Positions 1 to 64,000 of a stretch of DNA of 64,000 nt are shown one piece after another. The translations under genes were made by a program, and so were the position numbers. This stretch comes from Bilabrum cf. latius (taxonomy: Eukaryota). Below the pieces are notes generated by a model. It saw only the letters and a program-made list of their open reading frames with translations. It searched no databases and was not told the DNA's origin. The stretch covers positions 372,001-436,000 of the forward strand of contig OZ237752.1 in NCBI GenBank assembly GCA_965178125.1. The letters are read 5' to 3'. How positions within the stretch are numbered: position 1 is the stretch's first letter; the number at the start of each line of letters is the position of its first letter.

Positions 1-310
1 AGCCTGTGTGAGCAATTGCACCATGTACACCATTGAGCAGCTCGACCAGGAGGTCTTGTCATAGTAACAGCACTAGCTGCCAAGGAGGAGATGCCCATCC
101 CCAAGGCAGCCTGTGTGAGCAATTGCACCATTTGCAGGGACGCAGCTCGACAACAGAGTTTTGTAAGTTCCGGATGAACAGCACTAGCAACGACAGGACA
201 AAATGAGCAGCACCATATGCACCATTTGTAAGCTAGACTGGGAGGTCCTGTCGAATGGATAGCACTAACAACGACGAAAGCGATGATCACTCCCGCAGCA
301 ACCTGTGTAC
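1..310. repeat. Degenerate ~100-110 bp tandem repeat, cut by the window edge
   Basis: AGCCTGTGTGAGCAATTGCACCA occurs at 1 and 108. Further degenerate GCACCAT...CAGCACTA units run to about 300. Confidence 0.45.
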
Positions 311-638
311 TTGAATGCATCTTAGGCACCAGTATTAAGCTCGGCGAGGATTTCGTATATAATTGACATCTCTGGTTGCGATCAACGACTAGGCTCATCG
401 GTGGTACGGTGAATGCTGCAGATCAGCCACCATAACCTGACAGTTCAACACAACAGTCGATGCAAGTGGCTCCACGGTCGTCACCACCGACAGATGACTA
501 CCACTAGTGGCAAGCAAAGCGGACAGCAGCCATCGTGGCGACTATATCCAAGGAGCGGATTAATGTGACCCACAGGTCAGTATGCGTAGGGCGGCAAGCC
601 GCAGTGGCCACAGGTGGCCAAATCTGCGGGTCAGTACG

Positions 639-1671
639 GCGCAGGCTGCACCAGCAGCCGGGTCCCCTTGTGGCGCCACGGGTGGTCAACCGCCCGAGGA
701 GCCGGGGCCCAGCACGCCCTCGCATTTTCTAGCAACCCTAACCGGAGGTTCTAGAACTGATTCGATGTAACGTACAAATCAATGTCAGTTTTTAGCAGGT
801 CTGGGGTTACAATCAGTAAGACCGGAACTGTAGAAACTGGGATTGATTTGCGTGAAGGCCGACTCATCTTCCCGAGGGTACGCCGAAGATACTGATCTCG
901 GCAGTGCTCAAGAAGACACGTACTACAATGTAGTGTAGTTCTGAGTCAGCTTGCAAAAGTTTTCCCGCCCACCCGCAAAGTGTAGAGGAAGTGCAGAGAG
1001 GAGTGTCATGACTCAAGTCCCTGAATGATGGGGCAAAGAGCCCACGCGTACCACAGCAATTTGGAGCGCGAGGACAGCCCAGGGCCTGCGATTTGGCGCA
1101 ACGATAGCGCATATCTTGCAGGGCAGGGATCATGACTCAACACCCAGAGGTACAGGGGTCGCCACCGGACACCGAAGGGCGGCACCCAGGATCGCGCGTG
1201 AGTTTGTCGGCATCCTCAGCCAACAAATCACACCGCGGGACAGTCAGCAGAAGACGGGGTCGTCATCTCAACGAGAGGGCGGCACCCAGGCATGGATAGT
1301 TTTCTTCCGGAACATTTTCGGTCTTTATAGTCCAGGCCATGCAGACACTCTGAGGGATTTGGATGTAGGGGTCGTCACCTCACTGAGAGGGCGGCACCGA
1401 GCTCGGGTGACTTTTCCCAGCCACTGGCTGGGTGTTTAGATCTTCGAGCGCATCTGCTTACATTGTATGATTGAATGATACCTCCGGTGGGTAGGCACTT
1501 TGCTTACCCGCGTCAGGCGCGCAGGCTGCACCAGCAGCCGGGTCCCCTTGTGGCGCCACGGGTGGTCAACCGCCCGAGGAGCCGGGGCCCAGCACGCCCT
1601 CGCATTTTCTAGCAACCCTAACCGGAGGTTCTAGAACTGATTCGATGTAACGTACAAATCAATGTCAGTTT
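639..1671. repeat. Pair of identical 153-bp direct repeats (639-791 and 1519-1671), possibly the terminal or split repeats of a mobile element
   Basis: The two copies match base for base, offset by 880 nt. The second copy ends (GTCAGTTT) exactly where the kinase fragment is truncated. Confidence 0.8.
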
Positions 1672-2110
1672 CATGCCCAGCGAGTACAGGTCCGCCCGCT
1701 CGTCGTACACCTCCCCCCTCACGACCTCGGGGGCGATGTAGTTGTCCTTCCCCGCCCAGCCCCGGATGCCATCCGCACCCATAGGCAGCGAACCGCCATC
1801 GGGCGCACTCGTCACACCCCTGGGAGGTTGCAACCACCTGTCCACGGCCTGCCCCGGGTCGATGATGACCCCCTCGCCGTCGTCTGCCAGCACCGAGTTC
1901 TCGAGAGACACGTCACGGTGCAGCACGCCCCTCGTGTGGTGGTGGTGCAGCCCCTTCGCCAGGCCATAGAAAGCCTTGCGAGCGGCTGCCGGGTCCATCC
2001 CAGCCGCAGCAATATCTAGCAGCTCCCCTGAAGCGCAGAAAGGAGTCACGATGGAATACTAGAGTTCGTCACTCGCAGTTGCGACGACGTGGCATACGTT
2101 TGGGTGCGGC
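1672..2110 (-). pseudogene. Truncated copy of the Ser/Thr kinase (HPN...HRDVSLEN...DPG...APE...DLYSLGM)
   Basis: Near-identical to 26300-26738. Lacks the N-lobe exon and the C-terminus. Confidence 0.85.
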
Positions 2111-2240
2111 CAGCAGCACCTCCCGCCACACCTGACGGTCCCACAGGCTGGCCTCTCGCCCTTTACCACCCGCCGATCACTCCACCGAAAGTCAGACTCA
2201 GCTGCGGCTCTCCCCTGCACCCCCTGCACTCGCCGCACGA

Positions 2241-5200
2241 TCACAAATGTAAAGCGCTCTCCAGCAGTGCCTCCACCTGCGGGCACGGCCGCCCAGCGGA
2301 TCGCAGCTGGGACAGCAGATCGGTCCCAGGTACTGCAGTACCCACCGCGCCCTCGGGGGGATGCATGGCCAGCGAGGCAACCAGGGAGACAGCAGCACAG
2401 GCAGCGCCATGCCCTGCACATCCCATGCGCACCTCCCACGCGTCCACCAGCACCCTCACGCACTCGTCATGGCCCCCGAGCAATGCCGCCACTAGCGGAC
2501 CGCTCAACCAGCCCGAGTGACCAGGCCCCGGGACATCCACCACTGCCACTACCACCGGGCCACGAAGCTCCATCCCACCCGCCAGCTTGCCGAGCCTCAG
2601 CCGCTTGGCCAGCTCCAGCGGCCTGCCCTCCCTGGCAGCTCGGTGCACCATGACAGCGTCTCGTTTGGCCTCCACGGCCCTCCTCCACCGGGCCAAATGC
2701 AGGATCCTCGGGTTAAACTCCCGGATGAGCTTGGCCGTGGCTGTCTTGCCCCTGCGGTCTGCTTCCTCTGCTGGGGTGCGTCCGTCCTGCGGCAGTAAGT
2801 GACAGCACGCAATACGTTCGGAAGTATGTCAGTAAGCTGATAAGTCGAATCAATCGCAAGAAAATATGGCTCACCTTGTTCTTGGCCGTCCTGCTGGCTC
2901 CGGCCCGCAGCAGAGCGAAAGCCGCGGCGTCCCTGCCATAGTATGCGGCTTGATGGAGAGGGGTGCCCTTGTACTGCGGAATCAAGTAGCCACAGATGCG
3001 TATCATCATCTCAGTGTGAATGCCAACCCACATTCATGTTCAAGGTCCGCAGGGGGGGGGAAGGGGGGCGGCGAGGAGCAGCTAGATTGACACGGATCTA
3101 TTGATTTCCCGGTTCCTAGAAAAGCGCTGGCGTGCTCCGACCTGGTCGCGAGCGCAGCCACCCAATAGCATGCACATAGGCAAAGCCAACACACCAACTA
3201 CAATCCCATCAATCAGCAAACCAATAATGGTCATCCACGTGCGAGGAACGGGCCAGATTGGCCTGGCCTACGAACAGGATGCTCAGAGCAAGCAACTGCT
3301 TCGGCTATGGAATGAGTTGATTCACTATCTCGATTTTGCACACAGGCCCGCTGATTCCTATGGTATAAATCTCATCGTCTAGCTCCTCCTACATGCTGAG
3401 CTACCTCAGCTCCCAAGACACAAGCGCTCCTCGACCACCTCACGACCAGCCCGCACCCTTCCCATGCCGAGTCACAGGGAGCACCAACTCCCATGCATCC
3501 AATCATCCAATCTACACATGCATCGCAACAACTCACCGCATCTAAAGCGTTCACATTGGCCCCGGCTGCCACAAGCGCACCCACCACGTCGACATTGGCT
3601 GCCCAGTGCAGCGGGGTGCGCTTGTGCTGTGAGGAAGGAAAGCGAGGGACGGCAAAGTAGGAATGGCAAGCGATGGCAATGGAAGGCAAAAAGATGGGAC
3701 AGCAGCGCGAAGTCAGAACCAGAGCATCGGCGTAGCACAAGACACCCATGGACTGGCCTCTGGCCCCCACAGGTTACGCTGCACCCACTCGCCCCAGCAC
3801 CAAGCCGGCACTGGCACCATTCCCTTATACCCACCACCAGTCTCAAATACGATCGCATGACCAAATCGCCAGACCATGCAGCCATCCATCCGGGCCTGCG
3901 ACAATGCCGCCCGGCGGTCATGGTCGCAAGCTGGGCGAAACGCAGTAGGCTGAAGGCGACAATAGCAAACCTTGGATTGTGTGCATCATGCGCACATCGG
4001 GAGCAGCTCGATGCACGGACTCAGCATCTGATTCGAACCTAGACTACAGATCAGATTTGTTGCCCCCGGTCCCGCGGACCCACTGGGCTTCACCCCGAAC
4101 GACTGGTTCTTCACCGGTCCACCTGAATGCGGTATTCATCTGACACTACGAATGTACACACCACTTTCCCCATGCACCCGACTCGCCTCGTCGCCACATG
4201 GCTTTCTGTTCCTGTTCCCCGCCCTAGGGACCGTGTGCTTTGCTCCCAGCATTACCACCTTGGCCCTATCCTTTCAGCTTGCACGCACCGGTCCTGGCCG
4301 ACCTGCCGTGCGCCCCATCTGTCCACCCACCTGTTGGCCTTCTGCGTGCTGCTGGCCATGCAGTCCGCTGCCACCCGCGTCTCCCTCGTGCCTTGCACCT
4401 GGAGCCCCCATTCCTCCCGTTGTGTTCTCCCTGTTGACACCGCACTGTCGTCGCCTGTGCCGGTGCCCCCCTCTTCTTCTCCACCTCCTGTCCTCCTGCG
4501 CCCACCTCGTCTTCCGTCTCACCTCTGCTCCCCGTTGCTTCAATCCTGATGTCCGAGTACATTAACAGGATCGCCTTCTGGTTCCCCCTGCATCCCGAGC
4601 TACTCCGGCTGCAGATAGCCCATAAAACAAACCAGTCACTACATATACAACACATCCAGCATGTTCACACTCATCTAATCATCCCATCCATACATATATC
4701 GAATCAACTCACCCAGCCCTCAGCATTAACATCGGCCCCCGCCGCCACAAGCGCACCCACCACGTCGGCATGGCCCGTTTCAGCTGCCCAGTGCAGCGGT
4801 GTGCTCTTGTCCTGTGAGGAAGGGAAGCGAGGGACGGCAAGCGTGGATGTGAGGGGATGGCAATGGAAGGCCAAACGGGGGGGGCAGCGAACGGAAGTCA
4901 GAACCAGAGCATCGGCGTAGCACAAGACACCCATGGACGAGCCTCTGGCCCCCACAGGTTACGCTGCACCCACTCGCCCCAGCACCAAGCCGGCACTGGC
5001 ACCATTCCCTTATACCCACCACCAGTCCCAAATATGGTCGCCCGACCAAATCCCTTGACCATCCAGCCATCCATCCGGGCCTGCGACAATGCCGCCCGGC
5101 GGTCATGGTCGCAAGCTGGGCGAAACGCAGTCGGCTGAGGGCTGAAGATTGGGACTGCCGGATTGTGTGCATAATGCACCCAGCAGACGCAGCTTGATGA

Positions 5201-8200
5201 GAGGACTCAGCATCTGATTGAATCGCCTTCTGGTTACGCCTGCATTCCGACCTATCCCGGCTCCAAGACACAAGCCCTCCTTGACCACCTCACGACCAGG
5301 CCGCTCCCTTCCCATGCCGAGCCACAGAAGGAACACCGACTCCCATGCATCCAATCATCCCATCTATTCGACGGCTGCCGGCGCTGTTCATGTTAAATGA
5401 ACGGAGCAGGATTTCAGCCCAAAATTACCCAATCTCCGCCCCTCTCCTGAACACAGAGCGGGTATGCGCGTCATCGCAAGCAATCCGTTGGCTTGGTCGC
5501 ACCTTCCCGGTCGCAACCGCCATCGGAACCCAACGAGAAATTCACGCGCTCCCACTCTGGCATCAACAACGAACCCCATCCGGCGTTAGAATCAATACAT
5601 CACATCAACTCACCTCATCCTAAGCGTTCACATTGGCCCCCGCTGCCACCAGCGCACCCACCACGTCGGCGTTGCCCTCTCTGGCTGCGAAGTGCAGCGG
5701 GGAGTACTGGCCCTGTGAGAAAGGAAAGCGAGGGACGGCGGTGGTAGGGTATGGCAATGGAAGGCAAAAGGGGGGGGCAGCGAACGCAAGTCAGAACCAG
5801 AGCATCGGCGCCGCGCAATCCACCCATGGACGGCCCTCTGGCCCCCACAGGTTCCGCTGCACCCACTCGCCCCAGTATCCATCCCAGTCTCAAATCATAC
5901 GCCAATACATTATCGCCAGACCACCCAGCCATCCAGCCAGGACTGCAGCAAGGCCGCCCGGCGGGCATGGTCGCAAGCTGGGCGAAGCGCAGTCGGCTGA
6001 AGGCGGTAGATCGCAACTGTTGGATTGTGTGTATAATGCGCCCAGCAGACGCAGCTCAACTCGATGATTCAGCATCTGGATGAATCTCCTTCTAGTTCCG
6101 CCTGTATCCCGAGCTATCCCGGCTCGCAAGACACAAGCGCTCCTTGACCACCTCACGACCAGCCCGCACCCTTCCCATGCCGAGTCACAGGGAACACTTA
6201 CTCCCATGCATCCAACCATCCCAGCCACGCATACATCACAGCAACTTACCACATCTAAAGCGTTCACATTGGCCCCGGCTGCCACAAGCGCACCCACCAC
6301 GGCGGCGTGGCCATTCCCGACTGCGCTGTGCAGCGGTGTGAACTTGTACTGTGAGAAAGGAAAGCGAGGGACGCCAAAGGGGGGAATGACAAGCGATGGC
6401 AATGGAAAGGCCCGAGAGGGGGAAAGCAGCGAACGCAAGTCAGAACCAGAGCTTCGGCGCCGCGCAATCCACCCATGGACGGCCCTCTGGTCCCCACACG
6501 TTCCGCTGCACCCACTCGCCCCAGCACCAAGCCAACATTGGCACCAGTCCAGCATATCCATCCCCAGTCTCAAATACGATCGCATGACCAAATCGCCAAA
6601 CCATCCAGCCATCCATCTGGGACTGCGGCAAGGTCGCCCGGCGGTCATGGTCGCTTGCTGGGCGAAGGGCAGTTTGCTAAATGCGATAGATCGCAACTGT
6701 TGGATTGTGTACAACTCGCACCCATCGGACGCAACTCGATGAGATGATTCAAGATCTGGTTGGATCGCCTTCTTCTTCCGCCTGCATCCGGAGCTATCCC
6801 GGCTCCAAGGCATAAGCGCTCCTCGGCCACCTCACAAAAACTCACATAGCCCTCAGCGTTCACATTGGCCCCCGCTGCCACAAGCGCACCCACCACGTCG
6901 GCATGGCCCTTTTCGGCTGCCACGTGCAGCGGTGTGCGCTTGTCCTGTGAGGAAGGGAAGCGAGGCACGGCAAGAAAGGAATGGGAAGGCATGGCAATGG
7001 AAGGCCAAACGGGGGGGCAGCGAACGCAAGTCAGAATCAGAGCCTCAGCGTAGCACAATCCATCCATGGACGAGCCTCTGGCCCCCACAGGTTCCGCTGC
7101 ACCCACTCGCCCCAGCACCCAGCCGGCACTGGCACCATTCGAGCATATCCACCCGCAATACCAACTTCGATCGCACGACCAAATCGCCAGACCACAGATG
7201 CAGCCATCCGGGACTGCAGCAAGGCCGCCCGGCGGGCATGGTCGCAAGCTGGGCGAAGCGCTGTCGGCTGTAGGTGATAGATCGCAACAGTCGGATTGTG
7301 TGCATAATGCGCCCATCAGACGCAGCTTGATGCGAGGACTCGGCATCTGGTTGGATCGCCTTCTGGTTCCCCCTGCATTAAGAGCTATCCCGGCTAAAGA
7401 TACCGCATAACAAAGACCAGTCAATACATATCCAACACATCCAGCATGTTTCCATGCATCCAATCATCCCAGCCATCCATACATCATAGCAACTCACATC
7501 GTCCTCAGCATTCACATCGGCCCCCGCTGCCACAAGTGCACCCACCACGTCGGCATTAGATGCAAAATGAAGCGGTGTGCACTCGTACTGTGAGGAAGGA
7601 AAGCGAGGCACGGCAAAGGGAGGATAGAAAGGGATGGCAATAAGAAGGCCAGAAAGGTAGTTCAGCGAACGGAAGGCAGAATTAGAGCATCGGCGCCGCG
7701 CAATCCACCCATGGACTAGCCTCTCGCCCCCACAGGTTCCGCTGCACCCACTCGCCCCAGCACCAAGCCAGCTCTGGCACCATTCCCGCATATCCACCCC
7801 CGAGTCCCAAATTATATCCCACAACCAAATCACTAGACCATCTGTCCATCCCACCAGAACTGCGGCAAGGCCACCCGCCGGTCATGGCCCCAAGCTGGGC
7901 GAATGCAGTCCGCTGACGGCGACAGATCGCAACTGTTGCATTGTGTGCATTATGCGTCCACCGGACGCAGCTCGATGAGAGGACTCAGGATCTGGTTGAA
8001 TCGCCTTCTGGTTTCCCCCTGCATTAAGAGCTCTCTCGGCTCCCAAAACACAAGCGCTCCTCGACCACCTCACGACTAGGCCGCACCCATCCCATGCCAA
8101 GCCACAGGGAACACCAACTCCCATGCATCCAATCATCCCAGCCATCCATACATACATCACAGCAACTCACTTTACCCTCAGCATTCACATCGGCCCCCGC

Positions 8201-10136
8201 TGTCACAAGCGCACCCACCACGTCGGCATTAGCTGAATAATGAAGCGGTGTGCGCTTGTACTGTGAGGAAGGAAGGCGAGGGACGGTAAAGGGGGGTGCG
8301 AAGGGATGGCAACAAGAAAGCCAGAAAGGAAGGGACAGCAAACGGAAGTCAGAATCAGAGCATCGGCACCGCGCAATCGACCCATGGACGGCCCTCTGGT
8401 CCCCACACGTTCCGCTGCACCCACTCGCCCCAGCACCAAGCCGGCACTGGCACCATTCGAGCATATCCACCCGCAATACCAACTTCGATCGCACGACCAA
8501 ATCGCCAGACCACAGATGCAGCCATCCGGGCCTGCGACAAGGCCGCCCCGCGGTCATGGTTGCAAGCTGGGCGAAGCGCTGTCGGGCTGTAGGTGATAGA
8601 TCGCAACTGTTGCATTGTGTGCATAATGCACCCATCGGGCAAAGCTCGATGTGAGGACTCAGCATCTGGTTGGATCGCCTTCTGGTTCCCCCTGCATTAA
8701 GAGCTATCCCGGCTCAAAGACGCCCACCCTTGCTTGGTGTCCCTGGAGGCAGCCCTGGCCCAATGCACGCTGTCACACCCACTCAAGTCCGATTCGATGC
8801 GGCTGAGTACAGATGTACAGCTAGTTAGAGTGATATACTACTGCTGCACGATATCGATGAGCATATGCTACCTGCTGGCATCCAGCATCGGGGTGTTCGC
8901 ACCCCTGCCAGCCAGCAGTGGCAACCTCATCATGCCCGCGGGCGAAAGGAAGAGCTTGCGTGCTGTCCAAGTGCAATGCAATCAGCTCTAGAGACATTTC
9001 ACCGACCCCGTCTGCTTGTTGTCAACATGGCACAAACCACCCAATGGCCCCATGCTCCACAGCGCAGGAGAGCGAAGTTGTTTTGTCCCAGCCGCGCCGA
9101 TCCTATATCTAATGGAGATGCAAGCAATTCGCGGCCCAGTGAAGAGATCCACTCCAGTCATACACGAACAAAACGACAAACACTCCCCGTCTGCTACCTG
9201 CAGCCAACTGCGCTCTGCCTCTATTGATGCAGAAGATCATTGCAAAGTATCCCACTACGCCGGAAGGAGGATTCCTCGCGCAAAGACACACTCCGCTACA
9301 TGAACCAGCTGAACACCGTCACGAAACGTAAGACAACACAAACTAGGGGCACACCACAAGCAGGTACCATGCATCCAAAACCATGTTGCAACCGATCTAG
9401 TGGCCCATGATGGGCCCTTGAAGAGTGCTTTCACGTCGCCAAGGAGAAGGGCAACGACATTTGGAGCAAGATTCGCATCCGTGATAGACTTGAATCACAT
9501 ATTCTGTGTATGGACTCACGTCATTTTGGGCATCGACTGCTCCCCCAGCCTCCACCAGCGGCACGATGCACGCCTTGTGTCCGTTGTGGCTCGCCCAATG
9601 CAGCGGGGTCCATTCCTTGCTGCCACTAGAGCCCTGCGATCCTAGCAACGGCGCACACTTAATTATCACTACGCCGTAGCTTGTGGTTGGGCCAGTGGAG
9701 GGAAATAGCCACCCACTCCAGATTGGTGGCGAAAAGTGACAAACGGCAATCCATGATTCTGGCTGATACCATCCCTTTCAACACCCACATTTGCCAGATA
9801 ATACCCATTCTGTCTAGAATATCTCCTAACATGCGTGCACACTCACGTCTCCTGTCACGTTCGCGCTCGTCCCAGATGCCAGCGCAGACTGCAGGGCCTC
9901 CAAATGGCCGTTCTTGGCCGCTTCAAGAAGAGCAGCTGACCTGCAGAAGGCGTGAATTGTCATACATACCATTTCGCTTACTTCAATTTGAAGCAAAAAC
10001 TGCAATTATCCTACACATTCGGAACACAGCCATCGAGCAATCCAGACACCAAGTACACACGAATCGAGTCTTAAATACGGGCCCTTACTATCCATCAAGG
10101 AGAAGATATGCATGGAGCATTACATAGTACTTACAT
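2241..10136 (-). CDS. Ankyrin cassette-exon gene, copy 1 (~506 aa if all exons are used): N-cap, 7 one-repeat cassette exons, C-cap and the shared C-terminal module
   Basis: Exons: AT 10136-10135, 9940-9847, 9633-9520; cassettes 8260-8171, 7587-7498, 6944-6846, 6348-6250, 5712-5614, 4811-4713, 3626-3537; then 2973-2875 and 2786-2241 (TGA). All are bounded by cag|...|gt(g/a)ag and carry TPLH..A...G...VVGALVAAGADVNA motifs. One in-frame TAG at 5620. Confidence 0.85.
3390..8720 (-). repeat. Tandem array of ~600-700 bp units, each one ankyrin exon plus a homologous intron (7 units)
   Basis: Recurring intron blocks such as GTCAGAACCAGAGCATCGGC, CCGCTGCACCCACTCGCCCCAGCACC and GGTCATGGTCGCAAGCTGGGCGAA. 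Two units carry unrelated insertions (~4045-4545 and ~5365-5595). Confidence 0.95.
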
Positions 10137-10198
10137 GATCCAAGGATGCAGGCGAATGCGCTGTTGTTGTCGGCTAGTTGGTTGTGGGGAGGATCAGA

Positions 10199-13100
10199 GA
10201 GAGAATAGATATCTGTATCAAAGCACACACTACCCAACTGCAACGACCACCCCGTGGGGCAATCGCATCAGGTAGGTCGAACGGATCAGCAGGCTCACGC
10301 CGCAGGGTTCGCAAGCTGGGCTGCTCCTCCGTGGGGGTTCTGCGTTGCTTGCAATCCTTCGGCGTTCGCATTGCCTTCGTGTTCGATCGCGTCCGGATCA
10401 GCTGCCTGATCTGCTGCCTCACCATCAGCTCCTGCCGCAGGTGCGACGTTCACTGGTGGTATGACAGGCTCTTCAGCTGCCTCCAAACCCATGCCCTACG
10501 CACCGCCAGCCCCACCAGCCTGCTGCAGTGCCGCTCCGAGCTGCGCAGCCTCCGCTGCCACTTGCTCGTCCACTTGACCACCAGCTCCTGCTGCGGCTAC
10601 TCCTTGTACACCAGTTGGTGCCATCTGCTTCAGCTGCTCACAAACGTTAAGGTTGAATTTGTTCGTGAAAGCGGCGTTCCGCATGGCCACCAGTCTGGCA
10701 ATATCCCGGGCCCAGAACCTGACCTGGGCATCCACTGACTTGCTCCCGTTCTTCCCCAGTCGCTTTCGCCTGATGCGTGCTAGCAGCTCAAGCACTCCTC
10801 TTGCTCCATCCCCGATTCGGCCCGAGGGCTGAACCACGAAATCTCGAAAGATCACCGTGTTCGGGTTCTTCAACGTCTTCACCGGGTTCCCCGTGGCTCC
10901 GCTTGGGATGCGACCGGCCAGCCTCCGGTGTGCGGGCATCTCCTGGTGGATCTCCTTGTGTTTCCTGAATGCTCCCCTGATCCCAGCGACTTCGTCCTGG
11001 TAGTCGGTGCCAACCGGTTTTCCTGGACCTGTGCGTTCCCCGATGTGATCTCCCGTCTTTTTCCTCCGGTTGATCGAAGAGAGTGCCGCCTGCGCGAGTG
11101 GATCCACGCAGGTCACATCGATCAGGATGTCTTTCTCCCCTTCCGCCCGGGGGATCACCACATCCATCCTGTACGTGCCGCCCTCCACGTACTGCTCCGT
11201 ATCCTCTGAGAGTGCTTCATACCCCGTAGCACTCTGGCCAATCCTGCACAACTCCCTCTTGACGACCTCATGAATGCTCGTGAGTCGCTTCTTGTCCATC
11301 GGCCGCTTCTTCCGATTTCCACAGCAGCTCATGTGTCCCACCTGGTGAATATATCCGATTCTGTGTTGACACTCGGAGTCGGGGCACACCAGGTTCATCT
11401 CTGCCTGCAGGTTGTGCATCCCATCTTGGTGCTGCAGCCTCCTAAGCACCTCCTGTGCTTGCCTTGCTGATGGTGACGGTGCCATCAGGCGTTTGCAAAA
11501 CTCTTCCTGGTACCCTCTATTGGCTGGAATGGAGACCCCTTCGCCAAACTTGTCCTTCACGTATCGAGCGCGCAGTAGCGCTCCGGCGTCGGCTGATCTA
11601 CGGCTCCTGATCAGCGCTCGTGCTTTCTGCATCTCTACTCGGGCCCTGTCTGCCCATTGTTGGTCTTCTCCTAAGAGGCGTTGTTGGAATCCTGGAATGT
11701 TCTGGAAGGGCTTCACGAGGAAGACCTCAGTACAGGCGCGGTCTGCTGCCTGTCTCATCAAGCTCTCGTGGTGGCCTCCAAAACTCATCGGCTTGTCCCC
11801 TGCAAGTCGCTGCTGCTCCCGAAGGTAGCTCTTCAACCCTTTCGCTTCCAACATGAAGCGTTCTGGGTTTGTGGCGTTCCGTTTCGCCTTGGCCACATTG
11901 TCCATCGGGTCTACGTTGATGAACACACCCTGCTGGGTCTTCACTCGGACTTTCTCAATCTTGTCCGGAGTGATGAGCTCGTGCTCTGCACACTTCACCG
12001 CCTTCTCGAGTGCTGTCCTCATCTCTGGGTCGGTGAGCATCGCTTGGGTTCTAATTGGGTCCCACACTGAACGCGTGAAACCCGGCATGTCCCCGTGGGG
12101 CACCGGTTGGTACTACAACTGGTACTTGAGGCGTTGTTTGGGGTCCTCCTTGGCCGATCGAACCAGCCCCTTCATCTTGTACAAAACCCAACGCACAGCC
12201 CAGTCCGCAACCTGGAGCACGGGCGCACTGTGAAGTCCGAACGTGTCGTGTTGGTTGTTGACTGGACCTGCGGTCGTCTCCTCAACCTGGTTCAGTTGGC
12301 TCATGAAGTCCAGGTTGTACTCTTTCGCCAGACCCGCTAAGCCTGGCAGCACGTCCAGGATCATTCCTGCGAATCGTGCTACTAGGGGTAGACGCTCTGG
12401 GATCAGTGCGAGCCCTACTCCTCCCTGAGCTAGAGGAGCTTTCCTCTAATGACGGATGAGCTCAGCTCGTAGGAGCTGGTCATGCGCTCGGTAGAGGCGA
12501 GTGTCGAACCCTGCGATGAGGTCTGCGAAGGCCTCTTCGAGGCGTTCCACTCTCTGCAACGTCCCTGCATTCTCCAGGCCAATGAGGATACCGCTCCTGC
12601 AGAAATGCTGCCACTTGGGTTGGATGCACGTTCGAAAAACGTATACTGCCAGAGATGGCTTCATGAGGCCGCATAGAACGACACCATTTGCAACGTCTTC
12701 CAGCCGTTTCTTGAGGTGCGTCTCAACATACTCCCTGGTGCGCGACACTGGGATGCCAGCCACGACGATTCCAGCTTCATTCAGCTTGCCTTGGAGCCCC
12801 CCTTCATCAATCTCAGCACGAATAGCAATTCGTGTAGATTCTGATGGCGAGTAGAACTCCGTCTTGGCAGGCTGCAGCGTGAGGTTATCCTTCTCCACCT
12901 CCGCCTTCAAGGTAGTCATGCAGGCTGCTACCTTTTCCTGTGTTCCGAGCAGGAATGCATCATCCGCGATCGCAAGGATGATTACGTCGGGATGTGCGGC
13001 TCGTGTTGCTTTGAGGGCCCTGTCAAAACCCAGACAGAACAACGGTGAGCTCATGGGCGATCCTTGGACCACCCCTTGCCGATTTTTCAGGATGTCAACC

Positions 13101-14046
13101 TCTCCATCCGATCCTACAATCACCGAGTAGCCTGGTGATCGAAACTCCGCTGCAACGAAGGGGAGGGCTTCTGACTTGTCCTCCCTTAGCACTTTCATGA
13201 TGGACTCCCTCTCCACCGTGCCGTAGGCGTTCTTCATGTCCACGTGGGCTGCTGTTCTCTCCGGGAAGGTCGACAGGTAAGTGCGGACCAGGAAAGATAT
13301 GGCGTCTGCTCCACATGGCAGGCCACCTCCAAACTGCTCTGGCTTGCACCTATTCCCAACTGACGGCTTGAGCCCTTCGCCGAGGTGCTTGAGGAGTGGG
13401 AGCAGGAGGTTGGAGCCCATGCCTAAAGGTCTGGGTTCCGGCTTCCCCGGCTTCGCAATCCCTATGCCTCGACCGAGAGTCAGAAGCGTCCGTGCAAGTG
13501 GTGGGACCCAGCCGGACCCGAGGGCGGTGTACAGCTGCTAGACAAGGTCTGCCTGTCCCCTGGTGATCTTGTCAGCAACCTCTCTCGACATCCCTAGACT
13601 GTCGACTGCCCTGTTTCTCTTGAACTCCTGCAGGTGCGAAATTGACTTCCCTTTGCTGTCTGACACCAGCATTCTGCTTCGCGCAGTATACCGGCAGCGT
13701 GCGTGCTGGAGCTCGACTTCAGCAGTGCAGTCGCGTCCCGTAGGATATACGGGCACAGCCACGAGGTGAACGTTCGTTTAAGCTGCTTGCGGTTCTTGGT
13801 GTTGAAGATCATCTGGAAGACGGACTGGTCTCGTGCGCCATGTTGGCACCTGTAGACTGCGGCCATGTTCGCCATAGGTCCCTGGGCACTAGGTTCGTGC
13901 TTGACCATGTACCACGCGGTTAGCTGCATGTGGGCAGGCGTGTCTCCGCTCAGCAGCACCAGTGAGCAGCCGTACGCCTGTGAGACAGCTCTGGCCATCG
14001 CGTCGGCCGGCCAGACCAGCGCCCTGACCGTGTCCTTCGGCATGTT
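10199..14046 (-). mobile_element. Non-LTR retrotransposon with RT, CCHC-like Zn knuckle and restriction-like endonuclease (CRE-clade-like), 5'-truncated or rearranged
   Basis: One reading frame from ~13770 to TGA at 10295 when 4 TAGs (13538, 12446, 12113, 10496) are read through. Motifs: KPGKPEPRPLGMG, VDMKNAYGTVER, GVVQGSPMS, IADD, PLAQGGVGL, CPDSEC..H..CC, RMDVV...IDVTCVDP. The 3' UTR ends in ATTCTCTCTCT. Confidence 0.9.
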
Positions 14047-14579
14047 ACCCTGGGAGCTCTCTGATCTGCCTGTGGAGCTCCTTCTCTCCCAGCGACTGGC
14101 CCTTGCGCGGCATGTTACCGCACAGGAGCCCCACCGCGCACATGCCCAGCGAGTACAGGTCCGCTCGCTCGTCGTACACCTCCCCCCTCACGACCTCGGG
14201 GGCGATGTAGTTGCCCTTCCCCGCCCAGCCCCGGATGCCATCCGCACCCATAGGCAGCGGGCCACCATCGGGCGCACTCGTCACACCCCTGGGAGGCTGC
14301 AACCACCTGTCCACGGCCTGCCCCGGGTCGATGATGACCCCCTCGCCGTCGTCTGCCAGCACCGAGTTCTCGAGAGACACGTCACGGTGCAGCACGCCCC
14401 TCGTGTGGTGGTGGTGCAGCCCCTTCGCCAGGCCATAGAAAGCCTTGCGAGCGGCTGCCGGGTCCATCCCAGCCGCAGCAATATCCAGCAGGTCCCGTGA
14501 AGCGTAGAAAGGGGTCACGATGCAATAATAGCGTTCGTCACTCGCAGTTGCGACAACGTGGCATACGTTTGGGTGCGGC
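14047..14579 (-). pseudogene. Second truncated copy of the kinase, joined to the retroelement
   Basis: Matches 26206-26738. It breaks after RELPG, at a CATG microhomology with the retroelement-side sequence. Confidence 0.85.
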
Positions 14580-14711
14580 CACCAGCACCTCCCGCCGCAC
14601 CTGACGGTCCCACAGGCTGGCCTCTCGCCCTTTACCACCCGCCGATCACCCCACCGAAAGTCAGACTCAGCTGCGGCTCTCCCCGACACCCCCCCTGCAC
14701 TCGCCGCACGA

Positions 14712-17700
14712 TCACAAATGTAAAGCGCTCTCCAGCAGTGCCTCCACCTGCGGGCACGGCCGCCCAGCGGATCGCAGCTGGGACAGCAGATCGGCCCCAG
14801 GTACTGCAGTACCCACCGCGCCCTCGGGGGGATGCATGGCCAGCGAGGCAACCAGGGAGACAGCTGCACAGGCAGTGCCATGCCCTGCACATCCCATGCG
14901 CACCTCCCACGCCTCCACCAGCACCCTCACGCACTCCTCATGGCCCTCGAGCAATGCCGCCACTAGCGGACCGCTCAACCAGCCCGAGTGACCAGGCCCC
15001 GGGACATCCACCACTGCCACTGCCACAGGGCCACGAACCTCCATCCCACCCGCCAGCTTGCCGAGCCTCAGCCGCTTGGCCAGCTCCAGCGGCCTGCCCT
15101 CCCTGGCAGCTCGGTGCACCATGGCAGCATCTCGTTTGGCCTCCACGGCCCTCCTCCACCGGGCCAAATGCAGGATCCTCGGGGTAATAAACTCCCGGAT
15201 GAGCTTGGCCGTGGCTGTCTTGCCCTCTCGGTCTGCTTCCTCTGCTGGGGTGCGTCCGTCCTGCGGCAATAAGTGCCAGCACGCAATACGTTTGGAGGTA
15301 TGCCAGTAAGCTGACAAGTCGAATTCATCACAAGCAAACCCATCTCACCTTGTTCTTGGCCGTCCTGCTGGCTCCGGCCCGCAGCAGAGCGAGAGCCGCG
15401 GCGTCCCTGCCAAAGTAGGCGGCTTGATGGAGAGGGGTGTCGTTGTACTGCGGAATCAAGTAGCCAAAGATGCGTATCATCATCTCAGGGCGAATGCCAA
15501 CCCACACTCATGTTCAAGGTCCGCAGGGGGGGCGGCGAGGAGCACTGCTGGTAGCCTGGATCTATCGATTTCCCGGTTTCTAGAAATTCGCTGGCGTGCT
15601 GAGACCTGCTCGCGAGCGCAGCCACCCAATAGCATACACATAGAACTCACCAACTACAATCAAATCAAACAGCAAACCAATAATGGTCAGACACGTGCGA
15701 GGAACGGGCCAGATTGGCCTGGCCTACGAACAGGATGCTCGGAGCAAGCAACTGCTTCGGCTATGGACTCAGTTGATTCACTATCTCGATTTCGCACACA
15801 GACCCGCCGACTAAAATGGTATGAATCCCACTATCTAGCTCCATCTACATGCTGAACTACCTCAGCTCCCAAGACACAAGCGCTCCTCGGCCACCGCACG
15901 ACCAGGCCGCACCCTTCCCATGCCAGGTCACAGGAAACACAAACCAGCTAGCACACGTCCGACACCACCAGCATGCGTCCATGAAAACTATCATCCCATC
16001 CATGCATACATCACCAAAACTCACATTGTCCTCAGCATTCACATCGGCCCCCGCTGCCACAAGCGCACCCACCACGTTGGCGTGGCCCTCTCTGGCTGCA
16101 AAGTGCAGCGGGGAGTACTGGCCCTAAACGGAAAGAAAGCGAGGGACAGCAAGAAGGAATGGGAAGGGATGGCGATGGAAGGCCAAAAGAAGGAAAGCAG
16201 CGAACGGAAGTCAGAACCAGAGCATCGGCACCGCGCAATCCACCCATGGACGACCCTCTGGCCCCCACAGCTTCCCGCTGCACCCACTTGCCCCAGTACC
16301 AAGCCAACACTGGCGCCATTCCAGCACATCCACCCCCAGTCGCAAATATAATCCAGCCATCCATCTGGAACTGCAGCAAGGCCGCCCGGCGGTCATGGTC
16401 CCAAACTGGGCGAAGCGCAGTCGGCTGAAGGCGATAGATCGCGACTGTTGGATTGTGTGCAACTCGCGCCCATCGGACGCAGCTCGATGAGATTATTCAA
16501 GATCTGGTTGGATCGCCTTCTTCTTCCGCCTGCATCCCGAGCTATCCCGGCTCCAAGGCACAAGCGCCCATCGGCTACCTCACAAACACTCACATAGCCC
16601 TCAGCATTCACATCGGCCCCCGCTGCCACAAGCGCACACACCACGGGCGCATTGCTATTCTAGGCGGCTTCAAGAAGCGGGGTGATCTTGTTCTGTGAGG
16701 AAGCAAAGCGAGGGATAGCAAGAAAGGAATGGAAGGAGATGGCAATAGAAAGGCAAAAAGGGAAACAGCGAACGGAAGTCAGAACCAGAGCATCTGCGCC
16801 GCGCAATCCACCCATGGACGGGCCTCTGCCCCCCACAGCTTCCCGCTGCACCCACTCGCCACAACATCAAACCCACATTGGCACCAGTCCAGCATATCCA
16901 CCCCAGTCCCAAATACAAAGACACAATCGCATCCGCGACTAGACCATCCATACAGCCATCCAGGACTGCGGCAAGGCCGCCCGGCGGTCATACTCGCAAG
17001 CTGGGCAAACTGCAGTCGGCTGAAGGCTGAAGATTGCAACTATTGCATTGTGTACAACTCGCACCCATCGGACGCAGCTCGATGAGATAATTCAACATCT
17101 GGCTGCATCACCTTCTGGTTCCCCCTGCATCCCGAGCTATACCGGCTCCCAAGACATAAGCGCTCCTCAACCACCTCACGACCAGGCCGCACCCTTCCCA
17201 TGCCGAGTCACAGAAGAAACACCAACTCCCGTGCATCCAATCATCCCATCCCATCCACATATCACGAAAACTCACCTCATCCTCAGCGTTCACATTGGCC
17301 CCCGCTGCCACAAGCGCAGCCACCACGTCGGCGTTGCCCCATCTGGCTGCCCAGTGCAGCGGGGTGCGCTAAGCCTGTGAGGAAGGAAAGCGAGGGACGG
17401 CAAGGGGGGATAAAGAGGCATGGCAATGGAAAGGCAAAAAGGGGGGGACAGCGAACGGAAGTCAGAACTACAGGATCGGCGTTGCGCAATCCACCCATGG
17501 ACGGGCCTCTGGCCCCCACAGAATCCGCTGCACACACTCGCCACAGCATCAAGCCGGCACTGGCACCATCCGAGCATATCAACCCCCAGTCCCAAATACA
17601 AATACACAATCGCATCCGCGACTAGACCATCCATCCAGCCAGCCAGCCATTCAGGACTGCGGCAAGGCCGCCCGGCGGTCATGGTCGCAAGCTGGGCGAA

Positions 17701-20700
17701 GCGCAGTCGGCTGAGGGCGGTAGATCGCAACTGTTGGATTGTGTGCATAATGAACACATCAGGCGAAGCTCGATGAGATGATGCAAGGTCTAGTTAGAAA
17801 GCATTCCGGTTCCGCCTGCATCCCGAGCTATCCCGGCTCCAAGGCAGAAGCGCTCCTCGGCCACCTCACAAACACTCACATAGCCCTCAGCATTCACATC
17901 GGCCCCCGCTGTCACAAGCGCACCCACCACGGCGGCTTGGCTCTTCCCGGCTGCAACGTGCAGCGGGGTGTCCTTGCTCTGTGAGGAAGGAAAGCGAGGG
18001 ACAGCAAAGGGGGATCGGAAAGGCATGACAATGGGAGGCAACAAGGGGGGGACAACGAAAGGAAGTCAGAACCAGGAACCAGAGCATCGGCACCGCGCAA
18101 TCCACCCATGGACGGGCCTCTGGCCCCCACAGGTCCCGCTGCACCTACTCGCCCCAGCACCAACCTGACACGGGCACCATTCCCGCATATCCATTGCCAG
18201 TCCAAACATAAACACGCAATCATATCGGCGACCAGACCATCCAGCCATCCATCTGGAACTGCAGCAAGGCCGCCCGGCGGTCATGGTCGCAAGCTGGGCG
18301 AAGCGCAGTCGGCTGAAGGAGACTGATCGCGACTGTTGGATTGTATACAACTCGCACCCATCGGACGCAGCTCGATGCGAGGACTCAGGATCTGGTTGGA
18401 TCGCCTTCTGGTTCCGCCAAGACACAAGCGCTCGTCGACCACCTCATGACAACCAGGCCGCACCCTTCCCATGCCGAGTCACAGGGAAAACTTACTTCCA
18501 TGCATTCAATCATCCAAACTACATATACATCACATCAGCTCACATTGTCCTCAGCATTCACATCGGCCCCCGCTGCCACAAGAGCACCCACCACGTCGGC
18601 GTGGCCCTCTCCGGCTGCAAAGTGCAGCGGGGTGCCCTAAGCCTGTGCAGAATGGAAGGATGGCAGCAAGGGAAGCAGCGAACTCAAGTCAGAACCAGAG
18701 CATCGGCGCCGCGCTATCCACCCATGGACAGGCCTCTGCCCCCCACAGGTTACGCTGCACCCACTCGCCACAACATCAAACCCACATTGGCACCAGTCCA
18801 GCATATCCATCCCCAGTCCCAACTACACAATCATATCGGCGACCAGACCATCCAGCCAGCCAGCCATTCAGGACTGCGGCAAGGCCGCCCGGCGGTCATG
18901 GTCGCAAGCTGGGCGAAGCGCAGTCGGCTGAAGGAGACTGATCGCGACTGTTGGATTGTATACAACTCGCAACCAGCAGACGCAGCTCGATGAGATGATT
19001 TAGCATCTGGTTGAACCGCCTTCTTCTTCCGCCAAGACACAAGCGCGCCTCGACCACCTCACGACCAGGCCGCAACCTTCCCATGCCGAGTCACAGGGAA
19101 CACTTACTCCCATGCATCCAATCATCCCAGCCATGAATACATCACTACAACTCACCCCGTCCACAGCATTCACATTGGCCCCCGCTGCCACAAGCGCACA
19201 CACCACGTCGGCATTGGCTGCCTTGTATAGCGGCGTGCACTTAAACTGTTAGGAAGGAAAGCTAGGGACAGCAAGAAGGGAATGGAAAGGGATGGTAATG
19301 GAAGGCAACAAGGGAAGCAGCGAACGGAAGTCAGAACCAGAGCATCGGCACCGCGCAATCCACCCTTGGACAAACCTCTGGCCCCCACAGAATCCGCTGC
19401 ACCCACTCGCCCCAGCACCAAGCCGGCACAGGCACCATTCGAGCATATCCACCCCCAGTCCCAAATACAAATATACAATCGCATCCGAGGCTAGACCATC
19501 CATCCAGCCAGCCATCCGGGACTGAGGCAAGGCCGCCCGGCGGCCATGCTCGCAAGCTGGGCGAAGCGCAGTCGGCTGAGGGCGGTAGATCGCGACTGTT
19601 GGATTGTGTACAACTCGCAACCAGCAGACGCAGCTCGATGAAATGATTCAACATCTGGTTGAACCGCCTTCTGGTTCCGCCTGCATCCCGAGCTATCCCG
19701 GTACAAGATATCCTATAACACAAACCAATCAATACAGAACCAACACATCCAGCATGCTTCCAATCATCCAACCACCCCATCCATCCATACATCACAGCAA
19801 CTCACCCAGGCCTCAGCATTCACATCGGCTCCCGCTGCCACCAGCGCACCCACCAATGCGGCGTGGCCCTTTCCGGCTGCAAAGTGCAGCGGGGTGCGCT
19901 GGTCCTGTGAGGAAGGAAAGCGAGGGACGGCAAGGGGGGATCGGAAAGGCATGACAATGGAAAGGCAAAAAGAAGGGAAGCAGCGAACGAAAGTCAGAAC
20001 CAGAGCATCGGCACCGCGCAACCCAACCATGGACGGGCCTCTGGCCCCACAGGTTCCGCTGCACCCACTCCCCCAAGCACCAAGCCGGCACTGGCACCAT
20101 TCCAGCATATCCACCCCCAGTCCCAAACATAATCACGCAATCATATCGGCGATTAGACCATGCAGCCATCCATTCGGGACTGCCTCACTGCGGCAAGGCC
20201 GCCCGGCGGTCATGGTCGCTTGCTGGGCGAACCGCAGTCGGCTGAAGGAGATTGATAGCAATTGTTGGATTGTGTGCGACTTGCAGCCAGCAGACGCAGC
20301 TCGATGAAATGATTCAGCATCTGGTTACATAGCCTTCTTCTTCCGCCTGCATCCCGAGGTATACCGGCTCCCAAGACACAAGCGCTTACCAGCCACCTCA
20401 CGACCAGGCCGCACCCTTCCCATGCCGAGTCACAGAAGAAACACCGACTCCCATGCATCCAATCATCCCATCCCATCCATATATCACGAAAACTCACATA
20501 GTCCTCAGCATTCACATCGGTCCCCGCTGCCACAAGCGCACCCACCACGTCGGCGTTGCCCTTCTCGGCTGCAAAGTGCAGCGGGGTGCCCTAAGCCTGT
20601 GAGGAAGGACAGCTAGGGATAGCAAAGGGATGGCAATGGAAAGGCATGGCAATGGAAGGCCAACAAGGCGAAGCAGCGAAGGCGAGTGGGAACCAGAGCA

Positions 20701-23700
20701 TCGGCGCCGCGCAATCCACCCATAGACGGGCCTCTGGCCCCCACAGCTTCCCGCTGCACCCACTCGCCACAACATCAAACCCACATTGGCACCATTCCAG
20801 CATATCCACCCCCAGTCCCAAACACGATCGCACGACCAAATTGCCAAATCGCCAAACCATCCATACATCCAGCCATCCAGGACACTGCGACAAGGCCGCC
20901 CGGCGGTCGTGGTGGCAAGCTGGGCGAAGCGCAGTCGGCTGAAGGCGATAGATTGCAACTGTTGGATTGTGTGCATAAGGTGCCGTCATCGGACGCAGCT
21001 CGATGAGATGATTCAAGATCTGGTTGGATCGCCTTCTTCTTCCGCCTGCATCCGGAGCTATCCCGGTGAGAAAAACTGGCGAGCGCTGCCCCTCAGCATC
21101 CGAATAGCACGTGGCTTGATTGCCGCTCAAGTCTAATTGTGACCTCTCAACTTCCACATCCGCATGTGGTCGGGTGATCCGATCCCTTTGATCCTAGTCA
21201 CTCGTCACACACATGCACAACCCCCCACCTTCCCGGCCTGTGCCTCCCCCTTACCACCCGCCGTATCAACCCGATGATCCCACCAATCATCTCCTCTTCC
21301 ACTACTCCCTCACCCCCCCTCCCCCCTTCGGTGAACCGTCGCCCCCTCTCCCTCTGCTCCGTCCTCACCTCACCTCACCCGCGCCAACCTCCCTCTCTTC
21401 GCCCACCCCTCGTTGCCGCCGCTCCTGCACCTCCTCCCTAGCCGCTCTCTCTCACTCCTCCGGCTTTGACTCAGACATATTATATTCTCTCACTCCTCCG
21501 GCGTGAGCTTGCTGATCCGTTCGACCTGCCCAGTGCGATTGCCTCTGGGGATGGTCGTTGTAGTTGGGTAGTGTGTGCTTTGACTCAGACATATTATATT
21601 CTCACTCCTCCGCATCGCTACGTCGCATCTGAGCCTGCACCTCGAGCGGGTCCTGCGCCCACCGCGCGACCTCAACCTTAGAGACCTTATTGGCCTCACC
21701 AACAATCCTATAACACAAACCAATCAATACAGAACCAACACATGCAGCATGTTTCCAATCATCCAGCCATCCCATCCATCCATACATCACTACAACTCAC
21801 CCAGGCCTCAGCATTCACATCGGCTCCCGCTGCCACAAGCGCACCCACCACGTTGGCGTGGCCCTCTCTGGCTGCAAAGTGCAGCGGGGTGCGCTGGTCC
21901 TGTGAGGAAGGAAAGCCAGAAACGGCAAGGGGGGATCGGAAAGGCATGGCAATGGAAAGGCAAAAAGAAGGGAAGCAGCGAACGAAAGTCAGAACCAGAG
22001 CATCGGCACCGCGCAACCCAACTATGGACGGGCCTCTGGCCCCACAGAATCCGCTGCACCCACTCCCCCCAGCACCAAGCTAGCACTGGCACCATTCCAG
22101 CATATCCACCCCCAGTCCCAAATACAAATATACAATCGCATCCGAGGCTAGACCATCCATACATCCAGCCATTTAGGACTGAGGCAAGGCCGCCCGGCGG
22201 TCATGGTCGCTTGCTGGGCGAACCACAGTCGGCTGAAGGAAATAGATCGTAACTGTCGGATTTTGTGCATAAAGTGCCCTCATCGGACGCAGCTCGATGG
22301 GATACTTCAAGATCTGGTTGGATCACCTTCTTCTTCCGCCTGCATCCCGAGCTATCCCGGTACAAGGTATCCTATAACGCAAATCATTCAATACAGATCC
22401 AACACATCCAGCATGCTTCCAATCATCCAACCACCCCATCCATACATCACAGCAACTCACATAGCACTTTGCGTTCACATCGACTCCCGCTGCCACAAGC
22501 GCACCCACCACGTTGGCGTGGCCCTTGTAGGCTGCTTCATGAAGCGGTGTGCACTGGCCCTGTGAGGAAGGAAAGCCAGAAACGGCAAGGGGGGTGGGAA
22601 GGCATGGAAATGGGAGGGCAACAAGGGGGGGACAGCGAACGGAAGTCAGAACTACAGGATCGGCGTTGCGCAATCCACCCATGGACGGGCCTCTGCCCCC
22701 CACAGGTTCCGCTGCACCCACTCGCCCCAGCACCAAACCAGCACTGGTACCATTCGAGCATATCAACCCCCAGTCCCAAATACAAAGACACAATCGCATC
22801 CGCGACTAGACCATCCATCCAGCCAGCCAGCCAGCCATTCAGGACTGCGGCAAGGCCGCCCGGCAGTCATGGTCGCAAGCTGGGCGAAGCGCAGTCGGCT
22901 GAACTGTGGGATTGTGTGCATCATGTGCCCATCGGGCGAGACTCAACGCGAGGATTCAGCATCTGGTTGGATCGCCTTCTGGCTCCGCCCGCATCCCGAC
23001 CTATCCCGGCTCCTAGACGCCCTCCCTTTCTTGGTGCTCCCGGAAGCAGCCCCGGCCCAATGCACGCTGCCACACCCACTCAAGTCCGGTTTGATGCGGC
23101 TGAGTACAGATGTACAGCTAGTTAGAGGGATGTACTACTGCTGCACGATATCGATGAGCATATGCTACCCGCTGCCATCCCTGCCAGCCAGCCGTGGCAG
23201 GCTCATCATGCCGGCGGGCGAAAGGAAGAGCTTGCTTGCTGTCCAAGTGCAATGCAATCAGCTCCAGAGACATTTCACCGGCCCCGTCTGCTTGTTGTTG
23301 TCAGTATGGCACAACCCAATGGCCCAATGCTCCACACCGCGGCGATCGAATGTCAAATGGAGATGAAAGCACTTCGCAGCACAGCGAAGAGATCCACTCC
23401 AGTCATACACGAACATAACGTCAAACACTCCCCGTCTGCTACCTGCAACCAATTGCGCTCTGCCTCTATGCTAAGGCCGAGGCACGAGCGCGAGCAGCAG
23501 CCGCATCTTCAGCACCCGAGGAGCGCCGGCCACTTGCTGGACCGGGACCTGGCCGCATCGCGGGCAGCCTTGCACCTACCGCCGGTCTCGGGCCAAGACT
23601 AGCAGCAGGCACAACAGATGGGCTGGCCTGAGGCGCTGGGGACGCCGCGGCGGCCGCCTGAGCCCCGCCAGAAGATACAGAATTGGACCGGCTCTTTGAT

Positions 23701-25367
23701 GCCGCCCGACGTTCAGCACGCTCAGTACGCTGCTATGATGCCTTACTTGAATCCATAGTAGAGCAAGAGGTTAAGAAGCGAAAACTGGCGAACGCTGCCC
23801 CTCAGCGCCCGAATAGCACGCGGCTTGATTGCCGCTCGAGTCTAATTGTGACCTCTCAACTTCCACATCCGCATGTGGTCGGTGATCCGATCCCCCTGAT
23901 CCGAGTCACTCGTCACACATGCCCAACCCACACCTGCCCGGCCTGTGCCTCCCCCTTCCTATCCGCCTCATCAACCCAATGACCCCACCGATCATCTTCT
24001 CTTCCACCATTTCCTCCCCCGTTCCGGTGAACCGTCGTCCCCCCCTCCCTTTGCTCTACCCTCCCCCCCCTAGCTGCCCCCTCTCTCTCTCTCTCTCTCT
24101 CTAGGAGCTGAGGGTGCAGCACCGGACGAGGCGGCTGATCCGAACGCAATCGAACACGAAGGCATCGCGAACGCAGATGGACCGCAAGCAGCGCAACTCC
24201 CCCACGGAGGAGCGGCCCAGCTTGCGGAGCCCATGGCGTGAGCTTGCTGATCCGTTCGACCTGCCCAGTGCGATTGCCTCTTGGGGTGGTCGTTGTAGTT
24301 GGGTAGTGTGTGCTTTGACTCAGACATATTATATTCTCTCTCTCTCTCGCACTCCTCCGCATCGCTACGTCGCATCTGAGCCTGCTCCTCGAGCGGGTCC
24401 TGCGCCCACCGAGCGACCTCAATCTCAGAGACCTTGCTGGCCTCACCAACGAAGATCATTGCCAAGTATCCCACGACGCCGGAAGGAGGATTCCTCGCGC
24501 AAAGACACACTCCGCTACATGAACCAGCTTAATACACACACGAAACGTAAGACAACACAAACTAGGGGCACACCACAAGCAGGTACCATGCATCCAAAAC
24601 CATGTTACAACCGATCTAGTGGCCCGTGATGGGCCCTAAGAGAGTGCTTTCACGTCGCCAAGAAGAAGGGCAACGACATTTGGAGCCCGATCGCATCCGT
24701 GATAGACATGAATCACATATTCTGTGCAGGGACTCACTTTATTTTGGGCATCGACTGCTCCCCCAGCCTCCACCAGCGGCACGATGCACGAGTTGTGTCC
24801 GTTGTGGCTTGCCCAATGCAGCGGGGTCCAATCCTTGCAGCCACTAGGGCCCTGCGATCCTAGCAACGGCGCACACTCAAATATCACTTTAGAACATGAA
24901 TGCCGTGGCTTGTGGTTAGGCCAGTGGAGGGAAATAGCTACGCACTCCAGATTGGTGGCGAAAAGTGACCAACAGCAATCCATGATTCTGGCCGATACTC
25001 TCCCTCTCAACACCCCAGTTTGCCAGTCAAAATACCCATTCTGTCTAGAATATATCATAACATGCGTGCACACTCACGTCTCCTGTCACGTTCGCGCTCG
25101 TCCCAGATGCCAGCGCCGACTGCAGGGCCTCCAAATGGCCGTTCTTGGCCGCTTCAAGAAGAGCAGCTGACCTGCAGATGGTGTAAATTGACATACATAC
25201 CATTTCGCTTACTTCGATGTGAAGCAAAAATTGAGATTATCCTACACATTCGGAACACACCCATCGAGCAATCCAGACACCAAGTACACACGAATCGAGT
25301 CTTAAATGCGGGCCCTTACTATCCATAAAGGAGAAAATATGCATGGGACATTACATAGTACTTACAT
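14712..25367 (-). CDS. Ankyrin cassette-exon gene, copy 2 (~612 aa): 10 one-repeat cassette exons and the shared C-terminal module
   Basis: Exons: AT 25367-25366, 25171-25078, 24851-24738; cassettes 22559-22461, 21899-21801, 20596-20498, 19904-19806, 19245-19156, 18642-18544, 17978-17880, 17374-17276, 16692-16594, 16123-16025; then 15447-15349 and 15260-14712 (TGA). In-frame TAGs at 20591, 18637, 17369 and 16660. Confidence 0.85.
15830..23020 (-). repeat. Tandem array of ankyrin exon plus intron units (10 units)
   Basis: Same unit structure and intron motifs as 3390-8720. Confidence 0.95.
21068..21703. mobile_element. Non-coding dispersed element (AAAACTGGCGA...TGGCCTCACCAAC) with retrotransposon 3'-end fragments inside
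   Basis: Same ends as 23781-24450 and 39543-40794. Absent from the paralogous intron site at ~19700 (CCCGGT-acaagat-ATCCTATAAC). Confidence 0.75.
23470..24450. mobile_element. Composite ~1-kb intronic insertion: a dispersed repeat, the non-coding element and a retrotransposon 3' end
   Basis: Absent from the equivalent position of copy 1 (~9225). 24103-24350 is homologous to the reverse complement of 10199-10440. Confidence 0.75.
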
Positions 25368-25573
25368 GATCGAAGGATGCAGGCGAATGCGCTATTTTTG
25401 TCGGCTAGTTTATTGTGGGGAGGATCAGAAATCAGAAATCAAAAATTGCCGGATTTATCCACTGGCAACTCCCGGATCGGGATTCCCGATTCGGGAATCC
25501 GGGCCACCGCCCATAGCAAGCACCTGCTGATTGTCTTTGCTACCAAACATTTCAGACCAAATACACTCATCAG

Positions 25574-27253
25574 TTACGATGTGTCTCCCCGCATCGCTTG
25601 CTGCCCCTCATCGCTCGGATCCTCGGGATCCCCCGTGCTATCCCGCATCGACGCTGCGCATGGCTCTAGCTCTTGCTCTGCACCTGGCCCGGCCTAGCCA
25701 TCCCGACCAGCACCACCTGCAGGCCCAGCACCAGGAGTGCCAGCCGCAACAGACAGGGGTGTGGTCCCGGCCGCCACCGATGACCCGCCTGCCCCCCCAA
25801 CTCCCGGCCTACCTTCTGCCAAAGCAGCTGTGGATCCAACCCGAGGACCCCCCGCTTGTTCCACAGCTGCCGCCGCCCCGCCCATCGCTGCCCCCGATGC
25901 ACCCGCGGTTGCTGGCCCCGGGCCTGCCCCCGGTGCCATAGGCCACGCCTTCCTGTCAGTGCCACCAGCGGCTCGCAGCCTCAGGTGCTCCACGTACCTG
26001 GCGTGCACCTGGGCGTTGCGCTTCGCGGAGATCGCCGTGCCTCCCTCGATGGCCAAACAGGCTGCGTGTCTGCCCATGGCTGCCATGCTTGGATCTCCCA
26101 TCATGAAGGGGTGTGTGGCGATCTTCGCCATGGAAGGCCGCTAGCTTGCATCTTCCCGCACCATGAAAGTGCAAAAATCCTGCGCCGCGGGGGGCAGCCT
26201 CATGTACCCTGGGAGCTCTCTGATCTGCCTGTGGAGCTCCTTCTCTCCCAGCGACTGGCCCTTGCGCGGCATGTTACCGCACAGGAGCCCCACCGCGCAC
26301 ATGCCCAGCGAGTACAGGTCCGCTCGCTCGTCGTACACCTCCCCCCTCACGACCTCGGGGGCGATGTAGTTGTCCTTCCCCGCCCAGCCCCGGATGCCAT
26401 CCGCACCCATAGGCAGCGGGCCACCATCGGGCGCACTCGCCACACCCCTGGGAGGTTGCAACCACCTGTCCACGGCCTGCCCCGGGTCGATGATGACGCC
26501 CTCGCCGTCGTCTGCCAGCACCGAGTTCTCGAGAGACACGTCACGGTGCAGCACGCCCCTCGTGTGGTGGTGGTGCAGCCCCTTCGCCAGGCCATAGAAA
26601 GCCTTGCGAGCGGCTGCCGGATCCATCCCAGCCGCAGCAATATCCAGCAGGTCCCCTGAAGCGTAGAAAGGGGTCACGATGTAATAATAGCGTTCGTCAC
26701 TCGCAGTTGCGACGACGTGGCATACGTTTGGGTGCGGCCTGCGATCATGCAGCAAGACATCAAGTGGGAACGCGGGGGTAGAAGCTACTCGCGGAGTGTG
26801 TCAACCAACGTTATGGCGATATCTGCACTTGCCTTTAAGTGCAGCCGTGCAAGGAGGGTGTGTACGAATAGGCGGCAAAAGGCAAACGCGACCTCACCTC
26901 GGGTATTGCAAGTAATCTTGAGTTTTGACTTCATCTTGCGGATTTTCATCTGTCGGTTTCCCCTTCCTTGTCATGCTTGTTCGAATACATCTCCACATGC
27001 ATCGCTTTATGGCAAACTATTTCCCGCCCACCACTGGATGAAACTCGCGGCGCCCGGAACCCGGATCGACCATTTCTTCTTGCTCTGACGCGTGCCATAT
27101 GTCTCCCATCATTGTATCAAATAATTTCTTCTCTAGCCTAACGTATCCTAGACCTTCTATGTGTAGGAATCGGCCCGAGGTGGTGCATCCTCGCATTCGC
27201 TGGGTCGATACATGGTTGTACAAGCACTTCAAAGAGTCAAATCCTCCTGCCAT
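25574..27253 (-). CDS. Ser/Thr protein kinase (HRDxSLEN type) with an Ala/Gly-rich tail
   Basis: Exons 27253-26898 and 26738-25574, phase-compatible. Motifs FAIK, ENPQDE, HPN, HRDVSLEN, DPG, GKDNYIAPE, RPSMAKIATHPF. Needs readthrough of TAG at 27017, 26141 and 25694. Ends in TAA. Confidence 0.85.
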
Positions 27254-27469
27254 GCGATTTATAGTATTGTAAACACAACTGCTTGCACAGGATACGGGTT
27301 TATGCGCGAGTGTCTAGGAGGGAGTCGTTTCTTTGCCACTACTGAATATTTCATTTATTAGTTTGTACGGTGCTTTTTACATGACAAAGCTAGCGTCGGC
27401 ATCATTCCGGAGATATAGGGTCAATAAGGCTTATTTATAATGTCTTACCTCATGAAAGTTGCCTATAGA

Positions 27470-28350
27470 ATGATGCCACGACGAATAGCTCAGAGGGTAA
27501 GCTCGTATATGTTGCTATAATTGTGAAAATGAAGTGTGCGGTGTCATCCCGGTTCCACATCGTCCCATTCTTTCCTTGCGCAGCTTCGCAATGCGATTGA
27601 GTATCAAGGGGGTGTTATGGATTCGTACTTATTTAGTGCTAGCCCGAAGCAGGACGAATGGGGCGTGGAAGGGCGCTTCAAGTACGGCTACCGCCAGCCT
27701 GCGCCCGGGTGAGCCGATCAGCTTCGGATAGCCTCAGATTCGCGCGCCCTCGTGCTTTGTAATTAGGTATTTCGCTTCTCTGCTAGTTAAATGTCTCCTT
27801 TTGCTGGTCTCGCAGGGATGAACCTGACCATCGCCGAACTAGCGTGCCAGAGCGGCTGGACAGCACCATTTATGACACAAAGTATTACTCACGAGACTAC
27901 CGGGCAAAGTCCAAGTTGGTTCACATCTCTGCAGATGAGGCTTTGAAATTGAAGGCAACCAAGGAGACTTCGGACCGCCTGGCCTTCTTGGAGGGAGACA
28001 AGGATTTGCCGAGCCACCCGCTTGTGGTGGAGCGCGAGAAGCAGGGCCGCATCGAGGAGCACTCGAGCAAGGGCATGAAGATTGCTGACGTGGAGCGGTA
28101 CGACAAGACCGGCCTCCGAGTCTTCAAGACGGCCACTTGGGACGCCTACAAGAAGGCGCTTGCGGACGACATGCCCGACCACCTCCCGGCATCCTGGTTC
28201 ATGCGGCACAGCGGGGACGGGCCCGTGCAAGGCGACGACCGAGCCAACAAGGACCTGGACACGCTCATCATGGAGGGCAGGGCGCTCCCCACGAACCCCT
28301 TCAACACGCAAAGGAGGAGGACCAAGTGGCACTACACGGGGCGCGTGTGA
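27470..28350 (+). CDS. Probable mitochondrial complex I accessory subunit, NDUFA7/B14.5a-like
   Basis: Exons 27470-27496, 27584-27708, 27816-28350 (TGA). The YRQPAPG...VP...IYDTKYYSRDYR motif resembles B14.5a homologues as I recall them; no search was run. Confidence 0.5.
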
Positions 28351-28583
28351 GCGGGCAGGCCTCGGGCTAGCGAGGGCTGTGGTGGTGGGGGGACGATGGG
28401 CCTTTGTATGGCGACATGAATCATTTCAGTTTTGAGGAAAATGTGTCGTGTGTTGCCAGACAATCTCGCGATTCCCGTCAAAAACTAAACCGGAGCAGTA
28501 ATCGAAACCACACGTTACCAATAATCAGCAAGGCGAATGATACAGTTCGCCGCGTGTAGGTGCTTATATTGCGTTTAAGAATC

Positions 28584-29712
28584 ATGGCGGCTGTAGGTGA
28601 ATCCAAGTACAAGATAGTCTTGCTTGGGGAGGGTGAGTGGTACGTTTGGTCCGCAGCTGCGGCTTGTCTCACTGCAAGGCTTGTCATGGCAGAAGAGGTC
28701 CAAGAGCAAGAGCAGATGCCGGAAGCCTCTGCGTTAGCTCTCGTACCGTTCGATAAAACAGTTGCTCTGGACCAGCGTTATGCGGACCATGGAGCGTCGC
28801 TTTGCTGCCGATCCAAGCAGTTGCACAAGGAAGGTTCCGACGAAATGCGCTCCGCTTTTGTTCGCAGGGGCTGTTGGGAAAACTTCTATTTTGCTGAAGT
28901 ATTGCCATGATATGTTTGATGAACACCGGCAGCCTTCAATGGATGCCTCATACATGGAAAAGCGAATCGTTGTCAACGGAGCTCCTGTCTCGTTGAGTAT
29001 TTGGGACACGGCAGGTAAGTTGATTGCATCCAGTTGTAAATGCGCTGATGGCAGAGTTTTCTCCCATGCCTTAACTGTTAAATTCTGAGCTTCCTTGCTG
29101 GTCCTCGCAGGCTAGGAGCGTTTCCACGCGCTGGCACCGCTGTATTACAGAGACGCAGACGGGGCAGTGCTAGTATACGATATCACTGACTACAGATCTT
29201 TCGAAAAAGCTCAGCACTGGGTGCGAGAATTGCAGCGTATGGCACCAGAGGGTATTAAAATCACGCTTGCGGGCAACAAATGCGACAGGGAGAAATCCCG
29301 AGCGGTGAGCAGGGAGGAGGCGAGCAAGTTCGCGCGAGGGTGCGGAGCAGAGGTGAGCTACACCAGCGCGAAAACTGGCGAAGGCATCGAAGCCTGTTTC
29401 TCTGGATTGGCACAGCGGCTTATGGCGGCAGCGCCTGGCAGGGGGGCGGGCGCGGCGGGCGGCGATGTGATGGGCAGCGGCGGAGGCGGTAGGCGCGGGC
29501 GGCGAGGACGGGGCAGCAGGCGAAGCCTAGGCGGCGGGCTCGGTGGCGCGTCTCCAGGGGGTGCAGGGGGCGGTGCTGGCGCTGGGGCTGGGGCGGGCGC
29601 GGGTGGCAGTGGTCGCCGTGGACGGGGAGCAAGGGGGCCCGGACGGATTGTGGTTGTTGACGACGATGGGCCAGTGGCGCATGCTCCCGGCGGGTCTGGA
29701 TGCTGCGGCTGA
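28584..29712 (+). CDS. RAB21: Rab GTPase, Rab21-like
   Basis: Exons 28584-28632, 28868-29014, 29111-29712. KIVLLGEGAVGKTS, WDTAG[TAG]ERFHALAPLYYRDA, GNKCD, TSAKTG and a C-terminal GCCG prenylation motif. Confidence 0.9.
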
Positions 29713-29880
29713 GAGCAGATTGACTCGAATGAGGCATTAGATGAAAGCAACGTTTGATTATGGCTTGTGACTTTGTGTTCAATGGTCAGTCGATGGTCAG
29801 CGAATCGCTTGCAGATGAAGAGTTCGACCGGTTGCAAAAATGGAGAACTGCAACCAAATGAGGCCCCATGCATCAGTTGT

Positions 29881-32510
29881 TCAGCCGTCGATCCCAAGCG
29901 CTTCCCCAGCAGGCTGTACGGCAGCCCAGCCTGCTCGGAGCCGCAGTTGCTGCTCCTGATGCTCTCTCTCCACCGCAGCCACGGCTGCCTCGCACGCAGC
30001 ACGAACTGCGAGCACCTTTCTTGCGTGGTGCTCGAGCATCTCCCTCTCTTTGGACAGCACGACCCTCTGCCTAGCAAGGGCGACTCGTGCTGCATCTAAT
30101 GCGCGGATCCGGGCGGCAGCATTCTCAATATCAAACGGGTCTTGACCACCCGCGGTCGGGCCATCTCCACTGCCGTTGCCCAAAGTCAACGCAGCTGGTA
30201 CGTGGTCAGCATCCAGGGCGCCAGCAGATTGTTCAGCACCGGGACCGCTACAGGAAGCATTAACCGGCATGACTGCCGTAGCAGGTCCGGCAGCGCGCGC
30301 CATCTCAGCCCGTATTGGTGGCGACTGCAGAAGCGCTCGGCAGATCGCCGACTGGAGCACTCGGCACGGACAGCCCGTGCTTTCACGGCTCCGAGCAGCA
30401 GGTGCGCTTGATTCGCCCCCACCAGGTTGTGCTGCACTCCCTGCCTCCAACGAAGCGCCCGACCGCCTGGCCTGGCACAGGTCGATCAGGCGAGCCATGG
30501 TTCCCAGCGCTTGCTCTGTGGTGAGGCGAGGCAGGAGCAGGTCGACAAGACCGTCGCTCCTGTTCTGCCTGTCGGCCGCGAGCAGCTCTTCGACACACTC
30601 GTCATGTCCTCCCATCACTGCGGCATGAACCGGAGTGATGGATTGCTGCCTCTGAGCGCCGGCGGGACGAGGCGCCCCAGGTGGAACCACGGCCGGCATG
30701 GTTAGCCCACCTGCTAGCCGGCCGAGCCTCAGCCGCTTGGCCAGCTCCATTGGACGCCCTTCACTGGCTGCCTGGAATACCATGCGTGCATCCCTGTGCG
30801 CCACTGCTGCGGTTCTGAAGCGGACCAGCACTTTCTGAAGCGGTCTCAGCGCTGCAGTGAACCGAGGCGCATCGAGGGCGGCTCGCATCTGTCTTGTTTG
30901 CTCCTCGTCGCTGCCCCACAGCAGGTTTTCTATGACGATATCGACGTTCTTCGCTCGCAAGCCCTCCCGTAGAGCTTCCTTGACAACGGTGTCGCGGCAC
31001 AGCTCGATGAGACCTTTCACCTGCGGCAAATGTGGTGGCCAACGCAAGCGCAAGATGGTCGTCGCCGGCAGTGCCGGCAGTGTGAGGGCACCGGTCACAG
31101 CGTGAGCCGTCGCGCGATCGAAAGGATCCATGCAGCCTCAGCACTTGTTCTCAAATGCAGCGTGATCGCGTTCATGAAAGCTGCTCCTCACGTTGACTTT
31201 CACATCCCACGGATCGGCGGTTGCTTTAAGGAGCATGGCAACCACCGGATAGTAGCAAGGCATGCTGGGCGTCCTTGCCCCAGGAGGGAGGCAATTCTAA
31301 ACCGCTAGCTACAGAGCAGTCCCAGCCAGGAACGGCTGCGACCAAGCATTGAGAAATAGGACTACAGTGTGGAGAGTTCTTGAGCGCATCTCGCGAAAGC
31401 CCCAGACACACCTTGTACCTCGTCCCAGTTTTAACGTACGCAATTCATGAGCAAAACTCCTGTAATCGCTTTCAGATGCGCCAGATAATAGTCCAACTCC
31501 ACTTCCACAAAGCCAATGCAGGCGCCTAGCTACTATCACAACGTAGGCTGGAGTAGCCTAACTGAAGCAAGTGGCTCAGATTCCTCACCTCCCGCATCTG
31601 CACGTCCGCCCCTGCCCCGATGAGCACCCTGCATACACCTGCGCGCCCGTATTTTGCAGCTGCCATGAGCGGTGTGAAGTGCGACGAGGGGCCCCACTGC
31701 GATCGGGCCGACTCGGAACATGGTTGGTTGCAAAAGGGAATTCAAACGATGGTTGCCGGGGCGACAAGTGGGCGCCTCTGGCTTGAGCGCTGCTTGTAAG
31801 AACGCCAGTCTTCCACACAAGCATGGTGACAGACTGTCGTTGACGCACTGCTGTGCTCACGTGGTTTACGTCTGCTCCGCACTCCACCAGCATCCACTCG
31901 CACACGTCTGTGTGCCCGGCCTCCGCCGCGTGTGTCAAGGGCGTATACCCGGTCTGAGAGAATTGTTGTGTAAGGGCCATATGCACCGCATCGTTCATTC
32001 AAAGATCGTTAAGCGGTTGTGGTGCGCAGTGGGGTTGTGCGCGAGCCGTTCTCGAACGGATGTCACTTACCTAATCAGCCGCGTGTGGGTCCCCTCCTCT
32101 ATCGACTAGGTACTTGCATATATCTAAATGCCCAGTTGCGGCAGCGACGTGCAGCATGGTTCCCTCTTTCTGCGATACAGAACCTTCCGGCGCACGATGC
32201 TCGTCATGTCAACAAAAACATACTTCCAAGCCAACTAGTGCATGGGCGAGCTTTCTCACCAAATTTATTCTAGGACCATTTAAGTACAGTTCTATCGAAG
32301 CAGCCTGACAAACTAGATCTTTTCCATTGTGAAGATTTGACTCTAGCGCTGTGCGCACGGATGCCAGGTCCCCTGTGCCAACCGCTACAAGCAGCTATTC
32401 AAGGCTGCATTGACCAAAAAAGTAGTAACACCAGATACAGAATAGCAACACAATGCACCGGAAATCCAAATGGTGCCCAATTCAGAAGCAAATTCGTACT
32501 TTGAGTTCAT
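29881..32510 (-). CDS. Ankyrin-repeat protein (about 5 repeats, one per exon) with the shared EGRPxELAKRLRLG module and a coiled-coil-like tail
   Basis: Exons 32510-32500, 32404-32260, 32169-32071, 31953-31861, 31696-31589, 31335-31192, 31020-29881 (TGA). Motifs TMLHVAAATGH, YTPLTHAAEAGH, FTPLMAAAKYG. Four in-frame TAGs. Confidence 0.8.
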
Positions 32511-32737
32511 GATCGAGAATAATAGCGCTGGAAATGGCCGGCTGCAAGGCCTTCAACGACACCGAGAACGAAGAATGACAGCTAGTGTACTGCTTAGAGC
32601 AGTGTATCTCAGACAGTCTTAGTTTAGCCCTGCTTTCCGCGCAATTTGCTCAACTGTAGTAGCTCCGGATCCCACCTTTGCATTTGCGTGAGTTGTTGTA
32701 ATGATTGCACAATACAGAGACTCAACCAACCGTGGAT

Positions 32738-35700
32738 ATGCCAATGATAAGTCTGCTTATCGGCTTTGCTAGCCTCTCTGCAGCTATGAACTCAGCCAGC
32801 CATGTTCCGGAGTCCGCGGACCGGCAGCAAGCCAGACTGAAGCAGTACAACGATCTTGTGTTCAAACTGGGATACTCCCCCACCCCAGCGCCAAACAACC
32901 CCGACCTTGACTGTCGGCTTCGACGAGTCGCTTTTGATTACAGCCTCGAGATCATGCCAAGCCGCGCACCTTTGTCGACTGTTTGGGAAGCACTAGTGAG
33001 AGCAGCAGCCATCCAGCATGCGACGCGCCTGGCTTGCCTCCTGCAGAATCACATCCAGCAAAGCTCAATTATAGTACTGAAACCTTTTCATTTGCACACC
33101 TCGGATCTCGCAGGAGCTAACTACACGTTGCAACCAGACGAGGCCTACACAGTTCGGTCCCATTCGCGAAGGCAAGACGGCTCTCACCGCATCGAGTGCG
33201 AGCCAGCAGCAGGGTAACGCAGTGCCAACGTATTACGTGGACCCAGTGCACGGATCCGACACGGGAAGTGGCTCGGAATCTTCCCCCTTCAAGACGATCG
33301 CCCGCGCGGTGTCGGCCACTCGATCAGTACCGACCGAGCATCGCACTATTGTCCTTCGGAGCGGGCTTCATGTCTTGCAGTAGACTATCCAGCTGACCGA
33401 TATCGATTCCGGTCTTACCATGGAGGCCTATCAGGGCGAGGAGCCCGTGGTCAGCGGTGCCATGCCCCTGAACGACCTCACGTGGGAGCCTTTCAACGTC
33501 ACCAAAAACGGCAGCTCGAGCATGGATATCATCATGGACTCCAACGACATATCCGGACAGATCTCCAAGCCGAAGGAGAACACCAGCAACATCCACTATC
33601 TGGGCCAGTTCGACAGCTACGAGCCGTGCGCCGGCTTGTGCGAGGGCTGGAAGGAATGCACCGGCTTCACGTGGCAGGGCGAGTCGGGCGACGAGTGGGC
33701 CCACGGATGCTACGGCCGCACGGACGGGAAGTGGTCACCTGTGCACCAAAACAAGATCGTGTCGGGGTACAAGACCACCCCGCCGAACGTTTGGAGGGCC
33801 AAGATCTCACCCTACCAGAGCGCCTTCCTGTCGCCGCAGACCTACGGAGTGCTGCACGGAGAGCCAGCACGCGGTTCCAGCGCAGACGGCAGCGGTCTTG
33901 AATGGAGCAGGACCATCCGAGCGAGATGGCCCAACGTGCGCAATCCCGAAACCGACTTCTTCCCGGCCGGCTGGGCCTCTGGGAAGATCACGTGGGGCCC
34001 AATCCGTAGCGACTACACCTCGTACGACCCCGTGTTTGTGCAGTCGCCGAACGACACGACGGCAGGCATGTTCAAAAACTTCCAGGGCGCGTTCGGGGGA
34101 CACTGCCACATCTTCAAGCCGAACTTTTCGTACTGGTGCGGCGAGCACACTCAGGGAGGGGGCGGCGTCCCGTTCGTGCAGCCGTGGGGCGTCACGTGGG
34201 ACCCCAAGGACGACGTGTTCCCCGAGGCGCTCAACAAGGCGGATCTGCAGGACAGGCTGGGCTTCCACACGTGGAGGGAGGCCCACTGGGCCACCTGGTC
34301 TTTCATCATCGACGACGCGGACTTCGAGAAAGGCCGCATGAACTGGACCGTGGGCGGCTTCCAAGGGGCCAGGGGTGCCAAGAAAGGTGCCGAATACTGG
34401 ATCGACAACGCCCTGGTGCTGCTGGACAACCCCAACGAGTTCTTCATTGATTTTCCCTCGGGCGTCCCCTCCGATGGTGCGTACCTGTACTACTTCCCCA
34501 ACAACACCGAGTCCAAGCCACCGTCAGCCGACGAGGTGTTTGCACCAACCGTGCTCGACTCTCTCTTCACCATCACCGGCAGCTCCCAAGCCTCGGCCGC
34601 TCGTGACGTGGCATTCCGCGGAATCAAATTCATTGGTGCGGCTGCCACTTTTATGGAAGACCACATCGTGCCGTCTGGCGGGGACTGGAGCCTGGAGCTC
34701 ATCGGGGCGCTGCTTGCCCAGAACACGGAGGGGCTGACCGTCGATGGGTGCCTGTTCGAGCGCTGCGACGGGAACGCCGTATTCCTGAACGGGTACAACA
34801 AGGACTCGTTCATCACCAACAACGAGTTCGCATGGATCGGCAGCACTGCCATCGCACTTAACGGACAGGCCCGGGACGATCTCATGGACCTGACAGAAGG
34901 CAACCAGCCCACGAACGTGTACATCGCCCAGAATCTGATTCGGGAGATTGGGGTGGGACCGCCCAAGCAGGAGTCGTGCGTGTTTGACAGCAAGACCTCC
35001 AACACGTGAGTGACTCGGCGGGGTCTGTTGAGCAGCAATGCTGCGTATGCTCCGCTCGCGCCCGATGCGCCCTCCACTCCTGTCGCAACTAGCTTGCTGT
35101 CTGCTCATTGAATGATCGCTCACATCCTCGTAGGACCTTTGTGGAGAACCTCTGCTTCAACGGGCCCCGCGCTGGGTACAATGCCAACGACAAGGGCGGA
35201 ACGTTTGGCGCCAAGATCAAGCGCAACTTCCTGGGCAACCTGTGCAGGGAGTCCTCCGATCATGCGGGTGAGAGATTGGCGCGTGTCTGTTGCCATTCCT
35301 CAAGATACAAGCACCGTGCTTCGACCGGATAGCTGACTACTGGCAGCATGGTGCGGCGTATCATGCCCTGTTCGTTTCATTCCCAGCCCATTCCTCTCGC
35401 AGTGTTCAACTCGTGGTCCCGCCAAGTGTACCTGTTCAAGGACCAGGACGGGGTGGGCTCCACGGTGATTCCCACGCCCACCGAGCTGTCTGAAAACTTT
35501 TACATGGGCAACTACGGGGCCTCCATGAGCGTGGACAACGACGACGGAAGCGCCTGGTACGACATCCACGATTCGGTTTCGTACGGTGGAGGGTGAGTGC
35601 ATGAGAGGGTCGGGACGTTCACACCGTTGCAGTCAGTGGAATTGCCTTATCATCCTATTGTAGCATCTGTAGGCCCCAAGTCGCTGCGGTGTCAGCAGGC

Positions 35701-36258
35701 GGTGATGCATGTGTGATCCGTTCGTGATGCATTTCTGATGCGAGGCCGTGCACTGGGTGCGGCCTGCCTGACGCAAGGCCGCTTTTGTCAGCTTCCTCGA
35801 GTTCGGCATGCCACGATCCCTTCCCATTGTCCCATTCCTCGCGCTGCAGCCACAAGAGCAATTTCGGCGGCCACAACAAGGCGACGCACGACGAGCTGCA
35901 GATCTACGCGCGAGTGTACCAGCCCGCCTGCTTCCGGATCTCGTCGACGAGCGGGCCCGCACACCCCGAGGGCTACTTCAACAACACGTGCATCATCGAT
36001 CCTACTGCCAGCGGGACTGCAGTTTACAACCTGAGGACGAGTATTGATGGGTCGAACGCAACGAACAACGACTTTCGTACGTTTGGGAACACAATCTACG
36101 CGCCCGGTGGCGAGGGCGCACCGGTCAGCCTCGATGGCAAGGCTTCCACGTTCGGGGACTGGCTCAAGATGGGCCTGGATGCAGGCAGCACAATATCGGG
36201 GAAGACGCCATCTAATGACGAGATCGAGGCGATGGCGCGAGCGAAGCTGGGCTTGTGA
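32738..36258 (+). CDS. Secreted right-handed beta-helix protein (pectin-lyase fold, GH141-like) with an inserted PAN/apple-like Cys module
   Basis: Signal peptide MPMISLLIGFASLSAA; YYVDPVHGSD...PFKTIARA...EAYQGEEPVVSG; C..LC....EC..FTW; beta-helix repeats. Introns at ~32996-33113, 35006-35133, ~35268-35402 and ~35593-35849. One TAG at 33381. Ends in TGA. Confidence 0.7.
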
Positions 36259-36396
36259 CGGATGCTAGAACGGCATTTGCTTCTTGACCGACGGATGATG
36301 CAAGACTACCTATGCATCCGTGCTGGATCTTCTTGGTTTGCATTTGCTTCTCACTCTCAGATGGCCCAGAACGATAAAAATTACTATTATTTTAAC

Positions 36397-38790
36397 ATGG
36401 CTGCTGTACTGCAATCCCTTGATTTGTAGAAGCATGTGTTTGATTTTAAGTCCGATGAAAGCCTGCAATCAAATGTGGACAAGATGCGATGGGCGCTTGC
36501 TGCATTCTCGAACGATTGTGCGATTCTGCTGTCGGATGGCAGCCCAGAACCGCTGCTACGCTCCTGTATGGATGGAGTCACTTGCAACAGTAAAGTAGTG
36601 TGTGACATACCTGGGTTTGCTGCTCGCGAATCGGCGGGATTTTGGTCAAGCTTGAAGGCGGCTCGCCCCATGCACTTGACTTTGCGATTCGGGGTGGCGT
36701 CGATCGAAGAGGCAGAACTTTTTCGAAGCCGGTGCCGTGACTGTTTTGAACAGCTGGATCAATGCCGCAGTATCAGCATCACATTCGATGCTGGCGGTCG
36801 CACGGATCCTGCGGTTGTGAAAGCCGCGGTGTCGGCTTCCAGCTGTTTGCTGGGACTAACGAGCCTAACTCTTGAATTCGTGAAACTCAACCACTCGCAG
36901 TGGCTTGATATGATCCCGATCCTGGCGGACATGCGCCGCTTGGAGGTGCTGAATCTTCACCACTGGCATGCCCCCCAGCGAGGTGCTCAAGGAGGCTCCC
37001 CAAGGACCACGGCTGCGCTGCTGGACGGCTGCCAGGGTTTGCAAGCGTTGAATACTGGTCTTTGGGGCTTAAAAGAGAGTGCAGCGTGTTTGTGGGAGGC
37101 CATTGGGCGGCATCCCAAGCTGCAAAAGATCTCAGCACCAGCGCACTCCGGTGATGACATTGCCGAGGGCGAGGCCGCTTTGAGAATGGCTCTGCAGCAG
37201 TCGGTAGGCTTGAAGCACCTCACAATCACAGGCACGCCCACTGATCACAGTGAACGCGTGACCCGTGCTTTGGTGGAGGGTGCGTTGTCAAACTCCCGCT
37301 GCGGGCTGCGGTCGCTTCAAGGCTCGTGTGGAGGCGGTGTGCAGCTGGCGCGCCTGGTGTCTCATTTGCCCAGTCTTCGCACATTGCAGCCTGGAGCATG
37401 CGTATCTGAACCGCTTGCCATCCTTGAGGCCTTGCAATCGAAACAAAACGGGATTGAATCCCTCGACCTTGGCTCGAGCGGGGGGGCGTCAGCAGTTGAC
37501 GCGTGGAGCGCCGCGTTGGCGTCGCCGCACTGCAGACTCAAGGTGCTGCGCGCAGAGTCGTCCACGTGGTCAGGACCGTGCGATCCCATCTGCGTGGGAC
37601 TGGGCAGAAGCTGTACGCTTGAAGACCTTAGGCTTGACTACACAGAGCTAAGGGCCGCCGACAGCCTCGTCCTTGAGTCCTCGTTGGCCAATCACCCCAC
37701 ACTGCGGAAACTGTCCCTCCGGCAGGTTTTCATGGAGGAGCATGGTTGGGCGGTGCCCATCGCGCGTGCTTTAGCTTCCAATGATGTGCTAGAGCACTTG
37801 GATTTGGAGGAAAATTAGTTGTCGAGCGGAGATGCAGTCGCATTAGCCGGCGCCATAAGGTCCAACCGCTCGCTCAAGGTGTTGCATCTACCCAGCGCAC
37901 TGGACGCTGACATTGAAGTAATTGCTCCTGCAATCGGAGACAATAGGGGCCTAGCGTGTGTAGTTGGTGATGGATTGGCCGATATGCCCGATGAGATGGC
38001 CAAAAACATCACGCTTCGGAAGATATACAGCTATACTTTCGACGCCTCAAATGAACCTGGAGTTGTGTGGGAAGAAGTATCTCAGGCGGCACCTGGACTC
38101 CTGCTCGTTGATACAGGGTATGATTTTGTTCATGCGCGGCTTCATTAGTCCAGAACAGCCATTGTACACGAATGGCTCAAGCCAGTGGACAAGCAGCCGA
38201 GCGCAGATCGGGCTGCATGCATGCTCCGTATGCTATTTGGGCCATTCCACCACGAGCTGGACGCCGGTCAGGTGACTGCTTACGCATGCCGGGCCATGGA
38301 CAGTGCGGTAGAGCTGAACGAGCCCAGGGAGTGCATATTAGTGGCGCAGGCCGCCGTGGATGTGGCGCAGCACCCGTGGACGCGCCGTGACGACTTGCTG
38401 CGATCGGTGCTGGGAGACGCCCTGGCGTCCGTGTGTCGACGCAAACGTGGATGCGCGGGGTGGCGCGGGGTGACCCGCCGGTGCGTGGACATGGGTCGGA
38501 TCGTGAGCGAGCACCGTGTGCGTCGGCTGGTGCAATGGCGGCAGGGTGAGGTGGCGCACCGCAATGCCAGCATGGTGTTCAAGGCGGCATCGGAGGGTCG
38601 TCCTCTGGAGCTGAGGAAGCTGCTGCGGCTGGGGCACTTGGCGGGCGGAGCAATGACTCGTGGAGCATTGGTCTGTGACGGATCTGGAGTTGGGAAGGAG
38701 GTGAGCGCCATGGAGGCGGCCGAGATGGGGGGACACGAAGAGTGCGTGTTGGCACTTCGAGATTTTATATCAGACTGCGGCGGCAATTGA
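36397..38790 (+). CDS. RNI-like leucine-rich-repeat protein (797 aa) ending in the shared C-terminal module
   Basis: A single intronless frame from ATG 36397 to TGA 38790 when TAG at 36427, 37816 and 38146 is read through. LxxLxL repeats, for example LEHLDLEEN[TAG]LS. Confidence 0.8.
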
Positions 38791-38929
38791 ACAAAAGTGC
38801 TGGTCCGGATGTAGGAAATGGGCCTAAATTATTCGATTCCAACAAACGTAGGGACTCCAAATCCGATCGGTGGATGGCTCTTTGCGAAGCTTCTCCCTAC
38901 GTGGCGGCCGTGGCTTAGAGCCCTTGATC

Positions 38930-39500
38930 TTAGGACTGAAAGCACAGCAGGTCCGTGTACATCTGGATCTTCTGCCCGGAAAACTCCAGCATGGTCTTGT
39001 CCAGCGCCTTCACGAAGTCCTCGAACAGCACTGGTCCCCTGATCAGCCCGCCCCCTAGTCGCCGCTCCCCGGTCGCTGGCCTGCCCTCCCCGCCCCATTC
39101 GCCCCCCGGCTGAGCCACGAACTGCTGGGCAGGCCTTCAGCCTGCCACATCGCCCCTTCCCAGATCCCATCTCCGACGGCCAGTGTGTCGAAGCAGACGT
39201 ACCCCCGGTCGTACAGCCAGTGCAGCACCTCGACCGGGTCATCGCCTGCGTCCCTCAGCATCGACGGCGTGAACTCCACGCGGATCACCCCGACCCCGTG
39301 TTCCTCGATCAGCCGCCGAGCCCCCAGCAGCACCGCAAAGTCCGCTCCCTGCACGTCGATCTCAAAAAATCCACGTGCTCGTCGATCTGGTCTTCCAGCC
39401 GCACCACATCCACAGGCACTGCGGTGACCCCCCGCCGGCCCTCGGCCTTCAGGCCGTACAGCGCGCTAATCTCGCAGACAGTCACACATGGTTGCAGTTG
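38930..39500 (-). pseudogene. FkbM-family methyltransferase remnant
   Basis: VRLEDQIDEHVDFL/(K)IDVQGAD...G...IRVEF...TDLLCF. Frameshifts near 39362 and ~39055-39120. The 5' part is replaced by the insertion starting at 39533. Ends in TAA. Confidence 0.65.
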
Positions 39501-39532
39501 GTTCCCTCCGAGAGCCCATCCTCAAAGTTACC

Positions 39533-40794
39533 AAAAAAAAAGAAAACTGGCGAGCGCTGCCCCTCAGCGCCCGAATAGCACGCACCCAAATTGCCGCTCA
39601 AGTCTAATTGTGACCTCCCAACTTCCTCATCCGCATGTGGTCGGGTGATCCGATCCCTTGATCCGAGTCACTCGTCACACACATGCCTATTCCCCCACCT
39701 TCCCGGCCTGTGCCTCCCCCTTACCACCCGCCGTATCAACCCGATGATCCCACCAATCATCTCCTCTTCCACTACTCCCTCACCCCCCCCCCCCCCCCTT
39801 CGGTGAACCGTAGCCCCCTCTCCCTCTGCTCCGTCCTCACCTCACCTCACCCGCGCCAACCTCCCTCTCTTCGCCTACCCCTCGTTGCCGCCGCTCCTGG
39901 GCCTCCTCCTCACTAGCCGTTCTCTCTCTCTCTCTCTTTGTGCTTTGATCCGTTCGACCTGCCCAGCGCGATTGCCTCTTGGGGTGGTCGTTGTAGTTGG
40001 GTAGTGTGTGCTTTGACTCAGACATATTATATTCTCTCTCTTTGTGCTTTGACTCAGACATATTATATTCTCTCTCTCTTTGGAGCTGGTGGTCAGGTGG
40101 GAGAGCTGGCAGCGGGAGTTGCGCAGCTAGGAGTGGCACTACAGCAGGCTGGTGGAGCTGGTGGTGCGTAGGGTTTGGATGCAGCTGGAGCGCCAGCTGT
40201 GCCCGCAGTACCTGCTGCAGCTGCAGTAGGAGCTGAGGGTGCAGCACCGGACGAGGCGGCTGATCCGAACGCAATCGAACACGAAGGCATCGCGAACGCA
40301 GATGGACCGCAAGCAGCGCAACTCCCCCACGGAGGAGCGGCCCAGCTTGCGGAGCCCATGGCGTGAGCTTGCTGATCCGTTCGACCTGCCCAGTGCGATT
40401 GCCTCTTGGGGTGGTCGTTGTAGTTGGGTAGTGTGTGCTTTGACTCAGACATATTATATTCTCTCTCTCGCTGTGAGCTTGCTGATCCGTTCGACCTGCC
40501 CAGTGCGATTGCCTCTTGGGGTGGTCGTTGTAGTTGGGTAGTGTGTGCTTTGACTCAGACATATTATATTCTCTCTCTCGCTCCGTTCGACCTACCTGAT
40601 GCGATTGCCCCACGGGGTGGTCGTTGCAGTTGGGTAGTGTGTGCTTTGATACAGATATATCTATTCTCTCTCGCTCCTCCGCATCCTTACGTCGCATCTG
40701 AGCCTGCACCTCGAGCGGGTCCTGCGCCCACCGCGCGACCTCAACCGCGCGACCTCAATCTCAGAGACCTTATAACCTTATTGGCCTCACCAAC
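39533..40794. mobile_element. Non-coding element containing a stack of about 5 head-to-tail, 5'-truncated retrotransposon 3' ends
   Basis: GATCCGTTCGACCTGCCCAG...GTGTGCTTTGACTCAGACATATTATATTCTCTCTC is repeated from 39940 to 40670. 40081-40366 encodes the Ala-rich C-terminus of the retroelement ORF. Confidence 0.8.
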
Positions 40795-41770
40795 TTGTTC
40801 CGGCGCAGTCGCTGACAGCCTTGTCAATCACTGTCGCTTTTGCGATTGCCACACCTCACTGCTATCAACTGATTCAAATCATCCATCGATGACGGCAGTT
40901 TCCTTGCAGTTTTTGGCCCAGCTTCGTACGCAATCACTCGATCGGCCTGAAGGGCGCCGGGCGTGCTGCCTTCGTTCTGTGTCAGCAGTTCCAGTAAACT
41001 GATAACCGCGCGTTCATCACCGACACCTCATCCGACCAGTGGCTCCTTGCGAGCACTGCAGAACCGGTCAGACGCAATGTACATGTGTGCTGGGCAGGTC
41101 TGGTCCTGGTGCCCACTGCATTGCTTGCGAGCTGAGGAGCCCGCCCCAGCGGCTGAGAGGGATCCCAGTTCTGAAAGCACAGCAGGTCCGGGGGGAACAC
41201 CCGTGCCCGAGCCGAAGCAAATACATGTCTCGGCTTGGCCGGAGCGCCGCTGCCCGAGCAGGCTGTTCGCCGAAAGTCGGCTTGGGCGCGTTGCTCAGGT
41301 GCAGTTGCTTGGGGCCCAAGTGGAGCTGACTGCTCGTGCTCCATCGCTGAAATCGTGGCAAATTTGGAACAAAATTGAAATTTTCGGCTTAGGCCTAGAC
41401 ACAGTAGTCATGACTCATGTGCCCAAGTCGAGAGCTCTCCGCCATCTTTCCGGTTCCGCAGCGGTCGTGGCGCCGCACGGAGTCAAAATTCCAAGTAGAC
41501 CACCTCCCTGCCACCTTAACTGATTTCCGAATCTGTTAGCTATCGCCGACAAGCCAACGCTGAAGGAGTGAGTTCTGGTGCTTCATATACGACGAGCTAC
41601 ATTGGGCTTGGGGCGCTTGCAAGGACGAGAGCCGCCAAGTGCGAACCAAGTGAGCTGCTGAAACCGTAGTCCGCATGCGAGGAATGTAGGCCACTCGCCC
41701 CGTAGGGACTCTAGCGTCTGATTGCAACAAGACATCCAGCGCCCTTCATGCGTCAAAGAGCGCAGTACGG

Positions 41771-44700
41771 ATGCTTACCAGCCAAGGGAGAGCACCAGGT
41801 ATGCAGCGTGCTCAAGCAACATCCAAAAGCTTTCTGGGCAAGCCGCCGAGCCTACCACGACCAATTAGACATGCTACACGACAGGCAGCGCGATTGGTGC
41901 TGTACATGCTTGTTCTTGCGCGGTGCGAGGCGAGTTCGCCTTTGAACTACCAGCGAACGGGGGGAGATGACACACCTGGGTGAGAGTATATAGCATCGTC
42001 CGTTAAGGCTTGTGACAGTTTATGTCCAACAACAACACGATTAACACTATACTGCAGCATCTCACCATATCATTGATGATCGTACGGGGTACTCAAGCAG
42101 TGCTTTCGTACCTCAGAGCCCAATTGTTTGTTTGTCACCCAGCTCCTTCCTGCAGTCGGTAGCTAGCCGACCAGCAGACGGAGTACTAGCTGCTAGGAAA
42201 GCGTGAGCTGTCGGAAGCGTCTGGTATACTTCAGGATACCAGGAAGATATCAGACACCCAGGGCGGCTTCACGGGGCAGCTGGATAATCTTGACAGTTTT
42301 GGCTACTCCGTAGCATCTCTTGGGGACCTGGACGGAGACGGGGTGGTAGACATGGCCGTGGGTGCCTATAGCTACAGAGGGGCTATGTGGGTGCTGTTCC
42401 TTCGATCCAACGGCATGGTGAAGTCGCATCAGAAGATATCAGACACACAGGGCGGCTTCACGGGGCAGCTGGATGGTAGTGACTTCTTCGGCAGTTCTGT
42501 GGCATCGCTGGGGGACCTGGACGGGGACGGGGTGGTGGACATGGCCGTGGGGGCTTATGGAGATGATGACGGGGGCTTTGATACAGGGGCTGTATGGGTG
42601 CTGTTCCTTCGATCCAACGGCACGGTGAAGTCGCACCAGAAGATATCAGACACCCAGGGCGGCTTCACGGGGCAGCTGAGTAATGGTGACAACTTTGGCA
42701 TTTCTGTGGCATCGCTGGGGGACCTGGACGGGGACGGGGTGGTGGATATGGCCGTGGGAGCGAAGGGAGATGATGATGGCGGATCTAATGCAGGGGCTGT
42801 ATAGGTGCTGTTCCTTCGATCCAACGGCACGGTGAAGTCGCATCAGAAGATATCAGACACACAGGGCGGCTTCACGGGGCAGCTGGATAATGGTGACTAC
42901 TTCAGCAGTTCTGTGGCATCGCTGGGGGACCTGGACGGGGACGGGGTGGTGGACATGGCCGTGGGGGCGATGTTCGATGATGATGGGGGCTCCAATTCAG
43001 GGGCTGTATGGGTGCTGTTCCTTCGATCCAACGGCACGGTGAAGTCGCATCAGAAGATATCAGACACCCAGGGCGGCTTCACGGGGCAGCTGGATAATGG
43101 TGACTACTTCAGCAGTTCTGCGGCATCGCTGGGGGACCTGGACGGAGACGGGGTGGTGGACATGGCCATTGGAGCGAGTGGTGATGATGATGGGGGCGTG
43201 AATCCAGGGGCTGTATGGGTGCTGTTCCTTCGATCCGACGGCACGGTGAAGTCGCATCAGAAGATATCAGACACCCAGGGCGGCTTCACGGGATAGCTGG
43301 ATAATAGTGACAACTTTGGCAGTTCTGTGGCATCGCTGGGAGACCTGGACGGAGACGGGGTGGTGGACATGGCCGTGGGAGCGAGGTCAGATGATGATGG
43401 GGGCTCCAATTCAGGGGCTGTATGGGTTCTATTCCCGCATCATATTCCGTTGACACCGTCGCCATAGTGGTACGTCGGGCTATCCGAGGACGAGTACGTG
43501 GTGGATCCTGCCAGCGTGCCTGCGGGGTGGTCCCTTGCGACGGAGGCACACGTGGTTGATGGGACCCCGTACGACGACGCAGAGGCAGTGTTGCCTGAGT
43601 CTGGCGGCAACCGTTCCGTGCACCTGGAGCAGTCGGGGTGTGCCTCCGCCCGCGCGTTGCTCCCCATGGGGTACCTGCAGGGCGACGTGGTGGCCACCCT
43701 GCGCTTCAACTGGATTATTACTGCCTCGGAGCCGGCTGCGGAGCTGCACTTCATGCTGCTGGCTGGCAGTACTTTGCTGGCCGGGGAGTAGGCCACCTCT
43801 CGGGGGGTGGGGTAGTCGATCTCCCTGCGTGCGGCTGGGCTGGATGGCACTCGGCGCATTGACCTGCTGGTGCGGCTGTGGCCCATCAGCGCCAACTACT
43901 ACGGGTGTCCAGGGGAGGGCCCTCACATCGTTCGGCAGCCTCCTTATCGATCCACCTCGTGCGGGGTGCTGCCGCGGTCCAACTGCACCCTGGCGATCGG
44001 CGGCAGCACCTCGGCTACTGTGCGGATCGCGCCCCAGAGCATCAAGGGCGACGACGGGGGCGGAGAGGAGCTGACAGGCGTTGACCTGCTGTCCATGGCG
44101 GGCGCAGATCTTGTGTTCGGGTTCAACGGCACGGGGTGCGGGGAGGCTGGCGAGGCATGCGCAGCAGGTGCGCGGGCCCTTGGGGCCAACTGCACGGACA
44201 TCATGGGTCTCCCTGATGCTGGCGTGGGCTGCGGCCTCCGTGGGGTGGATCGGCTGTGGGTTGGGTCAGAGCAGGAGTCTGCCCTGATTCGAAGGCGGGG
44301 CTCGGGGCCACATCGCGTACTCGCGTATCCGGATGTGGCTGGAGGAATGCCGGCGGCCGCGACGGAGCTACGACATCAGAAGATATCAGACACCCAGGGC
44401 GGCTTCACGGGGCAGCTGGATGGTAGTGACTTCTTCGGCAGTTCCGCGGCATCGCTGGGGGACCTGGACGGAGACGGGGTGGTGGACATGGCCGTGGGGG
44501 CAATGTATGATGGTGATGGAGGCAATGGTAGAGGGGCAATGTGGGTGCTGTTCCTCCGATCCGATGGCACGGTGAAGTCGCATCAGAAGATATCAGACAC
44601 CCAGGGCGGCTTCACGGGGTAGCTGGACAATAGTGACTACTTCGGCAGTTCCGCGGCATCGCTGGGGGACCTGGACGGAGACGGGGTGGTGGACATGGCC

Positions 44701-47700
44701 GTGGGGGCCTATCTGGATGGTGATGGGGGCTCTGGTAGAGGGGCAATGTGGGTGCTGTTCCTTCGATCCGACGGCACGGTGAAGTCGCATCAGAAGATAT
44801 CAGACACTCAGGGCGGCTTCACGGGGCAGCTGGATAATTTTGACAACTTCGGCAGTTCCGCGGCATCGCTGGGGGACCTGGACGGAGACGGGGTGGTAGA
44901 CATGGCCGTGGGGGCCCATCTAGATGATGATGGGGGCTCTGGTAGAGGGGCTGTATGGGTGCTGTTCCTTCGATCCAACGGCACGGTGAAGTCGCATCAG
45001 AAGATATCAGACACCCAGGGCGGCTTCACGGGGCAGCTGGACAATAGTGACAGATTCAGCAGCTCTGTAGCATCGCTGGGGGACCTGGACGGAGACGGGG
45101 TGGTGGACATGGCCGTGGGGGCCTATGGAGACGGTGATGGAGGCAATGGTAGAGGGGCAATGTGGGTGCTGTTCCTTCGATCCGACGGCACGGTGAAGTC
45201 GCATCAGAAGATATCAGACACCCAGGGCGGCTTCACGGGGCAGCTGGATAATGGTGACATCTTCGGCTATTCTGTGGCATCGCTGGGGGACCTGGACGGA
45301 GACGGGGTGGTGGACATGGCCGTGGGGGCCATGTTTGATGGTGATGGGGGCTCTGGTAGAGGGGCAATGTGGGTGCTGTTCCTCCGATCCGACGGCACGG
45401 TGAAGTCGCATCAGAAGATATCGGACGTCCAGGGCGGCTTCACAGGGTATCTGGATGATGATGACTTCTTCGGCATTTCTGTGGCATCGCTGGGGGACCT
45501 GGACGGAGACGGGGTGGTGGACATGGCCATTGGAGCGAGTGGTGATGATGATGGAGGCTCTGGTAGAGGTGCGGTGTGGGTTCTTCTTATGAACAGTAGC
45601 CATGCGGCTCAAACCCAACACCCCTAGATCTCACAGTCGTTGCCACCCATCCCAGCACATACCGTAGAAGGCTTGGCAGCCAGACTGCAGGGAGGTGCGT
45701 GCTCTTTGGAGTCCTCGATTGGAACTTTCAGTGCCAGCGATGCTCCAGTAATCGTGCTGGAAGCATCGTGTGACTCGATGGCATCTGGCGGGGCTGGCAT
45801 GCAACACGCAAGCCAGGTGTACCACTCGTGGCTCTCTCGAGGAGGTTATCGCATAAGGATGGGTGTCGGGTACGGATCTAGCACGCCGTCCCTATCCGAG
45901 CCTGGCACCTCCCCAGATGCGGTCCTACTGCAGGGGAGCGCAGTGTGCTCCCTTGGGGACTCGAGGCAGGGCGATGGCAGTCTGGCGCTGCTGGTGGGCG
46001 ATGCATTCTCCGGGCGCGTTGGAGTGGCCACGGTTGCGGCATCTAGCCCTGGGAGCGGATCCAAGCCGCCGCTGCAACTGCTCCGCAATGACACGGTGCA
46101 CGAGGGTCCGTCATCCACAGGGGCAGCGGTTGCCTGCATGGGTCGAGCGCTCCTGGGCGGCACGTGGCTGCACGACCACGTGGCGGCTGCGGGCGCTCCT
46201 CTAGAGGACGAGGTGAGGCTGCTGTCGCTGAGCAGAGAGGGATAGGCGTGGTCGGGGCGGGTCCTTACCACTTTGGAATCTCCGACTGGGAGCACGGGCG
46301 ACAGCTTCGGGGCGGCGGTGGAGTTCCTGGGGCCTCTGCGGCTGGAGGGGCAGGAGCCCGATGTGTCCGCTGGGGAGGTAGGGGGCGAGGTGTCGCTGCT
46401 GGTGGGAGCGCCGGATTGGGCCGACGGGTCATCCGGCGGGGGCCGCTTCGGTGCCGTGGTGATGATGCATCTGGCCGTGATAGGGGACACAGGAGCGCCG
46501 GACCGGCTCTCATTCACAGTGGCAGGGCACCATCTTGTGTCTCCAGCGCTGATGCCGCTGCGACTGGACGGCCGCTGGCCCCTTCTGTTCGAGGACTCGG
46601 CCTTCGGAGCCGCTGTGGAGCTGCTCGGCTTTCGAGATGACGGAACAGTGGTCTTCTACGCCGGGGCACCAGGGTACAATGACTCAGCGGGGGCAGTTGC
46701 GAGGGTGCAAGTGGACCTGCACTCCCGGCTGGGTCCGCTTGGGAATGCATCCGCCATCGTGGAGCGGTTGCACGCAGCCGATTCACTGCACGGGCAAGAG
46801 CCTGGGTCCCCTCCGCCCACCGGCGTGGGGCCCTCATGCCGCCTGGGTACGGCGCTAGAGACCACGGTCGGAATGCAGAGCGACCTGGCCACGCAGCAGG
46901 TGCACCTGCTGGCCGCTGCCCCTGGCTGTAGCGGGCGCAGCCTAGTGCGCATGGAGGCGTCCACGGCCAATCTGAGCTCCACACCACCCTGGATGCGGAT
47001 GGTGGACCAGCAACGCGCGCGTGCGCTGGACTGCGGAGGCACTGCCGGCATGTGTGCTGCCCTCAATGCCACCCTGGTTGCGAGCTCAGGTGGTGGCGGC
47101 TGGCCGCCTCTCGACCCCACCAGCGCCGCAGCTCTCGGGATCGCTCCTGACACAGACGCTGCGATTGCCGGGGCCAATCTCACGTGGGGCGGAGACGCCA
47201 TCATGCGACACTTGGCGCAGGCAGGTTGCTTGCTTACGGAGGGACTGCTCGGGGGCCAGGCGGCGGGGGCTGGCCAAGGGGGGCTACCTCACGAGGACAT
47301 CGCCTGGGTGGGTCCAGCAGCCAGATGCAGCGCGGTGCATGCAGGCCGTGCCAACGATGCGATCGCCGTGGTGCTTCGGCGACCTGTGTATTTGCCTCGA
47401 CCATCGGAGCTGGGCAGGGCACAAGAAGCAGCCCACGTCTGGGTGGGTGGTGTGCCCTGCGCCACCGCCAGCCTGCACGCCGGCAGAGGCACCACCATCG
47501 TGCAGTGCAATCCAGCGCGGGCGCTTCTGCCTGGACTGGCCGCGGTCGTGATTCGGTATTCAGATGGGCGGTGGTCAACGGATGACGGGCAGGAGGGCGC
47601 CGCTCTGGTCCAGAGAGAGGAAATGAGCTCAGGATAGGATCCGTGCGAGAGGAGGATCCAGCTGGCGGCGAGGCGGGACGTGGAAGCTGCAATAGGTACC

Positions 47701-50700
47701 GCCAATGCCAGTGCCAGTGCCAGTGCCAGCGCCTTGCCGTGCCTGGCTGTGGGCGTGCTGGGTCCGCTGAGGCTGCTGCGGTCGGGTGGCTGGGGGCCGC
47801 AGGTGGGGGCGGGGGATGTGCTAGCTGCTGCTCCCGTTGGCGATGGCTGGGATGCAGGCGGGGGCTGGGATGCGGCACTGGGAGGGGCTGGTACTCTGCT
47901 GACGGAACACTCCGACGACTTGTATCCGTGGACAAGCCTGGCGAATGCATCCGTTACTAGCAGTCGGCAGATCGTACGTGCTCACGTGGGGCCGTTTGGG
48001 TGCGATGCCGCCGGGCGCTCTGGGTTGGCAGCTGTAGGTAGTGCCGCACCCACGACCCTTCGGTGCAACTTGGGCGCCGACGGGTCGGGGGGTCCGTTCG
48101 CGATGACGGCGTCGCTCCCGGGCTTGGACTGGCTGGAGACAGCTCAAATCGCGGTGGAGGACGAGACGGCCGCTGCCCCTTCAGAAGCGGGCGGCATGCG
48201 GGCTGCCTGGGTCTCGGTGCCAGATGCTACGGTGCAGTCGGTGATTCCAGCGGTCGTGCGCATCACCACGATGCTGGAGACGCACCTGGATCCTTAGTAT
48301 AGACACGATGTCATAGTTCGAGGCACGGGGCTTGCAACGAGTGGAGGGGAGCTGGCTGTGGGGGCAGTGCTGCTCGGTGGCCAGAGATGCGACCCTCTAG
48401 AGGTTGTGTCTACCACGGAGCTGCGGTGCGGGGTACGAGCACATCTGGTGACGTCTGATGCAGTCGCTGTGGTATCGGTTAGCAGCTCACTGGTGAACGC
48501 CGCGAATGAGACCGATGGGGAGACCCGAGGCGCTGCCCTTGCATTGGAATGGAAGCGAGCCATAAACACAACGCTGCAGCCCGTCGGTGGTGCAGGCTGG
48601 TCTTCCTCCACAACCCCAGCCCCCACTGCTCCCAAGACTACCGTGGTGAGCCAGCTGCTGGTCGTGGAAGACCCCACCGTGCTGGGGGCCAGTCCATCAC
48701 TGGTGAGTCCCAGCGGTGGGGAGAGCGTGCAGCTGCTGGGGGTGCAGCTGGGGGCGGGCGAGGGGCGCTACATCGAGTCCGTGGATGTGGACGGCTCGCC
48801 ATGCACCAACGTGACGGTCGAGTCCGACTTCGTGATCCGCTGCACGTTGTCGCCCAGCGAGGGCGGGGCGGGCGTGGTGCGGGTGCGAACCGTGTGGGGC
48901 CGCGACTATGTGAGCGCGGCTGGTGTGCTGCGATTTACCGCTCCAGAGATGGATCAAGTGGTCACGTCGCCACAAAACGTCTACAACTTGCTGAACTCAT
49001 CGTACGAGGTGATCGTCACGGGCCGCCACTTTGGGATCCCGCGGGTAGGGGGCAGCGGCAGGTCAGCCCGCGTGCTGGTGTCGGGTCGGGAGTGTCCGAG
49101 CGTGAGGGTGATCAACGACTCGGCCATTCGATGCAGCGGCCTGTCTCCGCCGTGGACACCTGGCGACTACAGTGTGAGGGTGATCATAGGGAGTCGAGAG
49201 GCCGTGGACCTGACTGCCTTCCCCTTCCAGCCGCCTGTGCAAGTTACCTCGGTGACGCCGGCGGTCGTTCCCGGGGAGGGCGGCTGGATTGATGTACACG
49301 GTGAGGGGCTGGGCTAGTCCCCGCAGGACATTGTATCAGTCACCGTGGGACCATTTGCATGTTCCAATATCGAGATGCGCGAGCTTGGGGTGCGCATTGG
49401 CTGCCTGCTGGCCCCTGGTGTGGGCGTTGGCCACGCGGTGCGGGTGGTTTCAGCCCAGAACGGCGAGAACCTCGAGACAGGGGCACCCACGGTGGGGTAT
49501 GCCGCGCCGCTGATCCAGTCGGTTGCCGTTGTGGGTGGCAGTATCAATGCAAGCTACCCGCGGGCGGTCGCCTACACTGAGGAGCAAGACATGCGACTGG
49601 AGCTGTCAGTGAAGCACGCCGGCTGGAGCCTGACGCAGTGGGAAGCATTGAGCTCGGACGGCCTCGGGGTAGTGCTGCTGGAGGGCCCGGAGTGGAACAC
49701 CAGCTGCAAAGACGTGGCCATTCAGGGCACATCTCCAGCCCTGGGGGATCCATCGGTGGACATGTTGGTCCGCGTGCGATGCTCGGTGCAGGACTGGCGC
49801 ACCGGTGGGCTGGCCATGGAGCTGGCTGGCACAAGCCAACAGCTGGTGGACGTGCGGCTGCGGGTAGGCGGGGAAGCTGCCACGGGGGGCCTTGATGTGG
49901 CAGCCGCTTCGGAGCTGCTGACGACTTCCGTGGCACCAGGCGGCAGCTTATTGCTGGTGGGACGGCCGCGCCTGCAGGTGCTGAGTCCCAGGACGTTCCC
50001 GTCGAATGGCACCGCCGATGCTGTGACCAGCGGGTCGGCGTTGAGGGTGCAGGCAGCGCGCGGAGATGGAGAGTCTCCGTCGGTGCAGCTGGCCGCCCTG
50101 CTGCAGCTGGCGGGGTCTGACGACTGGGAGTAGCGGGGGCCAAACAGCCCGCGAGTGTCTGTGGTGCTGTCCGCAACGGACGCAGTTGCCGTGGCTCCGA
50201 CCCTGGTGGGAGCGGGTGCAGCTGCAGGGCTGATGCAGATCCGGGGGTCAGGTCTGGGGACGGGTCCATGGGCCGTCCGTGGAGTGACGGTCGGGGGCCA
50301 GACGTCCAGGGTGGTTGTGTGGGTGTCGGACAAGGAGCTGCTGGCGTACTGCGAGCCGGGAGTGGGCGTGGATGTTGCGGTGGTGGTCGACACACTGAGC
50401 GGCAACTCATCCACAGCGGCGGGGGCCGGGTCGGGTGGTACCGGGTTGCCATCGGCATCTCAGCACGTGGTGAGCTACGCGGGACCCAGTGTGGAGGATG
50501 TGCTGCCTGCGTACAGCATCATGGGGCCGGATGTCTCGGCCGACTTCACCATCCATGGGCTCCACTTCGGCTTCCGACAGACCGACGTGGAGGCGGTGTT
50601 TGTGGGTGGCCAGCCATGCGGGAGCATTCGGTGGAGGTCCAGCACGCGCATCGATTGTGTGGACGTGTAGGGTTCCAGCTGGCCTGCGGGCAGTCTGGTG

Positions 50701-53700
50701 GAGGTGCAGGTGGCTAGTCAGACGAGTCCTCGCAACCGCCTCTTCTCGCCCCTGGGAGTGCCCATCGTGACCTCGGTGACGCCCGACAGCGCCTTGGCGG
50801 GCGAGCGGCTGGTGATCGCCGGGACGAGCCTGGGCCGAAGCAGCGCGGATGTATCCCGTGTGAGCCTGGGTCCACACGAGTGCCTCAACGTAGTCGTACG
50901 CGGAGAGACGTCGTTGGAGTGCGTGGTGCCATCGCTGTCGGGCGGTAGCCTCGTGGGTCTCCCCGTGGTGGTGTATCAGAGCGGCGGGCTCTCCAGCGAC
51001 GAGACGAGTGCTCCAAGATTCACGTACGGTGTCACGGGAAGCCCCTGGCCGGACATCCCGCAGCATGTGCAGGCATGGCGAGAGCGCAACGACCGCATCA
51101 CGGTCCGCTGGGCATTCCCCGACCCTGCCGCGGTCTCTGTGAACGACCTTGGCCTGGAGCCGCTGGACGGCTTCTAGATCGACATGAGGTCGATTTCAAA
51201 GGTGGCAGTAGACGGCGATGGGACCAACACGAGTGTCTCCACGGCCTCAACCGAGTCCACTGCATTCGATGTGGACCTGGAAGAGCTGGCCGCGCAGTGG
51301 AGCTCCTCCGGCGGGGTTGCTGTCATGCAGGCCGTAGTCACGGCAATCGATGCGCGACCATTGAGTGTGCGGGTGCGGGCCCGCAGCGCCGCCGGGCCCA
51401 GTCCGTACTCGGCGTGGACGCCCGGCATCCCTTCATCATGCTCGCCGTCGGAGTTCCTCACGACTCATCTGCCGATGGCCGAGTGGGTGTGCCGTCCCTG
51501 CGACCTTCAGGCCTCGCTGTGCGACGGGGGCTCCACGTTCACGGTGGCGGCACGGGCGGGCTACCAGCGACTGCCGTGGGTGCTTGGTCGTGCGGCATTC
51601 TCGCGGTGCCTTCGTCCTGAGTCGTGCCTGTCTCTGGCGAGATTGGATGCGGCTGAGGCTGGTGGGTCTCCCGAGGAGGGGGCGCCAGATGCCCTCGTGC
51701 CCTCCTCCGGATCGACCGTGCAGCGACGACTCCAGCCAAGCCAGTATGCACCGTCGTCGGATTTGTCGCTGCAGTCACTGTATGAAGGCATTGCTCCGCC
51801 ACAGGCAATGTCGCTGCAGCGGGCTCGTGCAATACGCAAGTCAGCATCGAACACATCGGCGGTGCAGGGAGCCAGCATCAGTGAGCTGACCGACGCAGGA
51901 GCCCCACTGTGGGTGGGCGAGCGCTGCGAGGAGGGATACACGGGGCTGCTGTGCGCGCGGTGCCGGCCGGGGTACACGCCATGGGGGCAGTACGAGTGCA
52001 GGCAGTGCCGGGGTGGACTTGCCGTGTTTACGATTGCTGTGCTGGTGACGACAGCAATGGTGCTTGTGTCCATCGGCCTTGTGCTCAATGCACTGAGGCA
52101 AGGAGCGCAGGCAGCAGAGAAACTGGCGGCACAGCTAGGGGTAGGGGTAGGGGGTGCTGGACGGATCAAACCCGGATCCGATGGCGATCGCCCAACGAGC
52201 ATGACTCGTGTGTCACCTGAGCTCGGAGCTAGCGATGGTCCACGCATGATCATGGACAACCCCATGATGCATGGCAGGTCTGGCAGAGTGCACACAGCTG
52301 TACCGGCAGCATCTGAAAATGCATCCTCCGCAGACGACGAAGCCTCGGTCCCATCGGATGCACAAGATGGCACTATGAAGGAGCGCCGGGATCTGACCGT
52401 ATCGGCCATCAAGATCCTCTTCTCACACATTCAGGTGGTGGCAATCGCGGCATCCTTCAAGCTCAAGTGGCCCGACACGGCGATCCGTCTCTTCAACAGC
52501 ATGTCGGCTGTCTCCAGCGTCAGCTCGGACGTGCTCAGCCTCGACTGCATGCTGCAGCAGGCTACAGACGACGCAGAGGCCCTGGCGCAGGCAGCCAATG
52601 TGTCGGTGGACGACGCGGGAGCAGCGGAATGGGGAGCGATCGCGGCGCGGGCGGCGGCATCCGGGGACAACAACGCCACTGCTACGCCGCTGGACTGGCC
52701 GCACGCCCAGGAGACGGATGAGCAGCTGCTGGCCGACTCGCTCGGCGTTCATGAGGCCGTGACGCTGGGTGTGGGGGGCGCGTCCTCGGGTCTGGCGTCG
52801 CTGATGCCTCACGGGTCTGCGTACTTCCTGCGGACGACGATCGTGCTGCTCAGTCCATTGGTGATTGCCATGGGCCTGACCCTCTTCTGGCTGCTGGTGG
52901 ATGCGATCGATGGCTGTCTGTACGAATCAGAGCACCCGGACGAGGGCAGTGGCGAGCAGAAGGAAGGAGGGGAAGCGCAGGCGGATGTGCGAGAAGGGCA
53001 GGGCCAGGCTAGAGGGGAGCAGAAGAAGCCAGAGAAGATCGTAGGGGATGTAGCGCATGCGGAAGAGCAACGCGCTGCCGGCTCGCAGCAGCCGACTCAC
53101 GGCCAGAGCACTGCCAAGGCCGCTGCCTCCGTACCCGTCACTGACGAGCCAAAACAAGGCCATCGCCGGCGGTAGAGCCTGTTCCTGTCTATGGTCAGCA
53201 AGCCTACTCTCAGCGAAGCGCCTGGAGTCGAAGGTGCGGGTACACGTGCTGATGGCAGTGCGCTACCGGAGCAGACGGAGCTCGAGACGTTCTGTCTTGC
53301 AGGCAGCTCTCGCACCGGCAGCATCCTGCAGGCCGTGGGTGTGCCGCTGTCGGTCATGCGGCTCGGCCTAGGGATGCGCATCCTCTCCGGTCTGATCGTC
53401 GTTGGGTTCTTGGTGCACCTGACGCTAACAGAGGCCTCCTTCGGGCTGTTGACCTGCACCGACATCGAGCCTGACATGGACTTGGCAGCCGAGGACCAGC
53501 TGGATGCAGCCGAGGATAGGTCTGGCCGCCAGCTGAGTCCCAGCGGGTCGGACGAGTGTCCGGCGGGCACGGAGGGTAGGCGGCTCGTGCTGGACATGGA
53601 TGTGTGCTGCTACAACCCCGCGGCCATGGGGCTCATGTTCGGGGTAGGCATTCCTGCCATCCTGCTGCTGGCCGTGGGCATCCCGCTGGCGGCCGCTGTG

Positions 53701-54453
53701 AGGCTGTGGCAGGTCCGCGAGTAGCTCGCGACTCCGGGCGTGCTGGCCACTCTGGGCTTCCTGATGGCGGGGTTCCGCCACAATGCTTACTACTGGGAGG
53801 TGGTAATCATGCTGAGGAAGCTGGCCGTGGTGGCCATCACGGTGCTGGCGGAGCCGTGGGGGGTGCGCGTGCAGACGTACTCGGCGCTGGCCGTCATTTT
53901 CGCGGCCAGCGTGGTGCATTCCCTCAGTCGGCCGTACGTGGCACCGGAGCTCAATACACTCGAGCTGGTGGCACTGGTGGGCGCCTTCCTGACCTTCGAG
54001 GCCGGCCTCTTCCTGCACGACCCCAACTCGGGGGCAGCGACCATCACGGTGGCAACGGCAGTCGTGTTTGTGGCGAACCTCGCCGTGATGATGTGGGGCA
54101 TATACGTCATTCGAGGCAACCTGCTTAGGCGAGTGTAGGAGGTAGCCACAAGGGTATTTGGTATGTGTGGATGCAGGCAGGACCGGCAAGAGTGGGTGCA
54201 GAAGAACTCCGAGAGCATGGAGAAGCGGCGGCGAGCGAAGCTGGCCAGGTCGGGGTCTGCAGGCGCGGGTGCAGGCAGTAGAGGCACGAGCGGTCCTACT
54301 TGTGTATACGTTAATGTTGGCATGGGAGGTAGTCCAAAGCAGAGCGGCCTTACTGGTCAGGAGGGTGGTGTTGAAGGTGGCTCGGGTGGTGCTGCATGGG
54401 CGCGGACGCCGAGGAGCATTCCCGCGACACAGGGCACAGCGGAGTAGACTTGA
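41771..54453 (+). CDS. Giant (~4170 aa) cell-surface protein: FG-GAP/integrin-alpha-like propeller repeats, IPT/TIG domains, FN3-like and Cys-rich regions, and a multi-pass TM C-terminus
   Basis: Exon 1 (41771-41979) has a hydrophobic signal-like stretch; intron 41980-42155. Exon 2 (42156-54453) is one 12.3-kb frame with 20 TAG and no TAA or TGA until the end. TM motifs KILFSHIQV, YYWEVVIMLRKL, RPY...LNTLE. Confidence 0.85.
42244..45590 (+). repeat. Two blocks of six 207-nt (69-aa) coding FG-GAP repeats (42244-43430 and ~44377-45590)
   Basis: KISDTQGGFTGQLD..D.FG.SVASLGDLDGDGVVDMAVGA..DDDGG...GAVWVLFLRS.GTVKSHQ recurs at 207-nt spacing. Confidence 0.95.
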
Positions 54454-54570
54454 TGGCCTGGACTCGATCGAAGCAGCCCCCCGGCGGGGCACCTTGGGGC
54501 GGACCGGCGGCGGGACATAGTCGTGCAGCTGAGGTCCAGGCCCAGGGTCACGCGTTATTAAGGTTGCAAA

Positions 54571-54705
54571 TGGCCGCATCGCGGGGGAGCATTGCACCTG
54601 CCGCCGGCCTCGGGCCGAGACTAGCAGCAGGAACACTGGATAGGCTGGTCTGCGGCGCTGCTGACGGAGCAGCGGCCGCCCGCACCCGGCCAGACGATAC
54701 CGAAT
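54571..54705 (+). repeat. Dispersed repeat homologous to 23550-23683
   Basis: TGGCCGCATCGCGGG...TTGCACCT.CCGCCGG.CTCGGGCC.AGACTAGCAGCAGG is shared by both sites. Confidence 0.65.
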
Positions 54706-55249
54706 GAGAACGACTCTCCGGCCAGGTGGACGTCAGGGGATGATGCAGCAGGACGACAGCGAAGACTGCCAGCTGGGCATTCACCATGTTGAGTTGGACG
54801 ATGATGAGGAGGAGGAAGAGGACGAGGAGTGGGCTGCAGCTGCTGCTGGGAACTAGGAGGTAGGTGAATCCTCAATGGATTCCTCATTGTCCTCTTTGTC
54901 AGCATCGGCTGGTGCAGCCGCAATGGAGGACGATGAGGATGAAGAGGATGAGAGTATGTGAGGGGGTCTGAGGTCAACAGGAAGGGACTAAGGGGCGAGG
55001 TGGCGTGAGCTGTGAGGGAGGTCCGGCGTACCCATATCCACCGAACCAACACTTTGGCGCCAACGTCTACATCATCCGCTGTGATATGTAGGACCAGGAG
55101 GAACGACTGTACAATGTGCTAGAAGTGCAGTAGGAGCATCGTTTTCTCAATTATTGTACAGAAAGTACTTAATTTACCTACTTGCCTCTGACTTAATGTG
55201 TGAAGGCCCAACTTTCGCGGGGTATGGGGATTCCAGCCAATCAAATGGA

Positions 55250-58200
55250 TCATACTTGTTCGTCATCGTCCCCATCATTGACCGTGCTTTGCCCGCCAGA
55301 GCCAGCCACTGGGTACCGGGCTTCCCCTGGGTTTGCACCAGCTGCAACGGGGTATCTGCCGTCTGAAGTGCCGGGCACCTCGGGCGGTGCAGCCGGATCC
55401 GCCCCTGGAGCCGCAGCACTCGCACCACCAGCTGCGCCGCTGCCGCGCGCTTCGGCTTCTGCGTCCGCGATACCTACTCCCACCCCGCTCCAGGCCTCCT
55501 CTCTCCATAGGCACCGCCTGGCATCAAACAGGCTCGGTCGACGCGCGGGGTCCCAGCGCAGCATCGCGCCAACGAGCTGCTCGAACCAAGCAGGATACCG
55601 CTGGCCATCGACGTCGTCCTCCGCACCCAGCGCCACGGCGCGATTCAACGGGTCCGCACCCGCCCCGCTAGACGGTCCCAGCCCGCTCCCGCTTTGGCTC
55701 CAGTCGCCCGCAGCCTCAGCGTCGCCGAACACGGGCACCTGCGTTGTGCTCGAGCTCTTGGGTCGGTTGCTGTAGTCTCGGATCGGGTGCCTGCCGCCAG
55801 TCGCCAGCTCATACAGGAGCACTGCGGTTGCGAACGCCGCCTGACCGCCATACGGCACCTTCATCTGCGTGAGAGCGCGGCGCCTCTCCTGCGCGCTCGA
55901 GGACGATTTCTTGGCCTGCCCTGCTGCCCAGCCGTTTCTGACCTCCGGGGCCAGGTGCTCGGGATTCCCGCCCGGATCGCTTACCTCGGCAAGCACCGTG
56001 TCGTTCAGTGCGGCACGGATTACCCTGCACCTTGCCGGCTCGGTGGCTTCGTCAGCGAGCGCATGCACTGGCGGGCAGTACGCCTGTTCGGGCGGGTCCG
56101 CCCCCAGACTGAAGGCGCAACCCAGGTCGATGAGCACAAAGCGGGGGAAGCCAATGGCGCGGCTCGTCGATGCTTGATCCGGGGCCCAAGCCCCGTCCGA
56201 GGGCGAGCCACTGGCTTTGAAGGAATCAAGGGTGCTCGTTACTGCAGGATCCTCCACCATCACGTTGTCCAGCTTCAGGTCCCGGTGCACCACCCCGTAC
56301 CAGTTCAGGTGCCAGACGCCCTCGAGGATGTCTCGTGCAGCCTGCTGCATGAGCGGCCACGGGAGCATCCGTTGCGGGAAGCACGCCCGCCACTGCTGCA
56401 GGTTCTGCGGCATCCATTCGATCGCCATGAAAAGGGCAGGCAGTCTGCCCCTACCGGCAGATTTCCCCGCCGCAGCTTCTACAGCATCCGGATATTCCTG
56501 CGAGCCCTGATTGCCCGTCGATCCGGACGAGCCGGCCTGCCGCTCGAAGTCGTAGTAGCACTGGTGCCAGGCCCAGTCGGGCGGGGGTGCCTGCACGAGC
56601 CCCAGCAGGCGCACTAGGTTGCGGTGCTCAGGAATCGCTCGCAGTGCTGCGTGCTCCGATTCATACCTTTGCCTGTTGGACGCAGAAGACTGGCCCCAGT
56701 TGGCCAGCAATTTGACGGCCATGCAGCCACGCACGCCAGGAGGTGCCCTTGCGCTGGTGCCGGCGAGAGGTGCTGCAGCCGCTGCATTGGGAGCCCCTGC
56801 AAATGCACCCTAGTAGGGAGACACCGGATACAAGCCGGTGGAGGCTTGTGCGTTCGAAGCGGCGGCGGTACCGCTGCCCAGAACTACGCTGGACGACGCG
56901 ACCTTTGCGGCTGTCGCGTCGGCAGCCGGTCGTTTGCAGATAGCCACCGACCCGAATTGTCCCCTGCCCAGCACCCACGCAGGCGTGCTGGTAGTAGTAG
57001 CAGGTTGCGTGGTTTGAGCCGACTCGCTGCTGCTGCCTAGCCCCTCGATCGGGGTGGTGCTTTCGGGGCCGGTTGCGTCGCGGGCAGCACTTTGGCCGGC
57101 TTGACCGTTGCTACTTTCACCGTACAAGGATCCAAGGCACGCTTTCAATGCCTGGGCCTCTTCTTCGGCCGGAAGGATCGTCTCCAGGATGGAGCTAGCA
57201 TCAGGGCCGCGCACAACCTGCAGGTCTTCGGGGCCACCAGACCCACCGGCACGCAGCTGCGCCTGGTGCACGTCGTCTCGGATCGCTTCCACGGCTGGGT
57301 GCAGTGGCGGCGGCTTGCTCTGAGTGAGAGCACGAAGTGTGGTGCTGCCGGCCACGGCAGCCTCCACTAGGCCCAGCTGCCGCTTCGGCCGCTCCACGCT
57401 GGCTTGGGCGGCTCTGGCCTCAGCAGCTTCGGTGGCTTCCTGCGCTGCCTCCAGGTCGCTTCTCAGGCTCTCGATCTGCGCTGCTTGCACTTCCAGCTGG
57501 TCATTGAGCTCTTCGATGCGCGCCGACTGGGCACCTTGCGCAGCCGAAGCGGCAGCAGGGGCGGGAGCAGGAGCAGAAGTAGCGGGTGTGGCCCTCACGG
57601 TCGCTTCGATGCCCGAGTCTTGGTCTCCATAGAACGTCAGGGACTGGGTGATGACCTTGAGCCCACCGTATGAAAATGCGGCGGGGTACCACTTGCCGCC
57701 GCCGGGTACCATGCGAGAGAACACAACAGTTTTGCCGGAAGGGTACTTGACCGAGAGTACACCGCGGGCGCTGTCACCACTGAAGTCCAGTACGACCGTC
57801 GCGATCTGTCCGCTCTTGAGCTTGCATTCGTCTGCGCTGGTTCCGTCTTGTGCGGCCTCCGTGCTGCCGTTCACGTACAGAGTGCCGTTGAATGCCCGCA
57901 CTAGGTACGCCTTGTTGGCCGCGTTGTCATAACGGTTGTGACTGAGAGGACTCTGCGCCACTCCGAAGCAGAGCACTTCGTCTCCTGTGCTCTGTTCGGA
58001 CGTCGTGAAAGTCCACTCCATCCTGCCCTTGCTGATGCCTCGACTCGCTCGGACTCCAGAACTGCCGGTGAACGATGCCTCGGGGCCACTGGTTCGAACT
58101 CCGGAACCCTTGCGACTGTCCTGGTCCCAAAAATCGGAGAGTGGAGCAGCAACAGAATTGCCGTTGCCTCCAGGGGCCTGACCTGCTGCTACGCCGGCTG

Positions 58201-61200
58201 TGGGGCTCGCAGCCTGCACCTGCTCCGTGCCGGCCACGAGGAGATCAATGTCGCCATCAACCCTGTAGTTCTTTGTGGATTTATCAGGCCACAGAACCTG
58301 GACCCATCCGTCTAGAAATGATGGGTCCACGATAGTCCCAGGGCCGCTCTTGTCCTGGTCTCCCCACTCCCTGCGATGACAAAGAAAACTAGCGCGGCGA
58401 AAGTAGTGTGGCAGTCAGCGGCACCAGCAGCGATAGTAGCAGCAGCGCCAGCAGGACAAAGTGGGAGAACGGGATCAAAGGATGCTATCGCTAGGATATG
58501 TTTGGCAATCGCAACCCTGACGACTTCGAAATTGACTCACCAATCCGGCCCGCGCACCACGCGCATGCCTTTGACGGCGTTGGCCTTTGTAACCGGAGTG
58601 CCCGGCTCGGTGGAGGAGGGCTTGCTTTCTGGCAAGCAGCTGCCAAAGAGCAGCAGGTCTTTTTTGCCTTCTTTGCAGTGCTCGAAACGACCAGGTTTTC
58701 CCGACCACTCGACTACAACGCGATCCGACTTGACCTCGACCACGGTGCCGACAGCTCCGTGCCCGCCGTCTTCAACGCCAGACGCCCACTCCGGTCCTCT
58801 CGTTACGAGCGATCCTACTTTGGCTGAGGATGCAGCCACAACTCCATCATCGGGCACATCAGCGATCTCACTGAGCGTCTTGAGGCACAAGCGCCCCTTG
58901 CCGTATGTGAACGCTGCCGGGTACCACTTCGGCCCCTTGGTGATTGCCTGCGAAATGACGCACGTGCGACGAGGAGTCCGCATCATTAGGATTCCGTCTG
59001 GTCCTCGAAGGTCAAGTGCAAATTGGATCCGCTCCCTCGGCGAAAACTTCAGCTTGGATTGCGCCGTACCGTCCACCGCGGGTGCGACGCTCCCGTTGAC
59101 CATTACTTCCCCGCTGAAGGCCCGCACGTGGGTGACTTTGTTGGCCTCGCTGTCGAATGACTCGGAGCTAAAAGGTTTCTGCCCCACGCCGAGGCAAACG
59201 GCCTCGTCACCATCAGGGTGGTCAAACGTATCAACGGACCACTGCAGCAGGCCAGCTGAGGCGCCGTCCATGCCAAGCACGGCCCCCTTACCACTGGGGC
59301 ACTTTGCAGAATCGCCGTCGACGGACATGCTGCTTCCTTTCTTTGAGGCAGGGTCCCACCTGCAGGGCCCATACGTCGGGCTGTCCGGGTTCTCGCGTGA
59401 AGCCAGGGTGGGCGCGGCGGTCCCACCCGAACCACCTGCGATCCTGAGGTCCTTGTGAGACCTAACGCGGTAGCTGTTGACGACTCCTGAAGGCCAGCGA
59501 ATTTCACACCATCCGTCGCTGTCCAGCTCTTTCATGATGGTCCCGGGACCCGAGGAGTCCTGGTCGGCCCATTTCCTGCACAATGTCGAAGGTAAACGAG
59601 GGAAACAAGCAGGTGACTTCGAATCAGGGCGATATGCACCGAGGGGCTCGGTGACAAACAATCAGGACCAAAGCGGCTCACCAGTCGGGCCCCCGAACAA
59701 CCTTCAGGCCAACTTTGAGGTTTTCCGGTGTCAGAACCTCGCCGGCGCTTGCAGAGGACGCATCGCCACCGGTGGGTGCGGCTGCCGCCGGTTCACCATC
59801 GGCGACGCACAGGTCATAGCCACCATCGGCTCCCACACGATACTTGAACGCACCCCCATAGTCCCACTTCACTCCGACCCATGAATCGGAATCAACGTCT
59901 GAAACGACCGTCCCGACGTGACCCGGCCCCCCATCCTGGTTCTTCCACATCCAGGAGGGTCCACGAACCACGCGGAGACCAACCTTGCAGGTCTCCTTGG
60001 AGACGGGGGCACCGGCCTTGGCTGTCCCGGACGTAGGGGCGATCGGGGCGGCCGCGCCTGTCTCCCCTGGGGCGAGGCACAGGTCGTGTTCGGGGGACAC
60101 TCGATACCCCTGTGTCTTTCCGTTAGGCCAATGGACCATAACCCATCCATCTGCAATCGGATGTTCCCCCACAATGGTGCCAACAGCCCCTCCAGTAGCG
60201 GCGTCTTCGTCGGCCGAGTCCTAGTTACCCCATTCCCTGCGAGTGTGCATGCAATGGAAAGAACGTGCGCGCAAAATAAACAATGGTGCAATCAACACAG
60301 ACGATAGGCTACACTCGAAATGACGGGAGCGACCCGAAACGGTAGAACGTACCAGCCAGCACTCTTAGAGGCGTATGGCTAGCGAGCGAATGGACTCAGC
60401 ACGTTGCTCACCAGTCAGGGCCACGCACCACCTTTACTCCAGGCTACGCCAAGGCCTTTGTCACCGGTGCCCCAGGTGTCCCTGATGAGCTGGCAGGGGC
60501 TGGTGCTGAAGCTGGTGGTGCTGAAGCTGGTGCTGGCGCTGGTGCTGAAGCGGTGCTGGAGGTGGCAGCGCTGGCAATCTGCGACGCGGTTGCGATGCGG
60601 AGGTCCTGTTTCTCCTTCACTCTGTACGTGTTTCGGGAGCCTCCAGCCCATTGGACTGTTGCCCAGCCGTCGCCGTCCAGTTCCTCGACGACCTCTCCAA
60701 CGGCCTTGGCCCCGCTGCTGGTGCTGCCTCCGTCCTGATCTCCCCACTGCCTGCGGTGATGCCAGAACCGAGAAAATCAGAGGGGAGCAAGCAGCGATTC
60801 AGAATCGAAAAAATCAGAGGGGAGCAAGCAGGGAGCAAGCAGGGATTCAAATGGGCGGCTCGCTAACGAGCGCTGCGGTATGCACTACACTCAACTACAC
60901 TACACAGCACTGTACAGCACAGCACTGTAAGCCTACCTAGTATAGTCTACTGCACCACATTACAGTGCAGCGCTCCAGATGACAACTTGAAGCCTCATTC
61001 TGCTCCATGCCTCACCAGTCAGGGCCTCGCACCACCTTCAGGCCCACCTCGTACAGTTCCTCCGTGAGCGGTTTGCCTTCATTCTTTTGAGCTGGAGGGG
61101 CAGACGCGCCAGATCCGGGCGATATCGGCATGCAGACGAGATCGTGCTTGCCGTCTGCTCCCACTCTATACTTGTTGATCGATCCGTCCGTTCGGTCCCA

Positions 61201-61680
61201 TTTGACTGATGCCCACGAGTCTTCATCGACCTCATCCATGATCGTGCCTGGTCCGTGGCCGTCCTACTCGCCCCACTCCCAATCAGGGCCGCGCTGCACG
61301 CGCAGACCGACCTTGCAAGTGGACTTGTCGACGAGAACGCCGTCGAGCGGTGCAGTCGAACCACTGCCCTCATCGGCGTACTCCAGATCGTAAGCCCCAT
61401 CAGCACCGGCTCTATAGGCGTTCTGTCCACCCTGGTCCCATTCAACCCGTACCCATCCGGGCGCAGGTGCCCCTGGAACTATTTTGCCTTCGCCGTTGTG
61501 GTCCTGGTCTCCCCACCGCCAGTCTTTCCCGCGCCTTATTCGCCTTCCAACAGTCGCACTATCAGCAACTACTCTGTTTGAGGCCTGCGCAGCTAGATAT
61601 GGGGGGTTGGACAAGGTACCAAGCACGGTATACTGACATGAGAACGTGGCACTCGTTGCGATCCAGCTGTCACGTACCAT
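55250..61680 (-). CDS. Multidomain kinase: 8 MIB/HERC2 repeats, 2 SPRY/B30.2-like domains, a coiled coil and a PINK1-like kinase domain
   Basis: Exons: ATG 61680-61678, 61584-61016, 60750-60412, 60236-59682, 59575-58541, 58370-55250 (TGA). VVRGPDWxWGDQD repeats; LGRGQFGSV, AVK, HRDLKLDN, DLGC, GGNPEHLAPEV. TAGs at 61264, 60444, 60221 and 56810. Confidence 0.8.
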
Positions 61681-61901
61681 TTCAGTCTTATGTCCAGCGA
61701 AAGTCTCGTCCTTGAAAAACCGGCAGAATAAAATTCAGTGTCTCGATTGCTCGAACTTAATTGCTGGGCTGCAGCGTGCTCATTGGGATCCTCTGTCCAC
61801 CCACGCTTCTTTTCAATAATGTGCACGCAACCTCATGATAGGACCGAAGGTTCGCGAAAACAAGCTGAGGCTCAGCACGAAATCCTCTAGTTTCCCGCAG
61901 T

Positions 61902-63623
61902 ATGCGGACGGTATTGGCGGTTTCAGCGTGTATGTCACTTGCTTTTGCGAGTATCCCTACACTTGTATCTATTCCTGGCCAAGGAAAAGTGCAGGGCGCA
62001 GAGTCCGCTGGAGTCTAGTCTTGGCTCGGAGTCCCGTTCGCTGCAGATACTGCAGGCGCCAATAGGTTCCTGCCCCCCAAGCCGCGGCCAGCATGGAGCG
62101 GCGTGATTGATGCTACCAAGTACGGGCCGGGGTGCCCGAGTATCCATCACAACCCGGACGTTCCGGCAGTTACCACAGAAGACTGCTTAAACGTCAATAT
62201 TTATCGCCCAGCGAGTTCGAATGAGCAGCTTCCGGTAGGCCTTTTCATCTATGGCGGTTCATTTGCGGAGGGAAGCAACCAAGGCCCATTTGGGATCTAC
62301 AACGGCTCTTACATGGCCGGTAAGCACGGGATTCTTGTCATCGAGGTCAACTAGTGAGTATCTTGGCGGTGCAGCTTTTGTTCTGTTTTTGTGTTTGGCA
62401 ACAAATCATTGTATTTGACCCATCTGCGCTTTGTTCGCAGCCGCCTGGGCGCGCTTGGAAACGTCGTGATCGGTGAGGATGGCAGCGGCGCGGCGGGCAA
62501 CATGGACCTTCTGGACCAGCGATTCTGCATGCAGTGGGTGCAGCAAAACATCCACCTGTTCGGCGGAGATCCGAACTAGGTCACCATCTGGGGCGAGAGC
62601 GCAGGGGCGATGAGCGTGGGCATCCACCTCGTCTCGCCGGGCAGCCGCGGCCTATTCCGGGCCGCCATCCAGGAGAGCAACCCCGTCGGGATGATGTACA
62701 GGAACACGAGCGGCGCCTCTCTGTACGGAGCCACCTTTTGCGACCTCGCGGGGTGCCAGCCGGGTGGTCCCACCGCCAAGTGCGACATGGAGTGCCTCAG
62801 GGAGAAGCCGCTCGACACGATCCAGCAGGCGTGGAAGAAGGCTTCCGATGACGTGGGCGACTTTATCCTGAGCGACTGGGGACACCTGCTGGATGGAATC
62901 CTGGAGGGGAAGCCCACGGTGGACGGAAAGATCGTCCCCGGCGAGCCAGTGACGCTGTTGAACGAGGGGAAAGCCGCCGACGTGCCGGTGCTCGTAGGAT
63001 CGAACGGGGCAGAGGGCGCCACATTCATCTACGCTGCGCTGGAGCAGCCGCTCGAGTGCATCTTGTACAGCCTGGCGCTAGACGTGATTCTGGGCTTCGA
63101 TGACTCCGGCATGGTGCAGAACAGGACGGACTACTCCCCCAGCATCGGGAACTTTTCCGACTGCAGGCCGCAGTTTGGGCGCGCCGTCACTGACTGGTGG
63201 TTCGGTTGCGGCCTGACGAACTTCGCGCGGGGTGCGACAGCCGCTGGCAGCCGCGCGTTCGTTTACGAGTACACCCACGTGTTCTCCGGGGCGCGCATTT
63301 TCCCCAAGTTCGGCCTTCCCGTGCAGTGCGAGACGCAGTGCTGCCACGCCCCCGAGCTGCCCTTTGTGTTCGGGAACGACGTCCCCTCGCTGAACGCGAC
63401 CTTCACTCCCAAGGAGCAGGTGCTCACGGAGCAGATGCAGGCGTACTGGGCGTCGTTCATCAAGCACATGGACCCGAACGTGGACCGCGTGTCCGGGTCT
63501 CCCCAGTGGCCCGTGTGGGACGAGCAGCACCAGTCGGTGCTTCGGCTGGACACCCCTGCCCCCACCGTGACGAACCATTCCGATCTGTGCCATTTCTGGG
63601 ATGGCGTGGGGTACGAGCACTGA
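61902..63623 (+). CDS. Secreted type-B carboxylesterase/cholinesterase-family hydrolase
   Basis: Exons 61902-62353 and 62441-63623 (TGA). Signal peptide, [27 protein letters not shown][TAG][15 protein letters not shown]. TAGs at 62016 and 62577. Confidence 0.9.
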
Positions 63624-64000
63624 ATATTGAGAGCTCGGACATTCCCCGCTCATGCTGCTTGCGTTTTGAGTGCGTTGACACACGAGTGGCGTCCTCGGGT
63701 GACGCGGCGGCAGCTCAGCGAGCTACGGGCACGGTTCCCGTCGCTGAAGCGGGCGTCGCCGCGTGGGTAGGGCTGCTGATTGCAAAACACAAGACTGATA
63801 TTAGTTAGCAAGCGATGCACGAAAGCGTCGCGCGACCGCAGGCTCGGTCCGCGGTTGCGACCGGCGGGCCGGCAATCGGTTTCGCTCAATCGAATAGGCA
63901 TTTTAGGAGCTCGACATGCAACCTGCGAGCGGTTCAGATACCATGAATTTACCCCCACTCAGAGCAATTCTTGGGGTTGGATCCTACGGCAAGTAGCGCG

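Follow-up and report, generated by a model that had tools for sequence, protein, structure and literature searches.

Two tandem protist genes with arrays of single-repeat ankyrin exons: a candidate germline-diversified binder family

We analysed a 64-kb stretch of GC-rich protist DNA (hereafter the window) in which two tandem paralogues, genes A and B, both on the minus strand, carry arrays of exons that each encode one ankyrin repeat. The two genes probably represent an intact, expressed and lineage-specific family of cytosolic ankyrin binders that is diversified in the germline and whose exons are spliced in order. The predicted protein would be a solenoid in which an N-cap and a single fixed repeat precede the variable repeats (7 or 10), followed by a C-cap and a conserved ankyrin-like end module. 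New binding surfaces would arise in the germline via diversifying replacement at hairpin and first-helix positions, via unequal crossing-over or gene conversion between homologous units, with repeats gained, lost or swapped always in frame, and via tandem duplication of entire genes. The exons would finally be spliced in genomic order. The variable face of the repeats may bind diverse ligands, and the shared end module may couple this binding to a common partner.

Gene A (9972..2241) comprises 11 exons and 516 codons, from an ATG at 9972 to a TGA at 2241-2243, and gene B (25203..14712) comprises 14 exons and 622 codons, from an ATG at 25203 to a TGA at 14712-14714; all their exons lie on the minus strand. 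GT..AG borders were found in 23/23 introns, and splice sites are near-identical among the variable repeat exons, hereafter cassettes. The coding part of exon 1, counted from the ATG, encodes the N-terminal capping repeat (9847..9972 in gene A, with 42 codons and a phase 0 end; 25078..25203 in gene B, with joint 24850>25077). Exon 1 of gene A is homologous to that of gene B, and a joint confirms the donor of the latter. The fixed first ankyrin repeat is encoded by exon 2 (9520..9633, 114 nt, in gene A; 24738..24851, with joints 24850>25077 and 22558>24737, in gene B). The array of gene A (3537..8260), with homologous introns between its cassettes, consists of A1 (8171-8260, 90 nt), A2 (7498-7587, 90 nt), A3 (6846-6944, 99 nt), A4 (6250-6348, 99 nt), A5 (5614-5712, 99 nt), A6 (4713-4811, 99 nt) and A7 (3537-3626, 90 nt). 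That of gene B (16025..22559), with joints across introns 3, 6, 10 and 12, consists of B1 (22461-22559, 99 nt), B2 (21801-21899, 99 nt), B3 (20498-20596, 99 nt), B4 (19806-19904, 99 nt), B5 (19156-19245, 90 nt), B6 (18544-18642, 99 nt), B7 (17880-17978, 99 nt), B8 (17276-17374, 99 nt), B9 (16594-16692, 99 nt) and B10 (16025-16123, 99 nt). The C-cap ankyrin exon of gene A (2875..2973, 99 nt) is followed by an 88-nt intron and by a last exon (2241..2786) encoding an extra ankyrin-like repeat, then the conserved C-terminal module and lastly a tail; in gene B, the C-cap exon (15349..15447; joints 15447>16025 and 15259>15348) precedes a last exon (14712..15260) bearing the same conserved module.

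A protein kinase gene (25577..26800, minus strand) lies just upstream of gene B and marks one end of a tandem duplication unit of ~12.2-12.5 kb, and one partial kinase copy follows each ankyrin gene (~14141-14560 and 1672-2058). Between a partial kinase copy and gene A lies a retrotransposon with a reverse-transcriptase ORF (10298..13777, minus strand).

The cassettes (seven in gene A, ten in gene B) comprise 13 of 99 nt and four of 90 nt (A1, A2, A7 and B5), and 17/17 are phase 0-0, constant-length and symmetric repeat exons as in Ectocarpus-type shuffling genes. The initial annotation had described this layout correctly, and its corollary, that losing, copying or swapping any cassette preserves the frame, follows from the phase found throughout. 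One cassette exon equals one ankyrin repeat: the Pfam Ank profile (PF00023; gathering cut-off 21.1 bits) covers positions 2-31 of 33 in A3 (39.1 bits, E 7e-10) and matches the TAG-bearing B9 with 26.3 bits over profile positions 3-31 of 33. When both strands of the 64-kb window were searched by nhmmer with a cassette profile, exactly these 17 cassettes were returned (E 6e-29 to 9e-23); the cap exons came next, with E values of 0.05 or weaker. The same search yielded no orphan, inactivated or antisense cassettes in introns.

In-frame TAG codons occur in 5/17 cassettes, namely A5 (codon 31), B3, B6 and B8 (codon 2 in each) and B9 (codon 11), giving one TAG in the frame of gene A and four in that of gene B. 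Several features of the window indicate that TAG is read as glutamine in the source organism. Every long ORF uses TAG as a sense codon; a 4145-codon ORF contains 20 TAG and zero other stops, and TAG is the sole interruption of the retrotransposon frame. In a Rab21 gene, TAG sits at the switch-II glutamine (W-D-T-A-G-[TAG]-E-R-F), where homologues have Q, and Q stands opposite TAG at 5/6 informative repeat or motif sites. Since the organism reads TAG as glutamine, the TAG-bearing cassettes are not decayed, and neither TAA, TGA nor a frameshift was found inside the 1138 codons of the two genes. Annotation with the standard code would present one cassette in three, and the majority of the large genes in the window, as broken. 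The TAG codons had been missed in the initial annotation, and the five cassettes are intact only with TAG as a sense codon.

Outside the arrays, the two genes are closely similar, as initially reported for their caps: 38/42 residues are identical in exon 1, 32/38 in exon 2 and 29/33 in the C-cap exon, the last exons are 94% identical, and the gene flanks share 92-93% identity over 1825 and 981 nt. By comparison, array-to-array identity is 78-84% in many registers (best 45 of 79 alignments), which upholds the earlier view that the arrays are not colinear. Of the 17 introns downstream of a cassette, initially put at ~550 nt throughout, 14 are homologous and 470-593 nt long and the other three measure 802, 1086 and 1204 nt; the intron ahead of the first cassette measures 1259 nt in gene A and 2178 nt in gene B. 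The repeat unit (exon plus homologous intron) spans ~0.56-0.69 kb, and mean pairwise identity of the cassette-flanking introns is 79% over 250 nt upstream and 67% over 250 nt downstream. For a given cassette, the intron half upstream and the one downstream have different nearest relatives, exon and flank similarities are uncorrelated (Mantel r -0.07 and -0.09), and A and B cassettes are intermixed in the exon tree. Judging from these comparisons, the arrays have in all probability turned over much more than their flanks, and we infer recombination as the cause; the contrast could instead stem from an older duplication with flanks homogenised by gene conversion. The closest cassette pairs are 89-94% identical, about the same age as the gene duplication; since even the youngest pairs reach only these values, no very recent shuffling is visible. 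At the amino-acid level, pairwise cassette identity averages 69% (range 55-88%).

The variation is concentrated on a few repeat positions. The cassette codons of highest entropy are 33, 1, 3, 8, 11 and 12, and we take codons 33, 1, 3, 11 and 12 to be among the six positions randomised in the original DARPin designs; for this set, the overlap of 5/6 has a hypergeometric P of 1.5e-4. Diversity at codon positions 1+2 amounts to 0.538 for the six DARPin codons, 0.121 for the other 27 codons and 0.211 for intron columns (permutation P 1e-5). The DARPin codons hence vary 2.5x as much as intron columns, and 12 random intron columns reached 0.538 never upstream and at a frequency of 8.5e-5 downstream (200,000 draws each). 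Relaxed constraint would instead predict equality with introns. At the six codons, parsimony on three trees counted 61-75 replacement changes against 26-33 expected from the synonymous rate, an excess of ~2.3x neutral (Poisson P 2e-9 to 9e-11). Purifying selection acts on the cassette framework, where dN is 0.057 and dS 0.22, with an intron distance of ~0.25. Together, these values point to diversifying selection at the ligand-face residues of the cassettes, as judged by counting tests on six codons that ignore recombination.

Genes A and B appear to be expressed and their exons are joined in genomic order, as seen in contigs of X6, X7 and X8, which were guessed to be RNA runs, one of them being flagged 'probably DNA'. 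Introns 1, 2, 3, 6, 10, 12 and 13 of gene B are bridged exactly at the predicted borders in these contigs, the joint between exons 1 and 2 (24850>25077) being present in all three runs. For gene A, three junctions were decoded from the 'letters between' rows: exon 2>A1 (X6 contig, row 19220>24741), A1>A2 and A4>A5. All ten decoded junctions run from neighbour to neighbour in genomic order, and the TAG-bearing cassettes B8, B9 and A5 take part in confirmed junctions. None of the spliced A/B joints is present in X5, a DNA-type run, whose contigs are identical to the array pieces that they cover; independent runs likewise reproduce exon-intron pieces exactly. Junctions in runs labelled as other organisms keep the exon order of the window, and the joints that look odd can be traced to gene A or to further paralogues whose cassettes the window lacks.

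Both genes end in the conserved ankyrin-like module, whose profile (~100 positions) matches gene A at E 2.5e-41 and gene B at E 7.8e-42. Four genes of the window carry it, the two others at E 1e-36 to 1e-38: one at 29884..31137 (minus strand; module at ORF residues 90-196) and an intron-less 843-codon ORF (36259..38787, plus strand), which reads as LRR-like, has the module at its end and matches no Pfam family. Among 1.84 billion representative proteins, the profile found 191 at E<=1e-10, with no family name, some of them generic ankyrin proteins that match only its last third; among the module relatives inspected, N-termini include ankyrin repeats (P0004), LRR-like stretches (P0083, P0092) and other types. 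No Pfam family matched the last exon of genes A and B, the other exons being ankyrin repeats or caps, and Pfam revealed no signalling domain in the gene models, including ROC-COR, NB-ARC and NACHT; reading of the sequences revealed neither a signal peptide nor a membrane span. These proteins are therefore only putative receptors. An unlikely extension of our reading is that the protist possesses a large innate-recognition repertoire of which the window shows a sample, with hypervariable repeats, one end module signalling to a common partner, and arrays that recombination between exon-plus-intron units, within and between loci, reshuffles so often that they differ among strains or even clonal lineages, forming a natural DARPin library against viruses or parasites. 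Such a repertoire of ankyrin or LRR-like repeats plus an end module appears to be undescribed within the literature searched.

Could the genes simply be ordinary ankyrin scaffold paralogues, with an unconstrained surface as variable sites, arrays grown by neutral tandem duplication and no repertoire? The abundance of ankyrin proteins, the failure to find a signalling domain and the lack of duplicates above 94% identity fit this view, which we nevertheless hold to be somewhat unlikely: both the diversity relative to introns and the replacements relative to the synonymous expectation exceed neutrality, the excess sits on positions forming the ankyrin binding face, and the end module is common to proteins with other repeat types, as a modular binder family predicts. 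Diversity might alternatively be created mainly at the RNA level, by skipping or combining cassettes as in Dscam or brown-algal ROCO LRR exons, which would give the combinatorial splicing proposed in the initial annotation. Any cassette subset would stay in frame given the 0-0 phase and near-identical splice sites, and alternative LRR-exon combinations have been reported for ROCO genes of Ectocarpus (PMC11378527). Many listed joints contain unmatched letters and 27 joints lie beyond the 15 listed, leaving room for minor isoforms, and the joints come from contigs, in which rare isoforms are lost. Against this, 10/10 assignable junctions join adjacent exons, no clean GT..AG joint skipping a cassette occurs among the 15 listed of 42, and the odd joints belong to gene A or to paralogues with cassettes from outside the window. 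A choice of one exon among many is ruled out by the splicing together of adjacent cassettes, and no unique site in gene B matches the conserved intron element with docking/selector-type complementarity. We thus judge an RNA-level origin to be improbable, and the DARPin-like library suggested initially fits as a product of germline evolution, with variation on the binding surface above neutral.

Rearrangement of somatic or clonal DNA, by lamprey-VLR-like copying or mitotic unequal exchange, would make the cells of one culture differ. The homologous units are suited to mitotic recombination and transcripts exist with cassettes not encoded in the window; other loci explain these more simply, no donor cassettes devoid of splice sites lie nearby, neither germline gene lacks a start codon, a stop codon or canonical splice sites, in contrast to an incomplete VLR gene, and the X5 contigs show zero differences from the array pieces that they cover, which makes this reading very improbable. 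Barely conceivable is that the arrays are decaying pseudogenes or a repeat assembly artefact, as might be imagined from the standard-code stops in five cassettes and from the adjoining retroelement and partial kinase copies. TAG is sense in all long ORFs of the window, the reading frames are otherwise uninterrupted, the framework is under purifying selection and spliced junctions exist; cassettes ~20% different leave little scope for assembly collapse, and the exon-intron pieces recur exactly in independent runs.

Among the closest parallels are the ROCO-LRR and NB-ARC-TPR genes of Ectocarpus and kelp, which shuffle repeat exons (PMC3341825, PMC11378527). The likeness extends to one repeat per fixed-length exon, symmetric phase, tandem gene duplication, diversifying selection on ligand-face residues and arrays that differ between paralogues. 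Here, however, the repeat is ankyrin (99/90 nt) instead of LRR (72 nt) or TPR, genes A and B possess neither ROC-COR or NB-ARC nor inactivated or antisense intron cassettes, no splice variants were seen among the 15 listed of 42 joints, and the organism, a different one, reads TAG as Gln.

The ankyrin repeats of fungal NLRs share a conserved framework with hypervariable sites on the inner helices and hairpin, a variable repeat number (7 up to more than 16 in fungi, against 7 and 10 in the present genes) and between-repeat recombination as the proposed diversifier. In contrast, each repeat here occupies a separate exon accompanied by a homologous intron, whereas fungal NLR repeats presumably sit in continuous coding sequence. 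The fungal repeats follow NACHT or NB-ARC and are at least 85% identical over at least 100 residues; genes A and B have no NOD domain and a mean repeat identity of 69%.

DARPins (PMC8683736) similarly combine an N-cap, 33-residue repeats of identical framework, a C-cap and few variable surface positions. Genes A and B differ in being natural and genomic, in their additional variable positions (8, 2, 14, 16 and 32), in the 30-residue repeat variant and in the conserved C-terminal module. With Dscam and lamprey VLR, the resemblance of homologous cassette arrays encoding a binding surface is a functional analogy only: adjacent cassettes are joined, with no docking/selector pairing found in gene B, unlike in Dscam, and the germline genes are complete, with no donor cassettes in the window, unlike VLR. 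The animal ankyrin genes ANK1-3 encode their repeats in 99-nt or 198-nt phase-0 exons, and one repeat per phase-0 exon is a trait shared with genes A and B; their introns are not known to be mutually homologous, and their ancient repeats are constant in number and not known to be hypervariable.

In brown algae, the main case for fast-evolving candidate immune receptors lies in arrays that have one exon for each repeat and evolve under diversifying selection; in fungi, internally conserved ankyrin repeats are the corresponding argument. The A/B locus unites both: its scaffold is of the ankyrin type, and each variable repeat sits in a separate exon with homologous introns. The lineage appears to differ from brown algae and fungi, and the proteins have a shared end module in place of an NLR or ROCO core. 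The positions that vary are nearly the same as those chosen by DARPin engineers. By analogy, genes A and B can be viewed as an ankyrin counterpart of the LRR/TPR exon arrays found in brown algae, and of the internally conserved ankyrin repeats of fungal NLRs; should the recognition repertoire be real, this route to making binders would have evolved repeatedly.

Two tandem paralogous genes on the minus strand, hereafter gene A and gene B, likely represent a germline-diversified family of ankyrin binders. The DNA of the window is eukaryotic (55-68% G+C), with ankyrin signatures from 2.2 to 25.4 kb in frames of the minus strand, where exon borders (..CAG/ and /GTGAGT) were read at the nucleotide level. 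Gene A (ATG at 9972, TGA at 2241) comprises 11 exons and 516 codons, and gene B (ATG at 25203, TGA at 14712) 14 exons and 622 codons, all 23 introns of the two models being bounded by GT..AG. Both genes follow a common plan, namely an N-cap exon of 42 codons, a fixed ankyrin exon of 38 codons, an array of internal cassettes numbered in transcript order (seven in gene A, ten in gene B), a C-cap exon of 33 codons, an 88-nt intron and a last exon of approximately 181 codons. The cassettes measure 99 nt in 13 of 17 cases and 90 nt in the other four (A1, A2, A7 and B5), and all 17 are in phase 0 at both ends. Since a single cassette matches positions 2-31 of the 33 of Pfam Ank (E 7e-10), exon borders coincide with repeat borders. 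The introns following the cassettes are 470-593 nt long in 14 of 17 cases, and the longer introns of gene B hold truncated retroelement-tail copies. A cassette DNA profile, applied to both strands of the whole 64-kb window, recovered exactly the 17 cassettes and no further one above noise; an Rfam scan of the window returned zero families. The gene models and the cassette profile bear out the observation of the initial annotation, i.e. two paralogues with 7 versus 10 one-repeat, phase-0 cassette exons.

Five cassettes (A5, B3, B6, B8 and B9) contain an in-frame TAG and would be dead exons if the standard code applied. Across the window, TAG is most likely a sense codon for glutamine, with examples at 42016-54450 (+), 29110-29115 (+), 10499-13537 (-) and 26141-26143 (-). 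The plus-strand frame at 42016-54450 extends over 4145 codons with 20 TAG, no TAA and no TGA, TAG is the only codon interrupting the reverse-transcriptase frame adjoining gene A, and the kinase frame upstream of gene B also reads through one TAG. Of 13 long ORFs checked, 12 terminate at TGA and one at a TAG through which the frame continues; 33 TAG were counted among 9,986 codons (12 ORFs). In a spliced Rab21 gene (W-D-T-A-G-[TAG]-E-R-F), TAG occupies the switch-II glutamine site, where two homologues have Q. Sister FG-GAP repeats of the giant ORF show Q twice and W once at TAG sites, and in MIB/HERC2 repeats TAG falls twice on the Q of a G-x-Q-D motif, which sister repeats spell CAG. Glutamine stands at TAG in five of the six informative conserved sites. 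The four largest ORFs bounded by TGA (6,684 codons, 25 TAG) contain no TAA, against about six predicted for a TAA usage matching that of CAA relative to CAG, and reassignment therefore seems limited to TAG, as in NCBI table 15. A tRNA scan of the window yielded zero genes, so that no suppressor tRNA is in view. RNA editing of TAG to CAG would be an alternative to reassignment of the codon. Once TAG is taken as glutamine, both genes are intact, as are all of the 17 cassettes. The best-matching named relatives of the Rab21 gene belong to the stramenopiles, with 52-61% identity, which is too weak for taxonomic placement; the open-access literature yielded no account of UAG=Gln in a stramenopile. 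Reading TAG as glutamine changes the annotation of the whole window and is separate from the ankyrin finding.

Elsewhere in the window, the 4145-codon ORF looks like a giant surface protein. It contains near-identical FG-GAP repeats of 207 nt, arranged in two blocks (~5 and ~6 copies, 89-90% matches), together with IPT/TIG domains and, on reading, apparent membrane-spanning stretches near the C-terminus. A row of ORFs at 55253-61734 (-), possibly the exons of one large gene, encodes MIB/HERC2 domains together with a divergent kinase domain.

Genes A and B are parts of a tandem duplication of 12.2-12.5 kb, the unit of which starts within the upstream kinase gene and ends shortly after the ankyrin stop codon. 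The kinase gene itself lies upstream of gene B at 25577-26800 (-) (Pkinase, E 8e-27), and partial kinase copies located 3' of the ankyrin genes, at ~14141-14560 (-) and 1672-2058 (-), mark the duplication breakpoints. Later than the duplication, a retrotransposon with a reverse-transcriptase ORF (10298-13777, -) was inserted between the two units. Apparent truncated copies of its tail lie at 10196-10433, 21072-21677, 23780-24422 and 39542-40746; tail copies carry ~96-110-nt tandem repeats and are found in two gene B introns and at 39.5-40.7 kb. One 243-nt tail stretch is 100% identical between copies, suggesting recent retrotransposon activity.

Outside the arrays, the two genes are 93% identical over 1825 nt on the 3' side and 92% over 981 nt on the 5' side, versus 78-84% inside the arrays, in many registers, among the 45 best alignments listed of 79. 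An alternative explanation of this contrast would be an older duplication whose flanks have since been homogenised. Within the arrays, the best cross-gene pair, A3/B9, shows 89-90% identity in the downstream intron and 79% in the exon. Upstream intron halves group within each gene, cross-gene pairing being frequent among downstream halves; exon similarity correlates with neither intron flank, A and B cassettes are interleaved in the exon tree, and adjacent cassettes are no more similar than distant ones. Such a mosaic is the trace to be expected if the units had undergone recurrent unequal exchange and conversion with one another. As the youngest unit pairs are only 91-94% identical, there is no sign of very recent array events.

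The cassettes share a near-invariant framework (T-P-L-H .. G-H .. V-V-G-A-L-V-A-A-G-A-D-V-N-A), and entropy is highest at codons 33, 1, 3, 8, 11 and 12. The positions randomised in designed ankyrin repeat proteins (DARPins), which we take to be 2, 3, 5, 13, 14 and 33, correspond to exon codons 33, 1, 3, 11, 12 and 31 once the repeat register is shifted to that of DARPins; of the six codons with the highest entropy, five lie in this set (P 1.5e-4). At these six a priori codons, diversity at first and second codon positions reaches 0.538, versus 0.121 at the other 27 codons and 0.211 in upstream intron columns. In 200,000 draws, no random set of 12 upstream intron columns reached 0.538; for sets of 12 downstream intron columns the frequency was 8.5e-5. 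Parsimony on three trees gave 61-75 replacement changes at the six a priori codons, where the overall synonymous rate predicts 26-33 (P 2e-9 to 9e-11), the replacement-to-synonymous ratio at the remaining 27 codons being 0.56-0.59. Pairwise Nei-Gojobori estimates gave a dN of 1.02 at the six most variable codons; framework dN and dS are 0.057 and 0.22, and the intron distance is ~0.25. Columns with a diversity of at least 0.6 (9 of 99 in exons versus 9 of 247 in upstream introns) do not differ significantly when taken alone (Fisher P 0.058). Based on counting tests, which ignore recombination, the predicted binding face appears to change above the neutral rate and the scaffold below it, a direction that is clear. 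Because the exon border falls between hairpin positions, each hairpin tip is formed by two adjacent exons.

Contigs of four sequencing runs (X5-X8) were aligned to gene B, bearing in mind that contigs drop rare forms. The type of X6, X7 and X8 was guessed as RNA, no run being recorded as such and X6 being flagged 'probably DNA'; uncovered intron stretches in these three runs and contig depths were left out as evidence. Joints in X6-X8 contigs have CT..AC ends, i.e. GT..AG on the minus strand, and remove exactly the modelled gene B introns 1, 2, 3, 6, 10, 12 and 13, none of these joints being present in X5 contigs. Were the three runs DNA, the joints would have to stem from processed copies, which we consider unlikely. 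Another three joints, which have 'letters between', represent gene A junctions once decoded (exon 2 to A1, A1 to A2 and A4 to A5). All ten decoded junctions connect neighbouring exons, including the TAG-bearing cassettes B8, B9 and A5, and no clean intron-bounded cassette skip occurs among the 15 joints listed (27 others exist; contigs only). These two results lend no support to the combinatorial splicing proposed in the initial annotation, whose interpretation is supported in part, a germline-diversified ankyrin binder family being likely. An inverted-repeat scan of gene B gave 11 weak pairs, none of the docking/selector type. Other X6-X8 junctions with 'letters between', at 16026-16099, 17277-17366 and 18546-20587, lead to cassette starts encoded nowhere in the window, one of them with a TAG as its third codon; the ankyrin-cassette family must therefore include additional expressed loci or alleles.

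The last exon matches no Pfam family and holds a conserved stretch of ~100 residues, hereafter the end module, which has four members within 37 kb of the window. Besides genes A and B, these are a gene at 29884-31137 (-) with a coiled-coil-like tail and an intron-less gene of 843 codons at 36259-38787 (+), leucine-rich-repeat-like on reading. Searched against 1.84 billion representatives, the end-module profile retrieved 1,510 proteins at E<=0.001, of which 191 reach E<=1e-10; long multi-hit matches are generic ankyrins, and single-hit ones cover most of the profile. In the 19 sequences examined, the module is preceded by ankyrin repeats (P0004), by stretches resembling leucine-rich repeats (P0083, P0092) or by unrelated sequence, and all ten end-module proteins looked up are unnamed ENA or Logan assembly entries. 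In the AlphaFold2 model of the last exon (mean pLDDT 77.5), the helical solenoid carries on and includes one hairpin. Foldseek gave no match to this model in the PDB at E<=0.001, and its weak rows are mostly ankyrin proteins (FEM1B, DARPins, ASB9); nothing favours a SOCS-box or F-box-like adaptor. Reading the A and B protein sequences by eye revealed neither a signal peptide nor a membrane span, and a search of the last exon against longer proteins gave no homologue. A cassette with 12 flanking intron-encoded residues retrieved 401 generic ankyrin proteins and no close family member, identity being at most 74% among the 120 matches listed. Metagenome scans gave zero matches to a 23-nt framework motif and, for the end-module profile, 360 pattern stretches without a tblastn relative; the ESM Atlas returned generic ankyrin and carboxylesterase clusters only, none with usable taxonomy.

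No report of a one-repeat ankyrin exon array with homologous introns was found in the open-access literature, nor did a search there turn up a source on how animal ankyrin genes are divided into exons. As mechanisms, Dscam-type exon choice is ruled out by the adjacent-exon junctions and VLR-type assembly by the complete germline genes. According to two reports (PMC3341825, PMC11378527), each repeat of the brown-algal ROCO-LRR and NB-ARC-TPR genes occupies an exon of its own (72 nt for LRR) in symmetric phase; the genes are tandemly duplicated, their ligand face is under positive selection and their introns hold inactivated cassettes, splice variants being described in the later work (PMC11378527). 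Fungal NLR ankyrin repeats are reported to be polymorphic in number and to have sites under selection on the concave face. Genes A and B share the logic of both systems. Unlike the brown-algal type, they have neither a ROC-COR nor an NB-ARC domain, and no orphan cassettes lie in the window; unlike fungal NLRs, they are devoid of NACHT and NB-ARC, and their internal identity is 69% versus at least 85%. Genes A and B work like the brown-algal and fungal systems but are members of neither.

What the first reader, a model, noticed from the sequence alone, without database searches (positions are those of the whole stretch)
3537..22559. Cassette variation is focused on the ankyrin binding surface, and cassettes are mosaics of each other
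Seen in the 17 cassettes: the scaffold VVGALVAAGA(D/N)VNA is nearly invariant. Variation falls at residues 1-3 (HKR, DKS, GQY, YKF, YEC, AQG, FKC, SKD, NKI), the residue after TPLH (W/F/S/V/Y/E/K), the two after AA (ET, RE, GN, EK, YK, GK, GE, RW, QN) and the last three (EGW, QDE, LDV, EGY, KCY, EAW). Known: these are the beta-turn and helix-1 positions that form the ankyrin binding groove and largely match those randomised in DARPins. GQYSPLHFAAREG occurs in both genes at different ranks (5614, 16025). Cassette 21801 combines DQR...EAW from 19806 with REGHAN from 16025, which suggests gene conversion.
Basis: partly seen in the sequence, partly recalled or inferred. Interest (0 to 1): 0.75.

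Follow-up and report, generated by a model that had tools for sequence, protein, structure and literature searches.

The report
Fast-evolving ankyrin exon cassettes in protist
A protist carries five expressed genes built from stacks of look-alike exons, each coding one ankyrin repeat; the exons swap pieces and are strongly selected to differ on their binding face, like natural antibody mimics, probably to recognise changing intruders.

Summary
Confirmed and extended. The 17 cassettes are phase-0, one-repeat ankyrin exons of two tandem genes. The genome holds five such genes with 45 intact cassettes, in an organism that reads TAG as Gln. Amino-acid-changing divergence at the six DARPin-randomised positions (0.45-0.50) is 2-3 times intron and scaffold-synonymous divergence, also in 28 held-out cassettes. 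Site models give omega about 6 at seven positions, five of them DARPin positions. The signal (LRT 197) far exceeds neutral-plus-recombination simulations (maximum 40.5 in 23). Mosaicism is supported by PHI, by triplet tests and by a 9-nt deletion found in 10 of 45 cassettes regardless of intron ancestry. RNA contigs show the genes are spliced; no junction requires exon skipping. Each protein ends in a helix-plus-ankyrin-pair module shared with at least 150 other loci, and no NB-ARC, NACHT or Roc domain was seen in these genes. It works like brown-algal ROCO/NB-ARC-TPR exon arrays and fungal conserved-ANK NLRs but belongs to neither. The non-self-sensor function is inferred, not shown.

The parts
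25366..25367 (-). Gene A: inferred end of first exon (AT of an ATG split by an intron)
   Evidence: AT|GTAAG found upstream of the N-cap exon in 4 of 5 genes; not confirmed by RNA
25078..25171 (-). Gene A: N-cap ankyrin exon
   Evidence: joint 24850-25077 in run X1
24738..24851 (-). Gene A: constant ankyrin exon N2 (38 aa)
22461..22559 (-). Cassette A1
   Evidence: N2-A1 joint
21801..21899 (-). Cassette A2 (A4-like ends, A10-like middle)
20498..20596 (-). Cassette A3 (TAG at codon 2)
19806..19904 (-). Cassette A4
19156..19245 (-). Cassette A5, 90-nt deletion form
   Evidence: spliced in X1
18544..18642 (-). Cassette A6
17880..17978 (-). Cassette A7
17276..17374 (-). Cassette A8
   Evidence: A8-A9 joint is unique
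16594..16692 (-). Cassette A9
16025..16123 (-). Cassette A10
15349..15447 (-). Gene A: last constant ankyrin exon
   Evidence: joints
14712..15260 (-). Gene A: last exon with C-cap, about 40-residue helix, conserved ankyrin-pair module and tail; stop TGA
9847..9940 (-). Gene B: N-cap exon
   Evidence: 99% identical to A
9520..9633 (-). Gene B: N2 exon
8171..8260 (-). Cassette B1, 90-nt form
   Evidence: B1-B2 junction letters in X1
7498..7587 (-). Cassette B2, 90-nt form
6846..6944 (-). Cassette B3 (strongest triplet mosaic, corrected p 3e-5)
6250..6348 (-). Cassette B4
5614..5712 (-). Cassette B5
4713..4811 (-). Cassette B6
3537..3626 (-). Cassette B7, 90-nt form
2875..2973 (-). Gene B: last constant ankyrin exon
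2244..2788 (-). Gene B: last exon with helix and ankyrin-pair module

Best explanation
Five genes (A, B, C in tandem on contig C18; D on C26; E on C40) encode about 500-740-aa proteins, probably cytosolic: N-cap, one constant repeat, 6-14 one-exon ankyrin cassettes, a last constant repeat, C-cap, a long helix and a conserved ankyrin-pair module. SHOWN: the repeated unit is exon plus about 570 nt of intron; units exchange short tracts; all 45 exons keep frame and splice sites; seven binding-face codons evolve under strong diversifying selection while the scaffold is under purifying selection; the genes are transcribed and spliced. INFERRED: arrays grow and shrink by unequal crossing-over and are patched by gene conversion in the genome, with no special recombinase. 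Because the intron sits at the tip of the beta-hairpin, each binding loop is made by two neighbouring exons, so every exchange makes a new surface. Cassettes are mostly included one after another. INFERRED (about 50%): the varied face recognises fast-changing foreign proteins (virus, symbiont, prey bacterium), and the shared C-terminal module passes the catch to a common partner.
For: pN at the six DARPin positions (fixed in advance from memory, later checked in PMC8248824): 0.497 in the 17 window cassettes and 0.454 in 28 held-out cassettes, against intron p 0.175/0.248 and scaffold pS 0.209/0.229; scaffold pN 0.08; intron-column permutation P<1e-5. M2a/M8: omega 6.0-6.7 on 19-21% of sites (1, 3, 8, 11, 12, 14, 33; site 14 drops out on the intron tree), LRT 184-254 on three trees. 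Neutral data with recombination: LRT at most 40.5 in 23 fits against 197 observed; top-six-codon diversity at most 0.498 in 240 against 0.586. PHI P=0.0002 on upstream intron alone in the window set, gene A and gene C. 33 of 4080 triplets significant after Bonferroni, 16 of 4080 without the variable codons. The 9-nt deletion in 10 of 45 cassettes needs 10 changes on the intron tree, p-AU 7e-7, and all 10 share one AAT codon. 45 of 45 exons lack TAA/TGA and keep AG..GT. Nine GT-AG joints of gene A in run X1 (3 also in X2), none in X3/X5, plus junction letters that fit genes B, C, D and E. Module: 150 scored matches of 415 candidates, behind ANK and LRR-like domains.
Against: No ligand, partner or phenotype. 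PHI on the upstream intron of all 45 is not significant (P=0.062). The pairwise tract test finds only 2 of 136 pairs in the window, 1 of 136 without variable codons. 13 of 23 neutral simulations passed the nominal 5% LRT, so nominal P values mean little. Synonymous divergence inside the variable codons is also raised (0.36-0.39), though it rests on few sites. The site models are my own code with NEB and scaled M0 branch lengths, not PAML. Only 2 of 7 cassette junctions seen are unique; 5 also fit a skipping event, and four adjacent junctions of gene A are not among the rows shown.
Confidence: 0.65

Rival explanations
1. Relaxed constraint: surface positions of ankyrin repeats simply tolerate change, and conversion inflates the site-model test.
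For: These positions vary in designed and natural ankyrins; recombination gave nominal false positives in 13 of 23 simulations.
Against: Relaxed sites cannot exceed neutral divergence, yet pN is 2-3 times the intron and scaffold-synonymous values, also in held-out genes. The observed LRT is about five times the simulated maximum.
Confidence: 0.06
2. Combinatorial alternative splicing (as reported for brown-algal ROCO and NB-ARC-TPR, or Dscam-like) is the main diversifier.
For: Symmetric phase-0 exons allow any skip; two joints look like skips (18641-21800, 16122-17879); 5 of 7 junctions are ambiguous; contigs drop rare forms.
Against: Both apparent skips are identical over 29+29 nt to the adjacent junctions A2-A3 and A9-A10. 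Cassette-to-cassette joints exclude one-of-many choice. Joint depths are similar (29-91). The intron consensus shows no unusual structure (z +0.7).
Confidence: 0.2
3. Programmed or somatic DNA rearrangement or targeted mutagenesis (VLR-like or DGR-like) diversifies the arrays within a clone.
For: Very high diversity at few codons; an RT-bearing element lies between genes A and B.
Against: All four bases occur at the first or second position of the variable codons, and third positions vary too; no invariant template copy. The RT belongs to a 1160-aa non-LTR-like ORF. No inverted or broken donor cassettes in the regions read. No other letters were listed at cassette exons, and no cassette-skipping joint in DNA runs X3/X5 (weak, since contigs hide rare variants).
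Confidence: 0.05
4. The evolutionary mechanism is as described, but the proteins are not defensive sensors: they are substrate receptors or adaptors (for example for ubiquitin ligases) or self/non-self or mating recognition factors.
For: A constant terminal module behind varied ANK and LRR domains is the layout of F-box/SOCS-box receptors (recalled, not tested); the module family is huge.
Against: The module folds as an ankyrin pair on a long helix, with no better match among 48,161 chains; omega about 6 implies an antagonist or balancing partner. Not exclusive with defence.
Confidence: 0.25

Closest known systems
Brown-algal ROCO (LRR) and NB-ARC-TPR exon-shuffled candidate receptors (PMC3341825, passages; PMC11378527, abstract and sections 11 and 15)
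   Same: One repeat per exon, shuffling within and between recent paralogues, a few positively selected sites on the concave face, candidate immune role.
   Different: Ankyrin rather than LRR/TPR; phase 0; no Roc-COR or NB-ARC; no inverted or inactivated repeat exons (45 of 45 intact); splice variants reported there, none required here; a lineage-specific C-terminal module.
Fungal NLRs with highly conserved ANK repeats, e.g. Podospora Pa_3_8560 (PMC4986451, passages and section 17; PMC13449251, passages)
   Same: Ankyrin repeats under concerted evolution, with positive selection on the inner helix and beta-hairpin; repeat numbers vary.
   Different: No NACHT/NB-ARC or effector domain; here each repeat is its own exon with about 570 nt of co-duplicated intron; a recurrent 3-residue-shorter repeat type.
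Tuber melanosporum NACHT-ANK (nank) genes (seen only as cited in PMC4986451 and PMC13449251)
   Same: Expanded ankyrin family with an exon-based diversification route.
   Different: There codon-sized microexons are alternatively spliced; here whole-repeat exons are diversified in the genome.
DARPins (PMC8248824, passages; PDB hits)
   Same: Caps plus 33-aa consensus repeats; selected exon positions 33, 1, 3, 11, 12 equal DARPin 2, 3, 5, 13, 14.
   Different: Natural; DARPin 33 not in the selected class; DARPin 10 (a framework residue that contacts the target in that paper) and 16 are; 6-14 variable repeats instead of 2-3.

Membership tests
Ankyrin repeat proteins | Pfam Ank match, TPLH..AA..G motif | tested here: met
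   Cassette A4: PF00023 33.2 bits, cut-off 21.1; 384 PDB sequences matched by B3
Brown-algal exon-shuffled ROCO / NB-ARC-TPR | One repeat per exon | tested here: met
   45 of 45 cassettes; RNA joints
Brown-algal exon-shuffled ROCO / NB-ARC-TPR | Diversifying selection on the binding face | tested here: met
Brown-algal exon-shuffled ROCO / NB-ARC-TPR | Roc-COR or NB-ARC domain in the same gene | tested here: not met
   Exon chain of gene A from N-cap to stop holds only ankyrin exons and a tail with no Pfam family; NB-ARC 0 matches of 5 candidates in G000. The 5' end above the N-cap is inferred.
Brown-algal exon-shuffled ROCO / NB-ARC-TPR | Inactivated or inverted repeat exons in introns | tested here: not met
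   No cassette on the opposite strand and none broken in the 174 kb read around the five genes
Brown-algal exon-shuffled ROCO / NB-ARC-TPR | Alternative splicing of repeat exons | tested here: inconclusive
   All joints fit adjacent exons; 5 of 7 also fit skips; contigs only
Fungal conserved-ANK NLRs | NACHT or NB-ARC domain | tested here: not met
   3 NACHT matches of 28 candidates in G000, on C41, C19 and C5, none at these genes
Fungal conserved-ANK NLRs | Repeat exchange (concerted evolution) | tested here: met
   nearest intron within gene 0.10, in another gene 0.16 (medians)
Fungal conserved-ANK NLRs | Repeat-number polymorphism among isolates | not testable with these tools
   One assembly; counts differ among paralogues (10, 7, 14, 8, 6)
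Fungal conserved-ANK NLRs | Over 85% internal identity by T-REKS | not tested
   Overall pN is 0.19, so probably below that bar
Dscam-type mutually exclusive exons | Only one exon of the cluster per mRNA | tested here: not met
   Cassette-to-cassette joints, A8-A9 unique; defining feature recalled
Diversity-generating retroelement | Invariant template and adenine-specific changes | tested here: not met
   No template copy; changes from all bases; defining feature recalled

The most novel reading that the evidence does not exclude
This lineage has replaced NLRs with its own receptor superfamily: several hundred ANK and LRR-like binders that all end in one helix-plus-ankyrin-pair adaptor feeding one pathway. 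The five cassette genes are its antibody-like branch, in which whole-repeat exons, hairpin-splitting introns and a mobile 3-residue deletion regenerate binding surfaces quickly enough to differ between clones.
Probability: 0.2. Interest if true: 0.85.

Novelty: new variant of a known kind. Interest (0 to 1): 0.6.

Why it matters
It is a clean natural counterpart of DARPin libraries: selection picked five of the six positions that engineers randomise, plus two framework positions and a shortened-repeat variant worth testing in design. It extends exon-per-repeat receptor diversification from brown algae to ankyrin repeats in another protist, without an NTPase switch. It points to an unnamed C-terminal module on at least 150 loci as a handle on how protists recognise non-self, which makes that question testable.

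Tried and rejected
ANK-kinase fusion: rejected. The ANK ORF stops at 14712; the kinase pieces after genes A, B and C are partial copies of the gene at 25.6-26.8 kb, in different frames, and absent behind D and E. Cassette intron as a transposon: 49 matches (40 of 44 candidates scored), all at the five loci. TAG as a stop or shifted acceptor: the joint at 18642 uses the upstream CAG, which keeps the TAG in frame. The GENECONV-like part counted gaps as matches and was discarded and redone. D and E counts there (12 of 28, 7 of 15) are inflated by D4 and E5, whose upstream introns are not homologous; both were left out. Exon/intron tree conflict (2 of 42 shared splits, AU tests) was not calibrated by simulation and is given little weight. 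The single-sequence fold of a database relative failed (pLDDT 45). Foldseek gave no match at E<=0.001 for the module; the ESM Atlas gave only generic ankyrin clusters. The sister family on C14 (35 exons) gave LRT 27, omega 2.7, inside the neutral-recombination range: inconclusive. No run was on record as RNA; X1 and X2 were judged spliced from their joints. The spliced proteins were not folded, so the effect of the 3-residue deletion is open. The lineage was not settled: the only organism name among 120 nad7 hits is Cafileria marina at 71%, not the top hit. Literature: searches found no paper on ankyrin exon cassettes in a protist, and search 26 none on this code in a stramenopile; most subscription papers are not covered and no supplements were read.
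Full report
Observation. Five of them hold an in-frame TAG. TAG is read as an amino acid, most likely Gln. It stands for Q in the Rab motif DTAGQERF at 29.1 kb and 20 times in a 4145-aa ORF, the genome has a nuclear tRNA with anticodon CTA, and a spliced junction uses the acceptor that keeps the TAG. TAA and TGA never occur in the cassettes.

Anatomy. The window is C18:372001-436000 of a 48.6-Mb assembly. The constant 5' exons occur at five places only. Reading those loci gave five genes with 10 (A), 7 (B), 14 (C), 8 (D) and 6 (E) cassettes, 45 in all. Each gene runs N-cap exon, a constant repeat, the cassettes, a last constant repeat, and a final exon; lengths are about 500-740 aa if the inferred split ATG is right. 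The repeated unit is exon plus about 570 nt of intron (mean diversity 0.195 over 34 of 40 introns), and that intron is confined to these loci. The kinase pieces between A, B and C are duplication debris, not part of the ORF. The final exon folds as C-cap, a helix of about 40 residues, then an ankyrin pair (pLDDT 80; best structural matches are ankyrins, Z 7-9). That module has 150 scored matches among 415 candidates in the genome. It follows ANK or LRR-like domains and has relatives among unnamed proteins in public collections. A sister cluster on C14 has many small genes with about four ankyrin exons plus the module, variable at the same positions.

Selection. Exon positions 33, 1, 3, 11, 12 and 31 correspond to DARPin positions 2, 3, 5, 13, 14 and 33, the randomised set (PMC8248824, passages; register). 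The neutral yardsticks are 0.175 and 0.248 (introns) and 0.209 and 0.229 (scaffold synonymous); scaffold pN is 0.08. Drawing intron columns at random never reached the observed value in 100,000 draws. My own codon models (62 sense codons) gave omega 6.0-6.7 on about a fifth of sites, with LRT 184, 224 and 254 on exon, unit and intron trees. Sites 1, 3, 8, 11, 12 and 33 were picked on all three trees and site 14 on two. Recombination inflates such tests: 13 of 23 neutral simulations passed the nominal threshold. But their largest LRT was 40.5 against 197 for the data in the same pipeline, and a tree-free statistic reached at most 0.498 in 240 simulations against 0.586. Third-position diversity is higher beside the selected sites (0.29) than in helix 2 (0.13), as expected if conversion homogenises the scaffold while selection keeps old variants.

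Mosaicism. PHI on the upstream intron alone gives P=0.0002 for the window set, gene A and gene C, but 0.062 for all 45. In the window, 33 of 4080 triplets are significant after Bonferroni (7 cassettes), and 16 of 4080 without the variable codons; a pairwise tract test is weaker, 2 of 136 pairs. The B5/A10 triplet is not significant. Two independent markers agree. C6 and C8 have identical exons behind introns that differ at 51 of 214 sites. The same 9-nt deletion, which removes DARPin positions 13-15, sits in 10 of 45 cassettes in four genes, always with the same AAT codon, and needs 10 changes on the intron tree of 43 cassettes (p-AU 7e-7). Nearest introns are closer within genes (median 0.10) than between (0.16), so the arrays were largely rebuilt inside each gene.

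Expression. Contigs of four runs were laid on gene A. Runs X1 and X2 show GT-AG joints that X3 and X5 lack: nine in X1, from N-cap to the last exon, cassette joints at depth 29-91. Two look like skips, but they are identical over 29+29 nt to the adjacent junctions A2-A3 and A9-A10. Other rows match B1-B2, C11-C12, D N2-D1 and E N2-E1. So all five genes appear transcribed, the short cassettes are spliced in, and nothing requires skipping. Skipping is not excluded: 5 of 7 cassette junctions are ambiguous, 7 joints were not shown, and contigs lose rare forms.

Mechanism. Most likely the arrays diversify in the genome, by tandem duplication and unequal exchange through the long similar introns and by short conversion tracts. 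Purifying selection keeps frame and scaffold, and strong diversifying selection acts on the groove. The intron lies at the hairpin tip, so each loop is shared by two exons. The target is unknown. A changing antagonist is the simplest reason for omega near 6 (inference), and the shared module suggests one downstream partner (inference).

Comparison. [quoted passage not shown] Fungal NLRs have conserved ANK repeats selected on the inner helix and hairpin (PMC4986451, passages and section 17; PMC13449251, passages). The present genes work like both but fail membership: no Roc, NB-ARC or NACHT domain and no inverted or dead exons. Searches found no description of this combination. The scan's earlier notes hold nothing on this genome or sequence and one giant-virus ankyrin gene array of a different build (not checked).

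Verdict. Interest 0.6; the shared module and its large family are the most open part.

Noticed in passing
window 29089-29712, 42016-54453; G000:C23:907607-907679 (L021): Nuclear code reads TAG as an amino acid, probably Gln, while TAA and TGA appear to remain stops. A tRNA with anticodon CTA exists; by eye its acceptor stem resembles this genome's tRNA-Tyr more than its tRNA-Gln. In module alignments two TAGs fall in Trp columns.
   Followed up: partly
window 14880-15200, 30532-30897, 38416-38787; many contigs: Unnamed C-terminal helix-plus-ankyrin-pair module on at least 150 loci, behind ANK and LRR-like domains; one database relative carries it with a Ras-like domain. The genome has 0 NB-ARC and 3 NACHT matches.
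   Followed up: partly
G000:C14:250000-1036000 (L012-L015, L064-L083): Cluster of dozens of small four-repeat ANK-plus-module genes; the last ankyrin exon varies at the same positions 1, 3, 8, 11, 12, 14, 33 (36 exons); selection test inconclusive.
   Followed up: partly
window 42016-54453 (+): 4145-aa single ORF with two blocks of six near-identical 69-aa FG-GAP-like repeats whose variation is confined to two short loops; may be a second diversified binder.
   Followed up: no
window 10295-13777 (-): 1160-aa ORF with an RT domain (non-LTR-like) between genes A and B, interrupting a kinase copy; related fragments near 24.1 kb and 40.1-40.4 kb, and by eye in the A2-A3 intron.
   Followed up: partly
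window 636-790 and 1515-1670: Direct repeats of about 155 bp flank an element next to the break in the kinase copy after gene B.
   Followed up: no
G000:C111 (38,401 bp): Mitochondrial contig with TGA read as Trp; nad7 has four close unnamed relatives (88-99%) and then a gap to 73%.
   Followed up: partly
G000:C26:747144-747411: A stray piece of the cassette intron lies upstream of gene D's N-cap exon.
   Followed up: no

What the first reader, a model, noticed from the sequence alone, without database searches (positions are those of the whole stretch)
25574..54453. UAG and UAA are decoupled: UAA appears to remain a stop
Seen: no in-frame TAA in any gene model, although CAA is used freely (20 TAG versus 0 TAA in the 12.3-kb exon). 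Terminators are TGA in 11 ORFs and TAA in two (kinase 25574, FkbM remnant 38930). Known: UAA and UAG are nearly always reassigned together (ciliate table 6). Separate meanings are rare, for example Iotanema spirale and some phyllopharyngean ciliates. Inference: an eRF1 that recognises UAA and UGA but not UAG, plus a CUA-only tRNA. Support for TAA as a stop is thin in this window.
Basis: partly seen in the sequence, partly recalled or inferred. Interest (0 to 1): 0.85.

Follow-up and report, generated by a model that had tools for sequence, protein, structure and literature searches.

The report
UAG codes glutamine; UAA unused
This GC-rich eukaryote, and a related one, read the stop codon UAG as glutamine while never using UAA inside genes, a rare "UAG-only" genetic code so far reported from only a few protists.

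Summary
The 12.4-kb ORF (42016-54453) has 20 in-frame TAG, 0 TAA and 0 internal TGA.

TAG = Gln is firmly shown:
- It encodes the catalytic Gln of WDTAGQE in an RNA-spliced Rab21 gene. A related metagenome contig (L001) has CAA there.
- It fills a Gln column of the FG-GAP repeats (9 CAG, 2 TAG, 1 TAT).

TAA is absent from coding sequence:
- In 10,502 curated coding codons there are 34 TAG and 0 TAA, against 307 CAG and 91 CAA (Fisher p = 2e-4).
- With L001 orthologs added the count is 44 TAG to 0 TAA (p = 2e-5).

So the two codons are decoupled in use.

That TAA still terminates is only inferred. Nine genes end in TGA. The two TAA-ended ORFs are a kinase paralog of doubtful integrity and a pseudogene remnant.

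tRNA and eRF1 could not be examined, because no genome is held and no tRNA lies in the window or in L001.

The code matches the known Iotanema/Hartmannula type, so this is probably a new lineage of a known variant. It is unusual in relying on UGA rather than UAA. The lineage is unresolved.

The parts
42016..54453 (+). Single 4145-codon ORF (12 FG-GAP repeats, TIG domains, TRP-like membrane C-terminus) with 20 in-frame TAG, no TAA, ending in TGA
   Evidence: TAG at 43294 and 44620 sits in the Gln column after GGFTG (9 CAG, 2 TAG, 1 TAT). TAG at 42802 sits in a Trp column (11 TGG, 1 TAG).
28584..29712 (+). Rab21 gene, three exons (28584-28631, 28867-29014, 29111-29712), ending CCG-TGA
   Evidence: Introns are seen in spliced contigs of runs X5, X6 and X8 but not in DNA run X2. 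Translation. PDB Rab21 match E = 3e-29.
29113..29115 (+). TAG at the catalytic Gln of the WDTAGQE switch II motif
   Evidence: It is kept as TAG in spliced RNA contigs with 0 differences. The relative L001 has CAA at this codon.
27440..28350 (+). NDUFA7/B14.5a-like gene, three exons, ending in TGA; the ortholog in L001 also ends in TGA
   Evidence: (weak family lead)
32738..36258 (+). 'Gene B' (signal peptide, PAN-like and beta-helix regions), five exons, one TAG (33381), ending in TGA
   Evidence: Four RNA-supported introns. Translation. The L001 ortholog has 9 TAG, 0 TAA and ends in TGA.
36259..38790 (+). LRR-like ORF, TGA to TGA, 3 TAG (36427, 37816, 38146), no TAA
   Evidence: Contig X5 record 13 covers 36404-38822 without differences.
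25574..26800 (-). Kinase K1 exon ending in TAA (25574-25576); 2 TAG (26143, 25696); next in-frame TGA is 45 codons further on
   Evidence: GC falls from 0.67 to 0.40 just after the TAA, as after the TGA of neighbouring genes. Paralogs lie at 14048-14926 and 1516-2466.
38930..39597 (-). FkbM methyltransferase remnant (last third of the domain only) whose last exon ends in TAA (38930-38932), with a second TAA five codons on
   Evidence: Half-depth variants at 39126 and 39153 in the DNA run point to a second copy elsewhere.
55250..61734 (-). MIB/HERC2-SPRY-kinase gene, at least four exons; 3 TAG (61266, 60223, 56812), no TAA, ending in TGA
   Evidence: The exon joins are inferred from the split GPDW|xWGDQD motif and have no RNA support.
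61902..63623 (+). Type-B carboxylesterase, two exons (intron from 62352), 2 TAG, ending in TGA
10295..13777 (-). Reverse-transcriptase ORF of a multicopy retroelement, 4 TAG, no TAA, ending in TGA
   Evidence: The copy of its 3' part at 39.2-41.2 kb has about 20-fold depth in the DNA run.

Best explanation
The organism is a GC-rich eukaryote of unresolved lineage. [quoted passage not shown] UGA is the main terminator. UAA is not translated and most likely remains a rarely used terminator. This is the 'UAG-only to Gln' code, formally NCBI table 15.

Shown:
- UAG = Gln.
- UGA terminates.
- UAA is absent from coding frames.

Inferred:
- A tRNA-Gln with anticodon CUA, one base away from CUG, reads UAG. 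It cannot pair with UAA because of the C:A clash at the wobble position.
- eRF1 has lost UAG recognition but keeps UAA and UGA.
For: TAG = Gln:
- It encodes the catalytic Gln of Rab21 WDTAGQE, in contigs spliced across RNA-only introns with TAG unchanged.
- The orthologous codon in L001 is CAA.
- The FG-GAP column has 9 CAG, 2 TAG, 1 TAT.
- 3 of 4 TAGs in ankyrin exons sit in Gln columns.
- 4 of 10 L001 TAGs align to Gln in the window.

TGA = stop:
- Rab21 ends CCG-TGA at its prenylation motif.
- Gene B and the NDUFA7-like gene end in TGA exactly where their L001 orthologs end in TGA.

TAA not sense:
- 0 TAA against 34 TAG in 10,502 codons, with CAA 91 and CAG 307 (p = 2.2e-4).
- 0 against 26 in seven TGA-to-TGA intervals, which do not presuppose TAA as a stop (p = 0.0034).
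- 0 against 10 in 1,481 aligned codons of L001, whose GC is 54%.
- Combined p = 1.8e-5; the upper 95% bound on the TAA share of TAR codons is 6.6%.
- The rarest sense codon, TTA, still occurs 11 times.
- In a coding-potential continuation test at threshold 0.15, 16 TAG, 0 TAA and 1 TGA were flanked by coding signal on both sides. The same intronic TGA was flagged at the looser 0.1 listing.

TAA as a stop:
- GC drops from 0.67 to 0.40 directly after the kinase TAA, as after real TGA stops.
- The FkbM remnant ends in two tandem in-frame TAAs.
Against: - Positive evidence that TAA terminates rests on two ORFs of doubtful integrity. The kinase has truncated paralogs and no clean RNA cover. The FkbM piece lacks two thirds of its domain.
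- All three ortholog-verified gene ends are TGA.
- If TAA followed the TTA/TTG ratio (11 to 106, 9%) rather than CAA/CAG, the chance of zero among 34 is about 0.035 (from counts).
- The coding score over the 60 codons after the kinase TAA is 0.12, about the 90th percentile of random frames, so it is not clearly non-coding.
- One TAG replaces a conserved Trp. Six of ten L001 TAGs align to residues other than Gln.
- tRNA and eRF1 were not seen.
- The sample is one 64-kb window plus 6.5 kb.
Confidence: 0.7

Rival explanations
1. Both UAG and UAA are reassigned to Gln (table 6 type, as in ulvophyte algae, hexamitids and many ciliates). UAA is simply very rare because of GC-rich third positions, so none falls in this small sample. 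All termination is by UGA.
For: - GC3 is 0.72 in the big ORF, and A-ending codons are disfavoured (TTA 1 to TTG 36, AAA 4 to AAG 47).
- 9 of 11 gene ends are TGA, and all 3 ortholog-verified ends are TGA.
- In ulvophytes TAG is used more often than TAA (passage of PMC2984419).
- A weak Atlas lead (0.89) ties the NDUFA7-like protein to a chlorophyte cluster.
Against: - CAA is 23% of CAR in the same genes, which predicts about 10 TAA for 34 TAG; none is seen (p = 2e-4).
- None is seen in the lower-GC relative either (0 to 10).
- TAA is rarer than the rarest sense codon.
- The kinase shows a UTR-like drop in GC right after its TAA.
Confidence: 0.17
2. UAA is effectively unassigned. It is neither decoded nor used as a working terminator, and UGA is the only functional stop. 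The two TAA-ended ORFs are dead copies.
For: - Both TAA-ended ORFs are suspect.
- There are no TAA ends among the genes with RNA or ortholog support.
Against: - eRF1 variants that lose UAG usually keep UAA. UAA is the main stop in Iotanema and in the phyllopharyngean cases (abstracts of PMC5304391 and PMC11687900).
- There is a compositional break at the kinase TAA.
- With about 11 genes, two TAA ends are not fewer than expected for a minor stop codon.
Confidence: 0.08
3. UAG is ambiguous: Gln inside genes but also a terminator near 3' ends, as in Condylostoma or Blastocrithidia-type codes.
For: The last TAG of the big ORF lies two codons before its TGA, so either could be the real end.
Against: - 0 of 11 gene ends needs TAG.
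- Rab21, gene B and the NDUFA7-like gene run to TGA in both species.
- There are 20 TAGs spread along one ORF.
Confidence: 0.04
4. Artefact: pseudogenes, retained introns, leaky read-through or U-to-C RNA editing of TAG rather than a changed code.
For: The window does hold pseudogene copies (K2, K3, the FkbM remnant).
Against: - 34 TAG but 0 TGA and 0 TAA in 10.5 k codons cannot be decay.
- TAG is kept unedited in spliced RNA contigs.
- Polymorphisms between runs are mostly synonymous in the called frames (17 of 33 changed codons are synonymous).
- Twenty successive read-throughs in one ORF would give no product.
Confidence: 0.01

Closest known systems
Iotanema spirale (Fornicata) nuclear code: UAG = Gln, UAA and UGA stops (Panek et al. 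2017, PMC5304391; abstract and passages read)
   Same: - UAG alone is reassigned to Gln, with no in-frame UAA or UGA.
- UAG makes up about 8% of Gln codons there. Here it is 34 of 432 (7.9%) in the curated set.
   Different: - There UAA is the predominant terminator and its role is shown on hundreds of transcripts. Here UGA dominates and UAA termination is unproven.
- The genome here is GC-rich, about 60%.
- The Iotanema eRF1 change (T32G in GTS) could not be looked for here.
Hartmannula sinica and Trochilia petrani (phyllopharyngean ciliates): UAG = Gln, UAA preferred stop (McGowan et al. 2024, PMC11687900; abstract read)
   Same: UAG-only reassignment to Gln, with UAA kept as a stop.
   Different: [quoted passage not shown]
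- This window has ordinary spliceosomal introns and retroelements.
- The best named Rab21 matches are ochrophyte and haptophyte proteins at 55-59% identity. Nothing points to a ciliate, although the lineage is unresolved.
TAR to Gln code (NCBI table 6): ulvophyte green algae, hexamitid diplomonads, oxymonads, many ciliates (PMC2984419 and PMC8271138, passages read)
   Same: TAG read as Gln; TGA as the working terminator.
   Different: Those lineages also carry TAA at Gln positions. Here there are 0 TAA among 44 in-frame TAR codons.
Other UAG-only reassignments: rhizarian exLh and a phyllopharyngean clade (UAG = Leu), Scotinosphaera (TAG = Ser, TAA stop) (PMC5304391, PMC11687900, PMC8271138)
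   Same: UAG is decoupled from UAA.
   Different: The amino acid differs. Here the recurrent aligned residue is Gln, including an invariant catalytic Gln.

Membership tests
UAG-only to Gln nuclear code (Iotanema type; NCBI table 15) | In-frame UAG at conserved Gln positions of real, expressed genes | tested here: met
   Rab21 catalytic Gln in spliced RNA contigs; CAA in the L001 ortholog; FG-GAP Gln column with 9 CAG and 2 TAG.
UAG-only to Gln nuclear code (Iotanema type; NCBI table 15) | No in-frame UAA or UGA in coding sequence | tested here: met
   0 TAA and 0 TGA in 10,502 curated codons. 0 TAA in 1,481 aligned L001 codons; the 3 TGA there lie in an intron inside one HSP.
UAG-only to Gln nuclear code (Iotanema type; NCBI table 15) | UAA serves as a true terminator at orthology-defined or poly(A)-anchored gene ends | tested here: inconclusive
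   Only two TAA-ended ORFs, both of doubtful integrity. The three ortholog-checked ends are TGA.
UAG-only to Gln nuclear code (Iotanema type; NCBI table 15) | UAG is never the terminator | tested here: met
   0 of 11 gene ends is TAG. The sample is small, and one TAG lies two codons before a TGA.
UAG-only to Gln nuclear code (Iotanema type; NCBI table 15) | tRNA-Gln(CUA) present and no tRNA with anticodon UUA | not testable with these tools
   No tRNA in the window or in L001; no genome held.
UAG-only to Gln nuclear code (Iotanema type; NCBI table 15) | eRF1 N-domain altered at UAG-reading positions (GTS, NIKS, YxCxxxF) | not testable with these tools
   eRF1 is not in the window or in L001; no genome held.
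TAR to Gln code (NCBI table 6) | In-frame UAA as well as UAG at Gln positions | tested here: not met
   0 TAA among 44 in-frame TAR codons, against 101 CAA among 438 CAR codons (p = 1.8e-5). The sample is limited to 71 kb.
UAG to Leu or Ser codes (exLh, phyllopharyngean clade, Scotinosphaera) | UAG aligned to Leu or Ser columns | tested here: not met
   No TAG aligned to Leu. 2 of 10 L001 TAGs align to Ser at variable sites, against 4 to Gln, plus the invariant Rab21 Gln.
Ambiguous stop/sense codes (Condylostoma, Blastocrithidia type) | The same codon is used both inside genes and as terminator | tested here: inconclusive
   No gene needs TAG as its end. There are no transcript 3' ends to test it (one search gave contigs only).

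The most novel reading that the evidence does not exclude
This is an independent origin of the UAG-only Gln code, shared by at least two species. It lies in a GC-rich eukaryote that is neither a ciliate nor a metamonad. Unlike every described case, UGA rather than UAA does nearly all the terminating, and UAA is close to unused in either role. That would make it a natural near-'single stop codon' genome. It could be a living intermediate of stepwise UAR reassignment, driven by GC pressure rather than AT pressure.
Probability: 0.45. Interest if true: 0.75.

Novelty: new member of a known kind. Interest (0 to 1): 0.6.

Why it matters
Separate fates of UAG and UAA in nuclear codes were unknown until 2017 and are still documented in only a handful of protists. 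All of those keep UAA as the main stop.

A further lineage with the opposite base composition and UGA as the main stop would give three things:
- an independent replicate for asking how eRF1 loses UAG alone;
- a test of whether GC pressure can drive the change;
- a practical warning: standard-code gene callers will break every TAG-containing gene of this organism and its relatives. The protein database already holds a Rab21 fragment that starts just after the TAG (P0004).

Tried and rejected
- **Sequencing runs.** No listed holder is on record as RNA. Three runs guessed as RNA proved to hold spliced contigs. All runs were contigs, so transcript 3' ends and poly(A) sites could not be read. RNA cover over the kinase 3' end (25167-25833) was near nil, which is no evidence either way. 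Nine joints and 53 variant rows were not shown.
- **Protein Atlas.** Two other ORFs gave only weak leads: a chlorophyte B14.5a cluster at 0.89 and SPRY clusters at 0.88.
- **Metagenome scans.** The scan with the reverse transcriptase found nothing. The second scan gave L001.
- **Homolog search of the kinase C-terminus read through TAA.** With lengths 'shorter' it found nothing, so conservation past the TAA was not tested.
- **Other negative results.**
  - The NDUFA7-like exon has no PDB relative and only two relatives among 5.8 billion proteins.
  - A codon-usage continuation test discriminates weakly at 40-60 codons.
  - There are no TGTAA-type poly(A) signals after the stops, except near the kinase and RT elements.
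- **Rejected as evidence.** The TAA ending kinase copy K2 (14045-14047) comes from a 1-base insertion four bases from a retroelement breakpoint. The TAA at 54989 follows an earlier TGA. The TAA at 32699 is upstream of the gene B start codon.
- **Literature.** Searches found no report of a GC-rich eukaryote with a UAG-only Gln code. Supplements of the cited papers were not opened.
Full report
**What the window is.** It is a eukaryotic nuclear sequence of about 60% GC. No genome is held for it. It has no tRNA or Rfam match.

Pfam places these genes in it:
- protein kinases and MIB/HERC2 repeats;
- a type-B carboxylesterase;
- ankyrin repeats;
- a reverse transcriptase;
- an FkbM fragment;
- a 4145-codon FG-GAP/TIG/TRP-like protein.

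Contigs of three runs (X5, X6, X8) skip eight GT..AG stretches on the + strand and one on the - strand. The DNA run X2 does not skip them, so those runs hold spliced RNA. These joints let me build four gene models:
- an NDUFA7-like gene;
- a Rab21 gene;
- a five-exon secreted beta-helix gene ('gene B');
- the first exons of an ankyrin gene.
.

**Checking the observation.** ORF 42016-54453 is bounded by TGA on both sides. It holds 20 TAG, 0 TAA and 0 TGA, with 128 CAG and 22 CAA. Window-wide triplet frequencies predict about 34 TAA, 71 TAG and 142 TGA in 10,502 random triplets. A curated coding set of that size holds 0, 34 and 0. The kinase ORF ends in TAA at 25574 and the FkbM piece in TAA at 38930. 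I verified nine TGA ends rather than eleven.

**What TAG means.**
- The strongest case is Rab21. TAG 29113-29115 lies two bases after an RNA-proven exon junction and encodes the Gln of WDTAGQE. Solved Rab21 structures align their catalytic Gln to it (E = 3e-29).
- The spliced contigs of three runs carry the TAG with no differences, so it is not edited. The same holds for the gene B TAG at 33381, in a spliced contig of X6.
- In the 12 FG-GAP repeats the codon after GGFTG is CAG nine times, TAG twice and TAT once.
- Three of four TAGs in ten ankyrin exons sit in Gln columns.
- One TAG replaces a conserved Trp (11 TGG, 1 TAG). I read this as a missense change one step from TGG.

**A relative.** A scan of metagenome contigs with the NDUFA7-like exon returned one locus, L001 (6540 bases, 54% GC). 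It carries orthologs of gene B, NDUFA7 and Rab21 at 73-81% nucleotide identity, in a different gene order.
- Its Rab21 has CAA where the window has TAG, and TAG where the window has a normal Gln codon.
- Its gene B has 9 in-frame TAG.
- Of the 10 L001 TAGs, 4 align to Gln, 2 to Ser and 1 each to Glu, His, Arg and Val.
- L001 has no in-frame TAA in 1,481 aligned codons. Its gene B and NDUFA7 orthologs both end in TGA, at the same residue as in the window.

So the trait belongs to a lineage, not to one assembly.

**Is TAA decoupled?**
- If TAA were a synonym of TAG, the same third-position G/A balance that sets CAA/CAG should set TAA/TAG.
- The curated set has CAG 307 and CAA 91 but TAG 34 and TAA 0 (Fisher one-sided p = 2.2e-4).
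- To avoid circularity I repeated the count on seven intervals that run from TGA to TGA, which do not presuppose TAA as a stop: 7,897 codons, TAG 26, TAA 0, CAG 244, CAA 63 (p = 0.0034).
- Adding L001 gives 44 to 0 against 337 to 101 (p = 1.8e-5). The upper 95% bound on the TAA share is 6.6%.
- Under the harshest analogue, TTA/TTG at 9%, zero among 34 still has a chance of only about 0.035.
- In a coding-potential test at threshold 0.15, 16 TAG, 0 TAA and 1 TGA had coding signal on both sides. A TGA flagged at the looser 0.1 listing is at the start of an intron.

- The kinase K1 shows a drop in GC from 0.67 to 0.40 right after its TAA, like the 3' UTRs after TGA stops. The next gene starts about 300 bases on.
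- But K1 has two truncated paralogs. RNA contigs over it carry paralog variants and break off at the paralogy boundary.
- The TAA of paralog K2 is created by a one-base insertion next to a retroelement breakpoint and counts for nothing.
- The FkbM piece keeps only the last third of its domain. Its two tandem TAAs may preserve the parent gene's stop, but that is inference.
- A search for relatives extending past the kinase TAA found nothing.

**Mechanism (inferred).**
- A tRNA-Gln(CUA), one anticodon change from CUG, reads UAG and cannot read UAA.
- eRF1 must have lost UAG recognition.
- This is the mechanism proposed for Iotanema, with a T32G change in the eRF1 GTS motif (passages of PMC5304391).
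- Neither molecule could be examined here.

**Comparison and novelty.**
- The code matches Iotanema spirale (UAG = Gln at about 8% of Gln codons, UAA the main stop; PMC5304391). It also matches Hartmannula and Trochilia (abstract of PMC11687900). Here TAG is 34 of 432 Gln codons, 7.9%.
- It differs in base composition and in relying on UGA.
- It does not fit table 6, for which ulvophytes are the GC-richer example (PMC2984419, PMC8271138).
- The lineage is unresolved:
  - The best named Rab21 hits are pelagophyte, haptophyte and other ochrophyte proteins at 55-59%.
  - The NDUFA7-like protein has only two relatives in the database.
  - The Atlas leads are weak.
- Four literature searches found no report of such an organism.

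**Verdict.**
- TAG = Gln is settled.
- Decoupling from TAA is well supported statistically on a small sample.
- TAA as a terminator is likely but unproven.
- It is a new member of a known, rare kind.

Noticed in passing
window 3300-9200 and 15900-23300, minus strand: Large tandem arrays of about 650-bp units, 77-88% alike. Each unit seems to hold one 33-codon ankyrin-repeat exon plus its intron, so exon and intron were amplified together. The first intron of the gene (25077 to 24850) is RNA-supported.
   Followed up: partly
window 1516-3488, 14041-15944, 26201-26739; 9232-10198 and 24451-25429: Segmental duplication of a kinase-plus-ankyrin block (93-98% identity). Copy K2 is cut off by a 3.8-kb retroelement (about 10199-14040) that replaced 771 bp present in K1.
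   Followed up: partly
window 39174-41174: The DNA run X2 has depth of about 900-1200 here against about 48 elsewhere. This is a roughly 20-copy repeat that includes the 3' part of the retroelement (compare 10196-10588).
   Followed up: no
window 29710-29883: Rab21 (+) and an ankyrin ORF (-) converge with only about 170 bases between their TGA stops, so their 3' UTRs must overlap or be very short.
   Followed up: no
L001 811-4121 against window 32738-36258: The relative's gene B carries 9 TAG where the window's ortholog has 1. In the relative the gene lies inverted next to NDUFA7, without the kinase, Rab-flanking ankyrin or LRR genes between them. So both TAG density and gene order change quickly in this lineage.
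   Followed up: partly
window 42802-42804: TAG stands at a Trp position that is TGG in the other 11 FG-GAP repeats. If TAG is Gln, this is a Trp-to-Gln change in a conserved core position.
   Followed up: partly
window 34095-34894: RNA contigs of X5 and X6 differ from the window at 25-31 of 686-800 bases here, while DNA run X2 matches exactly. Most of the changes listed for gene B are synonymous (17 of 26 changed codons). This points to a diverged allele, strain or paralog of gene B in the RNA samples.
   Followed up: partly
window 54445-54453: The last TAG of the big ORF is two codons before its TGA, so the true C-terminus is ambiguous if TAG keeps any terminator activity.
   Followed up: no
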